From Candidatus Cryosericum sp. (GTDB taxonomy: Bacteria > Caldisericota > Caldisericia > Cryosericales > Cryosericaceae): a stretch of 64,000 nucleotides of DNA. The stretch spans positions 62,885 to 126,884 of the forward strand of contig JBNAWM010000001.1 in the NCBI GenBank assembly GCA_049699855.1. Direction: 5' to 3'. A model generated the notes under the pieces. That model was given only the letters and a program-made list of their open reading frames with translations, did no database searches and had not been told where the DNA came from. Made by a program: the position numbers and the translations under genes. The number at the start of each line of letters is the position of its first letter. Position 1 is the first letter of the stretch. Shown piece after piece: positions 1 through 64,000 of this stretch.

Positions 1-121
1 CATCTTTGTGGAGGTCGGGATGGTATTTCTTGACCAGTTCGCGGTATGCCTTCTTGATATCTTCCGGAGAGGCTCCCCTAGGCACTCCCATCACTTCATA
101 GTAGTCCCGATCAGTTGCCAC
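1..121 (-). CDS. dnaJ: Chaperone DnaJ, 5' part (truncated by window edge)
   Basis: Manual translation from GTG at 121: [40 protein letters not shown] (J-domain with HPD motif); GGAGGT RBS; directly downstream of dnaK. Confidence 0.96.
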
Positions 122-168
122 GTCGACCTCCACTCATAAACTGGATCCTTCGCCAAGGGATTTCAGCC

Positions 169-2019
169 CTACTTGGCTGTTCCCTCACCCTCCACTGTCT
201 GTCCGTCCTGCGGCGGCTGCTGTGACTCGGTCTGGCTTTCCTGTGCACTCGACGGTCCCTGCTGAGAAGACTGACGCTGGAGATCCTCAGTCACCTTGGA
301 GAAAGCCGTGTTGACCTCATCAATCTTTGCCTCGATCTCATCGGTCTTGTTGTCTCTCACGAGACCCTCAAGCTCCGTCAACTTCCGTTCGGCTTCGGCC
401 TTGACATCGGGCGAAATCTTGGCCGCATTCTCCTCCAGCGTTTTCCGGCCGCTGAAAACGACCTGATCCGCGCGGTTCTTGATCTCGACCTCTTCCTTCA
501 CTTTCTTGTCCTGCTCGGCAAATTGCTCGGCCTCGCGCTTCATCCGCTCGATCTCTTCGTCTTTCAGCTTCGTTGCGTTCTCAATCGTGATGTGCTGCTC
601 CTTGCCTGTTGCCTTGTCTTTGGCAGTAACATGCACAATTCCGTTTGCATCGATGTCATAGCTGACTTCAATCTGAGGCTCACCGCGCCGGGCTGGGGCA
701 ATTCCATCAAGAATGAAGCGTCCCAATGACATGTTGTCCTTGGCCATGGGGCGCTCGCCCTGCAGTACATGAATCTCAACCTGGGTCTGGTTGTCGCTGG
801 CGGTCGTGAACGTCTGGGTCTTTGAAATGGGGACGGCAGTGTTCCGCTTGATCATCTCGGTGAAAACGCCCCCAAGCGTCTCAATGCCAAGTGTCAAAGG
901 TGTCACGTCGACCAGCACCATTCCGCTCTTTACCTCGCCGCCCATGATTCCGCCCTGGATCGCAGCACCCATCGCAACGCACTCCATGGGGTCTACGCCA
1001 CGCTCGGGAGTTTTTCCAAAGTAGCTCTCCACAAACTTCTGCACAATGGGCATTCTGGTCGGTCCGCCGACGAGAATGATATTGTCAATCTGCTGCGGCG
1101 TAAGACCGGCGTCCGAAAGGGCACGGTTGACGGGCTCGCGGCACCTGTCTATAATCGGCTGAACAAGGGACTCAAGTTTGGCGCGGGTGATGGGCATCAC
1201 AAGGTGCTTTGGTCCGCTTGCATCAGCCGTAATGAAGGGCAGGTTGATGGTGGTCTCAAAGGTGGTCGAGAGCTCCACCTTCGCCTTCTCCACTCCCTCG
1301 CGAAGACGCTGCATAGCCATTTTGTCGGCACGCAGATCGATGCCATTTTGGTTGCGGAAGTCATCTGCAACATAATTCAGCAGCGCATTGTCCATGTCGG
1401 TGCCGCCCAGCTGGGTATCGCCCGAGGTTGAAGCGACAGTGAAAACGTTGCCTCCAAAGTCCATGATGGTAACATCGAGCGTTCCGCCGCCAAAGTCAAA
1501 CACGAGAATCTTGTGCTCGCCCTCGGTCTTGTCCAGTCCATACGCGAAAGCCGCTGCTGTCGGCTCATTGATGAGACGAACGACCTCAAGACCCGCAATC
1601 TCGCCGGCGTCTTTGGTGGCTTGGCGCTGGGCATCATTGAAATATGCAGGAACAGTAATGACCGCCTTGGATACCTTCTGTCCAAGGAACGCTTCTGCGT
1701 CATTCTTGATCTTGCGCAGGATGAAACCGCTGATCTGCTGAGGTGTATAGGTCTTTCCGAAAATAGTCACCGTGTAGTCGGTTCCCATTTTCCGCTTAAT
1801 AGCCTGCACTGTCGTCTCAGGGTTCAGCGCCGCTTGACGCCGAGCTGGCTCGCCGACCAGAACCTGTCCGTCCTTCGTGAATGCAACATACGATGGTACT
1901 GCCTTCCCTCCGATGCTTACACCCTCAGCGGCCGGAACAATAGTCGGCTTTCCGCCCACCATAACCGCAGCAGCAGAGTTTGACGTTCCCAAATCAATAC
2001 CGATAATCTTCTCTTCCAT
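169..2019 (-). CDS. dnaK: Chaperone DnaK (Hsp70)
   Basis: [19 protein letters not shown] and [11 protein letters not shown]-type Hsp70 motifs; ATG at 2019 chosen for spacing from AAGGAGG. Confidence 0.99.
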
Positions 2020-2068
2020 ATTCGACAAACCTCCTTAGTAGGAATTATAGGACATGATCTTCAACAAA

Positions 2069-2749
2069 TCAGCCTTCACTAGTACCTTCTACGGTTTCCT
2101 GAATCTCCGCTTCCTTCTCCGGTGCACCCGACACATCCACCATGGCAGGACGCAGTAACCTGTCTCCAAGCTTGTAGCCATCACGAAGAACGCGTATTAC
2201 AGTGTTGGCGGGGGCTTCGGACTCCACGACCACATGTGCGATCTCTGACGTGGATGAGTCATAGGGGTTGCCCTCCAATCCTTCAATCTTGTGAACGCCG
2301 TTGCGTACGAGGAACTGGTTCAATTGTCCAAGAACCGCCTGAGCGCCCACGGCAAGGCTTGAACCATCAGAGCTCCCCTCCCCGTGCCTGACGAGTTGAT
2401 CGAAACTGTCAACGATCGCAAGCAGGTCCAGAAACAGAGATAGTTTGGTTCTCGTCTCAAACGAACTCTTGTCGCGCTGAAGCGTCGCCTGTTCACGAAT
2501 GCGCAACATCTGCTCTTCATGCACAGAGCTCTTCAGACTCTCATTCTCCTGCGCGAGACGGTCAATCGTTTGCTGAAGTTCTCGTACCTTGGCACCAAGC
2601 ACTCTCACAACGTCACCTCCGTCCCCGCTGACGCTTCCTTCAGGAACGGAGTCAACAGCAGGAACGACCGGTGGTTGTGCATGCTCCAACCCTTCCTGTT
2701 CACTTCCCCGTTCTTCAACATCAGTCCATAGTCTGCGTTCATTCATCAT
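2069..2749 (-). CDS. grpE: Nucleotide exchange factor GrpE
   Basis: C-terminal VIRVLRDGYKLGDRLLRPAMVDV, coiled-coil core, position upstream of dnaK. Confidence 0.95.
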   Translation of the reverse strand: MMNERRLWTDVEERGSEQEGLEHAQPPVVPAVDSVPEGSVSGDGGDVVRVLGAKVRELQQTIDRLAQENESLKSSVHEEQMLRIREQATLQRDKSSFETRTKLSLFLDLLAIVDSFDQLVRHGEGSSDGSSLAVGAQAVLGQLNQFLVRNGVHKIEGLEGNPYDSSTSEIAHVVVESEAPANTVIRVLRDGYKLGDRLLRPAMVDVSGAPEKEAEIQETVEGTSEG

Positions 2750-2814
2750 TTCGTTTGCGCTCCAGTTTCACTGTCATCCTTCACACATAGCATTCATCAA
2801 CGATTAGGTATCAG

Positions 2815-2841
2815 TTAGCAGTCAAAGCGATAGACTGCTAA
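2815..2841. promoter_or_regulatory. CIRCE (HrcA operator), variant
   Basis: Perfect inverted repeat TTAGCAGTC-N9-GACTGCTAA (consensus TTAGCACTC-N9-GAGTGCTAA) between the promoter and grpE. Confidence 0.88.
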
Positions 2842-2851
2842 TGCTCAAAAT

Positions 2852-2879
2852 ATTGTACTTCAAACCACTCCAGTGTCAA
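2852..2879 (-). promoter_or_regulatory. sigma70-type promoter of grpE-dnaK-dnaJ
   Basis: TTGACA-N16-TACAAT on the minus strand immediately upstream of CIRCE. Confidence 0.8.
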
Positions 2880-2959
2880 GCCGCCTCCTCACTTAAAAGC
2901 GTTGATTTCTCCTCTTATAGGATAATACTATGCTTGATTTACTCACTCGGAGGCAACTC

Positions 2960-3634
2960 ATGTATACAGACCGCATCACAAAAAAAGAGCTTGCCCGCTT
3001 CATGGACCATACGCTCCTCAAGCCTGAAGCTACTTCCAGGGATATTGAGCAGCTGTGCACAGAGGCGATCAACCTCGGAACATTTGCAGTGTGCGTCAAT
3101 TCGTCGATGGTGGAGACTGCATCGGCATGTCTGAGCGGATCTGGCGTTCACATCGCGTCGGTCGTCGGATTTCCTCTTGGAGCATGCACACAGTCAGCCA
3201 AGGCTCGCGAAACCGAACTGGCAGTCAGACAAGGAGCTTCAGAAATCGACACCGTAATCCACATTGGATGGCTCAAAGAGAAGAGCTACCGTGCTGTCGC
3301 AAGTGACATCAAAGCCGTGGTTGACGCCGCGGGAGACGCTCTTGTGAAGGTTATTATCGAAGCCTGCTTGCTGTCTGATGAAGAAAAGAGAATAGCCTGT
3401 GCCATTGCTGTCTCTGCGGGAGCGGGCTATGTCAAGACCAGCACTGGTTTCAGCAAATCGGGTGCCAGTGAAGATGACGTGCGCCTGATGCGCGAGGTTG
3501 TGGGCCCCATGATCGGAGTCAAGGCAGCAGGCGGGATTCGCGACCTTCGTACTGCCGTTGCCATGCTCAATGCTGGAGCCTCCCGCCTGGGCGTGTCCTC
3601 ATCGGCCGCCATTCTCGCAGAGGCACAAGAATAG
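2960..3634 (+). CDS. deoC: Deoxyribose-phosphate aldolase
   Basis: DHTLLKP, VVGFPLG, VKTSTGF, VKAAGGIR motifs; GGAGG RBS before ATG at 2960. Confidence 0.97.
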   Translation: MYTDRITKKELARFMDHTLLKPEATSRDIEQLCTEAINLGTFAVCVNSSMVETASACLSGSGVHIASVVGFPLGACTQSAKARETELAVRQGASEIDTVIHIGWLKEKSYRAVASDIKAVVDAAGDALVKVIIEACLLSDEEKRIACAIAVSAGAGYVKTSTGFSKSGASEDDVRLMREVVGPMIGVKAAGGIRDLRTAVAMLNAGASRLGVSSSAAILAEAQE

Positions 3635-3640
3635 CAGTCG

Positions 3641-4393
3641 ATGGCGTATCATTGGACACTGGCCTCGATTCTAAATACGTCCAGACAGGGCGAAAAGGAC
3701 AAGCGGCTGGTGCTCTTTTCCAGGGAACTGGGCAAGGTCAGCGCTGTCGCACGAGGATCCGCAGTTGCTGGGACAAAGTGGTCAACATCATTTGAGCCGT
3801 TCTCTCTGCTGTATCTCCGGCTCTATGAGCGTTCACACTTTTTTACTGTCGTCAGCTCCGAGGAACGAGCGGTCTATACGGGGATTCTCTCATCCCTGTC
3901 AAAATCGCTTCGGGGAATGGCCATGAATCAGCTGGTCTCCTGCTTTGTGGAACCACTGTCAGAAGAACCGGAGCTGTTTGCTTCATACGTTACCGCTCTT
4001 TCACACCTGAACATGGCCAAAGCGACCGAAGATGAAGATAGAGTGTTCCTGGAGTTCACGCTGGATATCCTCGACGAACTCGGGTTCGGGCTCGCCTCTC
4101 CACGCTGTGAACGCTGTGGGGAAGCCCTTGGTGACGCAGTCTTCTTCTCGCCGCAGGACAACGCCTTCCATTGTGCGCACTGCGCCTCGTCCGAACCTGA
4201 CATTCTCCTCTCCTCTGAACTTACCGGCTTTCTTCAGTTGAGGCAGGGCTCTCTGGATGAGCACCATGTCCTCATCGGCATCGCGCTGTCTCTTCGACTG
4301 CTCCGGTCTGCCGCGGCAAAACTGGCCAAAGAGCAGTCCTTTGAAGCTTTCGCTCGAAATACCGCTACACTGTTTGGCAGTACTATCACCTAA
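3641..4393 (+). CDS. recO: DNA repair protein RecO
   Basis: N-terminal OB-fold pattern ([15 protein letters not shown]...FEPFS), CxxC..CxxC zinc finger, upstream of glyQ. Confidence 0.88.
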
Positions 4394-4412
4394 AATCGTG
4401 AGGAGTCACAGT

Positions 4413-5261
4413 ATGAATTTTGAACAAATGGTTGCCAAGTTGGAGCAGTTCTGGGCGGATGAGGGATGCACGCGTCTGTTTCCCTACGACCAGGAAGTGG
4501 GCGCCGGAACACTCAGTCCGTACACATTTCTCCGAGTGTTGGGCCGCAAGCCTTGGAATGTCGTGTATGTCCAACCTTCGCGACGGCCCGCAGACGGCCG
4601 CTATGGCGAAAACCCGAACCGGCTGTACATGCACCATCAGTTGCAGGTCATCGTCAAACCCCCAACAAAGGATATCCAGGATACGTACCTGCGCAGTCTG
4701 TACCTTTTGGGATTGAAGCCCGCCGAGCACGACATTCGCTTTGTCGAGGACAACTGGGAGACGCCTGTGCTCGGTGCTGCCGGCGTCGGATGGGAAGTTT
4801 GGCTTGATGGCATGGAAGTCACGCAGTTCACCTACTTCCAGCAGGCAGGCGGACTTGAAGTCCCGGTCGTAGCCGTAGAGATCACCTACGGTCTCGAACG
4901 GCTTGCCATGTTTGTTCAGCAGAAGACAAACGTCTATGACCTCGAATGGCACCAGGGCATGACCTATGGCGACCTTAGGCAACAGGTCGAGAGGGAAAAC
5001 AGCGTCTATTCGTTTGAACAGGCAGACGTCGAGGCATTGGTAACGATGTTTGAACTCTGCGAAAGGGAATCACAGCGCATGATCGACGCAAAGCTCATCA
5101 CCCCCGCATACGAATACCTGTTGAAGTGTTCTCATACCTTCAACATCCTGGATGCGCGGGGCACGGTCGGCGTTTCCCAGCGGATGGCGTATCTGGCTCG
5201 CGTCCGCAAGCTCGCCTATGGCTGCGCAAATCTCTATCTGGAGAATGAGAACAATGGCTGA
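4413..5261 (+). CDS. glyQ: Glycine--tRNA ligase alpha subunit
   Basis: [35 protein letters not shown]; GAGGAG RBS. Confidence 0.98.
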
Positions 5262-7329
5262 TTTACTGATCGAGATCCTTACGGAAGAACTGCCTGCACG
5301 CTTCATCACCGATGCCCAAGCTCTCATGGCGGAACGGGTCAGCTCACACCTTGACGCACTTTCCATTCACCATGGAAACGTTCGCAGCTTCTCGACTCCT
5401 CGCCGGCTTGTCGTGCTTGTCGAAGATGTCGCCGAAGAAACGGAAAGCCGGACGATGAATATCAAGGGGCCTGCCGCCTCCATAAGCTATGATGCACAAG
5501 GGAATCCAACCCCCGCTCTGATCGGTTTCTGCAAAGGACAGGGCGTCGATCCCGCTGACGTGCACGTTGAAGATCAACAGGGGAAATCGTACGTGTATGC
5601 AACCAAGAAAATGCCTGGCCAGAAAGCAAGTGAATTGGTTGAATCGTTTCTTTCACACCTGCCTCGCGAGATCACCTTTCCAAAGATGATGCGGTGGGAA
5701 GAGTCCGGATTCCAATTTGCCCGTCCGATTCGCGGCCTGACGGCCTTGTTCGGAGGCGAGACGCTTCACTGGCACATAGCAGATGTCGATGGCTCCAACA
5801 CGACATTTGGGCTTCGCGTTGGAAAACCCAAGCCACTTGTCGTGTCCTCTCCTGACGACTATATGAGGAAACTGCGCGAGGCATTTGTCATCGTTGACCC
5901 CTCTGAACGCCACAGACTCATAGAAAAACAGGCAGAGAAGATCCTGAAACCTCTCGAAGCCAACCTGGGCAGCAATTTCGGTGACCTGCTGGGTGAGGTC
6001 GTGAACCTCGTCGAGTATCCCTCGGTCTTTCTCGGCAGTCTTCCAGACATAGCAGTAGAGCTTCCTGAAAGCGTTGTCCGCTCTGTGCTGAGTCAACAGA
6101 TGCACTCGTTTCTTGTCTATGACGGAAGTGGTCGTGTCCTGCCATATTTCCTCAGCGTGCGCAATGGTTTGACCGACTTTATCGAGACCGTGCGCCATGG
6201 CAATGAGAACGTCGCCAGAGCTCGTCTCATGGATGCCGCATTCTTCATAAGTGAAGACACGCGTAAGCCGCTGGAAACGTATGTCGATCAACTGGACTCT
6301 CTTATTTTCATGGATGCGCTGGGCACGATGGCGCAGAAGACAGCGCGTCTGGAACAGCTCGCCTCCGCTGCTCAGGACTATGCCTCAGTGACGCCGGAAG
6401 AAAGCAGGATGCTGGCTCTCGCCGCGCATCTGTCCAAAGCGGACCTCGCCACCAACATGGTGAAAGAGTACACGTCGCTGCAGGGCGAAATCGGCAGCGT
6501 CTATCTGGAACGAACAGGAGCTCCAGCAGAGCTTTCACAGGCTGTTCGAGAGCAGTACATACCGCGTTCTCCGTCGGAGAACATCGCTCAGACCAAGATT
6601 GGTCGCTTGCTCGGCATGATCGACAAGGTTGATACCATCACCGGAATTCTGGGCACGGGTTTCAATCCTTCTGGATCTGAAGACCCATATGGTCTGCGCC
6701 GCGCAGGGAATGGCATCGTCCGTACGGTCATCGAGTCGGGCGATACGATCGACCTCGAGGTCCTTCTCGATAAGTCTGTCGCCGCATATTTGGCATCTGG
6801 GACCCTTGCTCATGCGGAGCAGCTGCAGGAGCGCGTTCGTGACTACCTCAAGAGTCGCATCCTGCAGTACTTCAAAGAAAAGCGTCTTGCAAACGAATAC
6901 GCTCCATTTGAGAACCTCCCACTGAAAGACCTGGGGTCGGTGCTTGACCGGATGCGCGCATTGCAGGAAGAAGGCGGAAGCCCATCACTTCTTGCTCTTG
7001 CCGACAGCCACCGTCGCATACAGAATATCACCAAGGGGCTTGCGGAAGTGCCGAGCCTGCCTGCCGACCTGCTCCTGACCGAACCGGAGGAGATTCAACT
7101 GAGGCGTGCTGCTGAAGAAGCACTTCCGCGCGTCGAGCAGTTGTTGGCGTCTCGCCAGTACTCGAAGGCTGTCAATGCTTGTGAAGAACTCTCAGGGCCA
7201 ATCACGGTCTTCTTCGACAGGATTCTGGTCATGGCCATTGATGAAAATGTGAGAAGTGCGCGATTATTGCTTTTGTGCCATCTGAAGTATATACTTGGGC
7301 GTGTTTGCGACTATTCCAAGCTAACTTAA
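5254..7329 (+). CDS. glyS: Glycine--tRNA ligase beta subunit
   Basis: [29 protein letters not shown]; start overlaps the glyQ stop. Confidence 0.97.
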
Positions 7330-7346
7330 GCTTGACAGGAGGAACC

Positions 7347-10001
7347 ATGGATCAGCGTAAGTTTGTCTACGATTTTGAAGAAGGCAGCAAGGAGATGAGG
7401 GAAATTCTCGGAGGAAAAGGCGCAGGCCTTGCCGAAATGACGAAAATCGGACTCCCAGTCCCCCCCGGTTTCACAATCTCAACGGAAATGTGCCCCGAGT
7501 ACCTCAAGGCTGGAGAAGTTCCTGAATCGTTGAAAGCTGAAATCAGAGAGCACCTTGCCAGGCTTGAAGGAAAACTGGGAAAGAAGTTCGGCTCCGCCGC
7601 CAACCCGTTGCTTGTCTCCGTCCGATCGGGAGCTGCGGTATCCATGCCAGGAATGATGGACACCATCCTCAATCTTGGTCTGAACATCGAGACGGTTGAG
7701 GGTCTCGCGGCGCTGACGGACAATGTCCGGTTCGCCTGGGACTCCTATCGGCGGTTCACCCAGATGTATGGCAATGTTGTGCTCGGAATCGTCCACGACG
7801 ACTTCGAAAAGATCCTTGCCGAGCAGAAACAGCTCCAGGGAGTGACTCTCGACACCGACTTGTCGGTCGACAGCCTGAAGGCCCTTGTCCAGAAGTACTT
7901 TGCGCTGGTCCAGGAAAAAACGGGCAAGCCGTTCCCCCAGGACCCCATGGAACAGCTTCTTGGAGCAGTAGGCGCAGTCTTCCGTTCATGGAACACCGAA
8001 CGAGCCATCACCTATCGCAAAATAGAGAAAATCAACAATCTGATCGGTACCGCCGTCACGGTGCAGTCCATGGTCTTTGGAAACATGGGCAACGACTCTG
8101 CGACAGGCGTATGCTTCACGCGTGACAATTCCACGGGGGCAAAGCAGTTCTCCGGTGAATACCTCGTCAATGCACAGGGTGAAGACGTCGTTGCCGGAAT
8201 CCGCACGCCAAAGAATATCAACGAGATGGAAACCGAGATGCCGGAAACCTACAAGCGGCTTGTAGAGGTCTCGCTTCTCCTTGAAAAGCATTACCGCGAT
8301 ATGCAGGACATGGAGTTCACGGTGGAACGGGGCAAGCTGTTCATGCTGCAGACGCGCAACGCCAAGAGAAGCCCTGTTGCGGCCGTCAAGGTGGCAGTCG
8401 ATATGGTCGCTGAAGGTCTCCTCACAAAAGAGGAAGCAGTCATGCGTGTAACACCATCCCAGCTCGATACGCTCCTGCATCCGCAAGTGGATCCAAAGGC
8501 CACCGTTCAGGTCATCGCCAAGGCAATCCCCGCTTCACCGGGTGCTGGTTATGGAAAGGTCATTTTCGAGTCCAAGAAGGCTGCCGAACTTGGCGAGGCC
8601 GGCGAGAAGGTTGTTCTTGTGCGCCAGGACACCTCACCGGAAGACATTGATGGCATCTCCAAGGCTCAAGCGACGCTGACAACCCGCGGCGGCGCATCTG
8701 CGCATGCGGCACTTGTCGCTCGCGGTCTTGGCAAACCCTGCGTTGTCGGAGCTGACCAGATCAAGCTTAACGCCAGCGACAAGAGTTTCACTACCAACGG
8801 GGTCACCGTCTCGGAGGGCGATGTGATCACGGTAAACGGCACAACGGGAGAAGTCATCCTCGGCCAGGCGCCAATGATGGATGCTGAGCAGACGCCAGAA
8901 CTGACCACTCTGCTTGGCTATGCCGATGAAATTCGCCGTCTGGGAGTCCGCGCTAATGCCGATACTCCTACGAACGCTCGCAAGGCACGTGCATTTGGTG
9001 CCGAAGGAATCGGCCTCTGCCGCACAGAGCGGATGTTCAACGATCCCGACCGCCTTCCGCTCATGCAGGCAATGGTCATCGCGGATTCGCTGGAAGAGCG
9101 CACACCGGCACTCGAGAAACTGCTCCCAATGCAGCGCGGTGACTTTGAACAGATCCTTGAGGCGATGGATGGTTATCCTGTCATCATTCGTCTGCTGGAT
9201 CCGCCACTCCACGAGTTCCTTCCGCAGATCGATCGTCTGAACGAAGAGATGACCGAAGCAGAAGCTGCACACGATGAAGCTCGCATTGCGTACCTGCGAA
9301 AAGTCATTAAACGGTACAATGAGCTGAAGGAATTCAACCCCATGATCGGGTTCCGCGGCTGCCGCGTCGGCATCGTCTATCCAGACATTTACCAGTTGCA
9401 GGTACGGGCTATTGCCGAGGCAACTGCTACGCTGGTGAAACGTGGATTGCACCCCATGCCCGAAATCATGTTGCCGCTGGTTGGACACGTCAACGAGATC
9501 AAAGCACTTAAGCCCCTTGTTCAGGAACAGCTGGACAAGGTATTCCAGCGCGAAGGTGTCAATGTAAGCGTCAAGATCGGAACCATGGTCGAGGTGCCTC
9601 GTGCCTGCCTCACTGCTGATGAGATTGCCGAGTATGCCGAGTTCTTCAGCTTCGGGACCAACGATCTCACCCAGACGACGTTCGCCTACAGCCGCGACGA
9701 TGCAGCCGGGACGTTCCTGCCCCACTACCTCGAAGAGAAGATTTTGAATGTCGATCCATTCCAGAGCATTGACCAGAAGGGTGTTGGCAAACTCCTTCGC
9801 ATTGGCGTGGTCCTTGGACGGCAGACGAACCCAAAGATCGAGATCGGAATCTGTGGTGAGCATGGCGGCGATCCAGACTCCATTGAATTCTGTCACCTGT
9901 CTGGACTCGATTACGTCTCGTGCTCGGCCCCGCGCGTTCCGATTGCGCGCCTTGCGGCTGCCCAGGCTGTCATCAAGAACAAACCAGCCGCCCACAGCTA
10001 A
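7347..10001 (+). CDS. ppdK: Pyruvate, phosphate dikinase
   Basis: LGGKGAGLAEM, VSVRSGA, SMPGMMDTILNLG, FSFGTNDLTQ, GICGEHGGDP; AGGAGG RBS. Confidence 0.97.
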   Translation: MDQRKFVYDFEEGSKEMREILGGKGAGLAEMTKIGLPVPPGFTISTEMCPEYLKAGEVPESLKAEIREHLARLEGKLGKKFGSAANPLLVSVRSGAAVSMPGMMDTILNLGLNIETVEGLAALTDNVRFAWDSYRRFTQMYGNVVLGIVHDDFEKILAEQKQLQGVTLDTDLSVDSLKALVQKYFALVQEKTGKPFPQDPMEQLLGAVGAVFRSWNTERAITYRKIEKINNLIGTAVTVQSMVFGNMGNDSATGVCFTRDNSTGAKQFSGEYLVNAQGEDVVAGIRTPKNINEMETEMPETYKRLVEVSLLLEKHYRDMQDMEFTVERGKLFMLQTRNAKRSPVAAVKVAVDMVAEGLLTKEEAVMRVTPSQLDTLLHPQVDPKATVQVIAKAIPASPGAGYGKVIFESKKAAELGEAGEKVVLVRQDTSPEDIDGISKAQATLTTRGGASAHAALVARGLGKPCVVGADQIKLNASDKSFTTNGVTVSEGDVITVNGTTGEVILGQAPMMDAEQTPELTTLLGYADEIRRLGVRANADTPTNARKARAFGAEGIGLCRTERMFNDPDRLPLMQAMVIADSLEERTPALEKLLPMQRGDFEQILEAMDGYPVIIRLLDPPLHEFLPQIDRLNEEMTEAEAAHDEARIAYLRKVIKRYNELKEFNPMIGFRGCRVGIVYPDIYQLQVRAIAEATATLVKRGLHPMPEIMLPLVGHVNEIKALKPLVQEQLDKVFQREGVNVSVKIGTMVEVPRACLTADEIAEYAEFFSFGTNDLTQTTFAYSRDDAAGTFLPHYLEEKILNVDPFQSIDQKGVGKLLRIGVVLGRQTNPKIEIGICGEHGGDPDSIEFCHLSGLDYVSCSAPRVPIARLAAAQAVIKNKPAAHS

Positions 10002-10016
10002 GCCGCATCCACATAC

Positions 10017-11123
10017 ATGCTACCTATCACGAACTACAGGGATAGGGAAGGAAGGCTGCTCTCGCGCGGAGCAGCCTTCGGCATTGCCAGCAAGGGCCGG
10101 CTGGTTCCTGAAGCCGACGATGGTCTTCGATCGCCGTTCCAAAAGGACCGGGATCGCATCATTCACTCGCGTGCATTTCGCAGGCTTCAGTACAAGACTC
10201 AAGTGTTCATGGCACCCAAGGGCGATGAGATTCGCACGCGGCTCACGCACACGCTTGAAGTCGCTCAGTTGTCCCGTTCGGTGGCCGATGCCCTTGGGCT
10301 CAACGAGGACCTTGTCGAAGCCATCGCGCTGGGACACGACCTTGGCCATGCACCCTTTGGGCACACTGGCGAAGCTGTTCTGAACGCAAAGCTGAAGGAG
10401 GTCGATCCTGGCCTCGGTTTTGAGCACGCATTGCAGAGCCTCCGTGTGGTCGACAGTCTGGAACGCCGCGAGCGTGGACATGGTGACGTTCTGTTCGGGC
10501 TCAACCTGACCTATGAAACACGCAACGGCATTGCTTCGCACAGCAAAGGCCTCGAAGAGCTCAGCAAGCTTGGCGACATGCAAAGCCCCCAAACGCTCGA
10601 AGGACAGATCGTTCGTCTCTGCGACCGCGTTGCCTATGTGAATCATGACCTGGACGACGCCATACATGCCGGCATTGTCGATGCAGGTGATGTTCCGGAA
10701 AATGTCACGCGGACACTGGGAATCTTCTATTCTCAGCGCCTGGACACCATGGTCCTCGACATCGTTCGTTCCAGTTCGCCGGCAGACAGCATCGTGATGA
10801 GCCCTGCTATCCAGGGTGCAATGGACGAGTTGATGCTGTTCCTCAAGGATCGCGTCTATATGCACTCCGAACCCAAGCGCGAGGAAGGCAAGGCCCGCGA
10901 TCTCCTGTCGCGTATCTTTGACTACTGCATGACGAATACGTTCCAGATGGAAGCTTACCTGAGGGAGCATCCCATGACGTGGGAAGCGAGCGATCCGGTA
11001 TCCGTGTTGCACGGAGATACCCTTACAACGGCGCGCGTTGTCACCGACTACATTGCTTCGATGACCGATCGCATGGCCCTGAATGTTGCCACTGAGCTGG
11101 TGATTCCCCGCATCTACGTCTAG
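10017..11123 (+). CDS. dgt: Deoxyguanosinetriphosphate triphosphohydrolase (HD domain)
   Basis: FQKDRDRIIHSRAFRRLQYKTQV, RTRLTHTLEV, HDLGHAPFGH; upstream of dnaG. Confidence 0.93.
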   Translation: MLPITNYRDREGRLLSRGAAFGIASKGRLVPEADDGLRSPFQKDRDRIIHSRAFRRLQYKTQVFMAPKGDEIRTRLTHTLEVAQLSRSVADALGLNEDLVEAIALGHDLGHAPFGHTGEAVLNAKLKEVDPGLGFEHALQSLRVVDSLERRERGHGDVLFGLNLTYETRNGIASHSKGLEELSKLGDMQSPQTLEGQIVRLCDRVAYVNHDLDDAIHAGIVDAGDVPENVTRTLGIFYSQRLDTMVLDIVRSSSPADSIVMSPAIQGAMDELMLFLKDRVYMHSEPKREEGKARDLLSRIFDYCMTNTFQMEAYLREHPMTWEASDPVSVLHGDTLTTARVVTDYIASMTDRMALNVATELVIPRIYV

Positions 11124-11213
11124 CGAAGCTTCTCTGACTGTGTGATCAGTGTGAGGAGGACTGGAACGATTCCAGCCTCCTCTTTCGTATACCTAGATGG
11201 TGAGAAGTCGGAC

Positions 11214-12905
11214 ATGGAATACAAAGACTATATTGCCGAAGTAAGCTCCAAGATCGGCATTGTCGACGTTATTGGGCACTACGTGAAACTGCGCAAGCAG
11301 GGACGCAACTACGTCGGGCTTTGCCCCTTTCATCATGAGAAGACCCCGTCGTTCACCGTAAGTCCCGACAAGAACATGTTCTATTGCTTCGGCTGCAAAG
11401 CGACCGGGGACATGCTGACATTCATTCGAAAGATACACAACGTGTCCCTGCCTGAGGCAATCGAGATTGTCTCCAAGGAATTCGATGTCGAACTGCCTCC
11501 ATGGCACATGTCCACCACTGCTTCGCGGGAACGCCAGGAGCTTCTCCAAGCGCTCAAGATAGCTGCCGAGGCCTTTTCCACTTTCCTGCAAGGCAGCCAG
11601 GCTGACGTGTGCCGTGCGTATGTGCAACGACGGCAGTTGAGCCCCGACATTGTCCAGCGTTTCTCTCTTGGATACTGCCCCCGCAATGTCGAAGCTCTTG
11701 TTGCGTGGTGCGCTGACCATGGAGTCGACGCAAACGCGCTTGCGCGGGCGGGGATTGTTCAGCAGCGTGAGGGACATGTCTTTTCGCCCTTTGCGCACCG
11801 CCTGATATTCCCCATCTGGGACAGCATCGGAAACATCATTGCCTTCGGGGGCAGGTCCATCGACGGAACCATGCCCAAGTATACCAACAGCCCCGAGACC
11901 CCGCTCTTCTCAAAGAGAAAGACGCTTTATGCGCTTCCACTTGCCGAGCCGGCGATCCGAAAGGAAGGCATGGCCATTGTTGTTGAAGGATACATGGATG
12001 CGATTGCTCTCCATGCTGCTGGCTTTCCTCAGACAGTAGCATCGCTGGGAACCGCGTTTACTGAGGAACAAGCAACCCTTCTCAAGCGAAGCGCTTCACG
12101 CGTCCTGCTGAACTTTGACAGCGATGAAGCTGGACAGAGAGCTGCCCGCCTTGCTCTCTCGACCTCCGATCGAACGGGGTTGGACGTAGCTGTCGTGAGA
12201 GTGGCAGGGGCCAAGGATCCTGACGAACTGCTACATGAGGCGGGAGGGAAAGAACTCTATCAGGCCGCTCTGGATCAGGCAATTTCCGTGGGCGATTTCC
12301 TGATTGAAGCTGCCACGCGAGGCAAAGACATGAACTCTGTGACTGGCCGCAGGAGTTTCGTGCAGGAGATGATGGAGTCTGTTGACGACATGCAGGACTC
12401 CCTGCTCAGGACACAGTTGCTTACCCAGATTGCGCGGCGGGTGGGTGTTCGCGAAGACGAGGTGCTTGGCATGTATCGCAAGGGACGTGCGCGCGTTGAC
12501 CAGCCCAGTGCAGTCGACCCATGGAGAATCCCCCGAAAAAACCTCGGACATTCCAGGATTCCCACAGGCGCCTCGCTGCAAAGCAATCGCTCGATCCTTG
12601 AAAGAGATGTCGCTCATGGTCTGGTTCATAACCTGGATCGGCTTTCGGAGGTACTTCCACTCCTGGAGCAGCTGACCTTTGAAGATGAAGTCCTGTCGGA
12701 GATTGTCAGTGTTTTACGTCGTGAGACCTCAACCGGATCGATGGTTGTACCGGCACTTGTTGCAGAGCTGAGTCCGGACGCTGCAGCGCTCGTTGGCCGC
12801 TGGAGCCTCGAAGACCACAAGTTGACTTTTCAGGGACTGAAAGACACGATTTCTGGACTGCTCAGAGTGCAATCAGCAGTAATACCCGGAGGAAATGCGA
12901 CATGA
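11214..12905 (+). CDS. dnaG: DNA primase
   Basis: [15 protein letters not shown] zinc-binding domain, [21 protein letters not shown]; start placed at MEYKD. Confidence 0.97.
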
Positions 12906-12924
12906 ATCGCGAAAGGAGCGGACA

Positions 12925-14385
12925 ATGGTAGAGAAGAGAACCACACATAAGAAGGTGACACGAGAGGTCCAGCCTGCAGCCAAGGAACAGGCCCCGCCCG
13001 AAAAGACGGTGCCTCCGTCAGAGGCAGTTCCCCAGAAGAATCTCCGAAAGGCTCGTGCCAAATCGCCCGAGAAGGAGGTCACTGCCGCGGCCGAACAATC
13101 GCCCGAAAAACACGCCCGCGCGAAAGCTCCCGCCGGTGCAAAAGGCACGAGGAAGAAAGAAAACGATGTCGATGACGAAGCACTGGATTCGGACCTGGAG
13201 GCTGACGAAGAGCAGGGGATCCTGCACGAAGAGCCTGCTCCCGGTCCACCACTTCCAAAGAAGCGCGAATTGCAGAAGCTCCTGCAAACAGCCCGTCAGC
13301 TGGGCATTCTCGATTATGACGCAGTCATGGACGCGCTCGAAAAATACGACATTCCCATCGACGACCTGGACACGTTCTATGACCGCATGGACTTCGAGGG
13401 AATCGTCTTCGGAACGCCGCGTTACATCAAATCTACCACCAAGAAAGCCACAGTGGCTCCGTCACTCCCCTCTATTATCCGTGTTACGACACAGGAGGAG
13501 CAGAATCCAATTCAGTCGTATCTGAGCGACATTGGCCGAGTGCCACTGCTCACCCCCGATCAGGAGAAATCTCTGGGAAAGAGCGTCATGGCTGGCGACA
13601 CCGAGGCAAGGCGTCAATTGATCGAAGCCAACCTCCGGCTTGTTGTGAGCATCGCAAAAAAATACACGGGACGAGGCCTGTCCTTCCTTGACCTGGTTGA
13701 GGAAGGCAACCTGGGCCTGATTCGAGCGGTCGAGAAATTCGACTACAAGCGCGGGTTCCGCTTCTCCACGTACGCCACCTGGTGGATCCGTCAGTCGATG
13801 ACCCGAGCGCTCGCTGACCAATCCCGCCTGATCAGGGTTCCGGTTCACATGGTCGAAAACCTGAACAAGATCGACAAGATCAAGAAATCCTTCCTGCAGG
13901 AGCACGGGCGCGAACCGACCAAGGAAGAACTAGCCACGGCCATGGGCATCCCCGTAAAGAAGATCGTCCGGTACCTGCGCCTCGGCCAGCAGCCGCTTTC
14001 GCTCGAAAACACAGTAGGAGATGAGGAAGAGAGTCGGCTGGAGAACTTCATCGAGGATGAAAAGAGCCCGTCGCCCGAGAAAGAAACGTTCAACAAATAC
14101 TATAAAGAACAGCTCGAACGCATTCTCGAGACGCTGCCCGAGCGAGAGAAAAAGATCCTGATTTACAGAGAAGGCCTTCAAGGTGAATACGAGCATACTC
14201 TGGAAGAGGTTGGAACCATGTTCCAAGTCACCCGTGAGCGCATCCGCCAGATCGAGGCTAAAGCCAAGCGCAAGCTCAAGGAGATCATCGCCAAGGAGAA
14301 CGGCATGAACGAGGAGGATATGCACAACGACGGCAATGTGATCCGGCACCGCACCTCCTCGAACAGAAGACGCTCCTCGTCCTAG
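12925..14385 (+). CDS. rpoD: RNA polymerase primary sigma factor (RpoD/SigA)
   Basis: [43 protein letters not shown]; long Lys/Ala/Pro-rich N-terminus; AGGAG RBS. Confidence 0.97.
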
Positions 14386-14406
14386 GAACCCTTAGTGAGT
14401 CCTATC

Positions 14407-14434
14407 TTGACAAGAGAGCCTTCGATAGTACAAT
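14407..14434 (+). promoter_or_regulatory. sigma70-type promoter of tRNA-Asn
   Basis: TTGACA-N16-TACAAT ending 12 nt upstream of the mature tRNA. Confidence 0.8.
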
Positions 14435-14446
14435 AATGCATGGTAT

Positions 14447-14522
14447 TCCCCGATAGCTCAACGGTGGTAGCACTGGACTGTTAATCCGGGGGTTGTAGGT
14501 TCGAATCCTACTCGGGGAGCCA
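14447..14522 (+). tRNA. tRNA-Asn (GTT)
   Basis: Cloverleaf TCCCCGA/TCGGGGA, anticodon loop CTGTTAA, TTCGAAT T-loop, encoded CCA. Confidence 0.97.
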
Positions 14523-14856
14523 TTCTTCTAGTCGGTCGGACGCGCTCAGGTTGTCTGGGCCCCTGCCGGCTTTTTTCTTTCGGTACTCGTCCGCCAATTC
14601 CTTTTTCGCCAAGCGTCGCCTCATGCTCTCACGGGCTCGCAGCAAGCAAGGAGTGCTCCTTACGAAGAACCAAGGACTCGCTTTCGGGCGAATCGCAGCC
14701 TATCAGCGCTTTTGCGAATCGGGGCCCGCATCACATGGTCTCGAGCACTAGCGTGACCAAAGCCACGACGAGCGTACTCAGTACCAATGGCGGCAGCTTC
14801 ACTGTGAACTGGAAGGCCAACTAGACAGCCTGCTCCTAACAGAGCGGAAACTGGTG

Positions 14857-14881
14857 GAGCCCGGCTGTGTATGCCGGGCTC
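14857..14881. terminator. Strong GC-rich hairpin, possible terminator downstream of the ferritin-like gene
   Basis: GAGCCCGGC-7nt-GCCGGGCTC perfect 9-bp stem; no clear U-tract on either strand. Confidence 0.45.
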
Positions 14882-14929
14882 TCGTGTTCAGTTCTTCGTC
14901 GTGCCGTCTGGCACGCTGCAAAAAGCAGT

Positions 14930-15235
14930 CTACAAACCCTGCTTTCTGATTTCGTCCTCCACTTCCTTGGCGCCCTCCGCGTAGAACTTCTCCTCATCAG
15001 GCGCAAGCTGGTGGAGCAACCGAAGGAACTCTCCGGCATGTACGAGCTCCTCACCGGCAATGTCCTTCAGTACTTCGATAGCCAACTTGTTGTCAGTCGA
15101 CTCGGCAAGCTGCGTGTACAATTGCACCGCCTCGTATTCGGCAGCCACCATGAAGCGAATTTCGCGAATGAGTTCTTCATGCGTCAACTTACGCTCATGT
15201 GCCAAACCTGAAAAAGGTGATCCAAACTCCGGCAT
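14930..15235 (-). CDS. Small ferritin-like protein (EncFtn/Flp-like, two-helix)
   Basis: AAEYEAVQLY and EELVHAGEF (ExxH) di-iron pattern in 101 aa; GAGGAGG RBS. Confidence 0.85.
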   Translation of the reverse strand: MPEFGSPFSGLAHERKLTHEELIREIRFMVAAEYEAVQLYTQLAESTDNKLAIEVLKDIAGEELVHAGEFLRLLHQLAPDEEKFYAEGAKEVEDEIRKQGL

Positions 15236-15372
15236 ATTCAGCCTCCTCTGTTAATCTAAACGTACTCCAAGACGCACGCGACTCTTGGTTAGGATGCACT
15301 GCGATCTACGATAATGCACTCATTCTCCTCCATCCCCAACAGAATTCCTGATCCAGATGTTTTTTCAGAGGC

Positions 15373-15627
15373 CTATCGCCTTCTTCCACCTCGCAGGGCT
15401 CGTACTACCACGATCAGTAATACAGCACCGATCACTGCTGTGATCAAAGCCCCCAACAGTCCGCTGGTCTTGATTCCCAGCAGCCCGAACACCCAACCAC
15501 CGATCAATCCCCCTAGGGCACCGATAATCAAATCCCATAGCAAACCGTAGCCACTGCCTTTCATAACCTGCCCTGCAATCCATCCTGCAGCAATACCGAT
15601 GACAATCCACCAGAACCAACCGGGCAT
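15373..15627 (-). CDS. GlsB/YeaQ/YmgE family small membrane protein (transglycosylase-associated)
   Basis: 84 aa, WIVIGIAAGWIAG..GLLWDLIIGALGGLIGGWVFG..LITAVIGAVLLIVV; GGAGGTG RBS. Confidence 0.92.
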   Translation of the reverse strand: MPGWFWWIVIGIAAGWIAGQVMKGSGYGLLWDLIIGALGGLIGGWVFGLLGIKTSGLLGALITAVIGAVLLIVVVRALRGGRRR

Positions 15628-15783
15628 ACGTTCACCTCCACGTCTCGAGATCTCCGTCAGAAATTGACGGCAGTACTCCATATCGACCACAGCTTCGATG
15701 CCGCCTACCCTCTGGCAACCCGTGACTCGTTCCGGGACCAGCTTGCCCGGACATCGACCAATCTTCAACAACTTGCTTTAATA

Positions 15784-15811
15784 ATGATACCATTTGACAA
15801 TTCGCTGTCAA
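15784..15811 (-). promoter_or_regulatory. sigma70-type promoter for the GlsB-family gene
   Basis: TTGACA-N16-TATCAT with extended -10 TG. Confidence 0.72.
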
Positions 15812-15949
15812 CCCAGTATTCATCTCTTCGATGTTCGCCGATCAGGTTCGCAAGGCACGTCCATACAGAACCTCTCCCCCAATTGACATTGCACCTGTCT
15901 CTCTGATGCGAATGGTACGCTCCGAAGGATTCACCGCTATACTGAACGC

Positions 15950-16879
15950 ATGAATAGTTGGATTGGACGCCGAGAACCACAACGGTTGCTTCTGCGAACG
16001 AGAGCCAAGGTCAACGCTTGGCTTCACGTCCTGCCCAGACGCCACGACGAGCCGCTGCATGAAATCGAATCGCTGTTCCTGCCTCTGGTTTATGGAGACG
16101 ATCTGATCATACAGGCGACACCCTCGGACGAGCCCGCGTTCCGTCTCTCCTCAAACAGGATGGACCTGCTCGTCAACAACAGTGTCGAAGCTGCATGGCA
16201 GGCATTCATGAACACGCTTTCCCATGACGCTCGACGCTTGCAGTGGACCATTGCGGCGCATCTCCAGAAGAATATTCCTGAGCGCACAGGCCTGGGCGCT
16301 GGCAGTGGCGACGCAGCCTCAATGCTCCTCGCGCTCAACCAGTTGTACGAACGCCCCCTGGATGAAGCCCAGCTCCTCGCAGTCGCCGGCAGGTTGGGCT
16401 CCGATGTGCCATTTTTCATCCAACACAAGTGCTCTATAGTGCAAGGGACCGGGCAGATCGTGGTGCCGATTCCAGCCCTTCCTCCCTTGTGGTGCTGTCT
16501 TGCTCTTCCGGCCTTCCGGACCAGCACGCGGGCAGCATACGCGGCCCTTGACGAGGCCATGGCCCTGCAGGGGACCCCGGCCACCGATCCAACCGTCAGC
16601 CTCGACTCGGCGATTGCCGCGCTCCAGACACTCTCGGTTCTTCCAGCCCATGAAAGTCAGCGTTTGAACTCATTCGAAGCAGTTCTTGGAGGCGACCGTC
16701 CTGTTTTTTTGGAAATCCGCCGGGTCCTGTTGGCGAGTGGAGCTCTCCTGAGCGGCCTCAGCGGCTCAGGAAGCGCAATCTTCGGTATATATGCAGAGAG
16801 GGCAGCTGCAGAAGCAGCTGCCCTCATCCTTCAAACACGACAAAACGTACAGCAAACGTTTGTTGCCAAGATAGGCTAG
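15950..16879 (+). CDS. ispE: 4-(cytidine 5'-diphospho)-2-C-methyl-D-erythritol kinase (GHMP family)
   Basis: AKVNAWL, KNIPERTGLGAGSGDAA, LGSDVPFF, LSGSGSAIF motifs. Confidence 0.88.
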   Translation: MNSWIGRREPQRLLLRTRAKVNAWLHVLPRRHDEPLHEIESLFLPLVYGDDLIIQATPSDEPAFRLSSNRMDLLVNNSVEAAWQAFMNTLSHDARRLQWTIAAHLQKNIPERTGLGAGSGDAASMLLALNQLYERPLDEAQLLAVAGRLGSDVPFFIQHKCSIVQGTGQIVVPIPALPPLWCCLALPAFRTSTRAAYAALDEAMALQGTPATDPTVSLDSAIAALQTLSVLPAHESQRLNSFEAVLGGDRPVFLEIRRVLLASGALLSGLSGSGSAIFGIYAERAAAEAAALILQTRQNVQQTFVAKIG

Positions 16880-16882
16880 AAG

Positions 16883-17245
16883 CTACTTGATCTCCACAGT
16901 AGCGCCGGCAGCCTCGAGTTTGGCCTTGATCTCATTGGCTTCTTTCTCTGGAATGTGCTCCTTGACAGGCTTCGGGGCGCCATCAACAACATCCTTGGAC
17001 TCTTTCAGGCCGAGACCAGTGATCTCGCGAACCACTTTGATAACCTCAATCTTCTTCTCGCCCACCGTCTTCAAAATGACGTCAAACTCAGTCTTGGCTT
17101 CAGCGGCTGCCACAGGGGCGGCGGCGACCGTTGCCACAGGGGCGGCGGCAGAAACGCCAAACTTCTCCTCAATCATCTTGACGAGGTCAGCAAGGTCCAG
17201 CACGGTCATGCTCTCAATAGCGGAAAGGATCTCTTCTTTTGTCAT
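16883..17245 (-). CDS. rplL: 50S ribosomal protein L7/L12
   Basis: [27 protein letters not shown]. Confidence 0.98.
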
Positions 17246-17268
17246 GTCATTCCTCCTGGTGGTTTGTA

Positions 17269-17814
17269 TTAAGCTTGAGTAGCAACTTCGGTCTTCTGTT
17301 CGCGCACTTTGTCAAGTGCATACACAATACTGCTGACAGTCTGCTTCAGTGCCATGGCCAGCCCGGTGACCGGACCATTCATACCGCGGCACACCTGCGC
17401 AATGAGCTCATCCCTGGTTGGCAGGAGCGCAAGACGCTCGACCATCGGCTCATCAAAGAAGCTGCCATCGACAATGGCTCCCTTGATAACGAAACGCTGT
17501 TCGCCCGGTTTGTTGGTAGGTTTCTTGTACAGCGCTTTCGCAAGAATGGATGGATCTGTCTTGCCCAAGCCCACTGCTGTCATCTGCGTGAACAGAGACT
17601 CCGGCAAAGCAAGACCGATTTCCTTGGTGGCACGCTCGAGCAGCGTATTCTTGACAACGATGTACTCGATGCCCTGGCTCGTCAGCTTCTTGCGCTCATT
17701 CGCAACAAACGAGGCCTTCAGTCCCTCATAGCCAACGAACACGATGGACTCTGACTCCTTCAACTGCTTGACAAGGTTGTCGACCAGCTGTTTCTTCTCG
17801 TCCTTGGTTAACAT
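17269..17814 (-). CDS. rplJ: 50S ribosomal protein L10
   Basis: [17 protein letters not shown]; between rplA and rplL. Confidence 0.96.
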
Positions 17815-17835
17815 GGTTCACCTCCTCTTTGTATG

Positions 17836-17864
17836 AAAAAAGCTCTCTGCCAGAGACAGAGAGC
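17836..17864 (-). terminator. Intrinsic terminator/attenuator in the rplJ leader
   Basis: GCTCTCTG-7nt-CAGAGAGC followed by TTTTTT on the minus strand, just upstream of the rplJ RBS. Confidence 0.8.
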
Positions 17865-17884
17865 CGAATTGCACATGATCAATA

Positions 17885-17946
17885 AGCGCAAACCGCCTCG
17901 GCGGGCAAGATTGAGGGGTGAACCCCGCTCGCTGTCTCAGGCTAAC
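17885..17946 (-). promoter_or_regulatory. L10 leader (ribosomal protein autoregulatory RNA)
   Basis: GAGACAGCG..GGGG-TTCA-CCCC..AATC..CCCGCCGAGG resembles the L10_leader AGACAG..CCGAGG core; located between rplA and rplJ. Confidence 0.7.
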
Positions 17947-17952
17947 AATAAC

Positions 17953-17980
17953 AGTATAGTCTAAAGTTTGCTGATGTCCA
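17953..17980 (-). promoter_or_regulatory. Internal promoter for rplJL overlapping the rplA 3' end
   Basis: TGGACA-N16-TATACT directly upstream of the L10 leader. Confidence 0.6.
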
Positions 17981-18650
17981 CACGCACCGCAGGACTCATC
18001 GTCAGCGACAGATACGTCTTACCCATATACGTTCCCTTGACAGACGACGGCCGCGCTCTCTGAATGGCCTCAAAGAGGGACATGAAGTTCTCTTTGATGG
18101 CAGCAGGAGCGAAGCTGGCCTTGCCGATCGGACAATGCATCGTGCCCACCTTGTCGACACGGAATTCAATCTTGCCAGCCTTGAACTCACGGACGGCCTT
18201 GCCAATCTCCAGCGTCACGGTTCCCGCCTTCGGGTTTGGCATCAATCCACGAGGACCCAGAATACGGGCAACCTTTCCCAGCGTCGCCATCATGTCCGGA
18301 GTCGCGATCGCCACATCAAAGTCCAGCCATCCGCCTTTGATCTTCTCGACCAGCTCTTCACCACCCACAACGTCGGCACCCGCTTCCTGAGCTTCTGCAG
18401 TCTTGTCACCCTTGGTAAAAACCGCAACTCTTACGGTCTTCCCGGTTCCTGCTGGCAGCGTGACAACGCCGCGCACGTTCTGATCAGCCTGCTTCGGATC
18501 GACGTTGAGTTTCATGCACACTTCAATGGTCTCGTCGAACTTCGCTGTCCTCAACTTCGGGAGGAGCTCGACAACCTCGTCAAGCGAGTAGACCTTCGCC
18601 TGATCGATCAGCTTCGCTACTTCCTGGTACTTCTTTCCCTTCTTGCTCAT
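17961..18650 (-). CDS. rplA: 50S ribosomal protein L1
   Basis: [22 protein letters not shown]. Confidence 0.99.
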
Positions 18651-18661
18651 GCATTACCTCC

Positions 18662-18688
18662 GTGGTTACGTGGAGAAACTCCTCCCAC
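18662..18688 (-). promoter_or_regulatory. Putative L1-binding mRNA site upstream of rplA
   Basis: GTGGGAGG-AGTTTCT-CC-ACGTAA-CCAC just before the GGAGG RBS, similar to the Bacillus rplK-rplA intergenic L1 target. Confidence 0.6.
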
Positions 18689-18704
18689 GTGTTCTGTCCA
18701 GCCG

Positions 18705-19130
18705 TTACTCAACGACTGTCACTCCCATACTCTTCGCAGAGCCGGCAATGATCTTGATGGCCTCATCGAGGTCAGCAGTGTTCAGATCCTCCATCTTGAT
18801 CTTGGCGATCTCGGCAAGCTGCAACCTTGTGATACGGCCCACCTTCTTCTTGTTGGGCTCGCCAGACCCTGATTCAATCTTGATCGCTCTCTTGATGAGA
18901 GACGAAGCAGGCGGCGTCTTCGTAATGAAGGTAAATGACTTATCCTCAAAAACTGTAATGACAGCAGGAATGACCAGTCCAACCTTGTCCTTGGTCCGCT
19001 CATTGAACTGCTTGCAGAACTCCATGATGTTGACGCCCTTCTGGCCAAGTGCAGGCCCAACTGGCGGAGCTGGCGTCGCCTTTCCTCCCTCAATCTGTAC
19101 GCGCGCGTACCCTACAATCTTCTTCGCCAT
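18705..19130 (-). CDS. rplK: 50S ribosomal protein L11
   Basis: [24 protein letters not shown]. Confidence 0.99.
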
Positions 19131-19160
19131 AGCGGATACTACCCCCTGAATTCAAATCTC

Positions 19161-19691
19161 TCAGATCTTCTTGATAAAGCCGAAATCAATCTCAACAGGC
19201 ATTTCGCGCCCAAACATGATCAACTTGATGCGCGCCTTTTCCTTCTCTGCCGAGATACTCTCAACTTTACCCTGCATCCCATCAAATGGGCCACCAATAA
19301 TCTGGACGGTATCTCCTACCTCAAAGTGCAGTCTTGCAACGGCCTCTTCCTCTGACACTCTGTCCTTGATAATGCGTTCGACCTCTTCGTCCGAAAGAGG
19401 TATAGGTTTGCCATAGTTGCCGACAAATCCAAGAATGCCGGGAGTGTGCGTAACCACATTCCACGTCTCATCATCCATGATCATCTCGACGACGAGGTAT
19501 CCGGGATAAACCTTCTCCTGCTTGACCTTGCGCTCCCCGTTCTTGATAATCACCTTGTTATCGACGGGGAGAACCACCGAAAAGACGCGGTCACTCAGCG
19601 CCAGCGTCTTAATCTTCTGTTCCAGATTGTTTCTGGCTTTCTCCTCAGCACCCGAATAGGTGTGGAGAAGATACCAGTTGCGTTCAGTCAT
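19161..19691 (-). CDS. nusG: Transcription termination/antitermination factor NusG
   Basis: WYLLHTYSG, YPGYLVVEM, KOW motif GDTVQIIGGPFDG. Confidence 0.98.
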   Translation of the reverse strand: MTERNWYLLHTYSGAEEKARNNLEQKIKTLALSDRVFSVVLPVDNKVIIKNGERKVKQEKVYPGYLVVEMIMDDETWNVVTHTPGILGFVGNYGKPIPLSDEEVERIIKDRVSEEEAVARLHFEVGDTVQIIGGPFDGMQGKVESISAEKEKARIKLIMFGREMPVEIDFGFIKKI

Positions 19692-19697
19692 TCGGGC

Positions 19698-19913
19698 CTA
19701 CTGGATCAGCCACTTCAGAGCGGCTGCAAACAGGTAGTCCCAGGCCCCGATAAACAAAGCCCAGAATATCACAAACACGAGGATGGTAGTGCCCGACTTC
19801 ATGAGTTCACGAGGTCGAGGCCACGTCACCCTGTGTCTGATCTCGGTCCACATGGACCGCATCCACTTGTTGAAGCGCACACCAACAGGCTTGACTGTCT
19901 TCGTATTATTCAC
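19698..19913 (-). CDS. secE: Preprotein translocase subunit SecE
   Basis: EIRHRVTWP plus one TM helix; GTG start after GAGGAGG; upstream of nusG. Confidence 0.93.
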   Translation of the reverse strand: MNNTKTVKPVGVRFNKWMRSMWTEIRHRVTWPRPRELMKSGTTILVFVIFWALFIGAWDYLFAAALKWLIQ

Positions 19914-19934
19914 GCGTTCCTCCTCAAGGGAAGG

Positions 19935-20010
19935 TGGCAGGCCCGGAGGGGCTCGAACCCCCAACACTCGGTTTTGGAGACCGATGCTCTACCAGTTGAA
20001 CTACGGGCCT
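19935..20010 (-). tRNA. tRNA-Trp (CCA)
   Basis: AGGCCCG..CTCCAAA..GTTCGAG..CGGGCCTGCCA cloverleaf. Confidence 0.97.
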
Positions 20011-20029
20011 ACCTGGGGACCTGTAACTG

Positions 20030-20179
20030 CTACTTGGTCTCCTTGTGTTCCGTATGCTTTCTGCAATGCGGACAGTACTTGTTCACATGCACTTTGTCTG
20101 GATCGTTCTTTTTGTTCTTGATGCTCGTGTAGTTGTGGTTCTTGCACACAGTGCATTCAAGCGTAATGATGTCTCTCAT
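20030..20179 (-). CDS. rpmG: 50S ribosomal protein L33 (zinc-ribbon form)
   Basis: Manual translation [49 protein letters not shown] (49 aa, below the ORF-track cutoff). Confidence 0.97.
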
Positions 20180-20188
20180 GTCAGCCCA

Positions 20189-21397
20189 CTACTCCAGAAT
20201 CTTGGTAACGACGCCGGCGCCAACCGTACGCCCACCCTCACGGATGGCGAAGCGGAGGCCTTCCTCCATGGCAATGTGCGTCATGAGGGTCACGGTCATC
20301 ACAACATTGTCACCAGGCATGGCCATTTCCTGACCTTCAGGAAGGGCGATGGAACCGGTCACATCGGTGGTACGGAAGTAGAACTGGGGCTTGTAGCCAG
20401 GGAAGAAGGGCTTGTGACGGCCACCTTCTGCCTGGGACAGGATGTAGACCTGTGCCTCGAACTTTGTGTGCGGAGTGATGGAACCAGGCTTGACAATGAC
20501 CTGTCCACGGCGCACGTCGTCATGCTCGACGCCACGGAGCAGGAGTCCAACGTTGTCGCCTGCCTCGCCATCGTCCAGCAGCTTGTGGAACATCTCGATG
20601 CCGGTGACAACGGTCTTGCGGGTCTCTTCCGAGAGGCCGACGATCTCAACGTTGTCGCCCATCTTGACGATGCCACGCTCAATACGACCGGTAGCAACGG
20701 TGCCACGGCCTGTGATGGTGAACACGTCTTCAACGGCAAGCAGGAAGGGCTTGTCGGTTGGACGGACGGGGGTCGGGATGTAGGAATCGACGGCATCCAT
20801 GAGTTCCCAGATCTTGTCGGTCCACTCGTTCTTGCCACGGGAGCAGTCCCCTTCATACTCCATCGCCTTGAGGGCGGAACCACGGATGATGGGGGTTGCA
20901 TCTCCATCGAAGTCATTCTTCTTCAGGAGATCGCGGACTTCCATCTCGACAAGGTCGATCAGTTCGGGATCATCTACCTGGTCTACCTTGTTGAGGAAGA
21001 CCACGATCCTCGGGACATTGACCTGGTGCGCAAGCAGGAGGTGTTCACGCGTCTGAGGCATGGGGCCCTCGGATGCAGCCACAACGAGAATGGCCCCATC
21101 CATCTGGGCGGCACCGGTGATCATGTTCTTGATGTAATCTGCGTGCCCAGGGCAATCGATGTGCGCATAATGACGCTTCTCGGTTTCATACTCGGCATGG
21201 TGGGCATTGATCGTGACGCCACGGGCCTTCTCTTCCGGTGCGTTGTCGATCTCGTCGTACCGCTTGACCGCCGTATGGCCCAAGGTCGCAAGACACTTCG
21301 TGATCGCAGCCGTCAAGGTCGTCTTGCCATGGTCGACGTGACCGATGGTTCCGATGTTGACGTGCGGCTTGTTACGCTCAAACTTCTCTTTCGCCAT
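20189..21397 (-). CDS. tuf: Elongation factor Tu (tRNA-operon copy)
   Basis: [32 protein letters not shown]. Confidence 0.99.
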
Positions 21398-21410
21398 TAT
21401 AACCTCCCGT
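20189..21410 (-). repeat. Direct repeat copy 1 (tuf plus 13 nt upstream), apparently identical to 43783-45004
   Basis: Same protein, same overlapping alternative-frame ORFs, same RBS region ACGGGAGGTTATA. Confidence 0.93.
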
Positions 21411-21438
21411 GAAATGTGCTCTCACATATACAATAAAG

Positions 21439-21514
21439 TGGAGCCCACGACCAGAATTGAACTGGTGACCTTATCCTTACCAAGGATACGCTCTACCAAC
21501 TGAGCTACATGGGC
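21439..21514 (-). tRNA. tRNA-Thr (GGT)
   Basis: GCCCATG..CTTGGTAAG..GTTCAATT..CGTGGGCTCCA. Confidence 0.97.
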
Positions 21515-21515
21515 T

Positions 21516-21592
<77 letters not shown>

Positions 21593-21635
21593 TTCCTTGC
21601 TGTCCCGGTGCATGAGCACACAGACAGCACTATGT

Positions 21636-21663
21636 ATACTACTCGAAAAGCACAAGAAGTCAA
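21636..21663 (-). promoter_or_regulatory. sigma70-type promoter for tRNA-fMet/tRNA-Thr/tuf
   Basis: TTGACT-N16-TAGTAT. Confidence 0.65.
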
Positions 21664-21821
21664 TCTCTATCGGAGCACCAGACGCTCCGCAGGAGGTCTT
21701 GAACGTGATCGCCACTCGAGTGATTTTCGCCTGATCAATGCAGGGAGTCCGACTCCCATCAAACACAGTGGCATGTTGAGGGATTCTTTCACTCGCATTG
21801 GCAGTGCTCCAGTCAAAACAA

Positions 21822-21896
21822 TGGAGCGGGAAACGGGATTCGAACCCGCGACAACCTGCTTGGAAGGCAGGGGCTCTACCACTGAGCTATTCCCGC
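21822..21896 (-). tRNA. tRNA-Gly (TCC)
   Basis: GCGGGAA..CTTCCAA..GTTCGAAT..TTCCCGCTCCA. Confidence 0.97.
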
Positions 21897-21904
21897 CAGT
21901 GCAA

Positions 21905-21989
21905 TGGTGGGCAGGGAGGGATTCGAACCCCCGTAGGCATTGCCAACAGATTTACAGTCTGCCGCCATTAACCACTCGGCCACCTACCC
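21905..21989 (-). tRNA. tRNA-Tyr (GTA)
   Basis: GGGTAGG..CTGTAAA, long variable arm, CCTGCCCACCA. Confidence 0.97.
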
Positions 21990-21993
21990 ACAC

Positions 21994-22069
21994 TGGAGCC
22001 GACGACCCGAATTGAACGGGTGACCAGTTGATTACAAATCAACCGCTCTACCAGCTGAGCTACGTCGGC
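21994..22069 (-). tRNA. tRNA-Thr (TGT)
   Basis: GCCGACG..TTTGTAA..GTTCAATT..CGTCGGCTCCA. Confidence 0.97.
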
Positions 22070-22082
22070 CTGCATCGAAGTA

Positions 22083-22110
22083 AGTATAGGTGCAAAGCCT
22101 CCTCTGTCAA
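22083..22110 (-). promoter_or_regulatory. sigma70-type promoter of the Thr-Tyr-Gly tRNA operon
   Basis: TTGACA-N16-TATACT ending 13 nt upstream of tRNA-Thr. Confidence 0.82.
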
Positions 22111-22129
22111 GCTTTGAAGCGGGAATGGC

Positions 22130-22678
22130 CTATGACAGAGCTCTTCCCAGTTTCCGTCTTGCGCGCGCAAGCGCATTGGAGACCGATGCCTTGGTCATCT
22201 TCAGCTCGTCCGCGATAGCCCCAAGGCTTTCGCCAGAAAGATGCTTCTCGAAGCAGGCTCGCTCCGCATCGCTCAGTGTACTGGCAAGCGCCACCATGTC
22301 TGCCAGTTCAGATTCTGCTGGATCCGCGCTGGATGCACCCTCTTTTCTGTCAAGGTCAGCGGACAGCTCGACGCGGGAGCTGTGCGTCCGACGAACCATG
22401 TCAATGAGCCGGTGAGAAGCGACCAATGCCACATAGCTGTCCAGGCTTCCACGGTGAACATCGTAGGTTCGGACGGCATGGAGAAAACCCAGTACTGCTT
22501 CGGCTAGACAGTCATCGTGCTCGTTTCCCTCCGCACAGTACTTGTGGGCCACAAATTTCAGCAGGGGCATATAGACGCCGAGCAACTCCTCGAATGCAGC
22601 TTCGTCGCCCTCCAGAAAGCGGCGCCTCAGCCGTTCCACATTGTCGGGCGAACGGTCACTCCTAGAAGTCGATGGCAC
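22130..22678 (-). CDS. sigH: SigH-like alternative sigma factor (regions 2 and 4)
   Basis: Region 2 (YMPLLKFVAHKY..EAVLGFLHAV) and region 4 (GESLGAIADELKMTKASVSNALARARRKL); cysS-rlmB-sigH synteny as in Firmicutes. Confidence 0.72.
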   Translation of the reverse strand: MPSTSRSDRSPDNVERLRRRFLEGDEAAFEELLGVYMPLLKFVAHKYCAEGNEHDDCLAEAVLGFLHAVRTYDVHRGSLDSYVALVASHRLIDMVRRTHSSRVELSADLDRKEGASSADPAESELADMVALASTLSDAERACFEKHLSGESLGAIADELKMTKASVSNALARARRKLGRALS

Positions 22679-23417
22679 GGAAGAGCACGACAGCCAGTGC
22701 GGTCGACACGTTCAACGACTCAACGCCTGGCCTCATCGGAATCGTGACGAAGAAATCTACATTCTTGCGCGTGAGGTCACGCATCCCCGAGCCCTCACTG
22801 CCGACCACAAAAGCAGAGGGATGGGCATACTTCTCCTTCCGATAGTCGACACCACCTTCCACGTCCAGACCGTACAGCCAATACCCTTCTTTCTTGAGCC
22901 TTTCCATGGCGTAGGCCAGATTCGCCACCACAGCAATCGGCAGGCCAAAGATCGTCCCCGCAGATGCGGAGACGGCTGCCGGCGAAAATGGGCTCGTGCG
23001 GTCCTTTGTCACAACAAGCCCACCTGCCCGAGCAGCGGCTGCAACACGAACGATGGCGCCCAGATTGTGCGGATCTGTCACCTGATCGACCAGAACGATA
23101 GTGCGCTGGGCAGGGACGGCGGGCATTGCGCCCATCAAGGCGTTCATGTCGAGCAGGCGCACCTTGTCACATTGAGCGGCCACGCCTTGGTGTGGAACGT
23201 CTCCAAGGCTCTTCTGAAACCACGATCCAACCTTGTACTCCATGGTCACTCGCCGTCGTGAAGCCTCGTCCTTGATCATGCGGATACGGTCGTCCTTGTC
23301 AGTTCCAGCTTCAAAGATGATCTTCTCGATTGGATGCCCAGCAGTCAGCGCTCCGAGCACGGCGTTTTTGCCGTAGACCAGCATGCCTTCGGGTCTTGCT
23401 CTCTCAATATTAGCCAT
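22662..23417 (-). CDS. rlmB: 23S rRNA (Gm2251) 2'-O-methyltransferase, SPOUT family
   Basis: HQGVAA, VTDPHNLGAIVR, VGSEGSG, ESLNVS; follows cysS. Confidence 0.93.
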   Translation of the reverse strand: MANIERARPEGMLVYGKNAVLGALTAGHPIEKIIFEAGTDKDDRIRMIKDEASRRRVTMEYKVGSWFQKSLGDVPHQGVAAQCDKVRLLDMNALMGAMPAVPAQRTIVLVDQVTDPHNLGAIVRVAAAARAGGLVVTKDRTSPFSPAAVSASAGTIFGLPIAVVANLAYAMERLKKEGYWLYGLDVEGGVDYRKEKYAHPSAFVVGSEGSGMRDLTRKNVDFFVTIPMRPGVESLNVSTALAVVLFRAIDF

Positions 23418-24888
23418 GGATTCGATACCTCGCTCCATCTACACCGTCCTCAAGAGCAATACCAATACCTCTGAGGCGCTCCCTGATGTCGTCTGCCAAT
23501 GCATACTGCCCTGCGTCGCGAGCGCCCTTCCTCTTTGCGATAATGGCGTTGAGGAGATCAACGGCAGAACCCTGATCATCCCAAACTGCGTCCACCTCTT
23601 GAGCAATGACGGCCAAGTCGGACCGTCTGCTCGCCAGCAGAGCCATTTTGTTCTTGACATACTCCCCCGTCTGGTCCAAACCCAGCACCCAGAGAGCCGA
23701 CCGAAACGTCTTCAGAGCAGATGAGGCCTTCAGCAGTTCAGAAGGATCCTCAGCCATCATCCGGCGAACACGCGTCATAAACTCATAGATTGCAGCCAGC
23801 GCCCGCGAGGTGTTCAGATTTTCGGCGAGGGCAGCATCGAATTCTTTCATGAAAAGCCCGCAGACGTCCCACTCCGCCTCAACACCCGCGCCGGAAGAAT
23901 TCACCAGCCCTTCAAGAAACGTCTCGAACTCCGCCATGCGTTCGTAACTCAAGAATGCCTGACCCATGCCGCCAAGACTGAATTTGAGTGGTTTCTCGTA
24001 CGACGTCTGGAGAAGATACAGCCGGATGACCTGCCCGGGATACTGCTTCAGCAGCTCTCGTACCGTCATGACGTTGCCAAGAGATTTCGACATCTTCTCG
24101 GCACCCATGTTCACCATCCCGGAGTGCATCCAGTAGCGAACGAATTCCTTTCCTGGAAAAGCAGCTTCGCTTTGCGCGATCTCGTTCTCGTGATGTGGAA
24201 AAATGAGGTCTTCTCCTCCGCCATGAATGTCAAACCCATCGCCAAGATACCTGAGGCTCATGGCCGAACACTCAATATGCCAGCCTGGACGACCCCTTCC
24301 CCATGGACTTTCCCACGATATCTCACCGGGTTTCGCCAGTTTCCAGAGAGCAAAATCCAGCGGATCATCCTTTGCTTCGTTGACCTCGATGCGCGCTCCG
24401 CTTCTCAGTTCATCGACAGATCGTCCCGAGAGCCTTCCATAGTGGCCAAACTTGCGAACACTGAAATAGACCCCATCGGAAGAGACATAGCCGTAACCGT
24501 TTGCCACGATCCGACTGATGAGGTCGATGATGTCGGGGATACTTTCGGAGACCCTTGGTGTTACATCCGGGAGAAGCACATTCAGCGCCGCCATATCCTC
24601 CACGTACTCGCCAATGTAACGGTTAGAGAGGTCGAGAGGTGCAATCCCCTCAACCTGCGCCCGTTGGATGATCTTGTCATCGATGTCCGTGTAGTTGCTC
24701 ACGTAGGTGACCTTGTAGCCCGCGTGCTGAAGATACCGCCGGAGCAGATCATAGACGACAGCAGTGCGTGCGTGCCCGACATGAGCGGATGCGTAGGGAG
24801 TGACTCCACAAACGTACATCGCAATCTTGCCTGGATCGCGTGGAACGAGCTCCAGTGTCTTGCGCCTCAACGTATCATGGATTTTCAT
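23410..24888 (-). CDS. cysS: Cysteine--tRNA ligase
   Basis: [36 protein letters not shown]. Confidence 0.99.
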
Positions 24889-24929
24889 AGTTTCTTCTCG
24901 GTACCTCCTGAGCGTATCTACAGGGTATC

Positions 24930-24962
24930 AAAAAAGGCAGCAGGTGCAAATGGCCTGCTGCC
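24930..24962 (-). terminator. Intrinsic terminator after rpsI
   Basis: GGCAGCAGG-9nt-CCTGCTGCC followed by TTTTTT. Confidence 0.88.
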
Positions 24963-24986
24963 CCGTACGTACAAGAATGAACCGTA

Positions 24987-25379
24987 CTAACGCTTTCTGT
25001 ACTGGGTTGCCTTGCGAGCTCCAAGAAGACCGTACTTCTTCCGCTCTTTGATACGGGCATCGCGCGTAAGAAGTCTCGCCTTTTTCAGAACTGGCTTGTT
25101 TTCAGGGTTCTGCTCGACAAGCGCACGGGCAATACCATGACGGACTGCCTCAGCCTGACCGTTGAATCCTCCACCCGCAACACTCACAATGGCGTCGAAT
25201 GCGGGAGTTCCTCCCATGACATTGAATGCAGCCATGGTCTTCATGGATACTGTCTGCACTGGAAAGTACACATCGGCAGGCTTGCCATTGATAATAATCT
25301 TTCCCGTCCCAGGAACGAGATGAACTCGCGCGACGGCCGTCTTCCTCTTGCCTGTTCCCCAAATCTGAGTGGTTGCCAT
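24987..25379 (-). CDS. rpsI: 30S ribosomal protein S9
   Basis: GTGKRKTAVARV, C-terminal QYRKR. Confidence 0.99.
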   Translation of the reverse strand: MATTQIWGTGKRKTAVARVHLVPGTGKIIINGKPADVYFPVQTVSMKTMAAFNVMGGTPAFDAIVSVAGGGFNGQAEAVRHGIARALVEQNPENKPVLKKARLLTRDARIKERKKYGLLGARKATQYRKR

Positions 25380-25390
25380 GGCATCCTCCC

Positions 25391-25822
25391 CTAGTTGACT
25401 TTCAGCTCAACAGGCTGTTGAGCCTGATGAGGATGCTCTGGACCCTGATAAACACGCAAATTGCTCAAGAGCTCCTTGCCCAATGTGTTTTTGGGCAGCA
25501 TACCGCGAACAACTCGCTTCAGCAGAAAGTCCGACCGCGTCTCAAGCATCTTGTTCCAGTTCGTTGCCTTCAGGCCACCCGGATAAAATGAGTGGTGATA
25601 ATGCATCGTTTGCGTGCCCTTCTTTGGCTCGATTGCCATCTTCGATGCATTGATAACAATGACATTGTCCCCAACCATAGCATTCGGAGTAAACTCGGGC
25701 CTGTCCTTGCCACGAAGAATATTGGCAATGACCACAGCAAGCCGACCAACACTCTGATCCGTAGCATCAATGAGAATCCAGCGACGCGTTACCGTCTCCG
25801 GTCGAAAAAACGTTGTCTTCAT
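25391..25822 (-). CDS. rplM: 50S ribosomal protein L13
   Basis: WILIDA..VGRLA, VRGMLPKN, HPHQAQQP. Confidence 0.99.
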   Translation of the reverse strand: MKTTFFRPETVTRRWILIDATDQSVGRLAVVIANILRGKDRPEFTPNAMVGDNVIVINASKMAIEPKKGTQTMHYHHSFYPGGLKATNWNKMLETRSDFLLKRVVRGMLPKNTLGKELLSNLRVYQGPEHPHQAQQPVELKVN

Positions 25823-25849
25823 TCATATCCTCCTGGTAAATTCTTTACT

Positions 25850-25877
25850 AGAATACCATAAACGCGCGATTAGTCAA
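25850..25877 (-). promoter_or_regulatory. sigma70-type promoter of rplM-rpsI
   Basis: TTGACT-N16-TATTCT with extended -10 TG. Confidence 0.75.
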
Positions 25878-25957
25878 CGCCTGAAGCAGCGATGAAGTGT
25901 GACCGGTTGTCCGGAGAGGGTTCGGGCAATCGAGGCACCCACTTCTTGCGCCTGCAG

Positions 25958-26713
25958 TCAAGCATAGTCAACTCCGACCAGATACAGCCCTCCGGCGGCT
26001 ATCACCTGTCGCGTATAGGGGACGTCGGGAGCCAGGAATACGTTGTTCCAGACGTCCTCTCCAATCTTTCCCTGACCGGCCTTGAGAACGAAATACGCCA
26101 TCCGCCGCACCATGTGGTACAGGAAGTGGTCCCCTGTCACCAGGATGATAACAGCTCTGCTGGTCTCAACAACCTCTATACTCCTGATCGTGCATTTCGT
26201 GTCACGGTGGGGTCTGCTGGGATCAACATTGCCAAACCTTGAGAAATCGTGCAGTCCAAGAAAAGTGCGCGCAGCGGCATTCATGGCTCCCACATTAACA
26301 GGATAGTCCAGCCGATATCCATAGCGAGCAAGAAACGGACTCCATCTCCCATTCTTGATAAAAACATAGGCATATGTCTTGCTCGTCGTCGAGAAGCGTG
26401 CGCTGAAGTTGCTGTCGGTGCGGGCACACCTCAAGATTGTAATCCATGGTGGCATCATGAGAGGCAATCGACGCTCGACTCGTTCAAAGAGAGCATCATC
26501 TTTCAAGACGAAGCTCACCACGTTGTGAAGCGCGTGGACCCCGCGATCCGTCCGAGAAGCTCCAACAACCGGAATGAATGAACCAGACACAGCTTTGAGG
26601 GCTGCTTCGATGGTCCCCTGCACACTTACAAGCGATTCCTGCTTCTGAAACCCGTATGCAAAGGAGCCATCATACGAGATGTCCAGGCGGACCGCTACAG
26701 GAACAGACGCCAC
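25958..26713 (-). CDS. truA: tRNA pseudouridine(38-40) synthase
   Basis: ISYDGS..GFQKQ, ASRTDRGVHA, HFLYHMVR. Confidence 0.95.
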   Translation of the reverse strand: MASVPVAVRLDISYDGSFAYGFQKQESLVSVQGTIEAALKAVSGSFIPVVGASRTDRGVHALHNVVSFVLKDDALFERVERRLPLMMPPWITILRCARTDSNFSARFSTTSKTYAYVFIKNGRWSPFLARYGYRLDYPVNVGAMNAAARTFLGLHDFSRFGNVDPSRPHRDTKCTIRSIEVVETSRAVIILVTGDHFLYHMVRRMAYFVLKAGQGKIGEDVWNNVFLAPDVPYTRQVIAAGGLYLVGVDYA

Positions 26714-27501
26714 AGGATCACTCCAGCCACAGCTGCCGCTGTGCCAGCGAGAATAAAGGTATCCGATCGTCGGAAATGACGTTCATGGTATCTCGTCCGG
26801 GGACTGCCCACACGAAATCCTCGAGCCTCCATCGCCACCGCCAGGTCATCAGCTCTCCGAAACGACGACACAAACAAAGGAATCAAGATCGGGACAAAGC
26901 TCTTCATGCGCGACACGATACTTCCTTCACCGATGTGTGCCCCGCGTGAGACCTGAGCACGTATGATCCGTTCTGTTTCCTCCAGGATCGTCGGCACAAA
27001 ACGCATCGCGATGCTCATAACCAGAGCAATCTCTGCGGATGGCACACCGATGCGGTTCAGCGGCTTCAGCAGATCGGAAACAGCATCGGTCAATTCAATG
27101 GGCGACGTGCTTGCAGTGAGCAGGACACTCACGAGCGTCAACAGAATCAGCCTGCACATGATGAATCCAGCCAGTTCCAAACCTTCCCGCGTGACACGAA
27201 CGAAAGCGAATCGCCAGATCACAGTGCCAGGTGTGAAAAATGCCTGTACGGCGACTGTCAGAACAATCAAGAAAAGGATGGGTTTCAGTCCTCGGACAAA
27301 GAAACGAAGAGGAATGTGGGAAGACACCATGCCGAGCAGCACAAGCAGAGCAATCGGAACATACTCGACGGTCCTGGTTGCCACAAAGATCCCCACCATG
27401 AGAACAATGGTCGCGATGAGCTTGACCAAGGCACCGGACCGATGCACCATAGACGTACCCGGATAATGCTGACCCAGGACGAAACTGCTGGAAAGAGCCA
27501 C
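26695..27501 (-). CDS. ecfT: ECF transporter transmembrane component T
   Basis: IAMRFVPT, QVSRG and MEARG (two conserved X-R-X motifs). Confidence 0.95.
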   Translation of the reverse strand: MALSSSFVLGQHYPGTSMVHRSGALVKLIATIVLMVGIFVATRTVEYVPIALLVLLGMVSSHIPLRFFVRGLKPILFLIVLTVAVQAFFTPGTVIWRFAFVRVTREGLELAGFIMCRLILLTLVSVLLTASTSPIELTDAVSDLLKPLNRIGVPSAEIALVMSIAMRFVPTILEETERIIRAQVSRGAHIGEGSIVSRMKSFVPILIPLFVSSFRRADDLAVAMEARGFRVGSPRTRYHERHFRRSDTFILAGTAAAVAGVILWRLFL

Positions 27502-28364
27502 TACCGTTCACCCGTTCCTGTCACAGCCATCCGCAGAGATTCGAGAAGTCGGTCGGTGGAGCCTTCATTCACCATGAGCTGGCTTCCACACTGGCGGAGA
27601 GACTGGGCAAGTCGATAACTCTCTGGAAGCTCCAATCCTGTCTGTGCCACAAGCGAGGTGTCCTGAAAAAAGACAGTGCTCGGCCCGTCGAAAGCAACGG
27701 TTCCCTTGTCCAGGACAACCACCTGACTGCAGAACTCAGCCACTTCGTCCATGTTGTGCGAAACCAGAATGATCGTGACGCCAGCATTCTGGCGCAGCGA
27801 CTGCAGTTCCGCCAGAACAGCAAGTTTTGAGCGAGAGTCAAGCCCCGCCGTAGGCTCATCAAGAACCAAATACTTCTGACCCATTGCTATCACAGAAGCA
27901 ATCGCGACACGGCGCTGTTCTCCTCCACTCAACTGAAACGGCGAAAGTGGCAGGAACCGGTCAGCGTCCAGCCCCACGATGGCCATTGCCTTGTGGACAC
28001 TCTCAAGAGTCTGCTCCTCAGTGAAGCCAAAATTCCGGCAGCCAAACGCCACTTCTTCAAAAATAGTCTCCGCAAAGAATTGATCCTCTGGGTACTGAAA
28101 GACGATCCCGACCTTGCGGCGTATTCTTGCCAGGACAGCCCGGTTGTTGGTGACGACCTCGCCATCAACGCTGACCTCGCCATGGCTGGCAAACAGCAGC
28201 CCATTCAGATGCTCAACCAGTGTCGACTTTCCTGAACCGGTCCTTCCGACGATGCCGACAAATGCGCCATCTCCGATGTGAAGATTGATGCCTCTCAAGG
28301 CGAAAAACTCGAAGGGCTCACCACTGTCGTAGACGTAGTCGACGTTTTTCAGCTCAATGGACAC
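27501..28364 (-). CDS. ecfA2: ECF transporter ATPase A2
   Basis: GRTGSGKST, VFQYPEDQFF, LSGGEQRRVAIA, LDEPTAGLD; GTG start at 28364. Confidence 0.95.
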   Translation of the reverse strand: MSIELKNVDYVYDSGEPFEFFALRGINLHIGDGAFVGIVGRTGSGKSTLVEHLNGLLFASHGEVSVDGEVVTNNRAVLARIRRKVGIVFQYPEDQFFAETIFEEVAFGCRNFGFTEEQTLESVHKAMAIVGLDADRFLPLSPFQLSGGEQRRVAIASVIAMGQKYLVLDEPTAGLDSRSKLAVLAELQSLRQNAGVTIILVSHNMDEVAEFCSQVVVLDKGTVAFDGPSTVFFQDTSLVAQTGLELPESYRLAQSLRQCGSQLMVNEGSTDRLLESLRMAVTGTGER

Positions 28365-29173
28365 GCTGCCCTCGCAAATTCGTCCGGAGTCAGACACAGC
28401 GGGAACAAAGGCCAGCGCTGCTGCATGACAGAAGATGCCCGAGCGCTCAAGGGAAGAACGAGATCCCCGGCTTGGACGACCTGTGCATTGCTGAACACCG
28501 ACCGGGGGGTATCCCATGCGATGACTGCGCCCTCTGCAAGCACGCCGACACGCGATGAAACAAGAACTTCGTCCAGGAGATGCGTCACAATGACGATTCC
28601 TATGCCCAGCTCGCTGTTCAAGCGCAGTACGGTCTGAAACACCTCGCGCCGATTGGTCGGATCCAAGAGTGACGTTGCCTCGTCCAGAATGAGGAACGAT
28701 GGCTTCATGGCCAGAACGCCAGCGATGGCCACTTTCTGCTTCTGACCACCCGAAAGACGATGGGGAGGATAGTCCCGAAACTGCTCCAGTCCCAGCAATC
28801 TCAGAGTATCGTCGACACGCGAGACCATCTCGGCGTGAGGCAGTTCAAGGTTCTCGAGGCCAAAAGCAATGTCATCCTCGACGGTGGTTGCAACCAATTG
28901 ATTGTCGGGGTTCTGAAATACCAGGCCTACGTCCAGTCCCGGCCGAACGTCGACGGCACTGCTCAGGTCTGTTGAACGTGAGACACGAACGCTGCCGGAC
29001 GTCGGACGCAAAAGCCCGCTGGCAAGGCGGGCTAGGGTACTCTTGCCGGAGCCATTGGGCCCGACAACAGCCGAAATCGATCCATCCGGCAACTCCAAAT
29101 CTATGTCACGAAGGATCTGCACAGCCCCCGCTGAGGTCTCGATATGATACGAGACCTTGCTGAGAACGAGCAT
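28349..29173 (-). CDS. ecfA1: ECF transporter ATPase A1
   Basis: GPNGSGKST, VFQNPDNQ, LSGGQKQKVAIAG, LDEATSLLDP. Confidence 0.95.
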   Translation of the reverse strand: MLVLSKVSYHIETSAGAVQILRDIDLELPDGSISAVVGPNGSGKSTLARLASGLLRPTSGSVRVSRSTDLSSAVDVRPGLDVGLVFQNPDNQLVATTVEDDIAFGLENLELPHAEMVSRVDDTLRLLGLEQFRDYPPHRLSGGQKQKVAIAGVLAMKPSFLILDEATSLLDPTNRREVFQTVLRLNSELGIGIVIVTHLLDEVLVSSRVGVLAEGAVIAWDTPRSVFSNAQVVQAGDLVLPLSARASSVMQQRWPLFPLCLTPDEFARAACPLS

Positions 29174-29530
29174 CTACTTCTCGACGAACTCCAGAATTGC
29201 CAACTCCGCTGCATCGCCTTTGCGATACCCGGTCTTGATGATGCGCAGGTAGCCACCGGGACGAGTGATGTAGCGATCCTTCGTCAATTTGAAAGCTTCA
29301 TCGACAGCTTCGGGAGTCAACAAGAACGCATGCAGCTTGCGCCGCGTCGTCAGATTGTCAACCTTCGCAGTCGTAATCAGCTTCTCCACAACACGCTTCA
29401 CCGATTTGGCGCGAGTAATGGTCGTTTCGATGCGTCCTTTCTCAACGAGTGAAGTCGAGAGATTCCGCAGCATCATGCTGCGCAGGCCGCTATATACGCC
29501 AAGCTTCTTCAGCTTTCTTCCATGTGTCAT
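29174..29530 (-). CDS. rplQ: 50S ribosomal protein L17
   Basis: IETTITRAK, RPGGYLRIIK..RKGDAA. Confidence 0.98.
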   Translation of the reverse strand: MTHGRKLKKLGVYSGLRSMMLRNLSTSLVEKGRIETTITRAKSVKRVVEKLITTAKVDNLTTRRKLHAFLLTPEAVDEAFKLTKDRYITRPGGYLRIIKTGYRKGDAAELAILEFVEK

Positions 29531-29577
29531 AGCAAAAATACTCCTCTCGTTACGTTTGCGTCCCCTGAGGTGGCGCG

Positions 29578-30513
29578 CTAGTCTTCGGGCATTTTGATCC
29601 CAATATCACTCAGAGCTTCGTCTACGCTCTTTCGCCCGGCATCACCGAAGTCGCTGATGCTCTCACCACGATGCTCAAGGTACTGGGACACTGTTTCAAT
29701 TCCCGCGGCTTTGAGTACCTTGACCCAACGGTTCTTTACTCCGTCGACAGTATCGAGAGCCATGGAAAAGATGTCTCTATCGGAAACATCTGAACCTGGC
29801 TCCACACCCTGCGCGGGCTGCATCTTCAGGCATGCCTCCAGCTGCTGAGCGTGGCCACGGATGATCTCAAGGGCCTCCTTGAGAGCATCGCGGGCTCTTA
29901 TGGTAGGAAAGTGAGAAATCTCAACAATCAGGCGTTCCGAGTCAGCCTTCTGCTTTATTCTGACAGGCTCAACGCTGAAGTTGACGGTCCGCACTGGAGA
30001 AAAGATGCTGTCAATGGCAATTGTGTCAACTGTTCCGCCAAGCAGCTCATGATTTTCCTCGTTGCTGACATATCCAAGCCCCGTGTGAAGCACAACCTGG
30101 AGATCCAGAACGCTGTCATCTGCAGAAAGCTCCGCGATCCTGAGATCGGGATTGAAAATGGTCACAAGTGAATTCTTCTCGAAGTCTTCGGCTCTCACGA
30201 TCCCTCTTCCCTTGTGCTTGAGCGAAAGAGTCGCCTCGCTTCCATCAAGAATGGAGACCTGGAGGTTTCGCACATTGAAAATAATCTCCTGGAGGTCCTC
30301 CTTGATACCCGGCAGCGTCGTGAACTCGTGAAGAGCACCATTGACCCTGATAGCCACTGGAGCACTTCCACGGATAGAGGAAAGCAGCACACGACGAAGC
30401 GCGTTGCCCATCGTTGTCCCATATCCATGTTGCAATGGCTCGAAGACGAACTTGCCGTACTCCGCGGTCTCTTCGGCAGCAGTAAGTCTGATACCTTCAA
30501 GCCCTTCTATCAT
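29578..30513 (-). CDS. rpoA: RNA polymerase alpha subunit
   Basis: EPLQHGYGTTMGNALRRVLLSS, IDSIFSPV; start placed at MIEGLE. Confidence 0.98.
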   Translation of the reverse strand: MIEGLEGIRLTAAEETAEYGKFVFEPLQHGYGTTMGNALRRVLLSSIRGSAPVAIRVNGALHEFTTLPGIKEDLQEIIFNVRNLQVSILDGSEATLSLKHKGRGIVRAEDFEKNSLVTIFNPDLRIAELSADDSVLDLQVVLHTGLGYVSNEENHELLGGTVDTIAIDSIFSPVRTVNFSVEPVRIKQKADSERLIVEISHFPTIRARDALKEALEIIRGHAQQLEACLKMQPAQGVEPGSDVSDRDIFSMALDTVDGVKNRWVKVLKAAGIETVSQYLEHRGESISDFGDAGRKSVDEALSDIGIKMPED

Positions 30514-30523
30514 AGCAGGCTCC

Positions 30524-31153
30524 CTACTTCGAATAGTATTCGATAACAAGACGCGTATTGATCGGAAGACCAATCTGCTCGGCGGTTGGAATGCTCAGGA
30601 CTGTTCCTTCCATCTTGTCAGGGTTGAAAGTGAGCCACTGAGGAGTAGCCGGCTTGCTCGCCACCGATTCCTGCACACCAATCATCGACTTCGCCGTGTC
30701 ACTCAAGGTGATAATATCGCCTACCTTGACCTGATAAGAAGCGATATCGACACGATGACCGTTCACAAAGACATTCCCGTGGCACACCATTTGACGAGCC
30801 GACTTGCGGCCGGGCTGAATACCCATACGGAAAACGACGTTGTCCAGTCTGCGCTCCAGAAGCTCAAGAAGCTTTCCACCGGTTGGAATGGCCTTCTGCG
30901 AGTTGGCAAGAGCAAAGTAGCTCCTGAACTGACGCTCTGACAGGCCATACGCCAGACGAAGGCGCTGCTTCTCCTTGAGATGGAGTTCATAGTCGCTGTC
31001 CTTACGGAACTTCTGGTCCACACCATGCTGACCAGGGCCCATCTTCCCTCGTTCAAGCGGGCACTTGCTGCTTGAACAACGCGACCCCTTCAAAAAGAGC
31101 TTTGTATTCAGTGCGCGGCACTTCCGGCACGATGCATCAATATATCTCGACAT
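30524..31153 (-). CDS. rpsD: 30S ribosomal protein S4 (zinc form)
   Basis: CRKCR..CSSSKC, LLERRLDNVVFR. Confidence 0.99.
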   Translation of the reverse strand: MSRYIDASCRKCRALNTKLFLKGSRCSSSKCPLERGKMGPGQHGVDQKFRKDSDYELHLKEKQRLRLAYGLSERQFRSYFALANSQKAIPTGGKLLELLERRLDNVVFRMGIQPGRKSARQMVCHGNVFVNGHRVDIASYQVKVGDIITLSDTAKSMIGVQESVASKPATPQWLTFNPDKMEGTVLSIPTAEQIGLPINTRLVIEYYSK

Positions 31154-31162
31154 TGCCGCCTC

Positions 31163-31558
31163 CTATACCCTTCGAATCTTGCGTGGCCGGCACCCGTTAT
31201 GCGGGATTGGCGTCACGTCCTTGATGGACGAGACATTCAGGCCAGCAGACTGCAGAGCACGGACGGCGATCTCACGACCCGAACCAGCGCCCTTCACAAA
31301 CACATTCACTCTCGACATGCCCATGGCGATGGCTTTCTCGGCTGCCTTCTGAGCAGCGACCTGGGCCGCGAATGGAGTTCCCTTCTTGGAACCCTTGAAT
31401 CCACTGCTCCCTGACGAACCCCAGCAGACGGTGTCCCCCTGAGCATCAGTGATGGTCACCAGTGTGTTGTTGAACGATGAAAAGACGTAGGCCTTCCCCT
31501 CTCCAACAACCCGTTTCTCTTTCTTGCGCTTGACTACCTTCTTCTTAATATCTGCCAT
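31163..31558 (-). CDS. rpsK: 30S ribosomal protein S11
   Basis: [22 protein letters not shown]. Confidence 0.99.
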
Positions 31559-31573
31559 ACGTTCCCCTTTTAC

Positions 31574-31948
31574 CTAAACCTTGGATGCTTTGGAACCGAC
31601 GGTCTTCTTCGGTCCCTTGCGTGTGCGAGCATTGGTCCTGGTGCGCTGGCCTCGAACGGGGAGACCCCTCTTGTGCCGAACACCGCGGTAGCAGTTGATT
31701 TCCATGAGTCTCCGGATGTTCGTCGATACTTCCCGACGAAGGTCTCCCTCCACAACAAGGTTGTCATTGATCGCCTTCTGGATAGCGAGAATCTCGCTCT
31801 CAGTCAGGTCCTTGACCTTCTTGTCCTCCGAAACTCCAGCAACGCTGCAGATCATCTTATAGTTGGACTTGCCGATGCCGTAGATGTACGTGAGAGCAAT
31901 GCCCACTTTCTTTCCGGCAGCAAGGTCGATACCGCTAATACGAGCCAC
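31574..31948 (-). CDS. rpsM: 30S ribosomal protein S13
   Basis: [34 protein letters not shown]. Confidence 0.99.
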
Positions 31949-31958
31949 TATTCCTCCT

Positions 31959-32075
31959 TTACTTACCCTGGCGCTGCTTGTGTTTCGGGTTCTCGCAGAT
32001 CACCATGACAGTTCCATTGCGCTTGACAATCTTGCACTTAGCACAAATCTTCTTTACAGACGGTCTCACCTTCAT
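31959..32075 (-). CDS. rpmJ: 50S ribosomal protein L36 (zinc form)
   Basis: Manual translation [38 protein letters not shown] (38 aa). Confidence 0.98.
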
Positions 32076-32104
32076 AGGTAGTTACTCCTTTCTACTCTTC
32101 GACG

Positions 32105-32320
32105 CTACAGTCGATACGTAATGCGTGCTTTTGAGAGGTCATAGGGTGTTATCTCAAGCCTTACCTTGTCTCCCGGGAGAATCTTGATGAAGTTGAGTCT
32201 CATCTTTCCGCTGATGTGGGCCAGCACAATCTTGCCGTTGCCCAGTCTAACGCGGAACATCGTTCCCGGCAGTGTCTCCAAAATCACGCCCTCTGTCTCT
32301 ATTACTTCTTTTTTGTTCAT
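32105..32320 (-). CDS. infA: Translation initiation factor IF-1
   Basis: [24 protein letters not shown]. Confidence 0.98.
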
Positions 32321-33066
32321 GGCTGGTGTGTCAGAATGACGGGGCCCTGAGCAGTGATGGCAATGGTGTGCTCGAAATGAGCACTCTTGCGTCCATCAAC
32401 AGTGACTACTGTCCAGCCGTCGTCAAGCACGCGGACAGCACTGCCGCCGGCGTTAACCATCGGTTCGATCGCAATCACCAGCCCCTCCTTGAGAACCATA
32501 CCTGTACCGGCCTTGCCATAATTCGGAACTTCAGGATCTTCGTGAAGCTCCTTTCCTACACCATGGCCGACATAGTCGCGAACGACGCTCATTCCCTGGC
32601 CCTCTGCCACCCGTTGAACTGCGTAGCCGATGTCGCCAAGGCGTCCTCCTGCAACTGCGGCATCAATACCGGCATACAAGCTCTCTCGCGTCGTTTCGAT
32701 GAGCTTCTCATCCTCAGCCGTCACTGTCCCACAAGCCACGGTAATCGCAGAATCTGCATAGTAGTCATCGTAGATCAGCCCAAGATCAAGTGAAACAACG
32801 TCACCTGATTTCAGGGCACGACGACTCGGAATGCCGTGGATGACCTGCTCATTGACCGAAACGCACAGTGATGCCGGATAGCCGCTGTAGTGCAAAAACG
32901 CGGGAATGGCCCCGAGCTCACGAATGTAGCGCTCGGCAGCACGGTCCAACTCCGCGGTTTTCACCCCGGGAGCAACCATGGCCCCGACCTGATGCAAGAC
33001 CTGACCCAGCTTTGCACCTGAAGTGCGCAGGCGCTCAATCTCTGACGGAGACTTAAGCCTGATCAT
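32317..33066 (-). CDS. map: Methionine aminopeptidase type I
   Basis: [33 protein letters not shown]; start at MIRLKS. Confidence 0.98.
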
Positions 33067-33715
33067 CAAGCACCTTTCGCATCTCAGCAAAAACGGCCTC
33101 GGGAGCCTGCATGCCATCGATGGTCACGAGTTTGCCCTGGTCGCCATAGTAGCCGATCAACGCTTTCGTTATAGCTTCATACGTGGCCATCCTGGTCCTG
33201 ACGCTCTCGTCACGATCATCCTCGCGCTGTATCAGCGCGGCGCCACAGAGGTCACAGAGCCCCTCCCTCTTTGGCGGCTGAAAGTATACGTTGTAAACGC
33301 TGCCATCGTTGGGGCATACGCGTCGCCCCGATATCCGACGAAACGCTGTTTCCACAGGCAGATCAACGTATATGGCTGCTGTCAAGCGAAGGCTTTGCTT
33401 TGTCAGATAGTCATCGAGAAATGCGGCTTGAGCGACAGTTCTCGGATACCCGTCCAGAACGAAGCCTGCTTGTGCCTCCTGGGTCGACAGAAACGATTCG
33501 ACGACAATAAGATTTACATCTTCGTCGCTCACAAGACCCCCAGCATTGATCTTGGCCGAAATCTCGGCGGGCAGCTTTCCCTCCCGCCGAAGATTCCGGA
33601 AATACTCACCGCTCGAAAACGTGGGCACTCCGAATGCCTTTGCAATCAGCGCAGCCTGAGTACCTTTCCCCGAACCGGGCAACCCCAAAAGAATAATCCG
33701 TGGATGTTGCATCAT
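33053..33715 (-). CDS. adk: Adenylate kinase (zinc-LID type)
   Basis: GLPGSGKGTQ, LDGYPRT, CPND..CDLC LID. Confidence 0.98.
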   Translation of the reverse strand: MMQHPRIILLGLPGSGKGTQAALIAKAFGVPTFSSGEYFRNLRREGKLPAEISAKINAGGLVSDEDVNLIVVESFLSTQEAQAGFVLDGYPRTVAQAAFLDDYLTKQSLRLTAAIYVDLPVETAFRRISGRRVCPNDGSVYNVYFQPPKREGLCDLCGAALIQREDDRDESVRTRMATYEAITKALIGYYGDQGKLVTIDGMQAPEAVFAEMRKVLDDQA

Positions 33716-34980
33716 TATTTCATGAACCCCTTGTAGTGCCGCATCATCATGTATGCCTCGATTTCCTGTACGGTCTCAAGTGCAACTCCAATGATAATGA
33801 GTATGGACGTACCACCAAATGCAAAAGCTGAAATCTGAAGGTGCCTCATGGCCAGGTTGGGCACAATGGCCAGAATCGCCAGGAAGACGGCCGTAGGCAG
33901 AACAATCCGATCCAGCACATTCTTGATGTACTGCGCCGTCGCATCGCCCGGCCGAACACCAGGCACATACCCTCCATACTTCTTGAGGTCTTCGGCAATC
34001 TTCGTGGGATCATACGTGATCTCAGTATAGAAGTACGTGAAGAAGATGATGAGAAAGAAGAAAGTGATGCTGTACGCAAGTGTCCCCGAACTCGTGAGAG
34101 GCTGAGCAATGTGAACATAGAACCAGGAGGTCGGCCAGAATTGACCGATCGTCGCAGGGAACATAAGAACGGTCGATGCAAAGATGATCGGGAGTACTCC
34201 TGCTTGGACAAGCTTCAGCGGAATGTAGGTCGATTGCCCGCCATAGACTTTCCGGCCAACGACACGCTTCGCATACTGAACGGGAATCTTCCGCTCGCCT
34301 TCGTAGGCAAACAATACCAGCAACAGCAGGACGACGGCTCCAAGGATACCACCGACAAGCCCAAGGATGCTCAGCGATTGTGCCTGGGCAAGGCTGAACG
34401 CCTGTGCCAGTCCGACTGGAATGCGACTTACAATTCCAGCAAAAATGATCAGCGATACGCCATTGCCAATGCCGTGGTCCGTCATGATTTCTCCAAGCCA
34501 CAGCACGATATAGGCTCCCGCTGTCAGACTCAGGACAATCAGCAGCTTGACAAAGAATCCCGTGCTCGAAAGATAGTTGTGGAAAATAGCCACGACACCG
34601 AAGGATTCAATGATGGCAAGTGCAAGCGTAAGGTATCGCGTGTACTTTGCGATCTTCAACTGACCTTCCTTGCCACCTTCTCTTCGAAGCTCCTCCAGCG
34701 CGGGGATGACTGAGCCAAGAAGCTCAATGATAATGGAAGCATTGATGTAAGGAAGCACGCTTAACGAGAAGATGGCAAAGTTTGCAATGCCGCCTCCAGA
34801 GAACAAGTCGAGCAACCCCAGAAAACCGCCCTTGCCAACCAGCTGTGCCACAGCGGCTCGATCAATGCCTGGCACGGGAATATACGTGCCGAGCCTGATG
34901 ACAATGAACATCATCAGAGTGAACAAGATCCTGTTGCGCAGCTCAGGGAGCCTGAAAGCTCTCCTCAGTGTTTCAAACAT
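33715..34980 (-). CDS. secY: Preprotein translocase subunit SecY
   Basis: PYINASII, GIGNGVSLIIF, IPVQY, FGGTSILI. Confidence 0.99.
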   Translation of the reverse strand: MFETLRRAFRLPELRNRILFTLMMFIVIRLGTYIPVPGIDRAAVAQLVGKGGFLGLLDLFSGGGIANFAIFSLSVLPYINASIIIELLGSVIPALEELRREGGKEGQLKIAKYTRYLTLALAIIESFGVVAIFHNYLSSTGFFVKLLIVLSLTAGAYIVLWLGEIMTDHGIGNGVSLIIFAGIVSRIPVGLAQAFSLAQAQSLSILGLVGGILGAVVLLLLVLFAYEGERKIPVQYAKRVVGRKVYGGQSTYIPLKLVQAGVLPIIFASTVLMFPATIGQFWPTSWFYVHIAQPLTSSGTLAYSITFFFLIIFFTYFYTEITYDPTKIAEDLKKYGGYVPGVRPGDATAQYIKNVLDRIVLPTAVFLAILAIVPNLAMRHLQISAFAFGGTSILIIIGVALETVQEIEAYMMMRHYKGFMK

Positions 34981-35399
34981 CAGACCACCTCGCAGGTACC
35001 GCCCGCCTTCTCGATCTTCTCACGAGCGGAAGCCGAGAAAGCCGACGCACGGACCTGTACCTTGGTCGTCAGTTCACCGTCTCCAAGCACTTTCACAGGA
35101 GCGTTGTAGAGGGCGTTCAGATCAAGAGGCATTTCGCCCTCGTATCCCTCAAGAGCTCCAACGTTCACGGCAACATACACTGTCCGGACCGGGGGTCTGA
35201 ATCCCTTTTTCTTGGGCAGGCGGCGGTAGAGAGGGGTCTGACCTCCCTCAAACCCGACGCGCTTGCTGCGCCCGGAACGGGCTTTGGCGCCTTTGCGGCC
35301 ATGGCCGCTCTGCTTGCCCTTGCCACTGCCAGCTCCTCTGCCGACAATCTTGGGGGAATCGATGAACCCCCCGGGTCTGACGATCTCATTCAGTTTCAT
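34980..35399 (-). CDS. rplO: 50S ribosomal protein L15
   Basis: GRGAGSGKGK, FEGGQTPLYRRLPK. Confidence 0.98.
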   Translation of the reverse strand: MKLNEIVRPGGFIDSPKIVGRGAGSGKGKQSGHGRKGAKARSGRSKRVGFEGGQTPLYRRLPKKKGFRPPVRTVYVAVNVGALEGYEGEMPLDLNALYNAPVKVLGDGELTTKVQVRASAFSASAREKIEKAGGTCEVV

Positions 35400-35917
35400 T
35401 GACGAGCCTCCGTAGCGTGTGGCTCTGCATTGATGTGATCCTGTCTGCGCAGGTTCTGCATCACTGTCATCTGCTCGATGTCACGAAGTCCATCGATCGT
35501 CGCCGTCGCGAGCGAGATGGCGTTCGAGCTCCCAAGAGATTTTGTGAGCACATCCTGCACTCCAACCTTCTCCATGATCTGTCGGACGACACCACCGGCA
35601 ACGATTCCCGTGCCCGTGACGGCTGGCTGAAGATAGACCCATCCAGCACCCGTGCGAGTCTTGGTCGAATATGGCAACGTTGTTCCTTTCAAGGTGAACG
35701 TGACCAGGTTGCGCTTGGCTGCGGTGACTCCCTTGGTAATAGCCTGTGGAATTTCAACCGCTTTCCCGATCCCGATGCCGACCTTGCCCTTCTTGTTGCC
35801 GACAACGACGAGAACTCTGAACTTCATCTTCTTGCCACCCTTGACGACCTTGGTAACACGGTCGATGCTGATGACCGATTCTTCGAATTCTTTCGGTTCA
35901 AACGAACGTCTTGCCAC
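35396..35917 (-). CDS. rpsE: 30S ribosomal protein S5
   Basis: RVTKVVKGGK, GTGIVAGG, KSLGSSN. Confidence 0.98.
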   Translation of the reverse strand: MARRSFEPKEFEESVISIDRVTKVVKGGKKMKFRVLVVVGNKKGKVGIGIGKAVEIPQAITKGVTAAKRNLVTFTLKGTTLPYSTKTRTGAGWVYLQPAVTGTGIVAGGVVRQIMEKVGVQDVLTKSLGSSNAISLATATIDGLRDIEQMTVMQNLRRQDHINAEPHATEARQ

Positions 35918-35926
35918 AGCTTCCTC

Positions 35927-36295
35927 CTAGAATTCCAGTCCCGCAGCACGCGCGGCTTCGGCAAGCGCCTTGATGCGACCGTGGTACGAATGCCCACCCC
36001 GATCAAAGGCTACTGTCTTGATACCCATTTTTAGCGCTTTATCAGCTATCTCCGAGCCAACCGCCTGGCACGCAACTGTATTGTTGGCAGTTTCCATTTT
36101 GCCATCAGCCTTGCGTTTGAGGTTCGATGCGGCAGCAAGCGTCACGCCTCTGTCGTCATCAATGAGCTGAGCGTAAACATGCTTCAAGCTTACGAAAACG
36201 GCAAGCCTGGGACGGTCAGCAGTGCCCGCAACCTTCTTGCGAATCCGGTCATGCCGTCTCTCGCGAGCTTCTTCTCTATCACGTTTGCTAATCAT
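35927..36295 (-). CDS. rplR: 50S ribosomal protein L18
   Basis: RPRLAV, FDRGGHSYHGRIKALAEAAR. Confidence 0.98.
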   Translation of the reverse strand: MISKRDREEARERRHDRIRKKVAGTADRPRLAVFVSLKHVYAQLIDDDRGVTLAAASNLKRKADGKMETANNTVACQAVGSEIADKALKMGIKTVAFDRGGHSYHGRIKALAEAARAAGLEF

Positions 36296-36303
36296 TGTTC
36301 CCC

Positions 36304-36852
36304 CTACGCACCAGACAAGGCTTTCTTCCCAGCCTTGATCCTGACTTTCTCATCAGCGTACCGGATGCCCTTTCCCTTATAGTGATCAGGCACACGCACC
36401 TTGCGGACAATCTGCGCGAACTGGCCCAGCTTCACGGCATCCGCACCTGTCATTGCGATCTTGACGTTGTCGGTCACTTCCACCTTGATGCCCTCTGGGA
36501 TCTTCATGGACACCGGATGCGAATAGCCAACGAGCAGCGTAAGGTTCCCGCCTTCCACTGCAGCCTTGTAACCGACACCAACCACTTCCAGCCGCTTGAC
36601 GAATCCCTCGGTAACACCCTTCACGAGGCTCGTAAACTGAGCTGACGTTGTGCCATACATGACGTTCAGCGTTTCCTCATAGGCAGGATCAAGAGTGAAG
36701 CGCGCACGGTTCTCTTCGACGCTGTACTCGATGTGCTCGGGAACAGACAAGGTCAATGAGCCTCGCGGTCCGGTGACGGTCAACAAGCGATCCGTCTGGA
36801 CCACAGTCACACCCTCTGGTATCGTTGTCAATCTCTTTCCTATTCTCGACAT
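36304..36852 (-). CDS. rplF: 50S ribosomal protein L6
   Basis: MSRIGK, GVGYKA, PDHYKGKGIRY. Confidence 0.98.
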   Translation of the reverse strand: MSRIGKRLTTIPEGVTVVQTDRLLTVTGPRGSLTLSVPEHIEYSVEENRARFTLDPAYEETLNVMYGTTSAQFTSLVKGVTEGFVKRLEVVGVGYKAAVEGGNLTLLVGYSHPVSMKIPEGIKVEVTDNVKIAMTGADAVKLGQFAQIVRKVRVPDHYKGKGIRYADEKVRIKAGKKALSGA

Positions 36853-36862
36853 GTAGTCCCCC

Positions 36863-37261
36863 TTACCAGACGAAACAAATGACTTCGCCGCCAAGCCCCT
36901 CTTTGCGAGCCTGTACGTCGGTCATCAGTCCCTCTGGAGTGGAGATGATTGCCGTTCCGGCACCCATGAGAACGCGCGGCACTGCATCCTTCTTCACATA
37001 GATGCGGCGACCCGGAACACTGATACGCTTCAGACCGGTAATGTAGCGGCCACGCGTCTTTGTGTACTTGAGGTCAACCTTCAGGTACTTGCGATTATCA
37101 CGAACGATTTCCGAAACGCTCCCGACATAGCCCTGCCTCTTGAGAATCAGCGCAAGAGCGCTGTTCATCTCTGAATAAGGTGCAATGGCGGAATCGTGGT
37201 ACACCAGGTTTGCATTTCTGACCCTGGTCAAAAAATCTGAAAGTGCGTCAACTCTGGACAT
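36863..37261 (-). CDS. rpsH: 30S ribosomal protein S8
   Basis: DFLTRVRNA, RISVPGRRIY, IISTPEG..GGEVICFVW. Confidence 0.98.
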   Translation of the reverse strand: MSRVDALSDFLTRVRNANLVYHDSAIAPYSEMNSALALILKRQGYVGSVSEIVRDNRKYLKVDLKYTKTRGRYITGLKRISVPGRRIYVKKDAVPRVLMGAGTAIISTPEGLMTDVQARKEGLGGEVICFVW

Positions 37262-37271
37262 GTCTCCTCCT

Positions 37272-37457
37272 CTACCAGCTAGCCTTCTTGACGCCCGGAA
37301 GCTTCCCTTCGAGTGCCATCTTGCGGAAGCACAGCCTGCACAGGCCAAACTCCCGATAGTACCCGCGGGACCGCCCACAGATCTTGCACCTGTTGTGAGC
37401 TCTGGTCGAGAACTTGGGCTTGCGAAGAGCCTTGTTGATCATCGCTTTTCTTGCCAT
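37272..37457 (-). CDS. rpsZ: 30S ribosomal protein S14 type Z
   Basis: 61 aa, [23 protein letters not shown]. Confidence 0.98.
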
Positions 37458-37473
37458 AGTGTCTCCTTACACC

Positions 37474-38127
37474 CTATCTCTGCCTAAACGGCACACCAAA
37501 TGATTCAAGCAAGGCCTTGCACTCTTCATCAGTCTGTGCAGTCGTGGTAACCGTGATGCTCATTCCACGAGCCTTGTCCACTTTGTCATACAAAATCTCA
37601 GGGAACACAAGCTGCTCCTTGAGTGCAAACGTGTAGTTGCCGCGACCGTCGAAAGACTTGGGAGAGAGTCCCTTGAAGTCTCTGATACGCTCAAACACGA
37701 CCGTAACGAGCTTCTCCAGGAAGGCATACATCCGAACGCCTCTCAGCGTTACGGCGACACCCACAGGGGCGTTCTTCCGAATCTTAAACGTCGCAATAGA
37801 CTTCTTTGCCAGTGTTACGATCGGCTTCTGCCCAGAGATCAGTCCAATCTCTTCCACGCTGCTGTCGATGACCTTGGGGTTCTCGGTCGCTTCACCAATG
37901 CCCCGGTTAATGGTAATCTTCGCAATGCGCGGAATCTGCATCACATTGGCATATCCAAAACGCTTCTGGAGCTCCTTGCGAACCTCTGTCTCATACTTGG
38001 CTCGGTAGGCGTTCGAGAAACTGGCAAGCTCGCGCTTTGCAACAACCTTGCCTTTGGCCGGAGTCTTCTCCTTTTTCGCGGGAGCGGCTGCCGGTGCTGT
38101 CTTCTTTGTCACTTCCTTAGCTGCCAT
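37474..38127 (-). CDS. rplE: 50S ribosomal protein L5 with Lys/Ala/Pro-rich N-terminal extension
   Basis: [28 protein letters not shown]. Confidence 0.98.
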
Positions 38128-38138
38128 ACCACGCCTCC

Positions 38139-38477
38139 TTAGGCTCTATCGATCGTCTCGTTGCAGACTCTGCACGAGCGAATAGACTTACCGCCTTCGA
38201 CGAGACGATGAGCGACTCTGGTCGGCTGATGGCAGCTGGGGCAGATAAGCATGACCTTGCTGGCAAGGATGGGCGCTTCACGCTTGGCAATCTTGCCCTG
38301 CGGCATTTCCTGCGTTGGACGAAGGCTCTTGGAAACCATGTTGACCCCTTCCACCAGGACCCTCCCGGTCGTTGGAATCGTTCTGATCACCTTTCCCTTG
38401 CTCCCTTTGTCTTTTCCCGAAAGAACGATAACCGTATCACCCTTTCGAATATCCATGAACTTCGATGTACCCTTCAT
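38139..38477 (-). CDS. rplX: 50S ribosomal protein L24
   Basis: [19 protein letters not shown] motif; start at ATG 38477 after AGGAG. Confidence 0.97.
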
Positions 38478-38486
38478 AGTCAACTC

Positions 38487-38855
38487 CTACACAACTTCCG
38501 GTGCGAGCGAGGCGATCTTGAGATAGCCCTTGTCACGCAGCTCCCGGCAAACAGGTCCAAAGATACGTGTTCCTTTGGGATTTCCGTCGTCATCGATGAG
38601 CACTGCCGCATTCTGGTCAAACCGCACCAGGCTGCCATCGGGCCGGCGAATCTCCCTTTTGGTCCGCACTATAACACACTTCACAACCGCACCCTTCACG
38701 ACTGCAGCGTTCGGCGCAGCCTTCTTGACAGTGGCCACGCACTTGTCACCTACATGGCCGACCTGGTGCTTGTTGTTGGTGAGAACCGTAATGATCCGCA
38801 CCTCTTTTGCGCCGGAATTATCGGCGACAACCATATGGCTGTAGGGTCTAAGCAT
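38487..38855 (-). CDS. rplN: 50S ribosomal protein L14
   Basis: [32 protein letters not shown]; start at ATG 38855 after GAGGGGG. Confidence 0.97.
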
Positions 38856-39120
38856 TCTGAGCCCCCTCAACAGTGGTATCCACCTTGTTGACAACCTCGA
38901 CAAGTCTCCAACGCTTTGAGCTGGAGATCGGCCGTGCAAATGCAACAGTGACCACGTCTCCAACAGAAGCCAATCGTCTGCTGTCATCGGCATAGAGTTT
39001 GGTTGTCCTCTGTGTCACACGGCCAAACCTGCCACGAATCATTCGCTTCACGCCAACAACCACGCGTCCTTCCTGTGCCTTGAGCACAACACCCGTCTCG
39101 AGCAATTGTCCAGCCATCAC
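38848..39120 (-). CDS. rpsQ: 30S ribosomal protein S17 (divergent)
   Basis: Position between rpmC and rplN; [22 protein letters not shown]-terminal signature. Confidence 0.9.
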
Positions 39121-39335
39121 TTGACCTCCTGCTTCTTCGACGCGAGCCCCATGGTGCGCTCATGCTCGACTGTCAGAATCTTGGCAATATCGCGGCGGAC
39201 TTCCTTCACGCGAGCCGTATTCTTGAGTTGGCGCGTCGCAAGCTGAAACCTAAGGTTGAACAGTTCCTGGCGAAGATTCTCCATGGTCACCTTGAGCTCA
39301 GCATCAGACATATCTCTCACTTTGTTGATCCTCAT
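39117..39335 (-). CDS. rpmC: 50S ribosomal protein L29
   Basis: [18 protein letters not shown]. Confidence 0.97.
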
Positions 39336-39745
39336 TAGCTCCCCCTTGATAAGAAGCGCGTCCTGATAGGCAGCTTGAAGGAAGCCAGTCGGGTAACACG
39401 GCGTGCCTCTTCCTCCGTGATGCCTGACATTTCAAAGAGTATCCTGCCGGGCTTGACGACAGCAGCCCAATGATCCACATCACCCTTGCCAGACCCCATG
39501 CGCGTTTCTGCCGGCTTCTTTGTAATTGGTTTGTCCGGGAAGATCCGAATCCACATCTTTCCCTTCTTGTGGATCGCAGAGACCAGAGACAGACGAGCCG
39601 CCTCGATCTGCCGATCCGTAATAAGAGAACACTCCATGGCCTGCAGACCGAATTCTCCAAAGGACAATTCGGCTCCGCGAGTAGCCATCCCGCGCATTCT
39701 CCCGCGGTGCATCTTTCTAAATTTCGTTCTCACAGGTAATAGCAT
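39335..39745 (-). CDS. rplP: 50S ribosomal protein L16
   Basis: [24 protein letters not shown]. Confidence 0.99.
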
Positions 39746-39761
39746 GATGTTCTCTCCTTGC

Positions 39762-40427
39762 TCAGTCTACGTCCTCACTGAAGAAGACCCTCTTGGGTGC
39801 ATCTCCCTTGTAGAGCCACACCTTGACTCCAATACGGCCAAACTTGATAAGGGCCGGCTCGTAGGAGTAGGTTACGTCTGCTTTCAAGGTCTGAAGCGGA
39901 ACACGACCCTCTCGGTACCATTCGGTACGCGCAATCTCGGCGCCGCCGAGACGACCACTGCACTGGACCTTGATTCCACCTGCACGAGCTCTCATGGCAC
40001 GCTTGATGACCTGCTTCATAGCGCGCTTGTATGAGACACGTTTCTCAATATCGGCAACAATGCTCTGAGCAAGGATCTTGGCATCGAGGTCGGGGTGCTT
40101 GATCTCCTTGACGTCAACGTGCAGTACTTCTTGCTTGTTTGTCAATGCCTTCTTGAGCTTTGCCTCGATCTTCTCGAGCTCAGCCTTGTTCCGTCCAATC
40201 AGAGCACCCGGACGGGCACTGTGAAGACGTACCGTCACATTGAAACCCTTTCTCAGAATCTCGACTTCCGAGATGGCAAAGTCACGCTCAATCTTGCCGA
40301 TCTCCTTGCGGATGTGATAGTCTTCGAGAACAAACTCGCTGTAGTTCCTCTTTGATGCAAACCACTTGGATTCCCAGTCCTGAGTAATGCCAAGCCTGAA
40401 TCCATACGGATGTACTTTCTGGCCCAC
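39762..40427 (-). CDS. rpsC: 30S ribosomal protein S3
   Basis: [33 protein letters not shown]. Confidence 0.99.
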
Positions 40428-40769
40428 CTAAGCCTCCTCTTTTTCAGCTACGCAGATGTAGATCCGCGAGAGCGGCTTGCGGATGATATCCGCGCGGCCC
40501 ATGCCTCTCGGGGAGACTCTCTTGATCCCACCCTGTCCATCAATGAGAATCCTGGACACATAAAGCGTGTCACGATTCATCTTGAAGTTGTTTTCCGCAT
40601 TAGCAGCGGCAGAGAGCAGGACCTTCTTGATCGTGACAGCAGGCCGATTGGGCAACGAGTCGAGAATGGCAACCGCCTGATCGATATTCTTTCCCCTGAC
40701 AAGGTCGGCAACCAACCTCGTCTTGAAAGGAGAAAGCCGAACGTGTTCAAGCTTTGCAAATGCTTCCAT
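40428..40769 (-). CDS. rplV: 50S ribosomal protein L22
   Basis: SPFKTRLVADLVRG, SAAANAENN, PRGMGRA. Confidence 0.98.
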   Translation of the reverse strand: MEAFAKLEHVRLSPFKTRLVADLVRGKNIDQAVAILDSLPNRPAVTIKKVLLSAAANAENNFKMNRDTLYVSRILIDGQGGIKRVSPRGMGRADIIRKPLSRIYICVAEKEEA

Positions 40770-40776
40770 ATCGCAC

Positions 40777-41061
40777 CTACTTCAATGCGCTTGTACGCGC
40801 TGTCGGGACGGTATGACCATGGAAGTTGCGGGTGAGAGCAAACTCACCAAGCCGGTGTCCGACCATAGCTTTTGAGATGTAGACAGGAACATGGGTCTTG
40901 CCATTGTGAATGGCAATCGTATGTCCTACCATCTCCTCAACCACAAACGATCGACGGCTCCATGTCTTGACGAGCTTCTTCTCGCCTTTTCGATTCATTT
41001 CCAGGATCCTGCCGAGCAAACGTTCCTCGACAAAGCCCTTGTTGGTCTTCGTATCACTCAT
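40777..41061 (-). CDS. rpsS: 30S ribosomal protein S19
   Basis: [25 protein letters not shown]. Confidence 0.98.
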
Positions 41062-41071
41062 CGGCGTTCTC

Positions 41072-41902
41072 CTAGTTTATACGCTTCAAGATATACTTGT
41101 CAGACTGATTCTTCTTCTTGCGGGTCTTATAGCCAAGAGTTGGCTTACCCCAGGGGGTAAGAGGCCCGGCATGTCCGACAGGAGACTTGCCTTCGCCACC
41201 ACCATGCGGATGGTCTATCGGGTTCATGACAACACCACGCACGCTCGGACGAATACCACGGTGACGTGTGCTGCCCGCCTTGCCAAACACTTCCTTGTTG
41301 TGGTCAAGATTGCCAACCTGTCCAATCGTGGCCCTGCAGTCGAGGGAAAACCGGCGGATCTCACCGGACGGCATGCGAACCTGAGCCCAGCCTGCCTCTT
41401 TTGCCAGAAGCTGAGCGGAGGCACCTGCAGCGCGAGCCACATGAGCCGACTTGCCTGGAAACAGCTCGATGTTGTGGATCGTCGTGCCCAGAGGCATTCT
41501 TGCCAGTTTGGTATTGTTGCCGGGTCGAATTTCGACATTGTCCCCGGACATAATCGTCTCCCCAATTTTTACACCTTCCGGGAGGAGGATGTAGGTCTTC
41601 TTGCCATTGGCATACTGCACGAGAGCGATGAGGGCAGAGCGGTTTGGATCAAATTCGATCTCCGCGATCTTCCCCGGAACATCATCCATGTCACGCGCAA
41701 AATCGATCACGCGATACAGCTGACGCGAACCGCCTCCATGGTGACGAACCATGATCTTGCCAGTGTTGTTGCGACCGGCCTGCTTTCGCAACCCGAAGGT
41801 CAGGGACTTTTCCGGCGTGTCCCGGGTAACCTCCGTGTGAATAAGCGTCTTTCTGGAGCGAATCCCAGGCGACGTCGGTTTATATGATCTCACAATACTC
41901 AT
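41072..41902 (-). CDS. rplB: 50S ribosomal protein L2
   Basis: [32 protein letters not shown]. Confidence 0.99.
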
Positions 41903-41912
41903 GGGGCACCCT

Positions 41913-42194
41913 CTATGAATTAGTGATGACGTCGATCTTGAAGCCTGGCATCAGCGCTACAATGGCCTTCTTCTTCGAAGGTGTCATGCCGATCGAAGCT
42001 TTCCGCATCCTCTTCTTGCCATGCGTTCTCAGCACGTTGACCCAGGCAACCTTGACCTTGAACATCTTCTCAACGGCATCCTTGATCTCCATCTTTGTGG
42101 AGTTCTTGACGACAATGAACTGGTACCTGCCTTCTTCGGTAAGGCTCATGCTCTTCTCTGTCACAATCGGATACAGCAGGATCTCCTTGCTCAT
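41913..42194 (-). CDS. rplW: 50S ribosomal protein L23
   Basis: PIVTEKS, KKKAIV. Confidence 0.98.
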   Translation of the reverse strand: MSKEILLYPIVTEKSMSLTEEGRYQFIVVKNSTKMEIKDAVEKMFKVKVAWVNVLRTHGKKRMRKASIGMTPSKKKAIVALMPGFKIDVITNS

Positions 42195-42814
42195 GCGTAC
42201 ACCTCCTCAGCACCCTTCAAAGCCTCTTCCGTGAAAACGATCGTGGAATGCAGGAGGACATCGTATGCGTTCAGCTCGGAGAAATGGAGCAAACCGAGCC
42301 GAGGCAGGTTAAGCCCCGAAAGAACCACTTCACCATTCTCTTCAGCAAACACCAGCAATGCGTTCTCTGGAATACCTGCTGTCTTGAGAGCCGTCAGAAG
42401 AGCTTTCGTCTTGGGCTGTTCCAGCTTGAGCCCGCGGAGAACAACAACAGCGTTCTCGCTCGCACGCTGGGTCAGCGCGCTCAAGATCGCACTGCGCTTC
42501 GTAGACTTGTTCAGATCAAGCGTGAAGTCTCTGGCTTTCGGACCGAACACGACACCGCCGCCCTTCCATTGAGGGGCCCGCTTGTTGCCCTGGCGCGCAT
42601 GCCCTGTACCCTTCTGTTTCCAGACCTTCTTCTTTGTTTTGTTGATCTCGCTGCGGCCTTTGGTGTTGGCAGTTCCACGGCGCAAGCCAGCCAGGAACTT
42701 CTTGACACCCATGTACATTGCCGTTTCGTTAATGCTCGCAGCAAAGAGCCCCTCTGCCAGTTCAATCTCACCAGCATCGGCGCCTGTGACATCAATCATC
42801 TTCACAGTACTCAT
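42191..42814 (-). CDS. rplD: 50S ribosomal protein L4
   Basis: KQKGTGHARQG, GGGVVFGPK; start at MSTVKM. Confidence 0.98.
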   Translation of the reverse strand: MSTVKMIDVTGADAGEIELAEGLFAASINETAMYMGVKKFLAGLRRGTANTKGRSEINKTKKKVWKQKGTGHARQGNKRAPQWKGGGVVFGPKARDFTLDLNKSTKRSAILSALTQRASENAVVVLRGLKLEQPKTKALLTALKTAGIPENALLVFAEENGEVVLSGLNLPRLGLLHFSELNAYDVLLHSTIVFTEEALKGAEEVYA

Positions 42815-42825
42815 ATCTCTACCTC

Positions 42826-43431
42826 TCAAGCCCTGATCGTCAGGAGCGCGTTGTCCGCGCCAGGAATGCTACCCTTGACCACGAGCAGATTCTTGTCGGC
42901 ATCCAGGGCGATCACCTTGATTCCGGTGACCGTTGTCGTCTGCGAGCCCATGTGGCCAGCCATCTTGTGATTCTTGAAAACGCGACCGGGAGTCAGACGG
43001 CAACCAATTGCTCCCACACGCCGAAGTCCCTTGGATCCATGGCTCTTGAACCATCCTGCAAAGTGCCACCGTTTCACCGGTCCCTGATATCCCTTGCCCT
43101 TGGATACAGCCGTAATGGTAAGAGCTGGAACACCGTCGAAAATGCTTACATCGATCTTCTGTCCCACAGTCCCTTCCATGCCCCGGAACTCCTTGAGGTG
43201 TCTCAGCGTGGGAACTCCTGCCTTCTTGCAAACGCCCGTCTCGGGCTTGTTTACCAGAGAGGCCCGCCCTTCCTCGTATCCAAGTTTCAAGCCCTCGTAG
43301 CCATTACGTTCCTTCGTGAGCACGTCGACCACAAAACATGGGCCAGCCTGTATCACGGTAGCGGGCACGAATTTATCCTCATGAAACACGCTGGTCATAC
43401 CAATCTTCTTGCCGATTATACCCTTGCTCAT
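42826..43431 (-). CDS. rplC: 50S ribosomal protein L3
   Basis: [29 protein letters not shown]; start at MSKGII. Confidence 0.98.
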
Positions 43432-43444
43432 CTCGACCACCAGC

Positions 43445-43753
43445 CTACAACTTGATCTCGATGTCCACTCCCTGCGGAAGGTCAAGGCCCATAAGTGCCT
43501 TGGTTACCTCAGGAGTCGGATTGCTTATCTCAATAAGCCGTTTGTGCACACGCATTTCAAACTGCTCACGGGACTTCTTGTCAACATGTGGAGACCGGAG
43601 AACGGTAAAAATGCTCTTCTCCGTCGGCAGCGGAATGGGCCCTGAAACACGGGCTCCAGCCTGCTGAATGATCTCCACAATTTTCCCAGCCCAGATATCC
43701 AGCGTTCTGTGATCGAACGCTCTCAGCCTAATACGAACTTTCTGCTTCGCCAT
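43445..43753 (-). CDS. rpsJ: 30S ribosomal protein S10
   Basis: [29 protein letters not shown]. Confidence 0.99.
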
Positions 43754-43782
43754 AGCAACTCCTTGGATGAATGACTGCCCGA

Positions 43783-44991
43783 CTACTCCAGAATCTTGGT
43801 AACGACGCCGGCGCCAACCGTACGCCCACCCTCACGGATGGCGAAGCGGAGGCCTTCCTCCATGGCAATGTGCGTCATGAGGGTCACGGTCATCACAACA
43901 TTGTCACCAGGCATGGCCATTTCCTGACCTTCAGGAAGGGCGATGGAACCGGTCACATCGGTGGTACGGAAGTAGAACTGGGGCTTGTAGCCAGGGAAGA
44001 AGGGCTTGTGACGGCCACCTTCTGCCTGGGACAGGATGTAGACCTGTGCCTCGAACTTTGTGTGCGGAGTGATGGAACCAGGCTTGACAATGACCTGTCC
44101 ACGGCGCACGTCGTCATGCTCGACGCCACGGAGCAGGAGTCCAACGTTGTCGCCTGCCTCGCCATCGTCCAGCAGCTTGTGGAACATCTCGATGCCGGTG
44201 ACAACGGTCTTGCGGGTCTCTTCCGAGAGGCCGACGATCTCAACGTTGTCGCCCATCTTGACGATGCCACGCTCAATACGACCGGTAGCAACGGTGCCAC
44301 GGCCTGTGATGGTGAACACGTCTTCAACGGCAAGCAGGAAGGGCTTGTCGGTTGGACGGACGGGGGTCGGGATGTAGGAATCGACGGCATCCATGAGTTC
44401 CCAGATCTTGTCGGTCCACTCGTTCTTGCCACGGGAGCAGTCCCCTTCATACTCCATCGCCTTGAGGGCGGAACCACGGATGATGGGGGTTGCATCTCCA
44501 TCGAAGTCATTCTTCTTCAGGAGATCGCGGACTTCCATCTCGACAAGGTCGATCAGTTCGGGATCATCTACCTGGTCTACCTTGTTGAGGAAGACCACGA
44601 TCCTCGGGACATTGACCTGGTGCGCAAGCAGGAGGTGTTCACGCGTCTGAGGCATGGGGCCCTCGGATGCAGCCACAACGAGAATGGCCCCATCCATCTG
44701 GGCGGCACCGGTGATCATGTTCTTGATGTAATCTGCGTGCCCAGGGCAATCGATGTGCGCATAATGACGCTTCTCGGTTTCATACTCGGCATGGTGGGCA
44801 TTGATCGTGACGCCACGGGCCTTCTCTTCCGGTGCGTTGTCGATCTCGTCGTACCGCTTGACCGCCGTATGGCCCAAGGTCGCAAGACACTTCGTGATCG
44901 CAGCCGTCAAGGTCGTCTTGCCATGGTCGACGTGACCGATGGTTCCGATGTTGACGTGCGGCTTGTTACGCTCAAACTTCTCTTTCGCCAT
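43783..44991 (-). CDS. tuf: Elongation factor Tu (str-operon copy)
   Basis: Same protein as 20189-21397; follows fusA. Confidence 0.99.
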
Positions 44992-45004
44992 TATAACCTC
45001 CCGT
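43783..45004 (-). repeat. Direct repeat copy 2 (tuf plus 13 nt upstream), apparently identical to 20189-21410
   Basis: See copy 1. Confidence 0.93.
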
Positions 45005-45008
45005 CTGA

Positions 45009-47099
45009 TTAAGCCTTGCTAGACAAGCCTTCGAACTTCGTGACAACCTGCTCTCGAACTTCTTCAGAAACCTTCTGATAGTGCGAAAACTCCATGGAAA
45101 ACGAACCGCGTCCCTGTGTCAGGGAACGCAGAATCGTCGTATAGCCAAACATGGCAGCAAGAGGCGCAGAAGACTCCACAACCTGCAAGTGGCCACGGTC
45201 CTGAATCTGCTGGATGGTACCTCTCCTTGCCGTGACACTTCCAATGACATCACCGATGTTCTCCTTCGGAACAACAATCTCGAGTTTCATGATCGGTTCA
45301 AGAAGAAATGGGGACGCTTTTGTGCAACCCTCGCGCAATGCCTTCGACGCAGCAATCTTGAATGCCATCTCCGAAGAGTCAACAGGGTGATAGGACCCAT
45401 CGGTCAGTGCAACAGATACGTCGACGAGCGGAAACCCAAGAATGGGGCCAGAGGTCGCTGCCTCGCGCACACCAGCCTCAATGGCCGAAATGAACTGCTT
45501 CGGCACCGATCCACCGACTGTCTTGTTCACGAATACGATTCCTGATCCCCGCTCACCTGGACCTATCCTCAGGACAACGTCGCCGTACTGACCGTGTCCA
45601 CCAGTCTGCTTAATATACTTCCCCTGCTGAACGACTTCACGCCCGATTGCCTCACGATAGGCGACCTGAGGCTCACCGACGCTCGCGTTGACGCCGTACT
45701 CCCGAAGAAGACGATCAATGATAATCTCCAGGTGGAGCTCGCCCATTCCTGAGATGATGGTCTCCGACGTTTCTTCGTCGGTCTTGATGCGGAACGTGGG
45801 GTCTTCAATCGCGAACTTCGCAAGCGAAGCGGCCAGTTTCTGCTGGTCAGCCTTCGTCTTGGGTTCAACCGCCACAGAGACTACCGGCTCAGGAAAGTGC
45901 ATCGTTTCCAGTTGAATCAGCCTGTTCTCGTCACACAACGTGGTGCCCGTAATAACATCCCTGGAACCAACAATGGCACCAAGATCACCAGCCCCAAGCT
46001 CTTCAATGTCCTCACGCTTGTTGGCATGCATCCGCAGGAGTCTGCTTACGCGCTGCTTATCCCCTGTATTCGCATTCACAACGTAGGAGCTGCTCTTCAT
46101 AACTCCCGAGTACACACGAATGTACGACAGGATCCCAACATACGGATCCGAGACAATCTTGAAAACAAGTGCAACCAGCGGCCCGTTGACATCGCTGGTC
46201 ACTTCGACTTTCTCGTCAGTTCCCGGATTCTTGCCAACGGCTGGTTTGACATCCAGCGGCGAGGGAAGATAGTCAACAATTCCGTCGAGCAGGGGCTGAA
46301 TGCCCTTGTTGCGGAAAGACGATCCTACAAAAACCGGTACGATTAGATTGGCAATGGTCGCTCGGCGAAGCGCAGGTTTGACGTGGTTCCATTCCATTGT
46401 TCCGGTGGCCACGTATTCCTCGAGGGCCTCATCATCCACCTCGGCCACAGCCTCGATCAAATGCTCTCGAGCCTCGGCAACCTCGGCTGCTTCCTGATCA
46501 TCGAGCTGAAGCGTCTCAAAGGTCTCGCCCGTCGGATCAGAGAAGAGATACTTTTTCCCTTCCATGACATCGAGCACACCCATGAAGCTGTCCTCTTTTC
46601 CAACCGGCAGCTGAACAATCGCCGGCCGCGCGCCAAGCTTCTCGCGAATCGCCTCAATCGTCTTGTCGAAGTCTGCACCCACTCGATCAAACTTGTTGAT
46701 GTAGACAATACGCGGTACATGATACTTGTCGGCTTGCCGCCACACCGTCTCAGATTGAGCCTGAACTCCCTCAACCCCAGACAGGATGATGACACCGCCA
46801 TCAAGCACTCTCAGAGCGCGTTCTACCTCTGCTGTGAAGTCCACGTGGCCGGGCGTATCAATAATGTTAATCTTGAAGCCCCTCCACGAAGCTGTGACAA
46901 CAGCAGATTGAATGGTAATACCGCGTTCGCGCTCCTGAGGCAGAAAATCGGTCGTCGTGTTGCCATCATCGACGTTTCCCAGCTTGTACGTCGACCCGGT
47001 GTAGTACAGAATCCGCTCCGAGGTCGTCGTCTTGCCGGCATCAATGTGAGCAATAATGCCGATATTCCGTATGTCGTTCAAATCCTTCTGATTAAGCAT
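45009..47099 (-). CDS. fusA: Elongation factor G (canonical)
   Basis: [24 protein letters not shown]; between rpsG and tuf. Confidence 0.99.
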
Positions 47100-47121
47100 G
47101 CAATACCACTAACTCCTAACT

Positions 47122-47592
47122 CTACCAGCGATAGTGAGAGTACGACTTGTTCGCCTCTGCCATGCGGTGGACATCTGACTTCTTCTTGAATGCAGCACCA
47201 GTCTCGGAAACTGCATCAATCATTTCGTATGCGATCTTCTCAGCCATCGACTTGCCAGCCCTCTTCTTGGCTCCATCGACAATCCACTCCATGCTGAGAT
47301 TGATTCCACGACGGGACTCAACTTCCACCGGAACCTGGAGTGTAGCTCCTCCTACCCTGCGGGGCTTCACCTCAACCAAAGGCCTGCACTTTTCAACAGC
47401 CTGCTGGAATACTTCGATCCCAGGCTTGGCACCCTTTTCATCAATCAGTTTGAGAGCGCCATACACGATGCCCTGGGCTTTCACTTTCTTGCCCTTCTTG
47501 AGGATCTTGTTGATGAAATGGTTCAGCAACTCACTGTTGTAAATCGGATCAGACTGAGCTGGCTTGCGAAACTGTCTAATCTTTCTAGGCAT
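47122..47592 (-). CDS. rpsG: 30S ribosomal protein S7
   Basis: RRVGGATLQVP, VHRMAEANK. Confidence 0.99.
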   Translation of the reverse strand: MPRKIRQFRKPAQSDPIYNSELLNHFINKILKKGKKVKAQGIVYGALKLIDEKGAKPGIEVFQQAVEKCRPLVEVKPRRVGGATLQVPVEVESRRGINLSMEWIVDGAKKRAGKSMAEKIAYEMIDAVSETGAAFKKKSDVHRMAEANKSYSHYRW

Positions 47593-47993
47593 TACTTGCC
47601 ACCTTTCTTTACAGCGGCGCCTTTCTTGGCTCGCTTAGCTCCATACTTCGACCGCGCTTTCATGCGATTGGCCACGCCTGCAGTGTCCAGTGTTCCACGG
47701 ATAATGTGATACCGCACGCCTGGCAGATCCTTGACTCTGCCACCGCGGATCAGCACCATCGAGTGCTCCTGGAGGTTATGGCCAATACCGCCAATATAGG
47801 CTGTGACTTCCATTCCATTGGTCAGGCGGACTCTCGCGATTTTGCGAAGCGCGGAGTTCGGCTTCTTCGGTGTTGCTGTCTTGACCTGGGTGCAGACCCC
47901 TCGTTTCTGTGGACTACCCTTGAGAGCCGGAGTCTTGGTCTTGAACTTCGGCTGCACGCGGGGAGACCGCACCAGCTGGTTAAATGTAGCCAT
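47592..47993 (-). CDS. rpsL: 30S ribosomal protein S12
   Basis: [23 protein letters not shown]; start at MATFNQ. Confidence 0.99.
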
Positions 47994-48030
47994 ACAGGTT
48001 CCTCCTAAGAACGTAAATACACATCTCCAT

Positions 48031-48058
48031 ATAATACGCATTCGGAGCCATGTGTCAA
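48031..48058 (-). promoter_or_regulatory. sigma70-type promoter of the str operon
   Basis: TTGACA-N16-TATTAT. Confidence 0.8.
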
Positions 48059-48140
48059 GCACCGGCTCCTTGACAAACGATCATCCGGGGCCAAAGGTTC
48101 CGTTTCCAATGCCTCTGGCCCGACTTCTCACTATACAGCT

Positions 48141-51100
48141 CTATCTCATTCCCAGTCGCTTTGGCGGCTCAGCCTCCAGTTGTGCATCTCGATTTGCGAA
48201 GATCAGTTCCGGTGAAGAGGTGCCGGCAGGGATGGACTTGCCGACGATCACCGCTTCCTTGAGCCCAGTCAAACGATCGATCTTTCCCTTGATAGCGGCG
48301 TCAGCCAATACTCGAGGAGTCTCCTGGAAGGAGGCCGCGGACAGGAAACTGTCTGTTTCCAGAGAGGACTTAGTGATACCCTGAAGCACGAGGTCAAACG
48401 ATGCCGGTTTGCCCCCCTGTGCACGCACCTTGCGATTCTGATGCAAGAGCTCGTGCTTGCTCACAATCTGGTCTGTGAAGAACGTCGTATCACCCGGGTC
48501 AATGACCTTCACCTTCTTGAGCATCTGGCGAATGATCATCTCAACGTGCTTCACGTTGATGTCAACACCCTGAGAGCGATAGACCTTCTGAACCTCCTGA
48601 ACCAGATACCGCGCCGTTTCCTCCACGCCCACCAGCTCAAGAAGGTTTTTCGGATCAATCGAGCCCTCGGTCAACTGCTCGCCTACCATGACATGGTCGC
48701 CGTCTTTGACACGGAACCTGGCATTGGCAGAAACCTTGAACTTGACTTCGATACCTGCACCGTCGGCGATGATGATCTGCTTCCGGTCCTCCTGGCCCTT
48801 TTCCTTCAACTCGGCCAATCTGAAGACTCCGTCGATGGGCGAAACCAGGGCCTGTCCCTTTGGCGTGCGTCCCTCGAAGATCTCCTCGACACGAGGCAGA
48901 CCGGTCGTAATATCGACGACAGCAATACCGCCGGTGTGGAACGTGCGGAGCGTTAGCTGGGTCCCTGGTTCACCGATGGATTGTGCTGCAATGACTCCGA
49001 CCGCCTCGCCAACCTGGACATCGCCACCGGTGGAGAGATCGCGCCCGTAACACATGGCGCAGACTCCATTTTCGCTCTGACACGTAATGGGGGAGCGCAA
49101 GCGGACGCTTGTAATACCAAACTGCTCAATGGCGACTGCTATCTCGTCCCGAATGAGACCATCTTTGGGCACCAGCACAATATCCTCGTCGACGGCAACC
49201 TGCACTGAGGCAATGCCGCCGCGCTTTGCTGCAGCAAGGACCTTGTCGGTCAGCGGTTCACCCTTCTTCCCGACAGTACGGGCGCCATCCGAGGAAACAA
49301 TATCTTCTGCAAGAGGCCGCTCCATGATGCGCTCCAGCGTTGTCCTTGACCAGCCCGGGTTCACGGGGATGGTGGAAGCGCGAAGGACAATATCGTCAGC
49401 TGCATAGCGGCCCGCGATCTGTTCCTTCAGGCCGACAATCACGGCTCCTCCGTCAACAACCGGCTGAACCATGAGACCACCAACGTACCGCTGGATCTTC
49501 AATGACTTGAGACCCAGACTCTCCAGCCTCTTTGCCTGTTCCCAGGAAATCTCCTCGCCCGGTTCGATGATTGTTTCGCCCGTCAGCGGATTGACGACCT
49601 TCTCGTCGGCGATCTTGCCCGCCAGTTCGTCCGAAAGCGGCGAAACAACAAGGTTTCCAATCTTGATCTCACGAGCCACGGAGTGCGTGCAGTCCTGCTC
49701 GCGTACCACCAGCTCATGCGCAACGTCGACAAGACGACGGGTCAGGTAGCCCGAGTCCGACGTCTTCAAGGCGGTGTCAGCCTGCCCCTTGCGCGTGCCG
49801 TGAGTGGAAAGGAAATACTCCAGCACGGAGAGCCCCTCACGTAGATTGGATTTGATAGGGAATTCGATGATCTTGCCCGATGGATCTGACATAAGCCCTC
49901 GGATGCCGGTCATCTGGACGATCTGCTTCTTGCTTCCGCGGGCTCCCGAATCGGCCATGATGCGCACCGAGTTCTCTTCGGTCAAATTGCGGAAGACGGC
50001 TTTCTCGATTTCTTCGCCCTTTTCCTGCCAAACCTTGACGACTTTCAGATACCGGTCGGTGTAGGACAGAAGACCCTCGTCATAGAAGTTGTTGATCTCA
50101 CGGACGGTCCGATCGGCATCGTCGAGGATGTGTTTCCGTTCGGGCGGCACTTCCATGTCTGACAGGCCGATCGACATGCCTGACTCGGTCGCATATTTGA
50201 ATCCAAGCGCTTTGATGTTGTCGAGCAGAACACTGGCCTTCGACACACCAAACTGGCGCGAGAAGTCCAGGATCATGGCTTCGATCTCCTTCTTGGGCAT
50301 GGTCTTGTTCACAAAGGGGAAGTCGGCGTACTTGGCCTCACCTTCAAAAATGCCTGACCGCAGCTCATCGTTGAAAACAACCCTTCCGGCGGTGGTCCGA
50401 ATCTTGGCCGTCCCAATCCGGACAAGGACAGGGTCGTGCACGCGCAGCTTGCCGGACTCAAAGAGATACAGCACGTCCCGCTCGCTGTAGACGGGGGCCG
50501 AGTTCCACTTCATCGCCTTCATCTTGTCTTTCACTTCATAGGTAAGGTAGTACGAGCCAAGCACCATGTCCTGGACTGGTCCTGCCATTGGATTGCCGCT
50601 TGCCGGAGAGAAGATGTTGTACGACGACAGCATGAGCAGGCGAGCTTCTGTCTGCGCGGCAAGGCTCAAGGGAAGATGTATGGCCATCTGGTCTCCGTCG
50701 AAGTCCGCATTGAAGGGCGTACAAACGAGGGGAGAAATCTGGATGGCCTTCTCGTCGATGAGCACCGGTTCGAACGCCTGAATAGAGAGGCGGTGCAGCG
50801 TCGGGGCACGGTTCAGCAACACAACATTGCCCTTCACGACTTTCTCCAGGATGTTCCACACTTCGGGGGTCGGTTTCTCGACGATGTCCTTGGCAACCTT
50901 CATGCTGCCAACAACGCCCTCCCGCATAAGCCGGTAGATGACATGGGGCTTGAACAGCTCCAGCGCCATCTCCTTGGGAACACCACACTGACTGATCTTG
51001 AGCTGCGGTCCGGAAACGATGACTGCACGCCCAGAATAGTCGACACGCTTGCCCAGCAGGTTCTGACGGAAGCGGCCTTCCTTGCCCTTGAGCTTGTCAC

Positions 51101-52046
51101 TCAGGGAGCGCAGGGGACGTCCGTTGGCATTAATGACGGGGTATTGCCGCTTGCTGTTGTCCAGGAGAGCATCCACCGCATCCTGGAGCATGCGCTTCTC
51201 ATTCTGCAGAAGGATCTCTGGAGCGTTCTCCTCAATCATCTTGCCGAGTCGGTTGTTGCGGTTGATAACCCGGCGGTACAGCTCATTCAGGTCATCCGAG
51301 GCAAACCGTCCACCTTCAAGCTGAACGAGCGGCCGAAGGTCCGGCGGAATGACCGGAATGCGCGTCATGATCATGTCTGTGGGCTTCCGGCTGTTGTTGA
51401 TGAGTGCCGTGACCACATCCAGTTCCTTGACAGCTTTGGCACGATCCTGACGGGACTTGCCCTTGATCCGGAGCAGAAGCGCATCACGCATTTTGTATAG
51501 ATCAACATCCTTCAGGAGATCCAGAAATGCCTCTGCGCCCTTCTTGGCAACGAACTTCTCGCCCTTGATCTTGCGATCACGATATTCCTCATCCGTCAGC
51601 AACTGCTTTCGTACCAGACCCTCAGCATCGCCTGGATCCAGGACCAGCCAGCTGCCAAACGAGATGACCCTTTCCACTGCCTTGCTGGGCATTTCGAGAA
51701 GCAGAGCAATGTAATTGACAGCGTTCCGAAAATACCAGATGTGAGCGACCGGGGCATGCAGTTCGATATGCCCCATCCGTTCACGGCGGACACTTGAATC
51801 CGCTACTTCGACATGGCACTTGTCACACACTTGCCCCTCGAAGCTTTTTCCCTTGAGTTTGCCGCAACGGCATTGATAGCTCTTGGTCGGACCGAAGATG
51901 ATCTCACAGAACAATCCATGAGGCTTTGGTTTGCCACTGCGGTAGTCGAGCGTTTCAGCTTCGGTAACTTCTCCATGTGACCAGCTCCGTATTTCCTCTG
52001 GCGATGCCAGATGGAGGGCTAGAGCTTCTATCTTATTGTTTCTCAA
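48141..52046 (-). CDS. rpoC: RNA polymerase beta' subunit
   Basis: RFRQNLLGKRVDYSGR, NADFDGDQM, SGYLTRRLVD, GEPGTQLT; TTG start after GGGAGG. Confidence 0.99.
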   Translation of the reverse strand: MRNNKIEALALHLASPEEIRSWSHGEVTEAETLDYRSGKPKPHGLFCEIIFGPTKSYQCRCGKLKGKSFEGQVCDKCHVEVADSSVRRERMGHIELHAPVAHIWYFRNAVNYIALLLEMPSKAVERVISFGSWLVLDPGDAEGLVRKQLLTDEEYRDRKIKGEKFVAKKGAEAFLDLLKDVDLYKMRDALLLRIKGKSRQDRAKAVKELDVVTALINNSRKPTDMIMTRIPVIPPDLRPLVQLEGGRFASDDLNELYRRVINRNNRLGKMIEENAPEILLQNEKRMLQDAVDALLDNSKRQYPVINANGRPLRSLSDKLKGKEGRFRQNLLGKRVDYSGRAVIVSGPQLKISQCGVPKEMALELFKPHVIYRLMREGVVGSMKVAKDIVEKPTPEVWNILEKVVKGNVVLLNRAPTLHRLSIQAFEPVLIDEKAIQISPLVCTPFNADFDGDQMAIHLPLSLAAQTEARLLMLSSYNIFSPASGNPMAGPVQDMVLGSYYLTYEVKDKMKAMKWNSAPVYSERDVLYLFESGKLRVHDPVLVRIGTAKIRTTAGRVVFNDELRSGIFEGEAKYADFPFVNKTMPKKEIEAMILDFSRQFGVSKASVLLDNIKALGFKYATESGMSIGLSDMEVPPERKHILDDADRTVREINNFYDEGLLSYTDRYLKVVKVWQEKGEEIEKAVFRNLTEENSVRIMADSGARGSKKQIVQMTGIRGLMSDPSGKIIEFPIKSNLREGLSVLEYFLSTHGTRKGQADTALKTSDSGYLTRRLVDVAHELVVREQDCTHSVAREIKIGNLVVSPLSDELAGKIADEKVVNPLTGETIIEPGEEISWEQAKRLESLGLKSLKIQRYVGGLMVQPVVDGGAVIVGLKEQIAGRYAADDIVLRASTIPVNPGWSRTTLERIMERPLAEDIVSSDGARTVGKKGEPLTDKVLAAAKRGGIASVQVAVDEDIVLVPKDGLIRDEIAVAIEQFGITSVRLRSPITCQSENGVCAMCYGRDLSTGGDVQVGEAVGVIAAQSIGEPGTQLTLRTFHTGGIAVVDITTGLPRVEEIFEGRTPKGQALVSPIDGVFRLAELKEKGQEDRKQIIIADGAGIEVKFKVSANARFRVKDGDHVMVGEQLTEGSIDPKNLLELVGVEETARYLVQEVQKVYRSQGVDINVKHVEMIIRQMLKKVKVIDPGDTTFFTDQIVSKHELLHQNRKVRAQGGKPASFDLVLQGITKSSLETDSFLSAASFQETPRVLADAAIKGKIDRLTGLKEAVIVGKSIPAGTSSPELIFANRDAQLEAEPPKRLGMR

Positions 52047-52061
52047 TCTTCCTCCCTTGGG

Positions 52062-54149
52062 CTACTCTTCTTCCTCAGCGACCATCGTAGCCTTGGCGTC
52101 GGCAATGATCTTCTCGGCGATTCGCTCTGGTACTTCCTCATAATGATTGACCTTCATGGAATATGAACCGGTTCCCTGGGTGATTGAGCCCAGATCGATC
52201 CCATAATTGAGCATCTCTGCCAGTGGAACGGAAGCTTTGATAATCTGCTTCCCATTGACGTTTTCCATGCCTGAAATCTTGCCGCGCTTGCTGGTCAGAT
52301 CTCCCATGACGTCGCCCATATACTTCTCATCAACAACGACCTCGAGGGCAACGATGGGCTCGAGAAGAACGGGGTTGCACTGCTCAAACCCTTTCTTGAA
52401 AGCAAGCGATCCTGCAAGTTTGAAAGCCATCTCGGATGAATCGACTGGATGATACGATCCGTCCACAACAGCAACCTTGATGTCCACGGCTGGATAACCA
52501 GCCAGCTGGCCCTTGGCCATCGTTTCGAGCATTCCCTTCTCAATAGCGGGGATGAACTGCTTCGGAATGGCTCCACCAAACACCTTGTTCTCAAAGACCC
52601 AGCCGCCGCCACGTTCATTCGGCTCCATCTCGATCCAGCAATGTCCAAACTGACCATGGCCTCCGGTCTGCTTCTTGTGTTTTCCTTCAACGCGTGCCTT
52701 TCCCTTAATTGTTTCACGGTAAGGTACCCGCGGCGTTTCAAGGTCAATGCCTACACCAAATTTCTTCTGAAGGCGCTCGACAATGACCTGGAGGTGCGCT
52801 TCTCCGAGGCCGCTCATGATGGTCTCATGAGTCTCTGCATTTTTCTCAATGATAACAGCCGGTTCTTCCTCTTTCAGACGATTGAGTGTCGAACTCAGCT
52901 TGTCATCGTCAGCCCTTGTTCTCGGCTTCAGAGAGCGCATGAGAAGTGGCTGAGGGAAAACGATGGGTGCAAGTTCAATGGGGTCCTCGCGACAGGTAAT
53001 CGTATCATTCGTTGCGCTCACGACCAGCTTGGAGATAACCACAATGTCACCAGCGATACCCTCTTCCGCCGGTTCCTGCTTCTTACCTACCATATGGAAG
53101 AGCCCTCCAATCTTCTCAGAGGCATCCTTCGTCCCATTGTAGATCTCATGTGAGATCTTGCCGCTGTAGATGCGAACAAATGACAATTTGCCAACGAACG
53201 GATCGGACGTCGTCTTGAAGATAAAAGCAGACGGACGGGCAGAGGGATCTGCCCGAATCTCCACTGCATCGCCAGTGCTCCTCCGTTTCGCCTGAACGGC
53301 TACTTCGGCAGGAGACGGTGCGTAGGAGGCAAGGAAATCCATAACGTAGTCGCAACCGACTCCCTTCAGGGCCGAGATGCCAAGAACAGGGAATACCTGG
53401 CGACTCTTGAAGGCTTTCACAAACACCATCGTAAGCTCGTCCTGACTCAGAGCCTCGCCACCAAGGTATTTCTCCATCACTGCATCGTCCGACTCCGCAA
53501 CAGCCTCTGTCAGAGCCAGGCGCGCCGCCTCATATTCCGAACGGATGCTCTCGGGAATGGCATCGGAAATGACCGCCTCGTCCTTGCCTGCTGGGTACGA
53601 ATAGAGCTTGCCAGTCAAGACGTTTACGAATGAGGAGAAGCCCGGGCCAGAAGCAATCGGGATTGTCAGGGCAGCGACCTTGAGGCCAAAAGCTGCCTGC
53701 AACTCCTCGACTCGCTGAACGAAATTCACGTTTTCCAAGTCAACCTTGTTCACCAACAGGGCGACGGGAATCCCCTGAGCCTCGCAAAGATTCCAGAACC
53801 GGGGAGTCTGAACTTCGACACCGGCCCCCGCGTTGATGGTAAGCAAAGCCGTGTCGGCAACCCGGATACCCTCCTGAACCTCTGTCATGAAATCAGCATA
53901 TCCAGGAGTGTCCAGCAGATTCAGCCGGGTCCCCTTGTAGTCAAACTCACACAGACCAATGCTGGTACTGATGTGGCGTTTCACTTCCTCGTCCAAGTAG
54001 TCTGAGACTGTTGTTCCGTCCTCGACACGGCCAACTCGCTGGCTTGCCCCTGCACGAAACAGCAGGCGCTCTGTGATCATGGTTTTGCCGGAGCTTCCTT
54101 GTCCAACAAGCGCAAAGTTTCTGATGTCACTCGGGCTGAATCTGCTCAC
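52062..54149 (-). CDS. fusA2: Elongation factor G paralog (EF-G2/EF-G-II type)
   Basis: Full five-domain EF-G length (695 aa) with G1 GQGSSGKT, G3 DTPGY, G4 [23 protein letters not shown]; GTG start after GGGGAGG. Confidence 0.93.
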   Translation of the reverse strand: MSRFSPSDIRNFALVGQGSSGKTMITERLLFRAGASQRVGRVEDGTTVSDYLDEEVKRHISTSIGLCEFDYKGTRLNLLDTPGYADFMTEVQEGIRVADTALLTINAGAGVEVQTPRFWNLCEAQGIPVALLVNKVDLENVNFVQRVEELQAAFGLKVAALTIPIASGPGFSSFVNVLTGKLYSYPAGKDEAVISDAIPESIRSEYEAARLALTEAVAESDDAVMEKYLGGEALSQDELTMVFVKAFKSRQVFPVLGISALKGVGCDYVMDFLASYAPSPAEVAVQAKRRSTGDAVEIRADPSARPSAFIFKTTSDPFVGKLSFVRIYSGKISHEIYNGTKDASEKIGGLFHMVGKKQEPAEEGIAGDIVVISKLVVSATNDTITCREDPIELAPIVFPQPLLMRSLKPRTRADDDKLSSTLNRLKEEEPAVIIEKNAETHETIMSGLGEAHLQVIVERLQKKFGVGIDLETPRVPYRETIKGKARVEGKHKKQTGGHGQFGHCWIEMEPNERGGGWVFENKVFGGAIPKQFIPAIEKGMLETMAKGQLAGYPAVDIKVAVVDGSYHPVDSSEMAFKLAGSLAFKKGFEQCNPVLLEPIVALEVVVDEKYMGDVMGDLTSKRGKISGMENVNGKQIIKASVPLAEMLNYGIDLGSITQGTGSYSMKVNHYEEVPERIAEKIIADAKATMVAEEEE

Positions 54150-54171
54150 CTGTTCCTCCCCTTAGAGAATG

Positions 54172-57100
54172 CTATTCGTTGTCTTCAAGCAGTAGCTTTG
54201 TACTCTTTGCATAAACTTCTCCGGCTTTCGGCAGGCTCTCGAGATCGAGTCCCAGCCCTCGAAGCTCCTTCACAAGAACATTGAAGGATTCAGGGAAGCC
54301 AGTTTCGAACAGGTTGTTTCCCTTTGTCAAGCGCTCATACGCAACGCGCCTTCCCTCAAGGTCATCTGACTTGATTGTCAGCATCTCCTGCAAGACAGTG
54401 GAAGCACCATAGGCTTCGAGAGCCCAGACCTCCATCTCTCCAAAACGCTGACCACCAAACTGAGCTTTACCGCCGATTGGCTGCTGAGTGATAAGCGTGT
54501 AGCGGCCAGTCGAACGAGCATGCATCTTGTCCTCGGCCAAGTGGATGAGCTTCAGGATATACGCTTCTCCAACAGTGACCTTGCTGTCAAACTCATTGCC
54601 ATAGACTCCGTCACGAACAATCTCTTTGCCGCTTTCGCTCAGGCCCGCCTTGACGAGAAGGGCTTTGATTTCCTCCTCGGTGGCTCCGTTGAACACAGGA
54701 GTGAGAGCTCGCACGTTCAACTTCCGGGCTGCGATACCCAGGCTGGCTTCGAGCAGCTGGCCAATATTCATACGAGACGGCACGCCCAGTGGACTCAGGA
54801 TGACATCCACCGGAGTTCCATCTTCAAGGAACGGCATATCCTCCTCTGGCAGGATACGGGTAATGACGCCCTTGTTTCCATGGCGGCCTGCAACCTTATC
54901 TCCAACGATGATTTTGCGTTTTTTGGCAACGTACACCTTGATGATGCGTTCAACGCCAACAGGGAGCGTATCGCTCGTGCTGTCTTTCGTGATCTCCTGC
55001 ACGTCGATGACAACTCCATCCTCTCCTGGTGGCACTTTATACGATGTATTCTTGTAGTCGCGGGCTTTGTCATGGAACAACGCAAAGTAGACTCGTACCT
55101 CTGGCGATTCCTCCTGCTCAGCCCTTGGAGTGATTTTTCCAACCAGGACATCCTCGGCCTTGACATGTGCCCCAATCTGAACAACGCCTCGATCGTCCAG
55201 GTGTCGTGCCAGCTCCTTGGAGACATTGGGGGGATCCCTCGTGATCTCCTCCTTGCCGAACTCGGTGGACCTGACCTCGATCTTGTGTTCCTTGATATGA
55301 ATGGACGAGAGACTGTCGTCACGCACAAGGCGCTCACTGACGATGACTCCGTCCTGATAGTTGTATCCGCGCCACGGAACGTACGCCACGAGGAGGTTCT
55401 TTCCCAAGGCAAGCTCTCCGTCCACGGAGGCATATCCATTGGCAAGCAGATCGCCTGCGTGTACCTCGTCCCCAATCGAAACAGCCGGGTGCTGGTTGAT
55501 ACATGTATCCTGATTGGTTCTCTTGAATTTCTGAAGTTCGAAGACACGAGCCTGAGGCACAGACACGTGCGTCACCCCGTTCTTTGCCATGAGAATCAGG
55601 TCTGCACGCGTCAACTTCCTTCCCACCGTCAGTTTCTTCGCCTTGGGTTTCCGAAGTTGAACATCCTCTGCCAGCGTCTGTCCCACCAGCGAACCATTGA
55701 CACGGAACAACTCATAGGCTGCAGTCTTCGCAGGGTCATACGTGAGAATGCTCGCATTCTTGTCTTGCATCAGCAGGTCACGGAGGCTCTCCTCCGAAAC
55801 AATACGACCCGCACTGGAACTCAGATCCTGAGTCGAGCTCACGCGCAGGATCCTGTGGCCGAGTACCTGCTGTCCAATTGGCGTCATAGACAGAATCTGA
55901 AGATCAGCCTCGACGACTTCGTCGCCTCTCTGGATCGGAAGAGATCGGATCTTCGCATTGTTGATCAGGCGGCCAAGCAATGTTTCAGTGATCTTCGTAC
56001 CGGCTTTGTGTACCTTGCTCTTGCCTTCCTGGACATCCTGTGCCAGAGACTGTCCGATCAGGTCCTCGTTCGTCTGAACATCGAACAGGTCCGTAAGCGA
56101 GTTCTGTACAATAGAACCAGCGGGAACGTATTGAAAAGACTCGACGCCCTCGTCGGCCAGAGCTTCAATCTGCTCATGTGAAATCTCGGATCCAATCAAT
56201 GCAAGGACTTCTTCCGGGACACCCTCGGGAGCAAACGAAATCGGAACCATTCGCGCTTCGCCAATGATGCCAGGTTCCTCCGCCTCGGCAGCAAGCATGA
56301 CGGGAATCACGTCGACAGCGACCGAGCCAGATTGAAGATCTTCGGCAGTCACCAAGGGCGATACTCTTATCTGTTCGGCATCAACGTAGGAGACAACTCC
56401 GTCAACATCACTCAGGACCAGGTCTCCGTTATCACGAACCACCCGTCCTTCCATGGTAGTTGAAACACGGGTCTGGTCTGGCCGCACAAGAGGCACTGCC
56501 TGTCGCTGCATGTTACAGCCCATGAGTGCGCGGTTTGCATCATCATGCTCGAGAAACGGAATCAGTGAGGCTGAGATTCCAAATATCTGCGAGGGCAGCA
56601 GATCGATGTAATCGACCTTGTTCGCGGGAACCTCTTTTGGAAGGATCTCTCCCCCCTCACTACGCTGTCTCGCAATGACGGTCTTCGAGGTGAGTCTGCC
56701 CTCATCATCGACGGCAGTGTTCGCCTGGGCAATCGAATAGTGTTCTTCCTCTTCTGCATCCATATAGACAACATCGCGCTCATCCTTGCGCCCATTGGAG
56801 ACCTTGGCATAGGGAGCGGTAATGAAACCATATTGATCAAGCGTTGCATACGAGCTGAGGCTGTTGATCAAACCTATGTTTCCACCCTCAGGCGTCTCGA
56901 TGGGACAAATGCGGCTGTAGTGTGAGGAGTGGATGTCGCGTACCTCTACCCCAGCACGCTTCCTGTTCAATCCACCTGGTCCAAGAGAACTGAGACGCCT
57001 CTTGTGCGCCAGACTCGAAAGAGGGTTGATTTGTTCCATGAATTGCGACAATTGGCTCTGCCCGAAGAAATTCCTGATCGACGAAATGATCGGTTTGGTG

Positions 57101-58359
57101 TTCAGGACATTCTGAAGATTCATCATCTGCTCCGAAGAGTAGATCGTGACCTTGTCACGCGTTGCTTTGGCTACCTTCAGCATGCTGTCCTGGATTTCCT
57201 CAGCCAGCAGTTCACCGACGCATCTGATACGGCGGTTCGCCAGACTGTCGATATCATCGAAACTGGCCTTGCGCTCGCGTATGTCGATCAAATGCCGGAT
57301 GATCGCTATGTAATCATCGGTGGTGAGGACTGACGATGACGTCCCTGTCCCGAACCGCTTGTTGATTTTGTAGCGCCCGATGGGCGTGTAGGTATTGTAC
57401 GCTTCATCGGTGAGCAGCGTCGAGAGGAGATTCTGGGCCGCCTCAATGGTGAGGCGCTCCTTCGGCTGCATCTCCTTGAAGATCTGCTTGATGGCATCTT
57501 CCTGGTTCGTCGTTTTGTCAACACTGAGCGTCTTGAGGATCCAGCGGTCTGGCTGACTGCTGCTGACCAGGAACAGGCTGATACCGTGGTTTTCAAGAAG
57601 GCTGAGGGCTTTGCCGTTCAGGACTGCTCCCTCCTTGATGATCTCCTTCCCTCTTGAATCGAGAAGCGGTTCAGCAGCTCGGTATTCAGTCTGTTCAATA
57701 GCCGACCGAAGCTGCTCGACCGGCATGCGCTCGGTTTTTTCGACGGTGAACAGGCGCTTGATCTCTTCGTTCGATTCAATGCCCAGTGCCTTCAGAACAA
57801 GGGTCACGGGGATCTTGTGAGCTTTCTTCCGCAAGCGGGTGTAGATCACGTCATCCTTGCCAGCCTCAATTTCCATCCAGTTGCCTCTGTCTGGAATGAG
57901 AGTGACCATGAACACCTGAGCGCCTGAAAGTTTGTCCTTGCCACCTTCAAAATAAACGCCGGGGGAACGGACAAGCTGTGAGACAATCACACGCTCCGCC
58001 CCATTGATGAGAAAGGTTCCATACGCAGTCATGAGAGGAATCTGGGTGACGATCAACGGCTGCTCGCGAATCTCACCGGTTTCCTTGTTGATCAGCCTGA
58101 AGTTGGCGCGAATCATGGCCTCGTAGCTCAGTCCGGCCTTGCGGCAACTCTCCATTGATCTCCCAGGTCGTTCCGTGTCGTGGCTCACATACTCGATCCG
58201 CAGCTTTGCGGTGTCGATGGGAAAAACTCTCGTAAAGATCTGAGCAAGACCTGGTCCCAGAAGCCAATCATAAGATGTCTTCTGGAGCTGGAGGAGGTCG
58301 GGCATCGCGTAACTTGATTTGATTTTGGTAAAGTCTATAATGTTCGCTGCCACGCGCAT
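54172..58359 (-). CDS. rpoB: RNA polymerase beta subunit with large lineage-specific insertion
   Basis: INGAERVIVSQL, CPIETPEGGNIG, GDKVAGRHGNKG, GGQRFGEMEVWAL. Confidence 0.99.
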   Translation of the reverse strand: MRVAANIIDFTKIKSSYAMPDLLQLQKTSYDWLLGPGLAQIFTRVFPIDTAKLRIEYVSHDTERPGRSMESCRKAGLSYEAMIRANFRLINKETGEIREQPLIVTQIPLMTAYGTFLINGAERVIVSQLVRSPGVYFEGGKDKLSGAQVFMVTLIPDRGNWMEIEAGKDDVIYTRLRKKAHKIPVTLVLKALGIESNEEIKRLFTVEKTERMPVEQLRSAIEQTEYRAAEPLLDSRGKEIIKEGAVLNGKALSLLENHGISLFLVSSSQPDRWILKTLSVDKTTNQEDAIKQIFKEMQPKERLTIEAAQNLLSTLLTDEAYNTYTPIGRYKINKRFGTGTSSSVLTTDDYIAIIRHLIDIRERKASFDDIDSLANRRIRCVGELLAEEIQDSMLKVAKATRDKVTIYSSEQMMNLQNVLNTKPIISSIRNFFGQSQLSQFMEQINPLSSLAHKRRLSSLGPGGLNRKRAGVEVRDIHSSHYSRICPIETPEGGNIGLINSLSSYATLDQYGFITAPYAKVSNGRKDERDVVYMDAEEEEHYSIAQANTAVDDEGRLTSKTVIARQRSEGGEILPKEVPANKVDYIDLLPSQIFGISASLIPFLEHDDANRALMGCNMQRQAVPLVRPDQTRVSTTMEGRVVRDNGDLVLSDVDGVVSYVDAEQIRVSPLVTAEDLQSGSVAVDVIPVMLAAEAEEPGIIGEARMVPISFAPEGVPEEVLALIGSEISHEQIEALADEGVESFQYVPAGSIVQNSLTDLFDVQTNEDLIGQSLAQDVQEGKSKVHKAGTKITETLLGRLINNAKIRSLPIQRGDEVVEADLQILSMTPIGQQVLGHRILRVSSTQDLSSSAGRIVSEESLRDLLMQDKNASILTYDPAKTAAYELFRVNGSLVGQTLAEDVQLRKPKAKKLTVGRKLTRADLILMAKNGVTHVSVPQARVFELQKFKRTNQDTCINQHPAVSIGDEVHAGDLLANGYASVDGELALGKNLLVAYVPWRGYNYQDGVIVSERLVRDDSLSSIHIKEHKIEVRSTEFGKEEITRDPPNVSKELARHLDDRGVVQIGAHVKAEDVLVGKITPRAEQEESPEVRVYFALFHDKARDYKNTSYKVPPGEDGVVIDVQEITKDSTSDTLPVGVERIIKVYVAKKRKIIVGDKVAGRHGNKGVITRILPEEDMPFLEDGTPVDVILSPLGVPSRMNIGQLLEASLGIAARKLNVRALTPVFNGATEEEIKALLVKAGLSESGKEIVRDGVYGNEFDSKVTVGEAYILKLIHLAEDKMHARSTGRYTLITQQPIGGKAQFGGQRFGEMEVWALEAYGASTVLQEMLTIKSDDLEGRRVAYERLTKGNNLFETGFPESFNVLVKELRGLGLDLESLPKAGEVYAKSTKLLLEDNE

Positions 58360-58382
58360 GGCTCTCCTTTCATATCGGTATG

Positions 58383-58425
58383 AAAAAAAGCGGTCAAATC
58401 AAAAGTCTACTCTCTTTTGATTGAC
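58383..58425 (-). terminator. Probable intrinsic terminator of the ntp-NUDIX-acyltransferase-GT2 transcript
   Basis: GTCAATCAAAAG-8nt-CTTTTGATTTGAC (12 bp, one bulge) then CGC and T7. Confidence 0.6.
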
Positions 58426-58431
58426 AGTCAA
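58404..58431 (-). promoter_or_regulatory. sigma70-type promoter of rpoB
   Basis: TTGACT-N16-TAGACT, overlapping the terminator hairpin. Confidence 0.62.
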
Positions 58432-58593
58432 CACTGTCTTCCTCACCATTGCATGAGGATTTGACACGAGGAAACACGACCGGAAAGGCGTTCGTCTTCA
58501 CAGTCGACATAGAGCAGCCCCATGCAACTGCAGCAATTGTGGATTCAACCCAGCCTTCTGTTGAAGGTTCCACTCCTTCTGTCTTGCGCCAGT

Positions 58594-59262
58594 CTACTGT
58601 CTGAAGATGCCATAACGCACGACAATTCCAAGAAATCGCAACGTGTCTGTGAGCGAGTTTACTTTGCTCTTCGCCTCCTTTCGATAGATGGTCCTGGTAG
58701 GCACCCAGCCTATTTTGTATCCCGCCCTGCCTGCCTTGAAGATAACCTCGGTTTCCAGATCATACTTGTCCGCTTTCAGCGACAGCGAACAAACCGCCGC
58801 CAAGCGATAATAGCGAAAGCCATTCTGACTGTCTCGAACATTCTGTCCCAGGAACATGCTTACCAGCACCGATGAGGCGTGATTGGCAAACCTCCTGATG
58901 AAAGGCATGGTTGAAATGTTCGACATCCTGTTCCCTATGACGATGTCATATCCCTCGGCCGCTGCCGCAATGAAAAGTGGAATCTCAGAAGCATCATGCT
59001 GGCCGTCAGCGTCAATGGTAATCGCGCCGTCGTACCCCTGTGCGAGCAGATAGGCGAACCCTGTCTTTAGAGCCGCTCCTTTTCCTCTGTTAGAGTCGTG
59101 CCGCAGAACCAGAGCACCTGCGTGAGCTGCAACGTCCACCGTGTCGTCAACAGACCCATCATCGACAACAACCACTGCTGTCACGAAAGGGCGCACTCTC
59201 TCGACGACAACCGCAATATTCACTGCCTCGTTGAACGCCGGGATCAGCGCTGCGATTCTCAT
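58594..59262 (-). CDS. Family 2 glycosyltransferase (DPM1/polyprenol-phosphate glycosyltransferase-like)
   Basis: IPAFNE, VVDDGSVD, NRGKGAAL, TIDADGQH, DSQNGFR, DLETE. Confidence 0.93.
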   Translation of the reverse strand: MRIAALIPAFNEAVNIAVVVERVRPFVTAVVVVDDGSVDDTVDVAAHAGALVLRHDSNRGKGAALKTGFAYLLAQGYDGAITIDADGQHDASEIPLFIAAAAEGYDIVIGNRMSNISTMPFIRRFANHASSVLVSMFLGQNVRDSQNGFRYYRLAAVCSLSLKADKYDLETEVIFKAGRAGYKIGWVPTRTIYRKEAKSKVNSLTDTLRFLGIVVRYGIFRQ

Positions 59263-60119
59263 GCGGCACTCCCCCAGAAATCAAAGAAATTGAGAAATTG
59301 TGTTGGATCTCGGGTTACCACCGATTCATACTGCTGCGCAAAGTCCTGGACGAAAGCAGTTATCCACTCTCTCTCGTTTGTGGCTTTTGGGCAAATACAG
59401 TGCCCGAACTCCAGAAGAAAACGTCCATCAGGCTGCCGTATGAGAAAGCCAGGGATGCCCACGAGTTGCCTGCGAAAAGCCAGAAGCGCCGCTCCACGCG
59501 GAAATCGGGCAATCCTCCCAAAGAATGCGACCGGCTCTCCCCCTGGCGAATACTCGCGGTCTGAGACGATGGCAGGGACCTCACCCTCGGGGAGCGACCG
59601 CAGCAGGTCGCGGAGACCGAGCCGAACATCATGGGTTGTCATGCCGAAACGAACCCGCAAAGCATCATAGAAATGCTGTACCACCCGGCTGTTCTGCGTG
59701 AGAGCAATGGCATGCGTCCGGTAGCCCCCCAGTCCGAGCACAGCCCCCGCCAGCTCCCAATGCCCGTAGTGTCCAGTCACGATGCAGAACGGTTTGCCCC
59801 CGGATCGTTCTTCCAGCATTTTGCGCATGTCGCCGAAGTTCGCAACCAATGACGCGATATCAGCGTCTGTTGCCGTGGGAATGCTGAAAAAATCGACAAG
59901 GTTCAGGCCAGCCTGCTGAAACGTACGCCACGAAAGCAGCAAGGACTCGAACCACTTCGCTTCCGGGCGCATGATCCTCACATTGGCCATGACTCCACGC
60001 CGCTGGTTGGCATTGAAGACAAAATACCCACATGCGATAAGCCTGGCGAGGGTTCTCTTCACCCATGACGGCAGGATACCGGCAACGCGAAAAGCAACAC
60101 CATACCAGAATGCCATCAT
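59259..60119 (-). CDS. LpxL/HtrB/PatA-family lysophospholipid acyltransferase
   Basis: TGHYGHWE motif, VSDRE, VAFFGRIARFPRGAALLA, C-terminal PTQFLNF (family ..P.QW..F pattern). Confidence 0.85.
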   Translation of the reverse strand: MMAFWYGVAFRVAGILPSWVKRTLARLIACGYFVFNANQRRGVMANVRIMRPEAKWFESLLLSWRTFQQAGLNLVDFFSIPTATDADIASLVANFGDMRKMLEERSGGKPFCIVTGHYGHWELAGAVLGLGGYRTHAIALTQNSRVVQHFYDALRVRFGMTTHDVRLGLRDLLRSLPEGEVPAIVSDREYSPGGEPVAFFGRIARFPRGAALLAFRRQLVGIPGFLIRQPDGRFLLEFGHCICPKATNEREWITAFVQDFAQQYESVVTRDPTQFLNFFDFWGSAA

Positions 60120-60123
60120 CGGG

Positions 60124-60663
60124 TTACATCCTTCCCGAACTTTCAAACATGGTATACCAGAACAGCCCTATAAGGGTCTTCGCATCAACAATGCGACCGT
60201 TGCGGCATTGTTCGATCGCATCAGCCACTGGTACAAGGATGGGCTGGAGAAACTCGTCAGCATCCATCTGGGTGGGTCCCGGGTGCAGGCCCGTCGCCAG
60301 GAACAGGGTCAAACGCTCATTGACAAAGCCCGGACTCGGCCAAAAATCCACACACTTCTTCCATGAGTCAGCAACATATCCGGTTTCCTCGCGCAGTTCG
60401 CGCTGCGCCGCATGGAGAAAGTGCTCGTGGAGGCCCCGCCTTCCGGCTGGAATCTCAAGAAGAATGGCCTCAGGAGCAGGCCTATACTGGCGAACCAGCA
60501 CAACCTGTCCATCGATGAGCGCAACCACGCACACTGCTCCTCCCGGATAGGAGACGACGTCTCTATGAACGAAGCGGTCGTCCGGCAATTGGACGACCTT
60601 GTCAAGGACCTCTATAAACTGCCCTGCATAGACCGCACGACGCGACAGGACAATCTCCGACAT
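60124..60663 (-). CDS. NUDIX hydrolase, ADP-ribose pyrophosphatase-like
   Basis: LVRQYRP, EIPAG..AAQRELREETGY Nudix box, SPGFVNE, DEFL, DAKT. Confidence 0.93.
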   Translation of the reverse strand: MSEIVLSRRAVYAGQFIEVLDKVVQLPDDRFVHRDVVSYPGGAVCVVALIDGQVVLVRQYRPAPEAILLEIPAGRRGLHEHFLHAAQRELREETGYVADSWKKCVDFWPSPGFVNERLTLFLATGLHPGPTQMDADEFLQPILVPVADAIEQCRNGRIVDAKTLIGLFWYTMFESSGRM

Positions 60664-60677
60664 ACGTCGACGCGCAC

Positions 60678-61298
60678 TCAATGGGACCGGATCATCTCCT
60701 TGATCTTCAACAATCTCGTTGTGGTCGCCCGCTCATTTTCATCCAGTTTCGATCTGATGAATCGGATCGTCTCTTCAAGATTGGGGATCATGACATATTC
60801 CAAGGCATTGACTCTGCGCCTGGTCCGCTCTATCTCGTCGGCCATGAGGCGAATACTCGTTTCAATCTCTGCCAGCTTCATGATCGACGGCAGAACATCG
60901 TAAAGCTTAAGGAGCGATGCCTCGACGCCAGCACCTTCCAATCCAGAAAACGATGGAGACTCGAAATCGGATATCTTGAACCTCAGCACAGGCAAAGCCA
61001 CGTTCATGACATTCTTCGTGCCAGCGTCGATGTCGAGCTTGGTCGATACAGTCCTCGAAAGCAAGTCTACAACTACGGCAGGATAGGTGGCCGTTTGACC
61101 CCTGAACGCTGCAAGCGCCTGCGGCAAGTCGTGGTCGACCCGTACGCGATAGTCACTGTACTCACCGGCAAGCTTGATGAACGTTTTCATCAAACCTTCC
61201 AGCTTGTCCTTGAGCAGCTTGTGTCCACGCTGTGCAAGCACGTACCGCTTCTGCAGCCGCAGAAGCTCCATCCTTGTCGGGTTGATCTTCAAGATCAT
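60678..61298 (-). CDS. ntpD: V/A-type ATP synthase subunit D
   Basis: NPTRMELL, RGHKLLKDK, TRRRVNALEY. Confidence 0.97.
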   Translation of the reverse strand: MILKINPTRMELLRLQKRYVLAQRGHKLLKDKLEGLMKTFIKLAGEYSDYRVRVDHDLPQALAAFRGQTATYPAVVVDLLSRTVSTKLDIDAGTKNVMNVALPVLRFKISDFESPSFSGLEGAGVEASLLKLYDVLPSIMKLAEIETSIRLMADEIERTRRRVNALEYVMIPNLEETIRFIRSKLDENERATTTRLLKIKEMIRSH

Positions 61299-61306
61299 GG
61301 TTCAGC

Positions 61307-62683
61307 CTATGCCGCAGGCTTCGGCATATACTTCTCAATCATAGCAGGCGAAACCCTCTTCAATTCCTGCACGGGAAGCATGGCGAGAAGCTCCCATCCC
61401 AGAGACAGTGTCTGTTCGATCGACCGGTCTTCGTCACGCCCCTGCTGGATGAACCGCCGTTCGAACTCATCTGAGAATTTGACAAATGTGCGGTCAGTTT
61501 CGGTCAACGCCGATTCGCCAAGAACGACAGCCAGTTCCTTTGCATCACGTCCGCGCGCATAAGCGGCAAACAGCTCATTGAGCAAGCCGGCATGGTCCTC
61601 GCGGGTCTTGCCCTTGCCGATACCCTTGTCTTTCAGTCGCGACAGTGATGGCAGGACGTCGATGGGAGGGTAGATACCCGCCTGATGCAAAGACCTGCTG
61701 AGGAAGATCTGGCCCTCCGTGATGTAACCAGTGAGGTCCGGAATCGGGTGAGTCTTGTCATCCTCTGGCATCGTCAGGATCGGAATCTGGGTGATGGATC
61801 CCTTCTTGTCCTTGATGCGTCCGGCTCGCTCATAGATTGTAGCAAGATCCGTGTAGAGATACCCAGGGTACCCGCGTCTTCCAGGGACTTCCTTCCTGGC
61901 AGCGGACACCTCGCGCAAGGCTTCGCAGTAATTGGTCATATCCGACAGGATCACCAGCACATGCATTCCGAGTTCAAATGCCAGATACTCGGCGGCCGAG
62001 AGGGCAAAACGTGGAGTTGCGATGCGCTCAATGACGGGGTCGTTCGCAAGATTCATGAACAGCACAGCCTGATTGATGGCACCGCTCTTTCGGAAATCCG
62101 AGATGAAGTAGTCAGCTTCCTCGAACGTGATACCCATGGCGCCGAACACGACGGCAAACTCGTCGGTTCCAGAGAGAACTCGAGCCTGCCGGGCGATCTG
62201 TGCTGCTATCTCCTCATGTGGCAGGCCGCTTCCCGAGAAAATTGGCAGCTTCTGCCCCCGCACGAGAGTGTTTAACCCATCTATGGCAGAAATACCTGTC
62301 TGGATGAATTCATCGGGATAGTCTCGTGCATAGGGATTCATAGGATCGCCGTTGATGTCCAGCACCTTGTCTGGAAGAATTGGAGCGATGCCGTCAATCG
62401 GTGCACCAAGTCCGTTGAAGACGCGGCCAATGATATCGCGCGATACGCCAAACTGCAGACCATGCCCCAGAAATCTCGTTACTGTCTGCCCACGGTCCAT
62501 TCCCGAAGAGCCCTCGAATACCTGAACAAGAACCGTATCGCCGGATACTTCCAGTACCTGACCATGTCTCAGTCCCGAAACAGTCCGGAGTTCAACAAGC
62601 TCGCCATACTTGACATTCTGAGCTCCATCCAGCAGAACAAGAGGGCCCACGATTTCGCGGACTGTTCTGTAATCCTTATTCAT
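61307..62683 (-). CDS. ntpB: V/A-type ATP synthase subunit B
   Basis: [36 protein letters not shown]; start at MNKDYR. Confidence 0.98.
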
Positions 62684-64000
62684 GGTATTCCTCCTGTGCG
62701 GCTGTATCCGCTTTCGCCAGAGCCTCGAATTCCTTTTCAATCGACGTTCCAAGCGCGTCGAACGCTGCAAGGTTTGTTTCAGGAATGGCTTTTGAGCGTG
62801 CTATGTCTACCCGTACAGGCATAGAAAGGATAGCATCGAGGGGGACACCGCCCGTTGCCACTTTTCGTGCCAGGTGGCTCCATAGCAAGATGGTATCAAG
62901 CATCCGCAGCTGCTTCCCGAGCGACGTATAGCTGTCGCCCTCGGTAAATGCGCCCTGCTGCAGGAAGTCTTCCCGTATCGACTTCGCGGATTCGAGAACC
63001 AGGCGATCCGATACAGAGAGAGCATCCACGCCGACAAGGCGCACCAGCTCTTGCAACTCTGCCTCTTTCTGAAGAAGTGCCCGAACCTCGAGAATGTCCT
63101 TGCTCCACCCCTCCCCAAGTTCCTTGTCATAGAACTTCTCCAGAAGATTGCTGTACAGGGAGTACGACTGGAGCCAGTCAATAGCGGGGAAATGGCGCGC
63201 GTAGGCAAGACGGGAATCGAGCGCCCAGAACACTTTCACTGCTCTGAGGGTGGCTTGCACAACCGGCTCAGACAAGTCGCCGCCGGGAGGCGACACCGCT
63301 CCGATGACGCTGAGGCTGCCCTCCCGAGGCTGGCTTCCCAGGCTCATGGATCTGCCTGCGCGTTCATAGAAAGCTGCCACTCTGGATGCCAGGTATGCGG
63401 GGTAACCTTCTTCTCCGGGCATCTCCTCGAGTCGCCCCGAGATCTCACGCATGGCTTCTGCCCATCGAGATGTCGAGTCGGCCATCAGCGCTACGCTGTA
63501 TCCCATGTCGCGAAAGTACTCCGCAATCGTGATGCCAGTGAACACAGATGCCTCGCGTGCAGCAACTGGCATATTGGACGTATTGGCAATGAGAACGGTC
63601 CGATTCATGAGGACCTCTCCCGTCTTCGGATCCTTGAGTTGAGGGAACTCCTGAAGAACATCCGTCATTTCATTTCCGCGCTCGCCACACCCGACGTAGA
63701 CCACGATGTCCGCGTTCGACCACTTCGCAAGCTGGTGCTGAATGACTGTCTTGCCACTGCCAAAAGGACCGGGAACACATGCGGTTCCACCCATTGCAAC
63801 AGGAAAAAGGGCGTCAATGACACGCTGTCCCGTTACGAGGGGAGCATCTGGCGCAAGGCGCTTAGTATAAGGCCTCCCATTGCGGACGGGCCAACGCTGA
63901 ACCATGGTCATGGGCCGCTCTTCACCCGATTCCATCCGCAGAACTGCAACCGGCTCGTCCACGGTGAAGTCATTTTCGGCGATAGAGACCACCGTTCCGC
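62676..64000 (-). CDS. ntpA: V/A-type ATP synthase subunit A, 3' part (start lies outside the window)
   Basis: [39 protein letters not shown]. Confidence 0.98.

Follow-up and report, generated by a model that had tools for sequence, protein, structure and literature searches.

Promoters in the window

The window, a 64,000-nucleotide stretch of the genome of Candidatus Cryosericum sp., contains ten pairs of hexamers that resemble the -35 and -10 boxes of bacterial promoters. According to the original prediction, the two boxes are in each case 16 bp apart. All ten pairs are present at the positions reported for them, each with exactly 16 bases between the hexamers. They are listed here with two neighboring elements; "sequence check" denotes direct inspection, and "intergenic scan" marks the sites also returned by the scan described in the next section.

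2815..2841, (-): CIRCE-like inverted repeat TTAGCAGTC-N9-GACTGCTAA, directly downstream of the grpE -10
2852..2879, (-): grpE promoter, TTGACA-N16-TACAAT; sequence check
2902..2929, (+): candidate deoC promoter, TTGATT-N16-AATACT; sequence check
14407..14434, (+): tRNA-Asn promoter, TTGACA-N16-TACAAT; sequence check
15784..15811, (-): promoter of a gene for a GlsB/YeaQ-like small membrane protein, TTGACA-N16-TATCAT; sequence check and intergenic scan
17827..17959, (-): ribosomal protein L10 leader RNA, Rfam RF00557 (51.4 bits; gathering score 44)
17953..17980, (-): rplJ promoter, TGGACA-N16-TATACT; sequence check
21636..21663, (-): promoter of a tRNA-Met/tRNA-Thr pair, TTGACT-N16-TAGTAT; sequence check and intergenic scan
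22083..22110, (-): promoter of the tRNA Thr-Tyr-Gly cluster, TTGACA-N16-TATACT; sequence check and intergenic scan
25850..25877, (-): rplM promoter, TTGACT-N16-TATTCT; sequence check and intergenic scan
48031..48058, (-): rpsL promoter, TTGACA-N16-TATTAT; sequence check
58404..58431, (-): rpoB promoter, TTGACT-N16-TAGACT; sequence check and intergenic scan

The scan, which allowed at most one mismatch in the -35 box, returned no intergenic 17-bp site within the window, in keeping with the claim that no comparable 17-bp case occurs there. It missed the rpsL promoter because the crude gene call starts that ORF too early. The tRNA-Asn gene begins 12 nt past the -10 box of its promoter, the tRNA-Thr gene of the Thr-Tyr-Gly cluster begins 13 nt past its own, and the L10 leader (17959->17827) adjoins the rplJ promoter. 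The ORF downstream of the promoter at 15784..15811 has a weak family match to GlsB/YeaQ.

At grpE, neither hexamer varies among the relatives, and 13 of 13 keep a spacer of exactly 16 bp even though its sequence drifts, the 5' half being variable. The CIRCE-like repeat, which we take to be an HrcA operator, is kept in 11 aligned genomes. Its conserved place right after the -10 box marks the promoter as the usual sigmaA + HrcA arrangement and not a sigma32 promoter; the extension of 16-bp spacing to heat-shock genes is therefore less remarkable than it seemed. For the tRNA-Asn promoter, two genomes of the genus have 16-bp sites in the matching position. The candidate deoC promoter has the same -35 box (TTGATT) in all 11 genomes compared, but its -10 box lies at no conserved 16-bp distance.

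Spacer lengths across the genome

A spacer of 17 bp is the textbook value and is nearly universal. Recent cross-phylum surveys call it invariant, and promoter predictors hard-code either 17 or a symmetric window of 16-18. The present genome (1.63 Mb), scanned in its entirety for the pattern TTGACN-Nx-TANNNT, gave 97 matches at x = 16, as against 36 at 17, 30 at 18, and 7-32 at the remaining spacings. When the count was confined to intergenic DNA, with at most one mismatch in the -35 box, spacers of 15, 16, 17, and 18 bp were found 25, 112, 37, and 33 times, over a background of 18.7 +/- 2.7 estimated from spacers of 12-14 and 19-22 bp. The 16-bp peak has a z of about 35 (Poisson p ~1e-48). Coding DNA scanned for the same pattern was flat across spacings, without a peak at 16 bp; the gene calls that separate intergenic from coding DNA are crude.

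With background subtracted, 16-bp spacers make up 71% of the sites, followed by those of 17 bp (14%), 18 bp (11%), and 15 bp (5%). Sites with 17 and 18 bp therefore persist and account for about a quarter (25%) of the excess; the skew is toward the long side, 17 and 18 being commoner than 15. The predominance of 16-bp over 17-bp sites persists at each stringency, with ratios of about 5:1, 5:1, and 3:1 at 0, 1, and 2 mismatches in the -35 box. It had been feared that promoters picked by eye might misrepresent the whole, but the genome-wide intergenic scan peaks at 16 independently of those choices. The 16-bp spacing is confirmed as a real property of the lineage.

Character of the 16-bp sites

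Most of the intergenic 16-bp sites (78 of 112) lie no more than 300 bp from the start of a downstream gene on the same strand. In a logo of these 78, information is confined to the canonical -35 (TTGACA) and -10 (TAnnnT) boxes. The -35 counts (T75 T75 G75 A71 C70 A56) mostly reflect the selection of sites with at most one mismatch. The -10 consensus is TAtaMT, in which the scan itself fixed T-12, A-11, and T-7 and the inner positions favor t, a, and A/C. There is a slight additional preference for C/G just 5' of TTGACA. The logo has neither the TG of an extended -10 nor any conserved spacer sequence; therefore the sites are not a repeat family. On balance the sites read as ordinary predicted promoters of the sigmaA/sigma70 type (cTTGACA ... 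TAtaMT), whose boxes are preferentially separated by 16 bp in place of 17.

The genes behind these promoters are diverse and extend beyond translation. Those confirmed by Pfam include GroES, purine nucleoside phosphorylase, a cation efflux protein, a ROK kinase, lipoate ligase, a GntR regulator, a MobA-like protein, an ECF S-component, and Bax1-I. The original prediction had allowed that the genome might peak at 17, with 16 limited to stable-RNA and ribosomal promoters; the peak is instead at 16, and the gene classes are mixed.

Known promoters of this spacing are the rrn P1 promoters of E. coli, which have 16-bp spacers, are very strong in vivo, and, like many of the sites here, serve stable-RNA and translation genes. 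Perhaps the polymerase has kept its preference for 17 bp, and a sub-optimal 16 has been selected throughout the genome because it gives short-lived open complexes that can be tuned globally, as at rrn P1, by NTP/ppGpp or by a CarD-like stabilizer. Many of the best sites do drive tRNA and ribosomal-protein operons, and an optimal spacing and a selected one look alike at the level of sequence. However, 16 bp predominates whatever the promoter strength, and it does so ahead of unrelated genes for metabolism, transport, and regulation as well, a genome-wide rule. The companions of 16-bp spacing in rrn P1 are also missing: the discriminator leans toward AT (43% GC, compared with 56% in intergenic DNA), and the region from -59 to -38, where an A/T-rich UP element was sought, is 57% GC and carries no information. 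A design like that of rrn P1, with its GC-rich discriminator, UP element, and restriction to stable-RNA and translation genes, was rejected on these grounds. The broader notion of a sub-optimal spacer under selection is unlikely, though more probable than the other alternatives considered below.

Distribution across Caldisericota

All 62 sampled genomes of the class to which the window belongs, Caldisericia, have a mode of 16, and this holds in every family sampled. In nine genomes of the sister class within Caldisericota, the mode is 17 (seven genomes) or 18 (two genomes). The 16:17 ratio per genome is at least 1.09 in the class and at most 1.00 in the sister class, with no overlap (Mann-Whitney p = 1.5e-6). 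Two families, f5 and f6, are AT-rich and have a high background, and in f6 (two genomes) the excess at 16 bp is not significant (p = 0.08). The genome-wide search of this genome and its relatives that had been proposed as a check thus bears out the 16-bp mode in this genome and throughout its class. The preference for 16 bp is genome-wide, extends to all kinds of genes, is kept at orthologous promoters, and is common to every sampled genome of the class.

These comparisons bear on whether the spacing could be an artefact of picking by eye, base composition, codon periodicity, or some repeated element. The caution about picking came with the original prediction itself, and the crude gene calls might add to the worry. 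Against this, the unbiased peak is limited to intergenic DNA, counts with reversed patterns are low, spacer sequences are not conserved, and the result recurs in 62 genomes while nine of the sister class give the opposite one. A repeat family or a composition artefact was rejected on the basis of the intergenic-only peak, the logo, and the reversed patterns, and the probability left to an artefact of any kind is negligible. The sister class, at 17 or 18 by the identical method, served together with the literature as the control for counting.

Apart from a remark in one survey, literature searches turned up no description of promoters in Caldisericota. That survey, the ProFinder preprint (bioRxiv 10.64898/2026.09.23.753901, 2026), found the median spacer to be 17 in 49 of 49 genomes with mapped transcription start sites and 17 to be favored in 60 of 67 phyla. 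Caldisericota had the lowest 17-bp share of the 67 phyla, 30.3%, a value that the authors call 'indistinguishable from baseline' in concluding that the canonical spacer holds everywhere. Our share pooled over Caldisericota is 28.3%, evidently the same signal in the same phylum. The ProFinder figure, however, only gives the fraction of 17-bp spacers among those of 16-18 bp and comes without the mode at 16, the split between classes, or a correlate in RNA polymerase. Since none of the other phyla among the 67 shows a similar pattern (bioRxiv 10.64898/2026.09.23.753901), the case for a sub-optimal spacer maintained by selection is further weakened.

Caldisericia range from thermophiles (Caldisericum) to inhabitants of permafrost (Cryosericum), and despite that breadth the mode is 16 in every family sampled. 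This argues against the idea that the enzyme is unchanged and that DNA twist in vivo, altered by supercoiling, temperature, or nucleoid proteins, brings boxes 16 bp apart into phase. The effects of spacer length are known to interact with supercoiling, but physiological changes in twist come, by our estimate, to about 10 degrees per spacer, far below the ~34 degrees contributed by 1 bp, and both GyrA and GyrB are present. Altered twist is accordingly an improbable account of the shift.

Sigma factor and RNA polymerase

The genome encodes a single RpoD-type sigma factor, so far as was found, and its gene lies within the window, as does rpoB. The features of interest are as follows.

12895..14385, (+): rpoD, the only RpoD-type sigma gene found in the genome (496 aa)
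14101..14103, (+): RpoD Tyr403, which aligns with E. coli sigma70 Leu540 in region 4 helix H1
14281..14382, (+): RpoD C-terminal tail replacing the conserved helix H5 (HPSRS..L.DFL); alignment
55057..55107, (-): RpoB flap-tip helix SPEVRVYFALFHDKARD (canonical: TPEE[RK]LLRAIFGEKARE); aligns without gaps with the five best solved RNA polymerases

From region 1.2 to region 4.2, RpoD aligns without gaps with SigA of Firmicutes and with the RpoDs of the sister class, and its DNA-contact motifs (YATWWIRQ and TRERIRQIE) are intact by comparison with solved SigA/RpoD. These observations make it very unlikely, more so than altered twist, that the value of 16 depends on where the hexamers are placed, the true promoter having a different register or being read by a different sigma. 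The weak C/G bias immediately 5' of TTGACA might hint at such a shift, but the single RpoD-type sigma found has canonical -35 and -10 recognition motifs, information falls exactly on TTGACA and TAnnnT, and identical counting yields 17/18 in the sister class.

The departures lie elsewhere in region 4. Helix H5 is missing from 15 of 15 RpoDs of the class and retained in 5 of 5 from the sister class; in the solved group-1 sigmas checked (Firmicutes, E. coli, Thermus, mycobacteria, and Streptomyces), 12-13 residues lie past the H5 point. The residue equivalent to Leu540, a contact with the flap tip (PMC3950348), is Tyr, Ser, or Phe in the same 15 RpoDs but Leu in the sister class (n = 5) and in the Bsu and Sau references. 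Both changes coincide exactly with the boundary between 16 and 17. They are correlates rather than proof, because 23 columns of the sigma alignment separate the two groups, as their deep divergence predicts. On the other side of the interface, the flap-tip helix is non-canonical in the genus of the window, has a different non-canonical form in Caldisericaceae, and is canonical in other phyla. A word-index search for RpoB returned sequences from these three sources and none that could be assigned to the sister class; over the genomes compared, the link to the boundary between 16 and 17 is confined to the sigma side of the interface.

A possible basis for the shift

Region 4 docks on the flap tip through H1, H2, and H5, and this docking positions it for simultaneous contact with the -35 and -10 boxes (PMC2988021, PMC3950348). 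Phage proteins act on the same interface: AsiA/MotA of T4 and gp39 of a Thermus phage target H1/H5 of region 4 and the flap-tip helix, demonstrating that it sets the place of region 4 relative to the reader of the -10 box (PMC2988021, PMC3950348). The phage factors, however, act in trans and abolish use of the -35 box, whereas in Caldisericia the host's own subunits appear to be permanently altered, with -35 recognition retained.

The preference for 16 bp probably resides in the holoenzyme. According to this model, the 16-bp promoters would all be read by the one housekeeping sigma encoded in the window, and the holoenzyme would hold sigma region 4 about 1 bp (~3.4 A, 34 degrees) nearer to region 2. 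A changed geometry of sigma2 and sigma4, as originally proposed, seems the best explanation of the spacing, with its correlates at the interface of sigma4 and the beta flap tip. More tentatively, region 4 may lie closer because its docking interface on the flap tip has been remodeled, through replacement of H5, change of the Leu540 equivalent in H1, and a non-canonical flap-tip helix. The coincidence of the shift with these remodeled docking elements also tells against a polymerase that still prefers 17 bp. It is quite possible, too, that the rule of 17 +/- 1 is evolvable rather than fixed, docking having been rebuilt at the base of Caldisericia and the entire promoter complement having followed.

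Compared with canonical sigma70/sigmaA promoters (TTGACA-N17-TATAAT, as in E. coli, B. subtilis, and the majority of phyla), those of Cryosericum have the same consensus boxes, the same type of sigma with conserved DNA-contact residues, and the same placement ahead of genes, those for RNA included; the difference is that the spacer is centered not on 17 but on 16, with its long skew and no extended -10 TG. Another lineage-wide departure from the geometry of E. coli promoters is found in Bacteroidota, whose sigmaA promoters have the elements -33 TTTG and -7 TAnnTTTG, in connection with a primary sigma that has diverged. In that case it is the consensus elements that differ, while in Caldisericia they are canonical and the spacing alone shifts.

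If the model holds, a class with an optimum of 16 bp would show that the 17-bp rule can shift, and the lineage would be a natural experiment in the coevolution of holoenzyme geometry and thousands of promoters. Sister classes at 16 and 17 offer a clean phylogenetic contrast for finding the parts of the enzyme that set the distance, and the contact of sigma4 H5/H1 with the flap tip is a specific candidate that can be tested. There may be practical uses as well, in annotating and engineering Caldisericota and in tuning promoter finders for uncultured lineages.

Several other causes were considered. A change in the length of the sigma linker was rejected in view of the gapless alignment of RpoD, and loss of gyrase in view of the two subunits noted above. 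The zipper/Zn-finger region of beta' was checked for an indel and had none, so this too was rejected. A link between the spacing and the beta/beta' insertions, as suggested originally, gained no support. RpoB carries an insertion of ~290 aa, which a search with the insertion alone found in only three representative clusters.

Promoter spacers in the window and in the genome

The original prediction was that clear housekeeping promoters in the window have 16 bp, rather than the usual 17, between the -35 hexamer (TTGACA-like) and the -10 hexamer (TAnnnT). The ten sites it named (the promoters of grpE, tRNA-Asn, GlsB, rplJ, fMet, Thr-Tyr-Gly, rplM, rpsL and rpoB, and a weaker one at deoC) are each found as written, with 16 bases separating the hexamers. 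Its remark that there was no comparable 17-bp case agrees with a scan of the window, which gave zero intergenic 17-bp sites with a good -35. The identities of RpoB, RpoC, GrpE and DeoC near the sites were upheld by NCBIfam. Seven tRNA genes were also confirmed, while the ORF called GlsB has only a weak family match. A tRNA gene starts 12-13 nt downstream of two of the -10 boxes, and an L10 leader (Rfam) lies directly downstream of the rplJ promoter. Two -35 boxes lie within palindromes, that of the GlsB-like promoter in TTGACA-N6-TGTCAA (15794-15811, reverse strand) and that of rpoB in TTGAC-T-GTCAA (58421-58431, reverse strand). Such palindromes may serve as operators, or may be two -35 boxes set back to back.

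The genome (a 1.63-Mb draft in 157 contigs) was searched on both strands for TTGACN-Nx-TANNNT, giving 97 matches at x=16, 36 at 17, 30 at 18, and 7-32 at other spacings. With up to one mismatch in the -35 and with intergenic and coding DNA separated by rough, self-made gene calls, the intergenic counts at 15, 16, 17 and 18 bp were 25, 112, 37 and 33, over a background of 18.7 +/- 2.7; the same census of coding DNA was flat. The promoter-like excess, after subtraction of background, falls 71% at 16 bp, 14% at 17, 11% at 18 and 5% at 15, and 16 bp predominates at 0, 1 and 2 mismatches alike. The genome-wide mode is therefore 16, and the peak at 17 that would have spoken against the original prediction was not found. 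The observation is confirmed and extends beyond the ten sites.

Extent of the 16-bp mode within Caldisericota

TTGACA-N16/17/18-TANNNT was counted in 71 genomes of the phylum, with the pattern read backwards as control.

Matches with spacers of 16/17/18 bp in Caldisericota
Own genus (f1), 12 genomes: 665/313/136; control about 60
Window's class (families f1-f6), 62 genomes: 3684/1876/1276
Sister class (f7), 9 genomes: 122/189/157; control about 45; background-subtracted shares 23%/43%/34%

The mode is 16 in all 62 genomes of the window's class, but in the nine of the sister class it is 17 (seven genomes) or 18 (two), the usual bacterial picture. The 16:17 ratio per genome is at least 1.09 in the former and at most 1.00 in the latter, with no overlap (Mann-Whitney p=1.5e-6). 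Background is high in the AT-rich families f5 and f6, and the excess at 16 in f6 (two genomes) is not significant. The sister class serves as an internal control, since there the counting method yields 17 where it is expected, and the contrast places the shift to 16 bp on the stem of the window's class. That the short spacer is an artefact is contradicted by these modes and by the unbiased genome-wide peak, present only in intergenic DNA. Altered DNA twist is an unlikely cause, as gyrase is present in the genome and the class includes both thermophiles and permafrost organisms.

In the ProFinder preprint (September 2026, 10.64898/2026.09.23.753901), 49 of 49 TSS-mapped genomes had a 17-bp median spacer, and a survey of 67 phyla showed enrichment of 17 bp in 60 and significant depletion in none. 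Its 17-bp share for Caldisericota, 30.3%, is the lowest of the 67; our own pooled share is 28.3%. Independent data thus show the anomaly too, though the 16-bp mode went unrecognised there. A literature search on Caldisericota promoters found no paper.

Architecture and conservation of the promoters

A logo was built from 78 sites no more than 300 bp from a gene start. Its information is confined to cTTGACA and TAtaMT, with A or C at -8 and T avoided at -13; an extended -10 TG, conserved spacer sequence and an upstream A/T tract are all absent. The sites are therefore ordinary predicted promoters of the sigmaA type and not copies of a repeat family, a source that the unconserved spacer rules out. 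They are canonical sigma70-type promoters, with a probable 16-bp optimum throughout the lineage.

Perhaps the polymerase still prefers 17 bp, and 16 has been selected for kinetic tuning. This fits poorly with the wide range of genes behind perfect -35 / 16-bp sites, which in a Pfam sample include GroES, purine nucleoside phosphorylase, a cation-efflux protein, ROK kinase, lipoate ligase, a GntR regulator, a MobA-like transferase, an ECF S-component and a Bax1-I protein. Features of rrn P1 are also lacking: unlike the 16-bp promoters of that type in E. coli, the sites have an AT-leaning discriminator (43% GC, intergenic 56%) and a region upstream of -35 that is not A/T-rich (57% GC, intergenic 56%). 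Several 16-bp promoters, on many contigs (for example C9:2569, C16:9603 and C85:5177), stop 0-12 nt upstream of the longest-ORF start, among them those of ileS and valS; unless translation really begins further downstream, some of these mRNAs would be leaderless.

The relatives of GrpE place the window in Caldisericota, near Candidatus Cryosericum. The grpE promoter, TTGACA-N16-TACAAT, is found in 13 of 13 relatives with sufficient upstream DNA, its hexamers invariant and its spacer 16 bp throughout, even as the upstream half of that spacer varies. It is followed by a conserved element:

2815-2841, reverse strand: inverted repeat TTAGCAGTC-N9-GAGTGCTAA (second arm also given as GACTGCTAA), immediately 3' of the grpE -10

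We take this repeat to be a CIRCE operator, which implies that grpE-dnaK is under HrcA-type control in this lineage. The promoter would then be of the sigmaA type under HrcA, as in Firmicutes, and no special case of a heat-shock sigma. The original interpretation is thus supported in part. At the divergent deoC candidate (2902-2929, forward strand), the -35 (GTTGATTTC) does not vary across 11 genomes, whereas its distance to the best -10 differs from genome to genome, with a 3-bp indel in the spacer.

Sigma factor and RNA polymerase

The sole RpoD-type sigma of the genome is encoded in the window (12895-14385). From region 1.2 to 4.2 it aligns without gaps to solved Firmicute SigA proteins and to RpoDs of both classes, and its DNA-contact motifs are canonical. 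Linker length and altered box recognition are therefore ruled out as the explanation. A register shift or use of another sigma is contradicted by the same canonical motifs, by the single RpoD-type sigma and by a logo with information only at the two boxes.

When 15 RpoDs of the class were compared with five of the sister class and two references, 23 columns separated the classes. The C-terminal helix H5 (HPSRS..L.DFL) of region 4 is present in the sister class, but RpoDs of the window's class have unrelated tails in its place; the solved group-1 sigmas checked have 12-13 residues beyond the H5 point. The equivalent of E. coli Leu540 (Tyr403 here) is Tyr, Ser or Phe within the class and Leu outside. 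Both changes coincide exactly with the 16/17 boundary.

About 120 aa rich in K/P/E/A extend the Cryosericum RpoD at its N-terminus (12895-13260, forward strand), and its C-terminal tail of 33 aa ends in RRRSSS (14281-14382, forward strand); tails in other families of the class are short and dissimilar. The product of a second RpoD-like gene (L038, in f6 genome G070) continues for about 250 aa beyond the sigma domain at its C-terminus.

Region 4 docks onto the flap-tip helix of beta (RpoB) through its helices H1, H2 and H5, and is thereby set to contact -35 and -10 simultaneously; the flap-contact residues L350/L354/A357 of Tth correspond to L540/T544/V547 of E. coli (PMC2988021; PMC3950348). 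In a gapless alignment, the flap tip here reads SPEVRVYFALFHDKARD, versus TPEE(R/K)LLRAIFGEKARE in the five best solved RNAPs. Caldisericaceae, a second family of the class, has a different non-canonical version, SEARLFRNLFNNRAGN, while RpoBs of other phyla retain the canonical one. An indel was looked for in the beta' zipper/Zn-finger region, and none was found. The changes in H5 and at Leu540, the unusual flap tip, and the published role of docking together suggest that the sigma4/flap-tip interface may have been rebuilt in the lineage, which would seat region 4 about one base pair nearer region 2. The interface is thus a plausible cause of the 16-bp spacer, the flap-tip reading covering the genus, Caldisericaceae and other phyla, and it offers a structural hypothesis that is specific and can be tested.

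RpoB also carries an insertion of about 290 aa (residues 650-945; 55525-56412, reverse strand) immediately before the flap domain. Among the 1.8 billion representatives searched, only three clusters have it, made up of the genus and one 1397-aa RpoB at 26% identity. Between rpoB and rpoC lies a gene for a 695-aa EF-G family protein (52062-54149, reverse strand; NCBIfam 'elongation factor G' subfamily, 873 bits). The two tuf genes (20189-21397 and 43783-44991, both reverse strand) are 100% identical across 1209 nt, which suggests ongoing gene conversion.

Follow-up and report, generated by a model that had tools for sequence, protein, structure and literature searches.

The window, that is, the whole 64,000-nucleotide stretch of Candidatus Cryosericum DNA analyzed, contains a gene for an EF-G paralog located between rpoB and rpoC, with all three genes on the minus strand. 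The gene for the RNA polymerase beta subunit, rpoB (54172-58359; 1395 aa; TIGR02013, 1387 bits), is followed by a 22-nt spacer (54150-54171), in which a GGGGAGG Shine-Dalgarno motif was read and where AAGGGGAGGAAC lies ahead of the GTG start of the EFG II-type paralog (52062-54149; 695 aa). A second spacer of 15 nt (52047-52061), with a GGGAGG Shine-Dalgarno motif and with AAGGGAGGAAGA ahead of a TTG start, leads into rpoC, the gene for the beta' subunit (48141-52046; 1301 aa; TIGR02386, 1498 bits). Each of the genes of the locus is preceded by a GGAGG ribosome-binding site. Both profile matches and direct reading of the DNA bore out the gene order and spacer lengths given in the original prediction.

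Downstream of rpoC, on the same strand, lies the str operon (45009-47993), comprising rpsL, whose true start is the ATG at 47993, rpsG and the canonical fusA (EFG I; 45009-47099), which encodes an EF-G with an intact DTPGH motif scoring 950 bits against TIGR00484. The canonical gene thus sits about 5 kb downstream of the paralog, as had been predicted, and is the only other EF-G gene in the genome. The genes upstream of rpoB (GT2, acyltransferase, Nudix and V-ATPase) are unrelated, and no RNA family of Rfam was matched across the rpoB-rpoC region.

Inspection of transcription signals revealed no terminator-like sites at either the rpoB-EFGII or the EFGII-rpoC junction. Also, no promoter with two or fewer mismatches to TTGACA-N16-TATAAT occurs on the minus strand from the start of rpoB to the end of rpoC; in the whole window 11 such sites were found, with 1.85 expected. 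A consensus scan recovered a promoter-like sequence, TTGACT-16-TAGACT (9/12 matches; 58404-58431, minus strand), about 45 nt upstream of rpoB, which is a candidate promoter for the operon, and a near-consensus str operon promoter, TTGACA-16-TATTAT (48031-48058, minus strand), in the 147-nt gap after rpoC, which likely sets the downstream end of the rpoB-EFGII-rpoC unit. A 10-bp hairpin in the same gap (around 48090-48125) was considered as a terminator after rpoC and set aside, its fold z-score of only -1.6 not being significant. Weak promoter-like matches (9/12) inside the paralog gene, at 54105-54076 and 52877-52849, may act as internal promoters and count against the explanation favored below. 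CAI values, obtained with hand-set coordinates in a genome of weak codon bias, are 0.698 for rpoB, 0.716 for the paralog and 0.739 for rpoC, and the composition and codon use of the paralog resemble those of its two neighbors.

The paralog harbors the five EF-G domains GTP_EFTU, EF-G_D2, EFG_III, EFG_IV and EFG_C, all above the Pfam gathering scores, and thus has the architecture of the EF-G/EF2 translational GTPases, namely a G domain with a G' insert followed by domains II to V. Translation and alignment of the gene (minus strand throughout) showed a G1/P-loop of sequence GQGSSGKT (54081-54104), a switch I/G2 motif RHIST in place of RGITI (53964-53978), which fits the RxxSI pattern of EFG II (PMC3150367), a G3 motif DTPGY with Tyr84 in place of the catalytic His (53898-53912), Val129 in place of a conserved Arg (53763-53765), an intact G4 motif NKVD (53739-53750) and a domain IV with two intact tip loops (52377-52733; PF03764, 149 bits). 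The diverged G motifs and intact domain IV that had been claimed for this protein are therefore real. The absence of the catalytic His was likewise confirmed, but does not set this gene apart: the loss is a hallmark of the EFG II-type subfamily, no examined member of which, across many phyla, has this residue, with Y, F, L, A, S or T found instead, and all eight canonical copies from the same genomes carry DTPGH. Gly16 is also typical of EFG II. The substitutions specific to Cryosericum are two, His17Gln and Arg129Val; position 17 is His in all other aligned paralogs and in the canonical copies.

In both alignments, A1 and A2, the tip loops of domain IV show no variable columns. An AlphaFold2 model of the paralog (mean pLDDT 90.2) superimposes on ribosome-bound EF-G (7n2v) with a TM-score of 0.94, and the protein matches solved EF-G structures over its full length (E = 3e-164); in phmmer it scores 551 bits to canonical EF-G and 446 bits to 1WDT. 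Since G1, G4 and G5 are intact, the paralog should bind guanine nucleotide, and since neither the domain IV tip nor the ribosome-facing elements are disrupted it should also bind the ribosomal A site. It probably hydrolyses GTP poorly.

By its sequence, the paralog most likely belongs to the subfamily named EFG II by Margus, Remm & Tenson in 2011 (PMC3150367) and EFGII by Atkinson in 2015 (PMC4342817), being of a type like that of Clostridia and Chloroflexi. The signatures described for EFG II are GhxxxGKT in G1 and, in G2, a motif relaxed from RGITI that retains Ser or Thr as its fourth residue, namely RxxSI in Clostridia and r/kxxSI in Chloroflexi (PMC3150367). In G1 of the paralog Gly16 is present and the 'h' position is occupied by Gln in Cryosericum (GQG[GS]SGKT), the other families of the class having [GSA]HxxxGKT. 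G2 reads RHIST here and RKFSI, RQISI or RHISL elsewhere in the class, G3, G4 and G5 read DTPG, NKVD and SAL, and an EFG I copy coexists in the str operon. Score, motifs and genomic location all separate the paralog from canonical EF-G: against the EF-G equivalog model TIGR00484 it reaches 648.9 bits, below the cut-off of 659.4 that canonical fusA far exceeds. In a tree limited to genomic paralogs and canonical copies, a branch with 100% support parts the paralog from the canonical copies, and it is nested among His-less paralogs of Bacillota and Chloroflexota.

Two curated EF-G2 models score the paralog above the canonical copy but below their cut-offs. Against the equivalog NF009377 it scores 637 bits and the canonical copy 509, the cut-off being 890, under which Actinomycetota relatives also fall (710-734 bits); against the Bacteroides EF-G2 model NF058620 the respective scores are 574 and 492 bits, for a cut-off of 1000. 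Both shortfalls count against the main explanation, as does the identity of only 34-37% to characterised EFG II proteins. The best NCBIfam model for the paralog is NF009381 (871 bits), which was discarded as a discriminator, given that canonical EF-G also exceeds its cut-off and that it matches 14 out of 14 control genomes, ten of them above cut-off.

The occurrence of the locus was followed across the class Caldisericia and beyond. The order rpoB-EFGII-rpoC was found in all 39 genomes checked, from five families of the class and including a complete 1.56-Mb genome in a single contig, as well as in two further Caldisericia MAGs from a GTDB-wide scan, and the EFG II gene itself occurs in 52 out of 52 class genomes sampled. 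The layout is kept even in two families that lack the str operon downstream of rpoC. Class-wide, the rpoB-EFGII gap ranges from -29 to +26 nt and the EFGII-rpoC gap from 9 to 78 nt, with a Shine-Dalgarno motif at each; the first of these spacers measures 20-22 nt in 7/7 Cryosericum loci, and the EFGII start and the rpoB stop overlap in three other families, as they do in some genomes of a fourth. An apparent EFGII-RpoC fusion in two genomes of one family (a 1987-aa open frame) was rejected, the two genes being separated by a TAG stop and merely sharing a frame.

Outside the class the arrangement is different. In the sister lineage rpoB and rpoC are neighbors, separated by about 100 nt, and the EFG II paralog is found next to feoB and a gene for an iron repressor. 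Among 80 loci sampled across GTDB, RNA polymerase genes flank the paralog only in the two Caldisericia MAGs, the rpoB-EFGII-rpoC order being absent from all 78 other sampled relatives, and none of four further EFG II contexts in other phyla involves RNA polymerase genes. These four outside contexts, the 78 loci and published work on Bacteroides fusA2 (PMC10294740) all agree with the earlier statement that genes of the EF-G2 type are usually dispersed and expressed only under certain conditions. A search of the literature retrieved no account of any gene lying between rpoB and rpoC, nor of EF-G in Caldisericota genomes. The type of protein is already known, and it is its fixed position between rpoB and rpoC that is unusual and for which no description was found.

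Phylogenetic analysis united the embedded copies in one clade (SH-aLRT 96), with the free-standing genes of the sister lineage as its closest group (SH-aLRT 95). As the embedded copies are monophyletic, a single ancient relocation is indicated: in an ancestor shared by all Caldisericia, the EFG II gene would have left its free-standing site and become inserted at the rpoB-rpoC junction, after the split from the sister lineage, where rpoB still adjoins rpoC, and would have been inherited vertically in that position ever since. Purifying selection on the gene is strong: in unsaturated pairs, dN/dS amounts to 0.04-0.07 over the full length and to 0.056-0.088 in the G domain. Alignment of embedded and free-standing EFG II proteins revealed neither residues nor indels peculiar to the class, and the evolutionary rate did not shift upon relocation, the EFGII/EF-G distance ratio of the sister lineage (1.34) falling within the range seen in the class (1.3-1.8). 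This constancy of residues, indels and rate argues against a newly evolved function linked to RNA polymerase, and the relocation may well have altered the regulation of the gene and not the protein.

Short gaps or overlaps, a Shine-Dalgarno motif proper to each gene and the lack of visible internal promoters or terminators make co-transcription with rpoB and rpoC most likely. Of the proposal that tight packing implies one transcript, the short gaps and the lack of a terminator or strong internal promoter at the junctions stand as observations, and the single transcript itself is what we infer from them. Transcription most likely starts at the rpoB promoter, so that the paralog would be produced whenever RNA polymerase is. 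A search of RNA sequencing runs returned none that contains the gene. The constitutive core role first suggested for the protein, in GTP-sparing translocation, ribosome recycling or transcription-translation coupling, is conjectural. The explanation we favor, with a probability of about 0.65, is that an EFG II protein was relocated into rpoBC and is co-expressed with RNA polymerase, acting, by analogy, as a GTPase-poor translocase. The functional analogy is with the EF-G2 proteins of Bacteroides and Mycobacterium, and would make the paralog a translocase or ribosome-bound factor needing little or no GTP hydrolysis, possibly working alongside canonical EF-G in anaerobes with small genomes and limited energy. 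The characterised relatives are induced by starvation or stress, whereas the Caldisericia copy would be made together with RNA polymerase. Co-expression of a GTPase-poor translocase with RNA polymerase, rather than a new function, is the likeliest meaning of the relocation. That characterised EFG II proteins differ among themselves in activity counts against this explanation.

Other explanations were weighed against these observations. That the layout stems from faulty assembly or binning, or was recently acquired horizontally by this MAG alone, has a negligible probability, and no support for either was found: Logan contigs from other studies, one of 12,033 nt at a depth of 249 and another of 18,453 nt, cross both junctions and span positions 51500-54700 collinearly, at about 95% identity and with no gaps, 39 related genomes (the single-contig one included) have the same layout, and GC content and codon use are native. 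The concern that the arrangement might be peculiar to this assembly and without read support was thus unfounded, as it is a class-wide trait of Caldisericia. A position without functional meaning is a more serious alternative, though an unlikely one. According to it, a single insertion persisted because leaving an essential operon that is hard to rearrange would need a new promoter and put rpoC expression at risk, in keeping with the single origin of the embedded copies, with a protein unchanged on relocation and with the small gene insertions seen in the conserved rpoBC-str cluster of other lineages (PMC8046335). However, the layout has outlasted broken rplL-rpoB and rpoC-rpsL junctions across five families, and the presence of the gene in every class genome sampled and the strong purifying selection on it also count against such an accident. 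An accidental position is in any case compatible with the role of the protein put forward in the favored explanation.

Two further alternatives concern what the protein does. It could be a ribosome-binding factor that does not translocate and instead protects or idles ribosomes, in a role akin to hibernation or stress response that would here be constitutive. The lost catalytic His, together with the P-loop His and Arg129 also lost in Cryosericum, would suit such a factor, as would the resemblance of the model (TM 0.88) to the ribosome-bound EF-G2 of M. smegmatis, which shares the His-to-Tyr change, is without ribosome-dependent GTPase and is described as stress-specific (bioRxiv 10.64898/2026.05.25.727771). 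Yet the tip loops of domain IV that drive translocation are invariant, B. thetaiotaomicron EF-G2 does translocate according to what PMC10294740 relates of it, and an operon linked to growth is a poor fit; an idling role is unlikely. The other alternative is that EFG II, made from the rpoBC message in amounts similar to RNA polymerase, acts on the trailing ribosome or contacts the polymerase, thereby pacing the coupling of transcription and translation. Five families retain the beta-beta' position, also where the rplJL and str neighbors have been lost, the genes are tightly packed or overlapping, and solved E. coli coupling complexes (TTC-B) contain bound EF-G (e.g. 8y5r). The case for this partnership is nevertheless one of gene order, with no residue, insertion or extension distinguishing embedded from free-standing EFG II and no change of rate after relocation, and we regard it as very unlikely. 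Equally doubtful is its stricter form, in which a hydrolysis-impaired EFG II, translated from the rpoB-EFGII-rpoC message, would accompany RNA polymerase at a fixed ratio of about one per polymerase, translocating the lead ribosome slowly and GTP-free to keep pace with the polymerase, or docking on the expressome; if true, it would be a dedicated transcription-translation coupling factor encoded within the polymerase operon.

Few gene pairs of bacteria are as conserved as rpoB-rpoC. Caldisericia have hard-wired EFG II into the RNA polymerase operon throughout their history as a class, and all of the sampled genomes, of only 1.1-2.3 Mb, have retained it. The role of EFG II is disputed, with a GTP-free translocase described in Bacteroides, a stress factor in mycobacteria and an active GTPase in Thermus, and Caldisericia offer a natural case of an EFG II that seems to be constitutive, not conditional, and is probably important. 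As Caldisericum exile is cultivated, it is testable whether growing cells need EFG II, whether it translocates without GTP hydrolysis and whether its amount tracks RNA polymerase. Should the position signify a connection with RNA polymerase, it would have implications for how transcription and translation are coupled; should there be no such connection, it would be a clean example of regulatory rewiring through relocation into a core operon.

Gene insertions near the rpoBC-str cluster have precedents in tusDCB, between rpoBC and str, and nrdHEF, between rplL and rsmC upstream of rpoB (PMC8046335). Resembling these cases, a non-mobile gene has entered the best-conserved bacterial operon cluster, with vertical inheritance thereafter, but none of the published insertions lies between rpoB and rpoC and none is of a translation factor. 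Among individual proteins, the EF-G2 of B. thetaiotaomicron (fusA2, BT2167; PDB 8DMF/7UVP) is likewise a paralog alongside canonical EF-G and superimposes with a TM-score of 0.84, at only 34% identity. It is described, as relayed in PMC10294740, as enabling GTP-independent translation (Han et al. 2023, EMBO J). In Bacteroides, fusA2 is a free-standing gene that is not essential and that responds to carbon limitation, via BT4338, with strong induction (PMC10294740), whereas the Caldisericia gene is embedded in rpoBC. The EF-G2 of M. smegmatis (PDB 9K0Z; 37% identity) shares with the paralog the change of catalytic His to Tyr and a diverged P-loop and switch I, but its G4 and G5 motifs are degenerate and those of the paralog intact. 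It binds ribosomes and is reported to have no ribosome-dependent GTPase, translocation or recycling activity (bioRxiv 10.64898/2026.05.25.727771). T. thermophilus EF-G-2 (PDB 1WDT/2DY1), the prototype of EFG II, is reported to hydrolyse GTP and to support poly(Phe) synthesis (PMC3150367); it shows 36% identity and a TM-score of 0.79 to the paralog, which differs from it in falling short of the NF009377 cut-off.

With the EFG II subfamily as a whole the Caldisericia protein shares the five domains, the initial Gly of G1 in Cryosericum, a relaxed G2 (RxxS[I/T]), the G3 DxPG, G4 NKxD and G5 SAx motifs, highly conserved domains IV and V, the presence of EFG I in the str operon and an evolutionary rate 1.3-1.8 times that of EFG I. 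It departs from the subfamily in Cryosericum by the Gln replacing an otherwise invariant P-loop His and the Val replacing Arg129. Genome context, namely the str operon, was used to characterise EFG I and none was given for EFG II (PMC3150367); in Caldisericia, the EFG II copy differs in having a context of its own, fixed between rpoB and rpoC throughout the class.

The arrangement set out in the original prediction, rpoB-22 nt-EF-G paralog-15 nt-rpoC, was recovered exactly, with all genes on the minus strand. rpoB (54172-58359, 1395 aa; TIGR02013, 1387 bits) is followed by a 22-nt spacer with AAGGGGAGGAAC (54150-54171, read from the sequence), the paralog (52062-54149, 695 aa, GTG start; profile and domain matches), a 15-nt spacer with AAGGGAGGAAGA (52047-52061, likewise read from the sequence) and rpoC (48141-52046, 1301 aa, TTG start; TIGR02386, 1498 bits). 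A 147-nt gap (47994-48140), containing a near-consensus promoter TTGACA-16-TATTAT (48058-48031), separates rpoC from the str genes rpsL and rpsG (47122-47993; profile matches, sequence reading and translation), canonical fusA (45009-47099; TIGR00484) and tuf (43783-44991; profile match), all on the same strand. The gap also holds a 10-bp hairpin (about 48090-48125, fold z-score -1.6), and the true start of rpsL is the ATG at 47993, preceded by AGGAGG, the listed ORF start at 48062 being an over-extension. Tuf-like G-domain matches occur both at 43783-44991 and at about 20978-21361 (minus strand) of the same contig, the latter a second tuf copy adjoining a tRNA gene cluster (21442-22069).

Genes located 5' of rpoB are unrelated (GT2 glycosyltransferase, acyltransferase, Nudix hydrolase and V-ATPase subunits), a promoter-like TTGACT-16-TAGACT lies ~45 nt 5' of rpoB, and the L10 leader (17827-17959), hence rplJL, is 40 kb away; the transcription unit therefore likely begins at rpoB, and likely ends ahead of the str promoter. 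Immediately 5' of rpoB, 58594-63992 holds the GT2/acyltransferase/Nudix module together with the D, B and A genes of the V-ATPase, and the rplL-rpoB junction usual elsewhere is broken in this genome. No terminators were found at the rpoB-paralog and paralog-rpoC junctions, no promoter with up to two mismatches to TTGACA-N16-TATAAT occurs on the coding strand between the rpoB start and the end of the unit, and Rfam gave no match between the rpoB start and the str promoter. At the same threshold, the whole window contains 11 such sites vs 1.85 expected, an excess that fits a 16-bp spacer in the housekeeping promoters of the window.

The nearest proteins (79-97% identity) carry the label Candidatus Cryosericum, and the genome (1.63 Mb) is 98% complete. 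The layout is borne out by independent Logan contigs of sludge and other metagenomes from different studies, which span 51500-54700 fully at ~95% identity, free of gaps and joints (12,033 nt at depth 249 for one, 18,453 nt for another), and an assembly artefact is excluded.

In order to gauge the distribution of the arrangement, 61 genomes of the phylum Caldisericota were searched, including 52 of the class Caldisericia (families f1-f5). The paralog is present in all 52, and lies between rpoB and rpoC in each of the 39 with flanks checked (8 of f1, 17 of f2 including a single-contig 1.56-Mb genome, 6 each of f3 and f4, and 2 of f5). In f4 and f5 the rpsL-rpsG-fusA genes are gone from the 3' side of rpoC, while the position of the paralog is retained. 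Class-wide, the distance from the rpoB stop to the paralog start ranges from -29 to +26 nt, with overlap in f2, f3, f5 and two f4 genomes, and that from the paralog stop to the rpoC start from 9 to 78 nt; a Shine-Dalgarno sequence precedes both starts at every junction. It is this position that is the unusual feature of the paralog, and it is old. In one genus the paralog and rpoC share one frame, a single TAG and 36 nt apart. An apparent fusion of 1987 aa in two of its genomes (G058 and G052, loci L034 and L035) was rejected because the TAG (L034 7739-7741) intervenes under table 11; its read-through would yield a fusion to the beta' subunit. Also, a stretch of ~290 residues in Cryosericum RpoB (about 643-935; window about 55555-56433) has no tblastn counterpart in f5 or in the sister lineage of the class, f6, where the matches split into 7-642 and 936-1388; the alignment is unbroken in f2-f4. 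It looks like a lineage-specific beta-subunit insertion, and its distribution differs from that of the paralog.

In f6, which is the remaining family of the phylum and by kinship a different class, rpoB lies ~100 nt from rpoC and the paralog adjoins an iron-dependent repressor gene and feoB. In one f6 genome (G002) a DtxR-type repressor-FeoA fusion (L045 6051-6722) is directly 3' of this free-standing copy and is followed by feoB. Outside the phylum, the neighbors of the paralog are unrelated and loosely spaced in Thermoanaerobacterium, a Gelria-like MAG, Sporomusa and a Dehalococcoidales MAG. The synteny search across GTDB, proposed earlier, was carried out on a sample of 80 of at least 592 matching loci; the layout holds throughout the Caldisericia sampled and occurs nowhere else among the 80, the two loci flanked by rpoB and rpoC both being from Caldisericia (one 94% identical to an f2 copy, the other 77% to an f5 copy). 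A maximum-likelihood tree of embedded copies, those between rpoB and rpoC, with free-standing and canonical copies groups all embedded ones in a single clade (SH-aLRT 96). The f6 copies are its sister group (SH-aLRT 95), and it is nested among paralogs of Bacillota and Chloroflexota. The simplest history would be a single relocation into the junction in the class ancestor, with vertical descent thereafter.

The paralog has all five EF-G domains. Among proteins of solved structure, canonical EF-Gs are nearest to it in sequence (S. aureus EF-G, 551 bits), with 446 bits to T. thermophilus EF-G-2 and 451 bits to B. thetaiotaomicron EF-G2. It scores 649 bits with TIGR00484 for EF-G (canonical fusA 950, cut-off 659), 637 with NF009377 for EF-G2 (509, cut-off 890) and 574 with NF058620 for Bacteroides EF-G2 (492, cut-off 1000), and is thus more distant from EF-G and closer to both EF-G2 models than canonical fusA, while below both EF-G2 cut-offs. 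EFG II proteins, as defined by Margus et al. (PMC3150367), have a G1 of form GhxxxGKT, a relaxed G2 whose fourth residue is still Ser/Thr (RxxSI in Clostridia, r/kxxSI in Chloroflexi), and G3 (DxPG), G4 (NKxD) and G5 (SAx) motifs that are conserved, and occur alongside the str-operon EFG I. The paralog matches every one of these features but the P-loop His, and on sequence grounds most probably belongs to this known subfamily. Its AlphaFold2 model (mean pLDDT 90.2, pTM 0.83) superimposes with a TM-score of 0.94 on ribosome-bound E. coli EF-G (7n2v), on ribosome-bound EF-G2 of M. smegmatis (9k0z, 0.88) and B. thetaiotaomicron (8dmf, 0.84), and on T. thermophilus EF-G-2 (1wdt, 0.79).

Translation reproduced the motifs GQGSSGKT, RHIST and DTPGY and the intact domain IV loops originally reported, and gave NKVD for G4. 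The residue after DxPG is Y, F, L or A in all 43 paralogs of the phylum and Y or F in 90 database relatives, bar one T; His is likewise absent from 77/77 motif instances in the 80 GTDB loci (Bacillota, Chloroflexota, Actinomycetota, Bacteroidota, Armatimonadota and others), whereas the eight canonical copies from the same genomes all have DTPGH. M. smegmatis EF-G2 is reported to carry the same His-to-Tyr change (bioRxiv 10.64898/2026.05.25.727771). Loss of the catalytic His is, as judged from these alignments, a trait of the family. Two changes are specific to Cryosericum: Gln17 (54099-54101) for the P-loop His kept in all other aligned paralogs and canonical copies, and Val129 (53763-53765) for the Arg (PR before NKxD) kept in aligned EFG II and canonical EF-G. 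Both fall, with a handful of other fixed changes, on a stem branch that is long (0.70 substitutions per site), and they suggest that additional GTPase-activation elements have been lost in this genus.

Within Cryosericum, dN/dS of the paralog is 0.04-0.07 and that of its G domain 0.056-0.088 (unsaturated pairs), so that the G domain, though diverged, remains under constraint. In GC content and codon use the paralog matches rpoB and rpoC. Within the class its rate of evolution is 1.3-1.8 times that of canonical EF-G, against 1.34 times in the single f6 pair, and no residues or indels in the alignment distinguish embedded from free-standing copies. No sign of neofunctionalisation linked to the rpoBC position was seen. 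Gene order is what favors a dedicated role in RNA polymerase function or transcription-translation coupling; the lack of protein features specific to relocation speaks against such a role, which is very improbable. The position could also be a frozen accident without significance for selection, which seems somewhat unlikely and would be compatible with the activity proposed below. That every sampled genome of the class, at only 1.1-2.3 Mb, retains the paralog suggests that its role is important.

The paralog retains the G1, G4 and G5 nucleotide-binding motifs and the domain IV tip and lacks the catalytic His. It would bind the ribosomal A site and drive translocation while hydrolyzing little GTP or none; alternatively, it could occupy ribosomes without translocation, as a non-translocating idling factor, which we consider unlikely. 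Since characterized EFG II proteins vary in activity, this biochemical reading, drawn by analogy, is only moderately secure. Presumably, the paralog is co-transcribed with rpoB and rpoC, and in several families translationally coupled to them, so that it would be made whenever RNA polymerase is.

In the literature searched, no description was found of any Caldisericota gene lying between rpoB and rpoC, nor of an EFG II with conserved genome context. The Margus study (PMC3150367) gives a characteristic genome context for EFG I only. Insertions described for the rpoBC-str cluster lie between the operons or 5' of rpoB, none between rpoB and rpoC (PMC8046335). In B. thetaiotaomicron, fusA2 is dispensable and carbon limitation induces it strongly (PMC10294740), while M. 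smegmatis EF-G2 is reported to be stress-specific (bioRxiv 10.64898/2026.05.25.727771); in contrast to both, the embedded EFG II of Caldisericia would be tied to the production of RNA polymerase itself.
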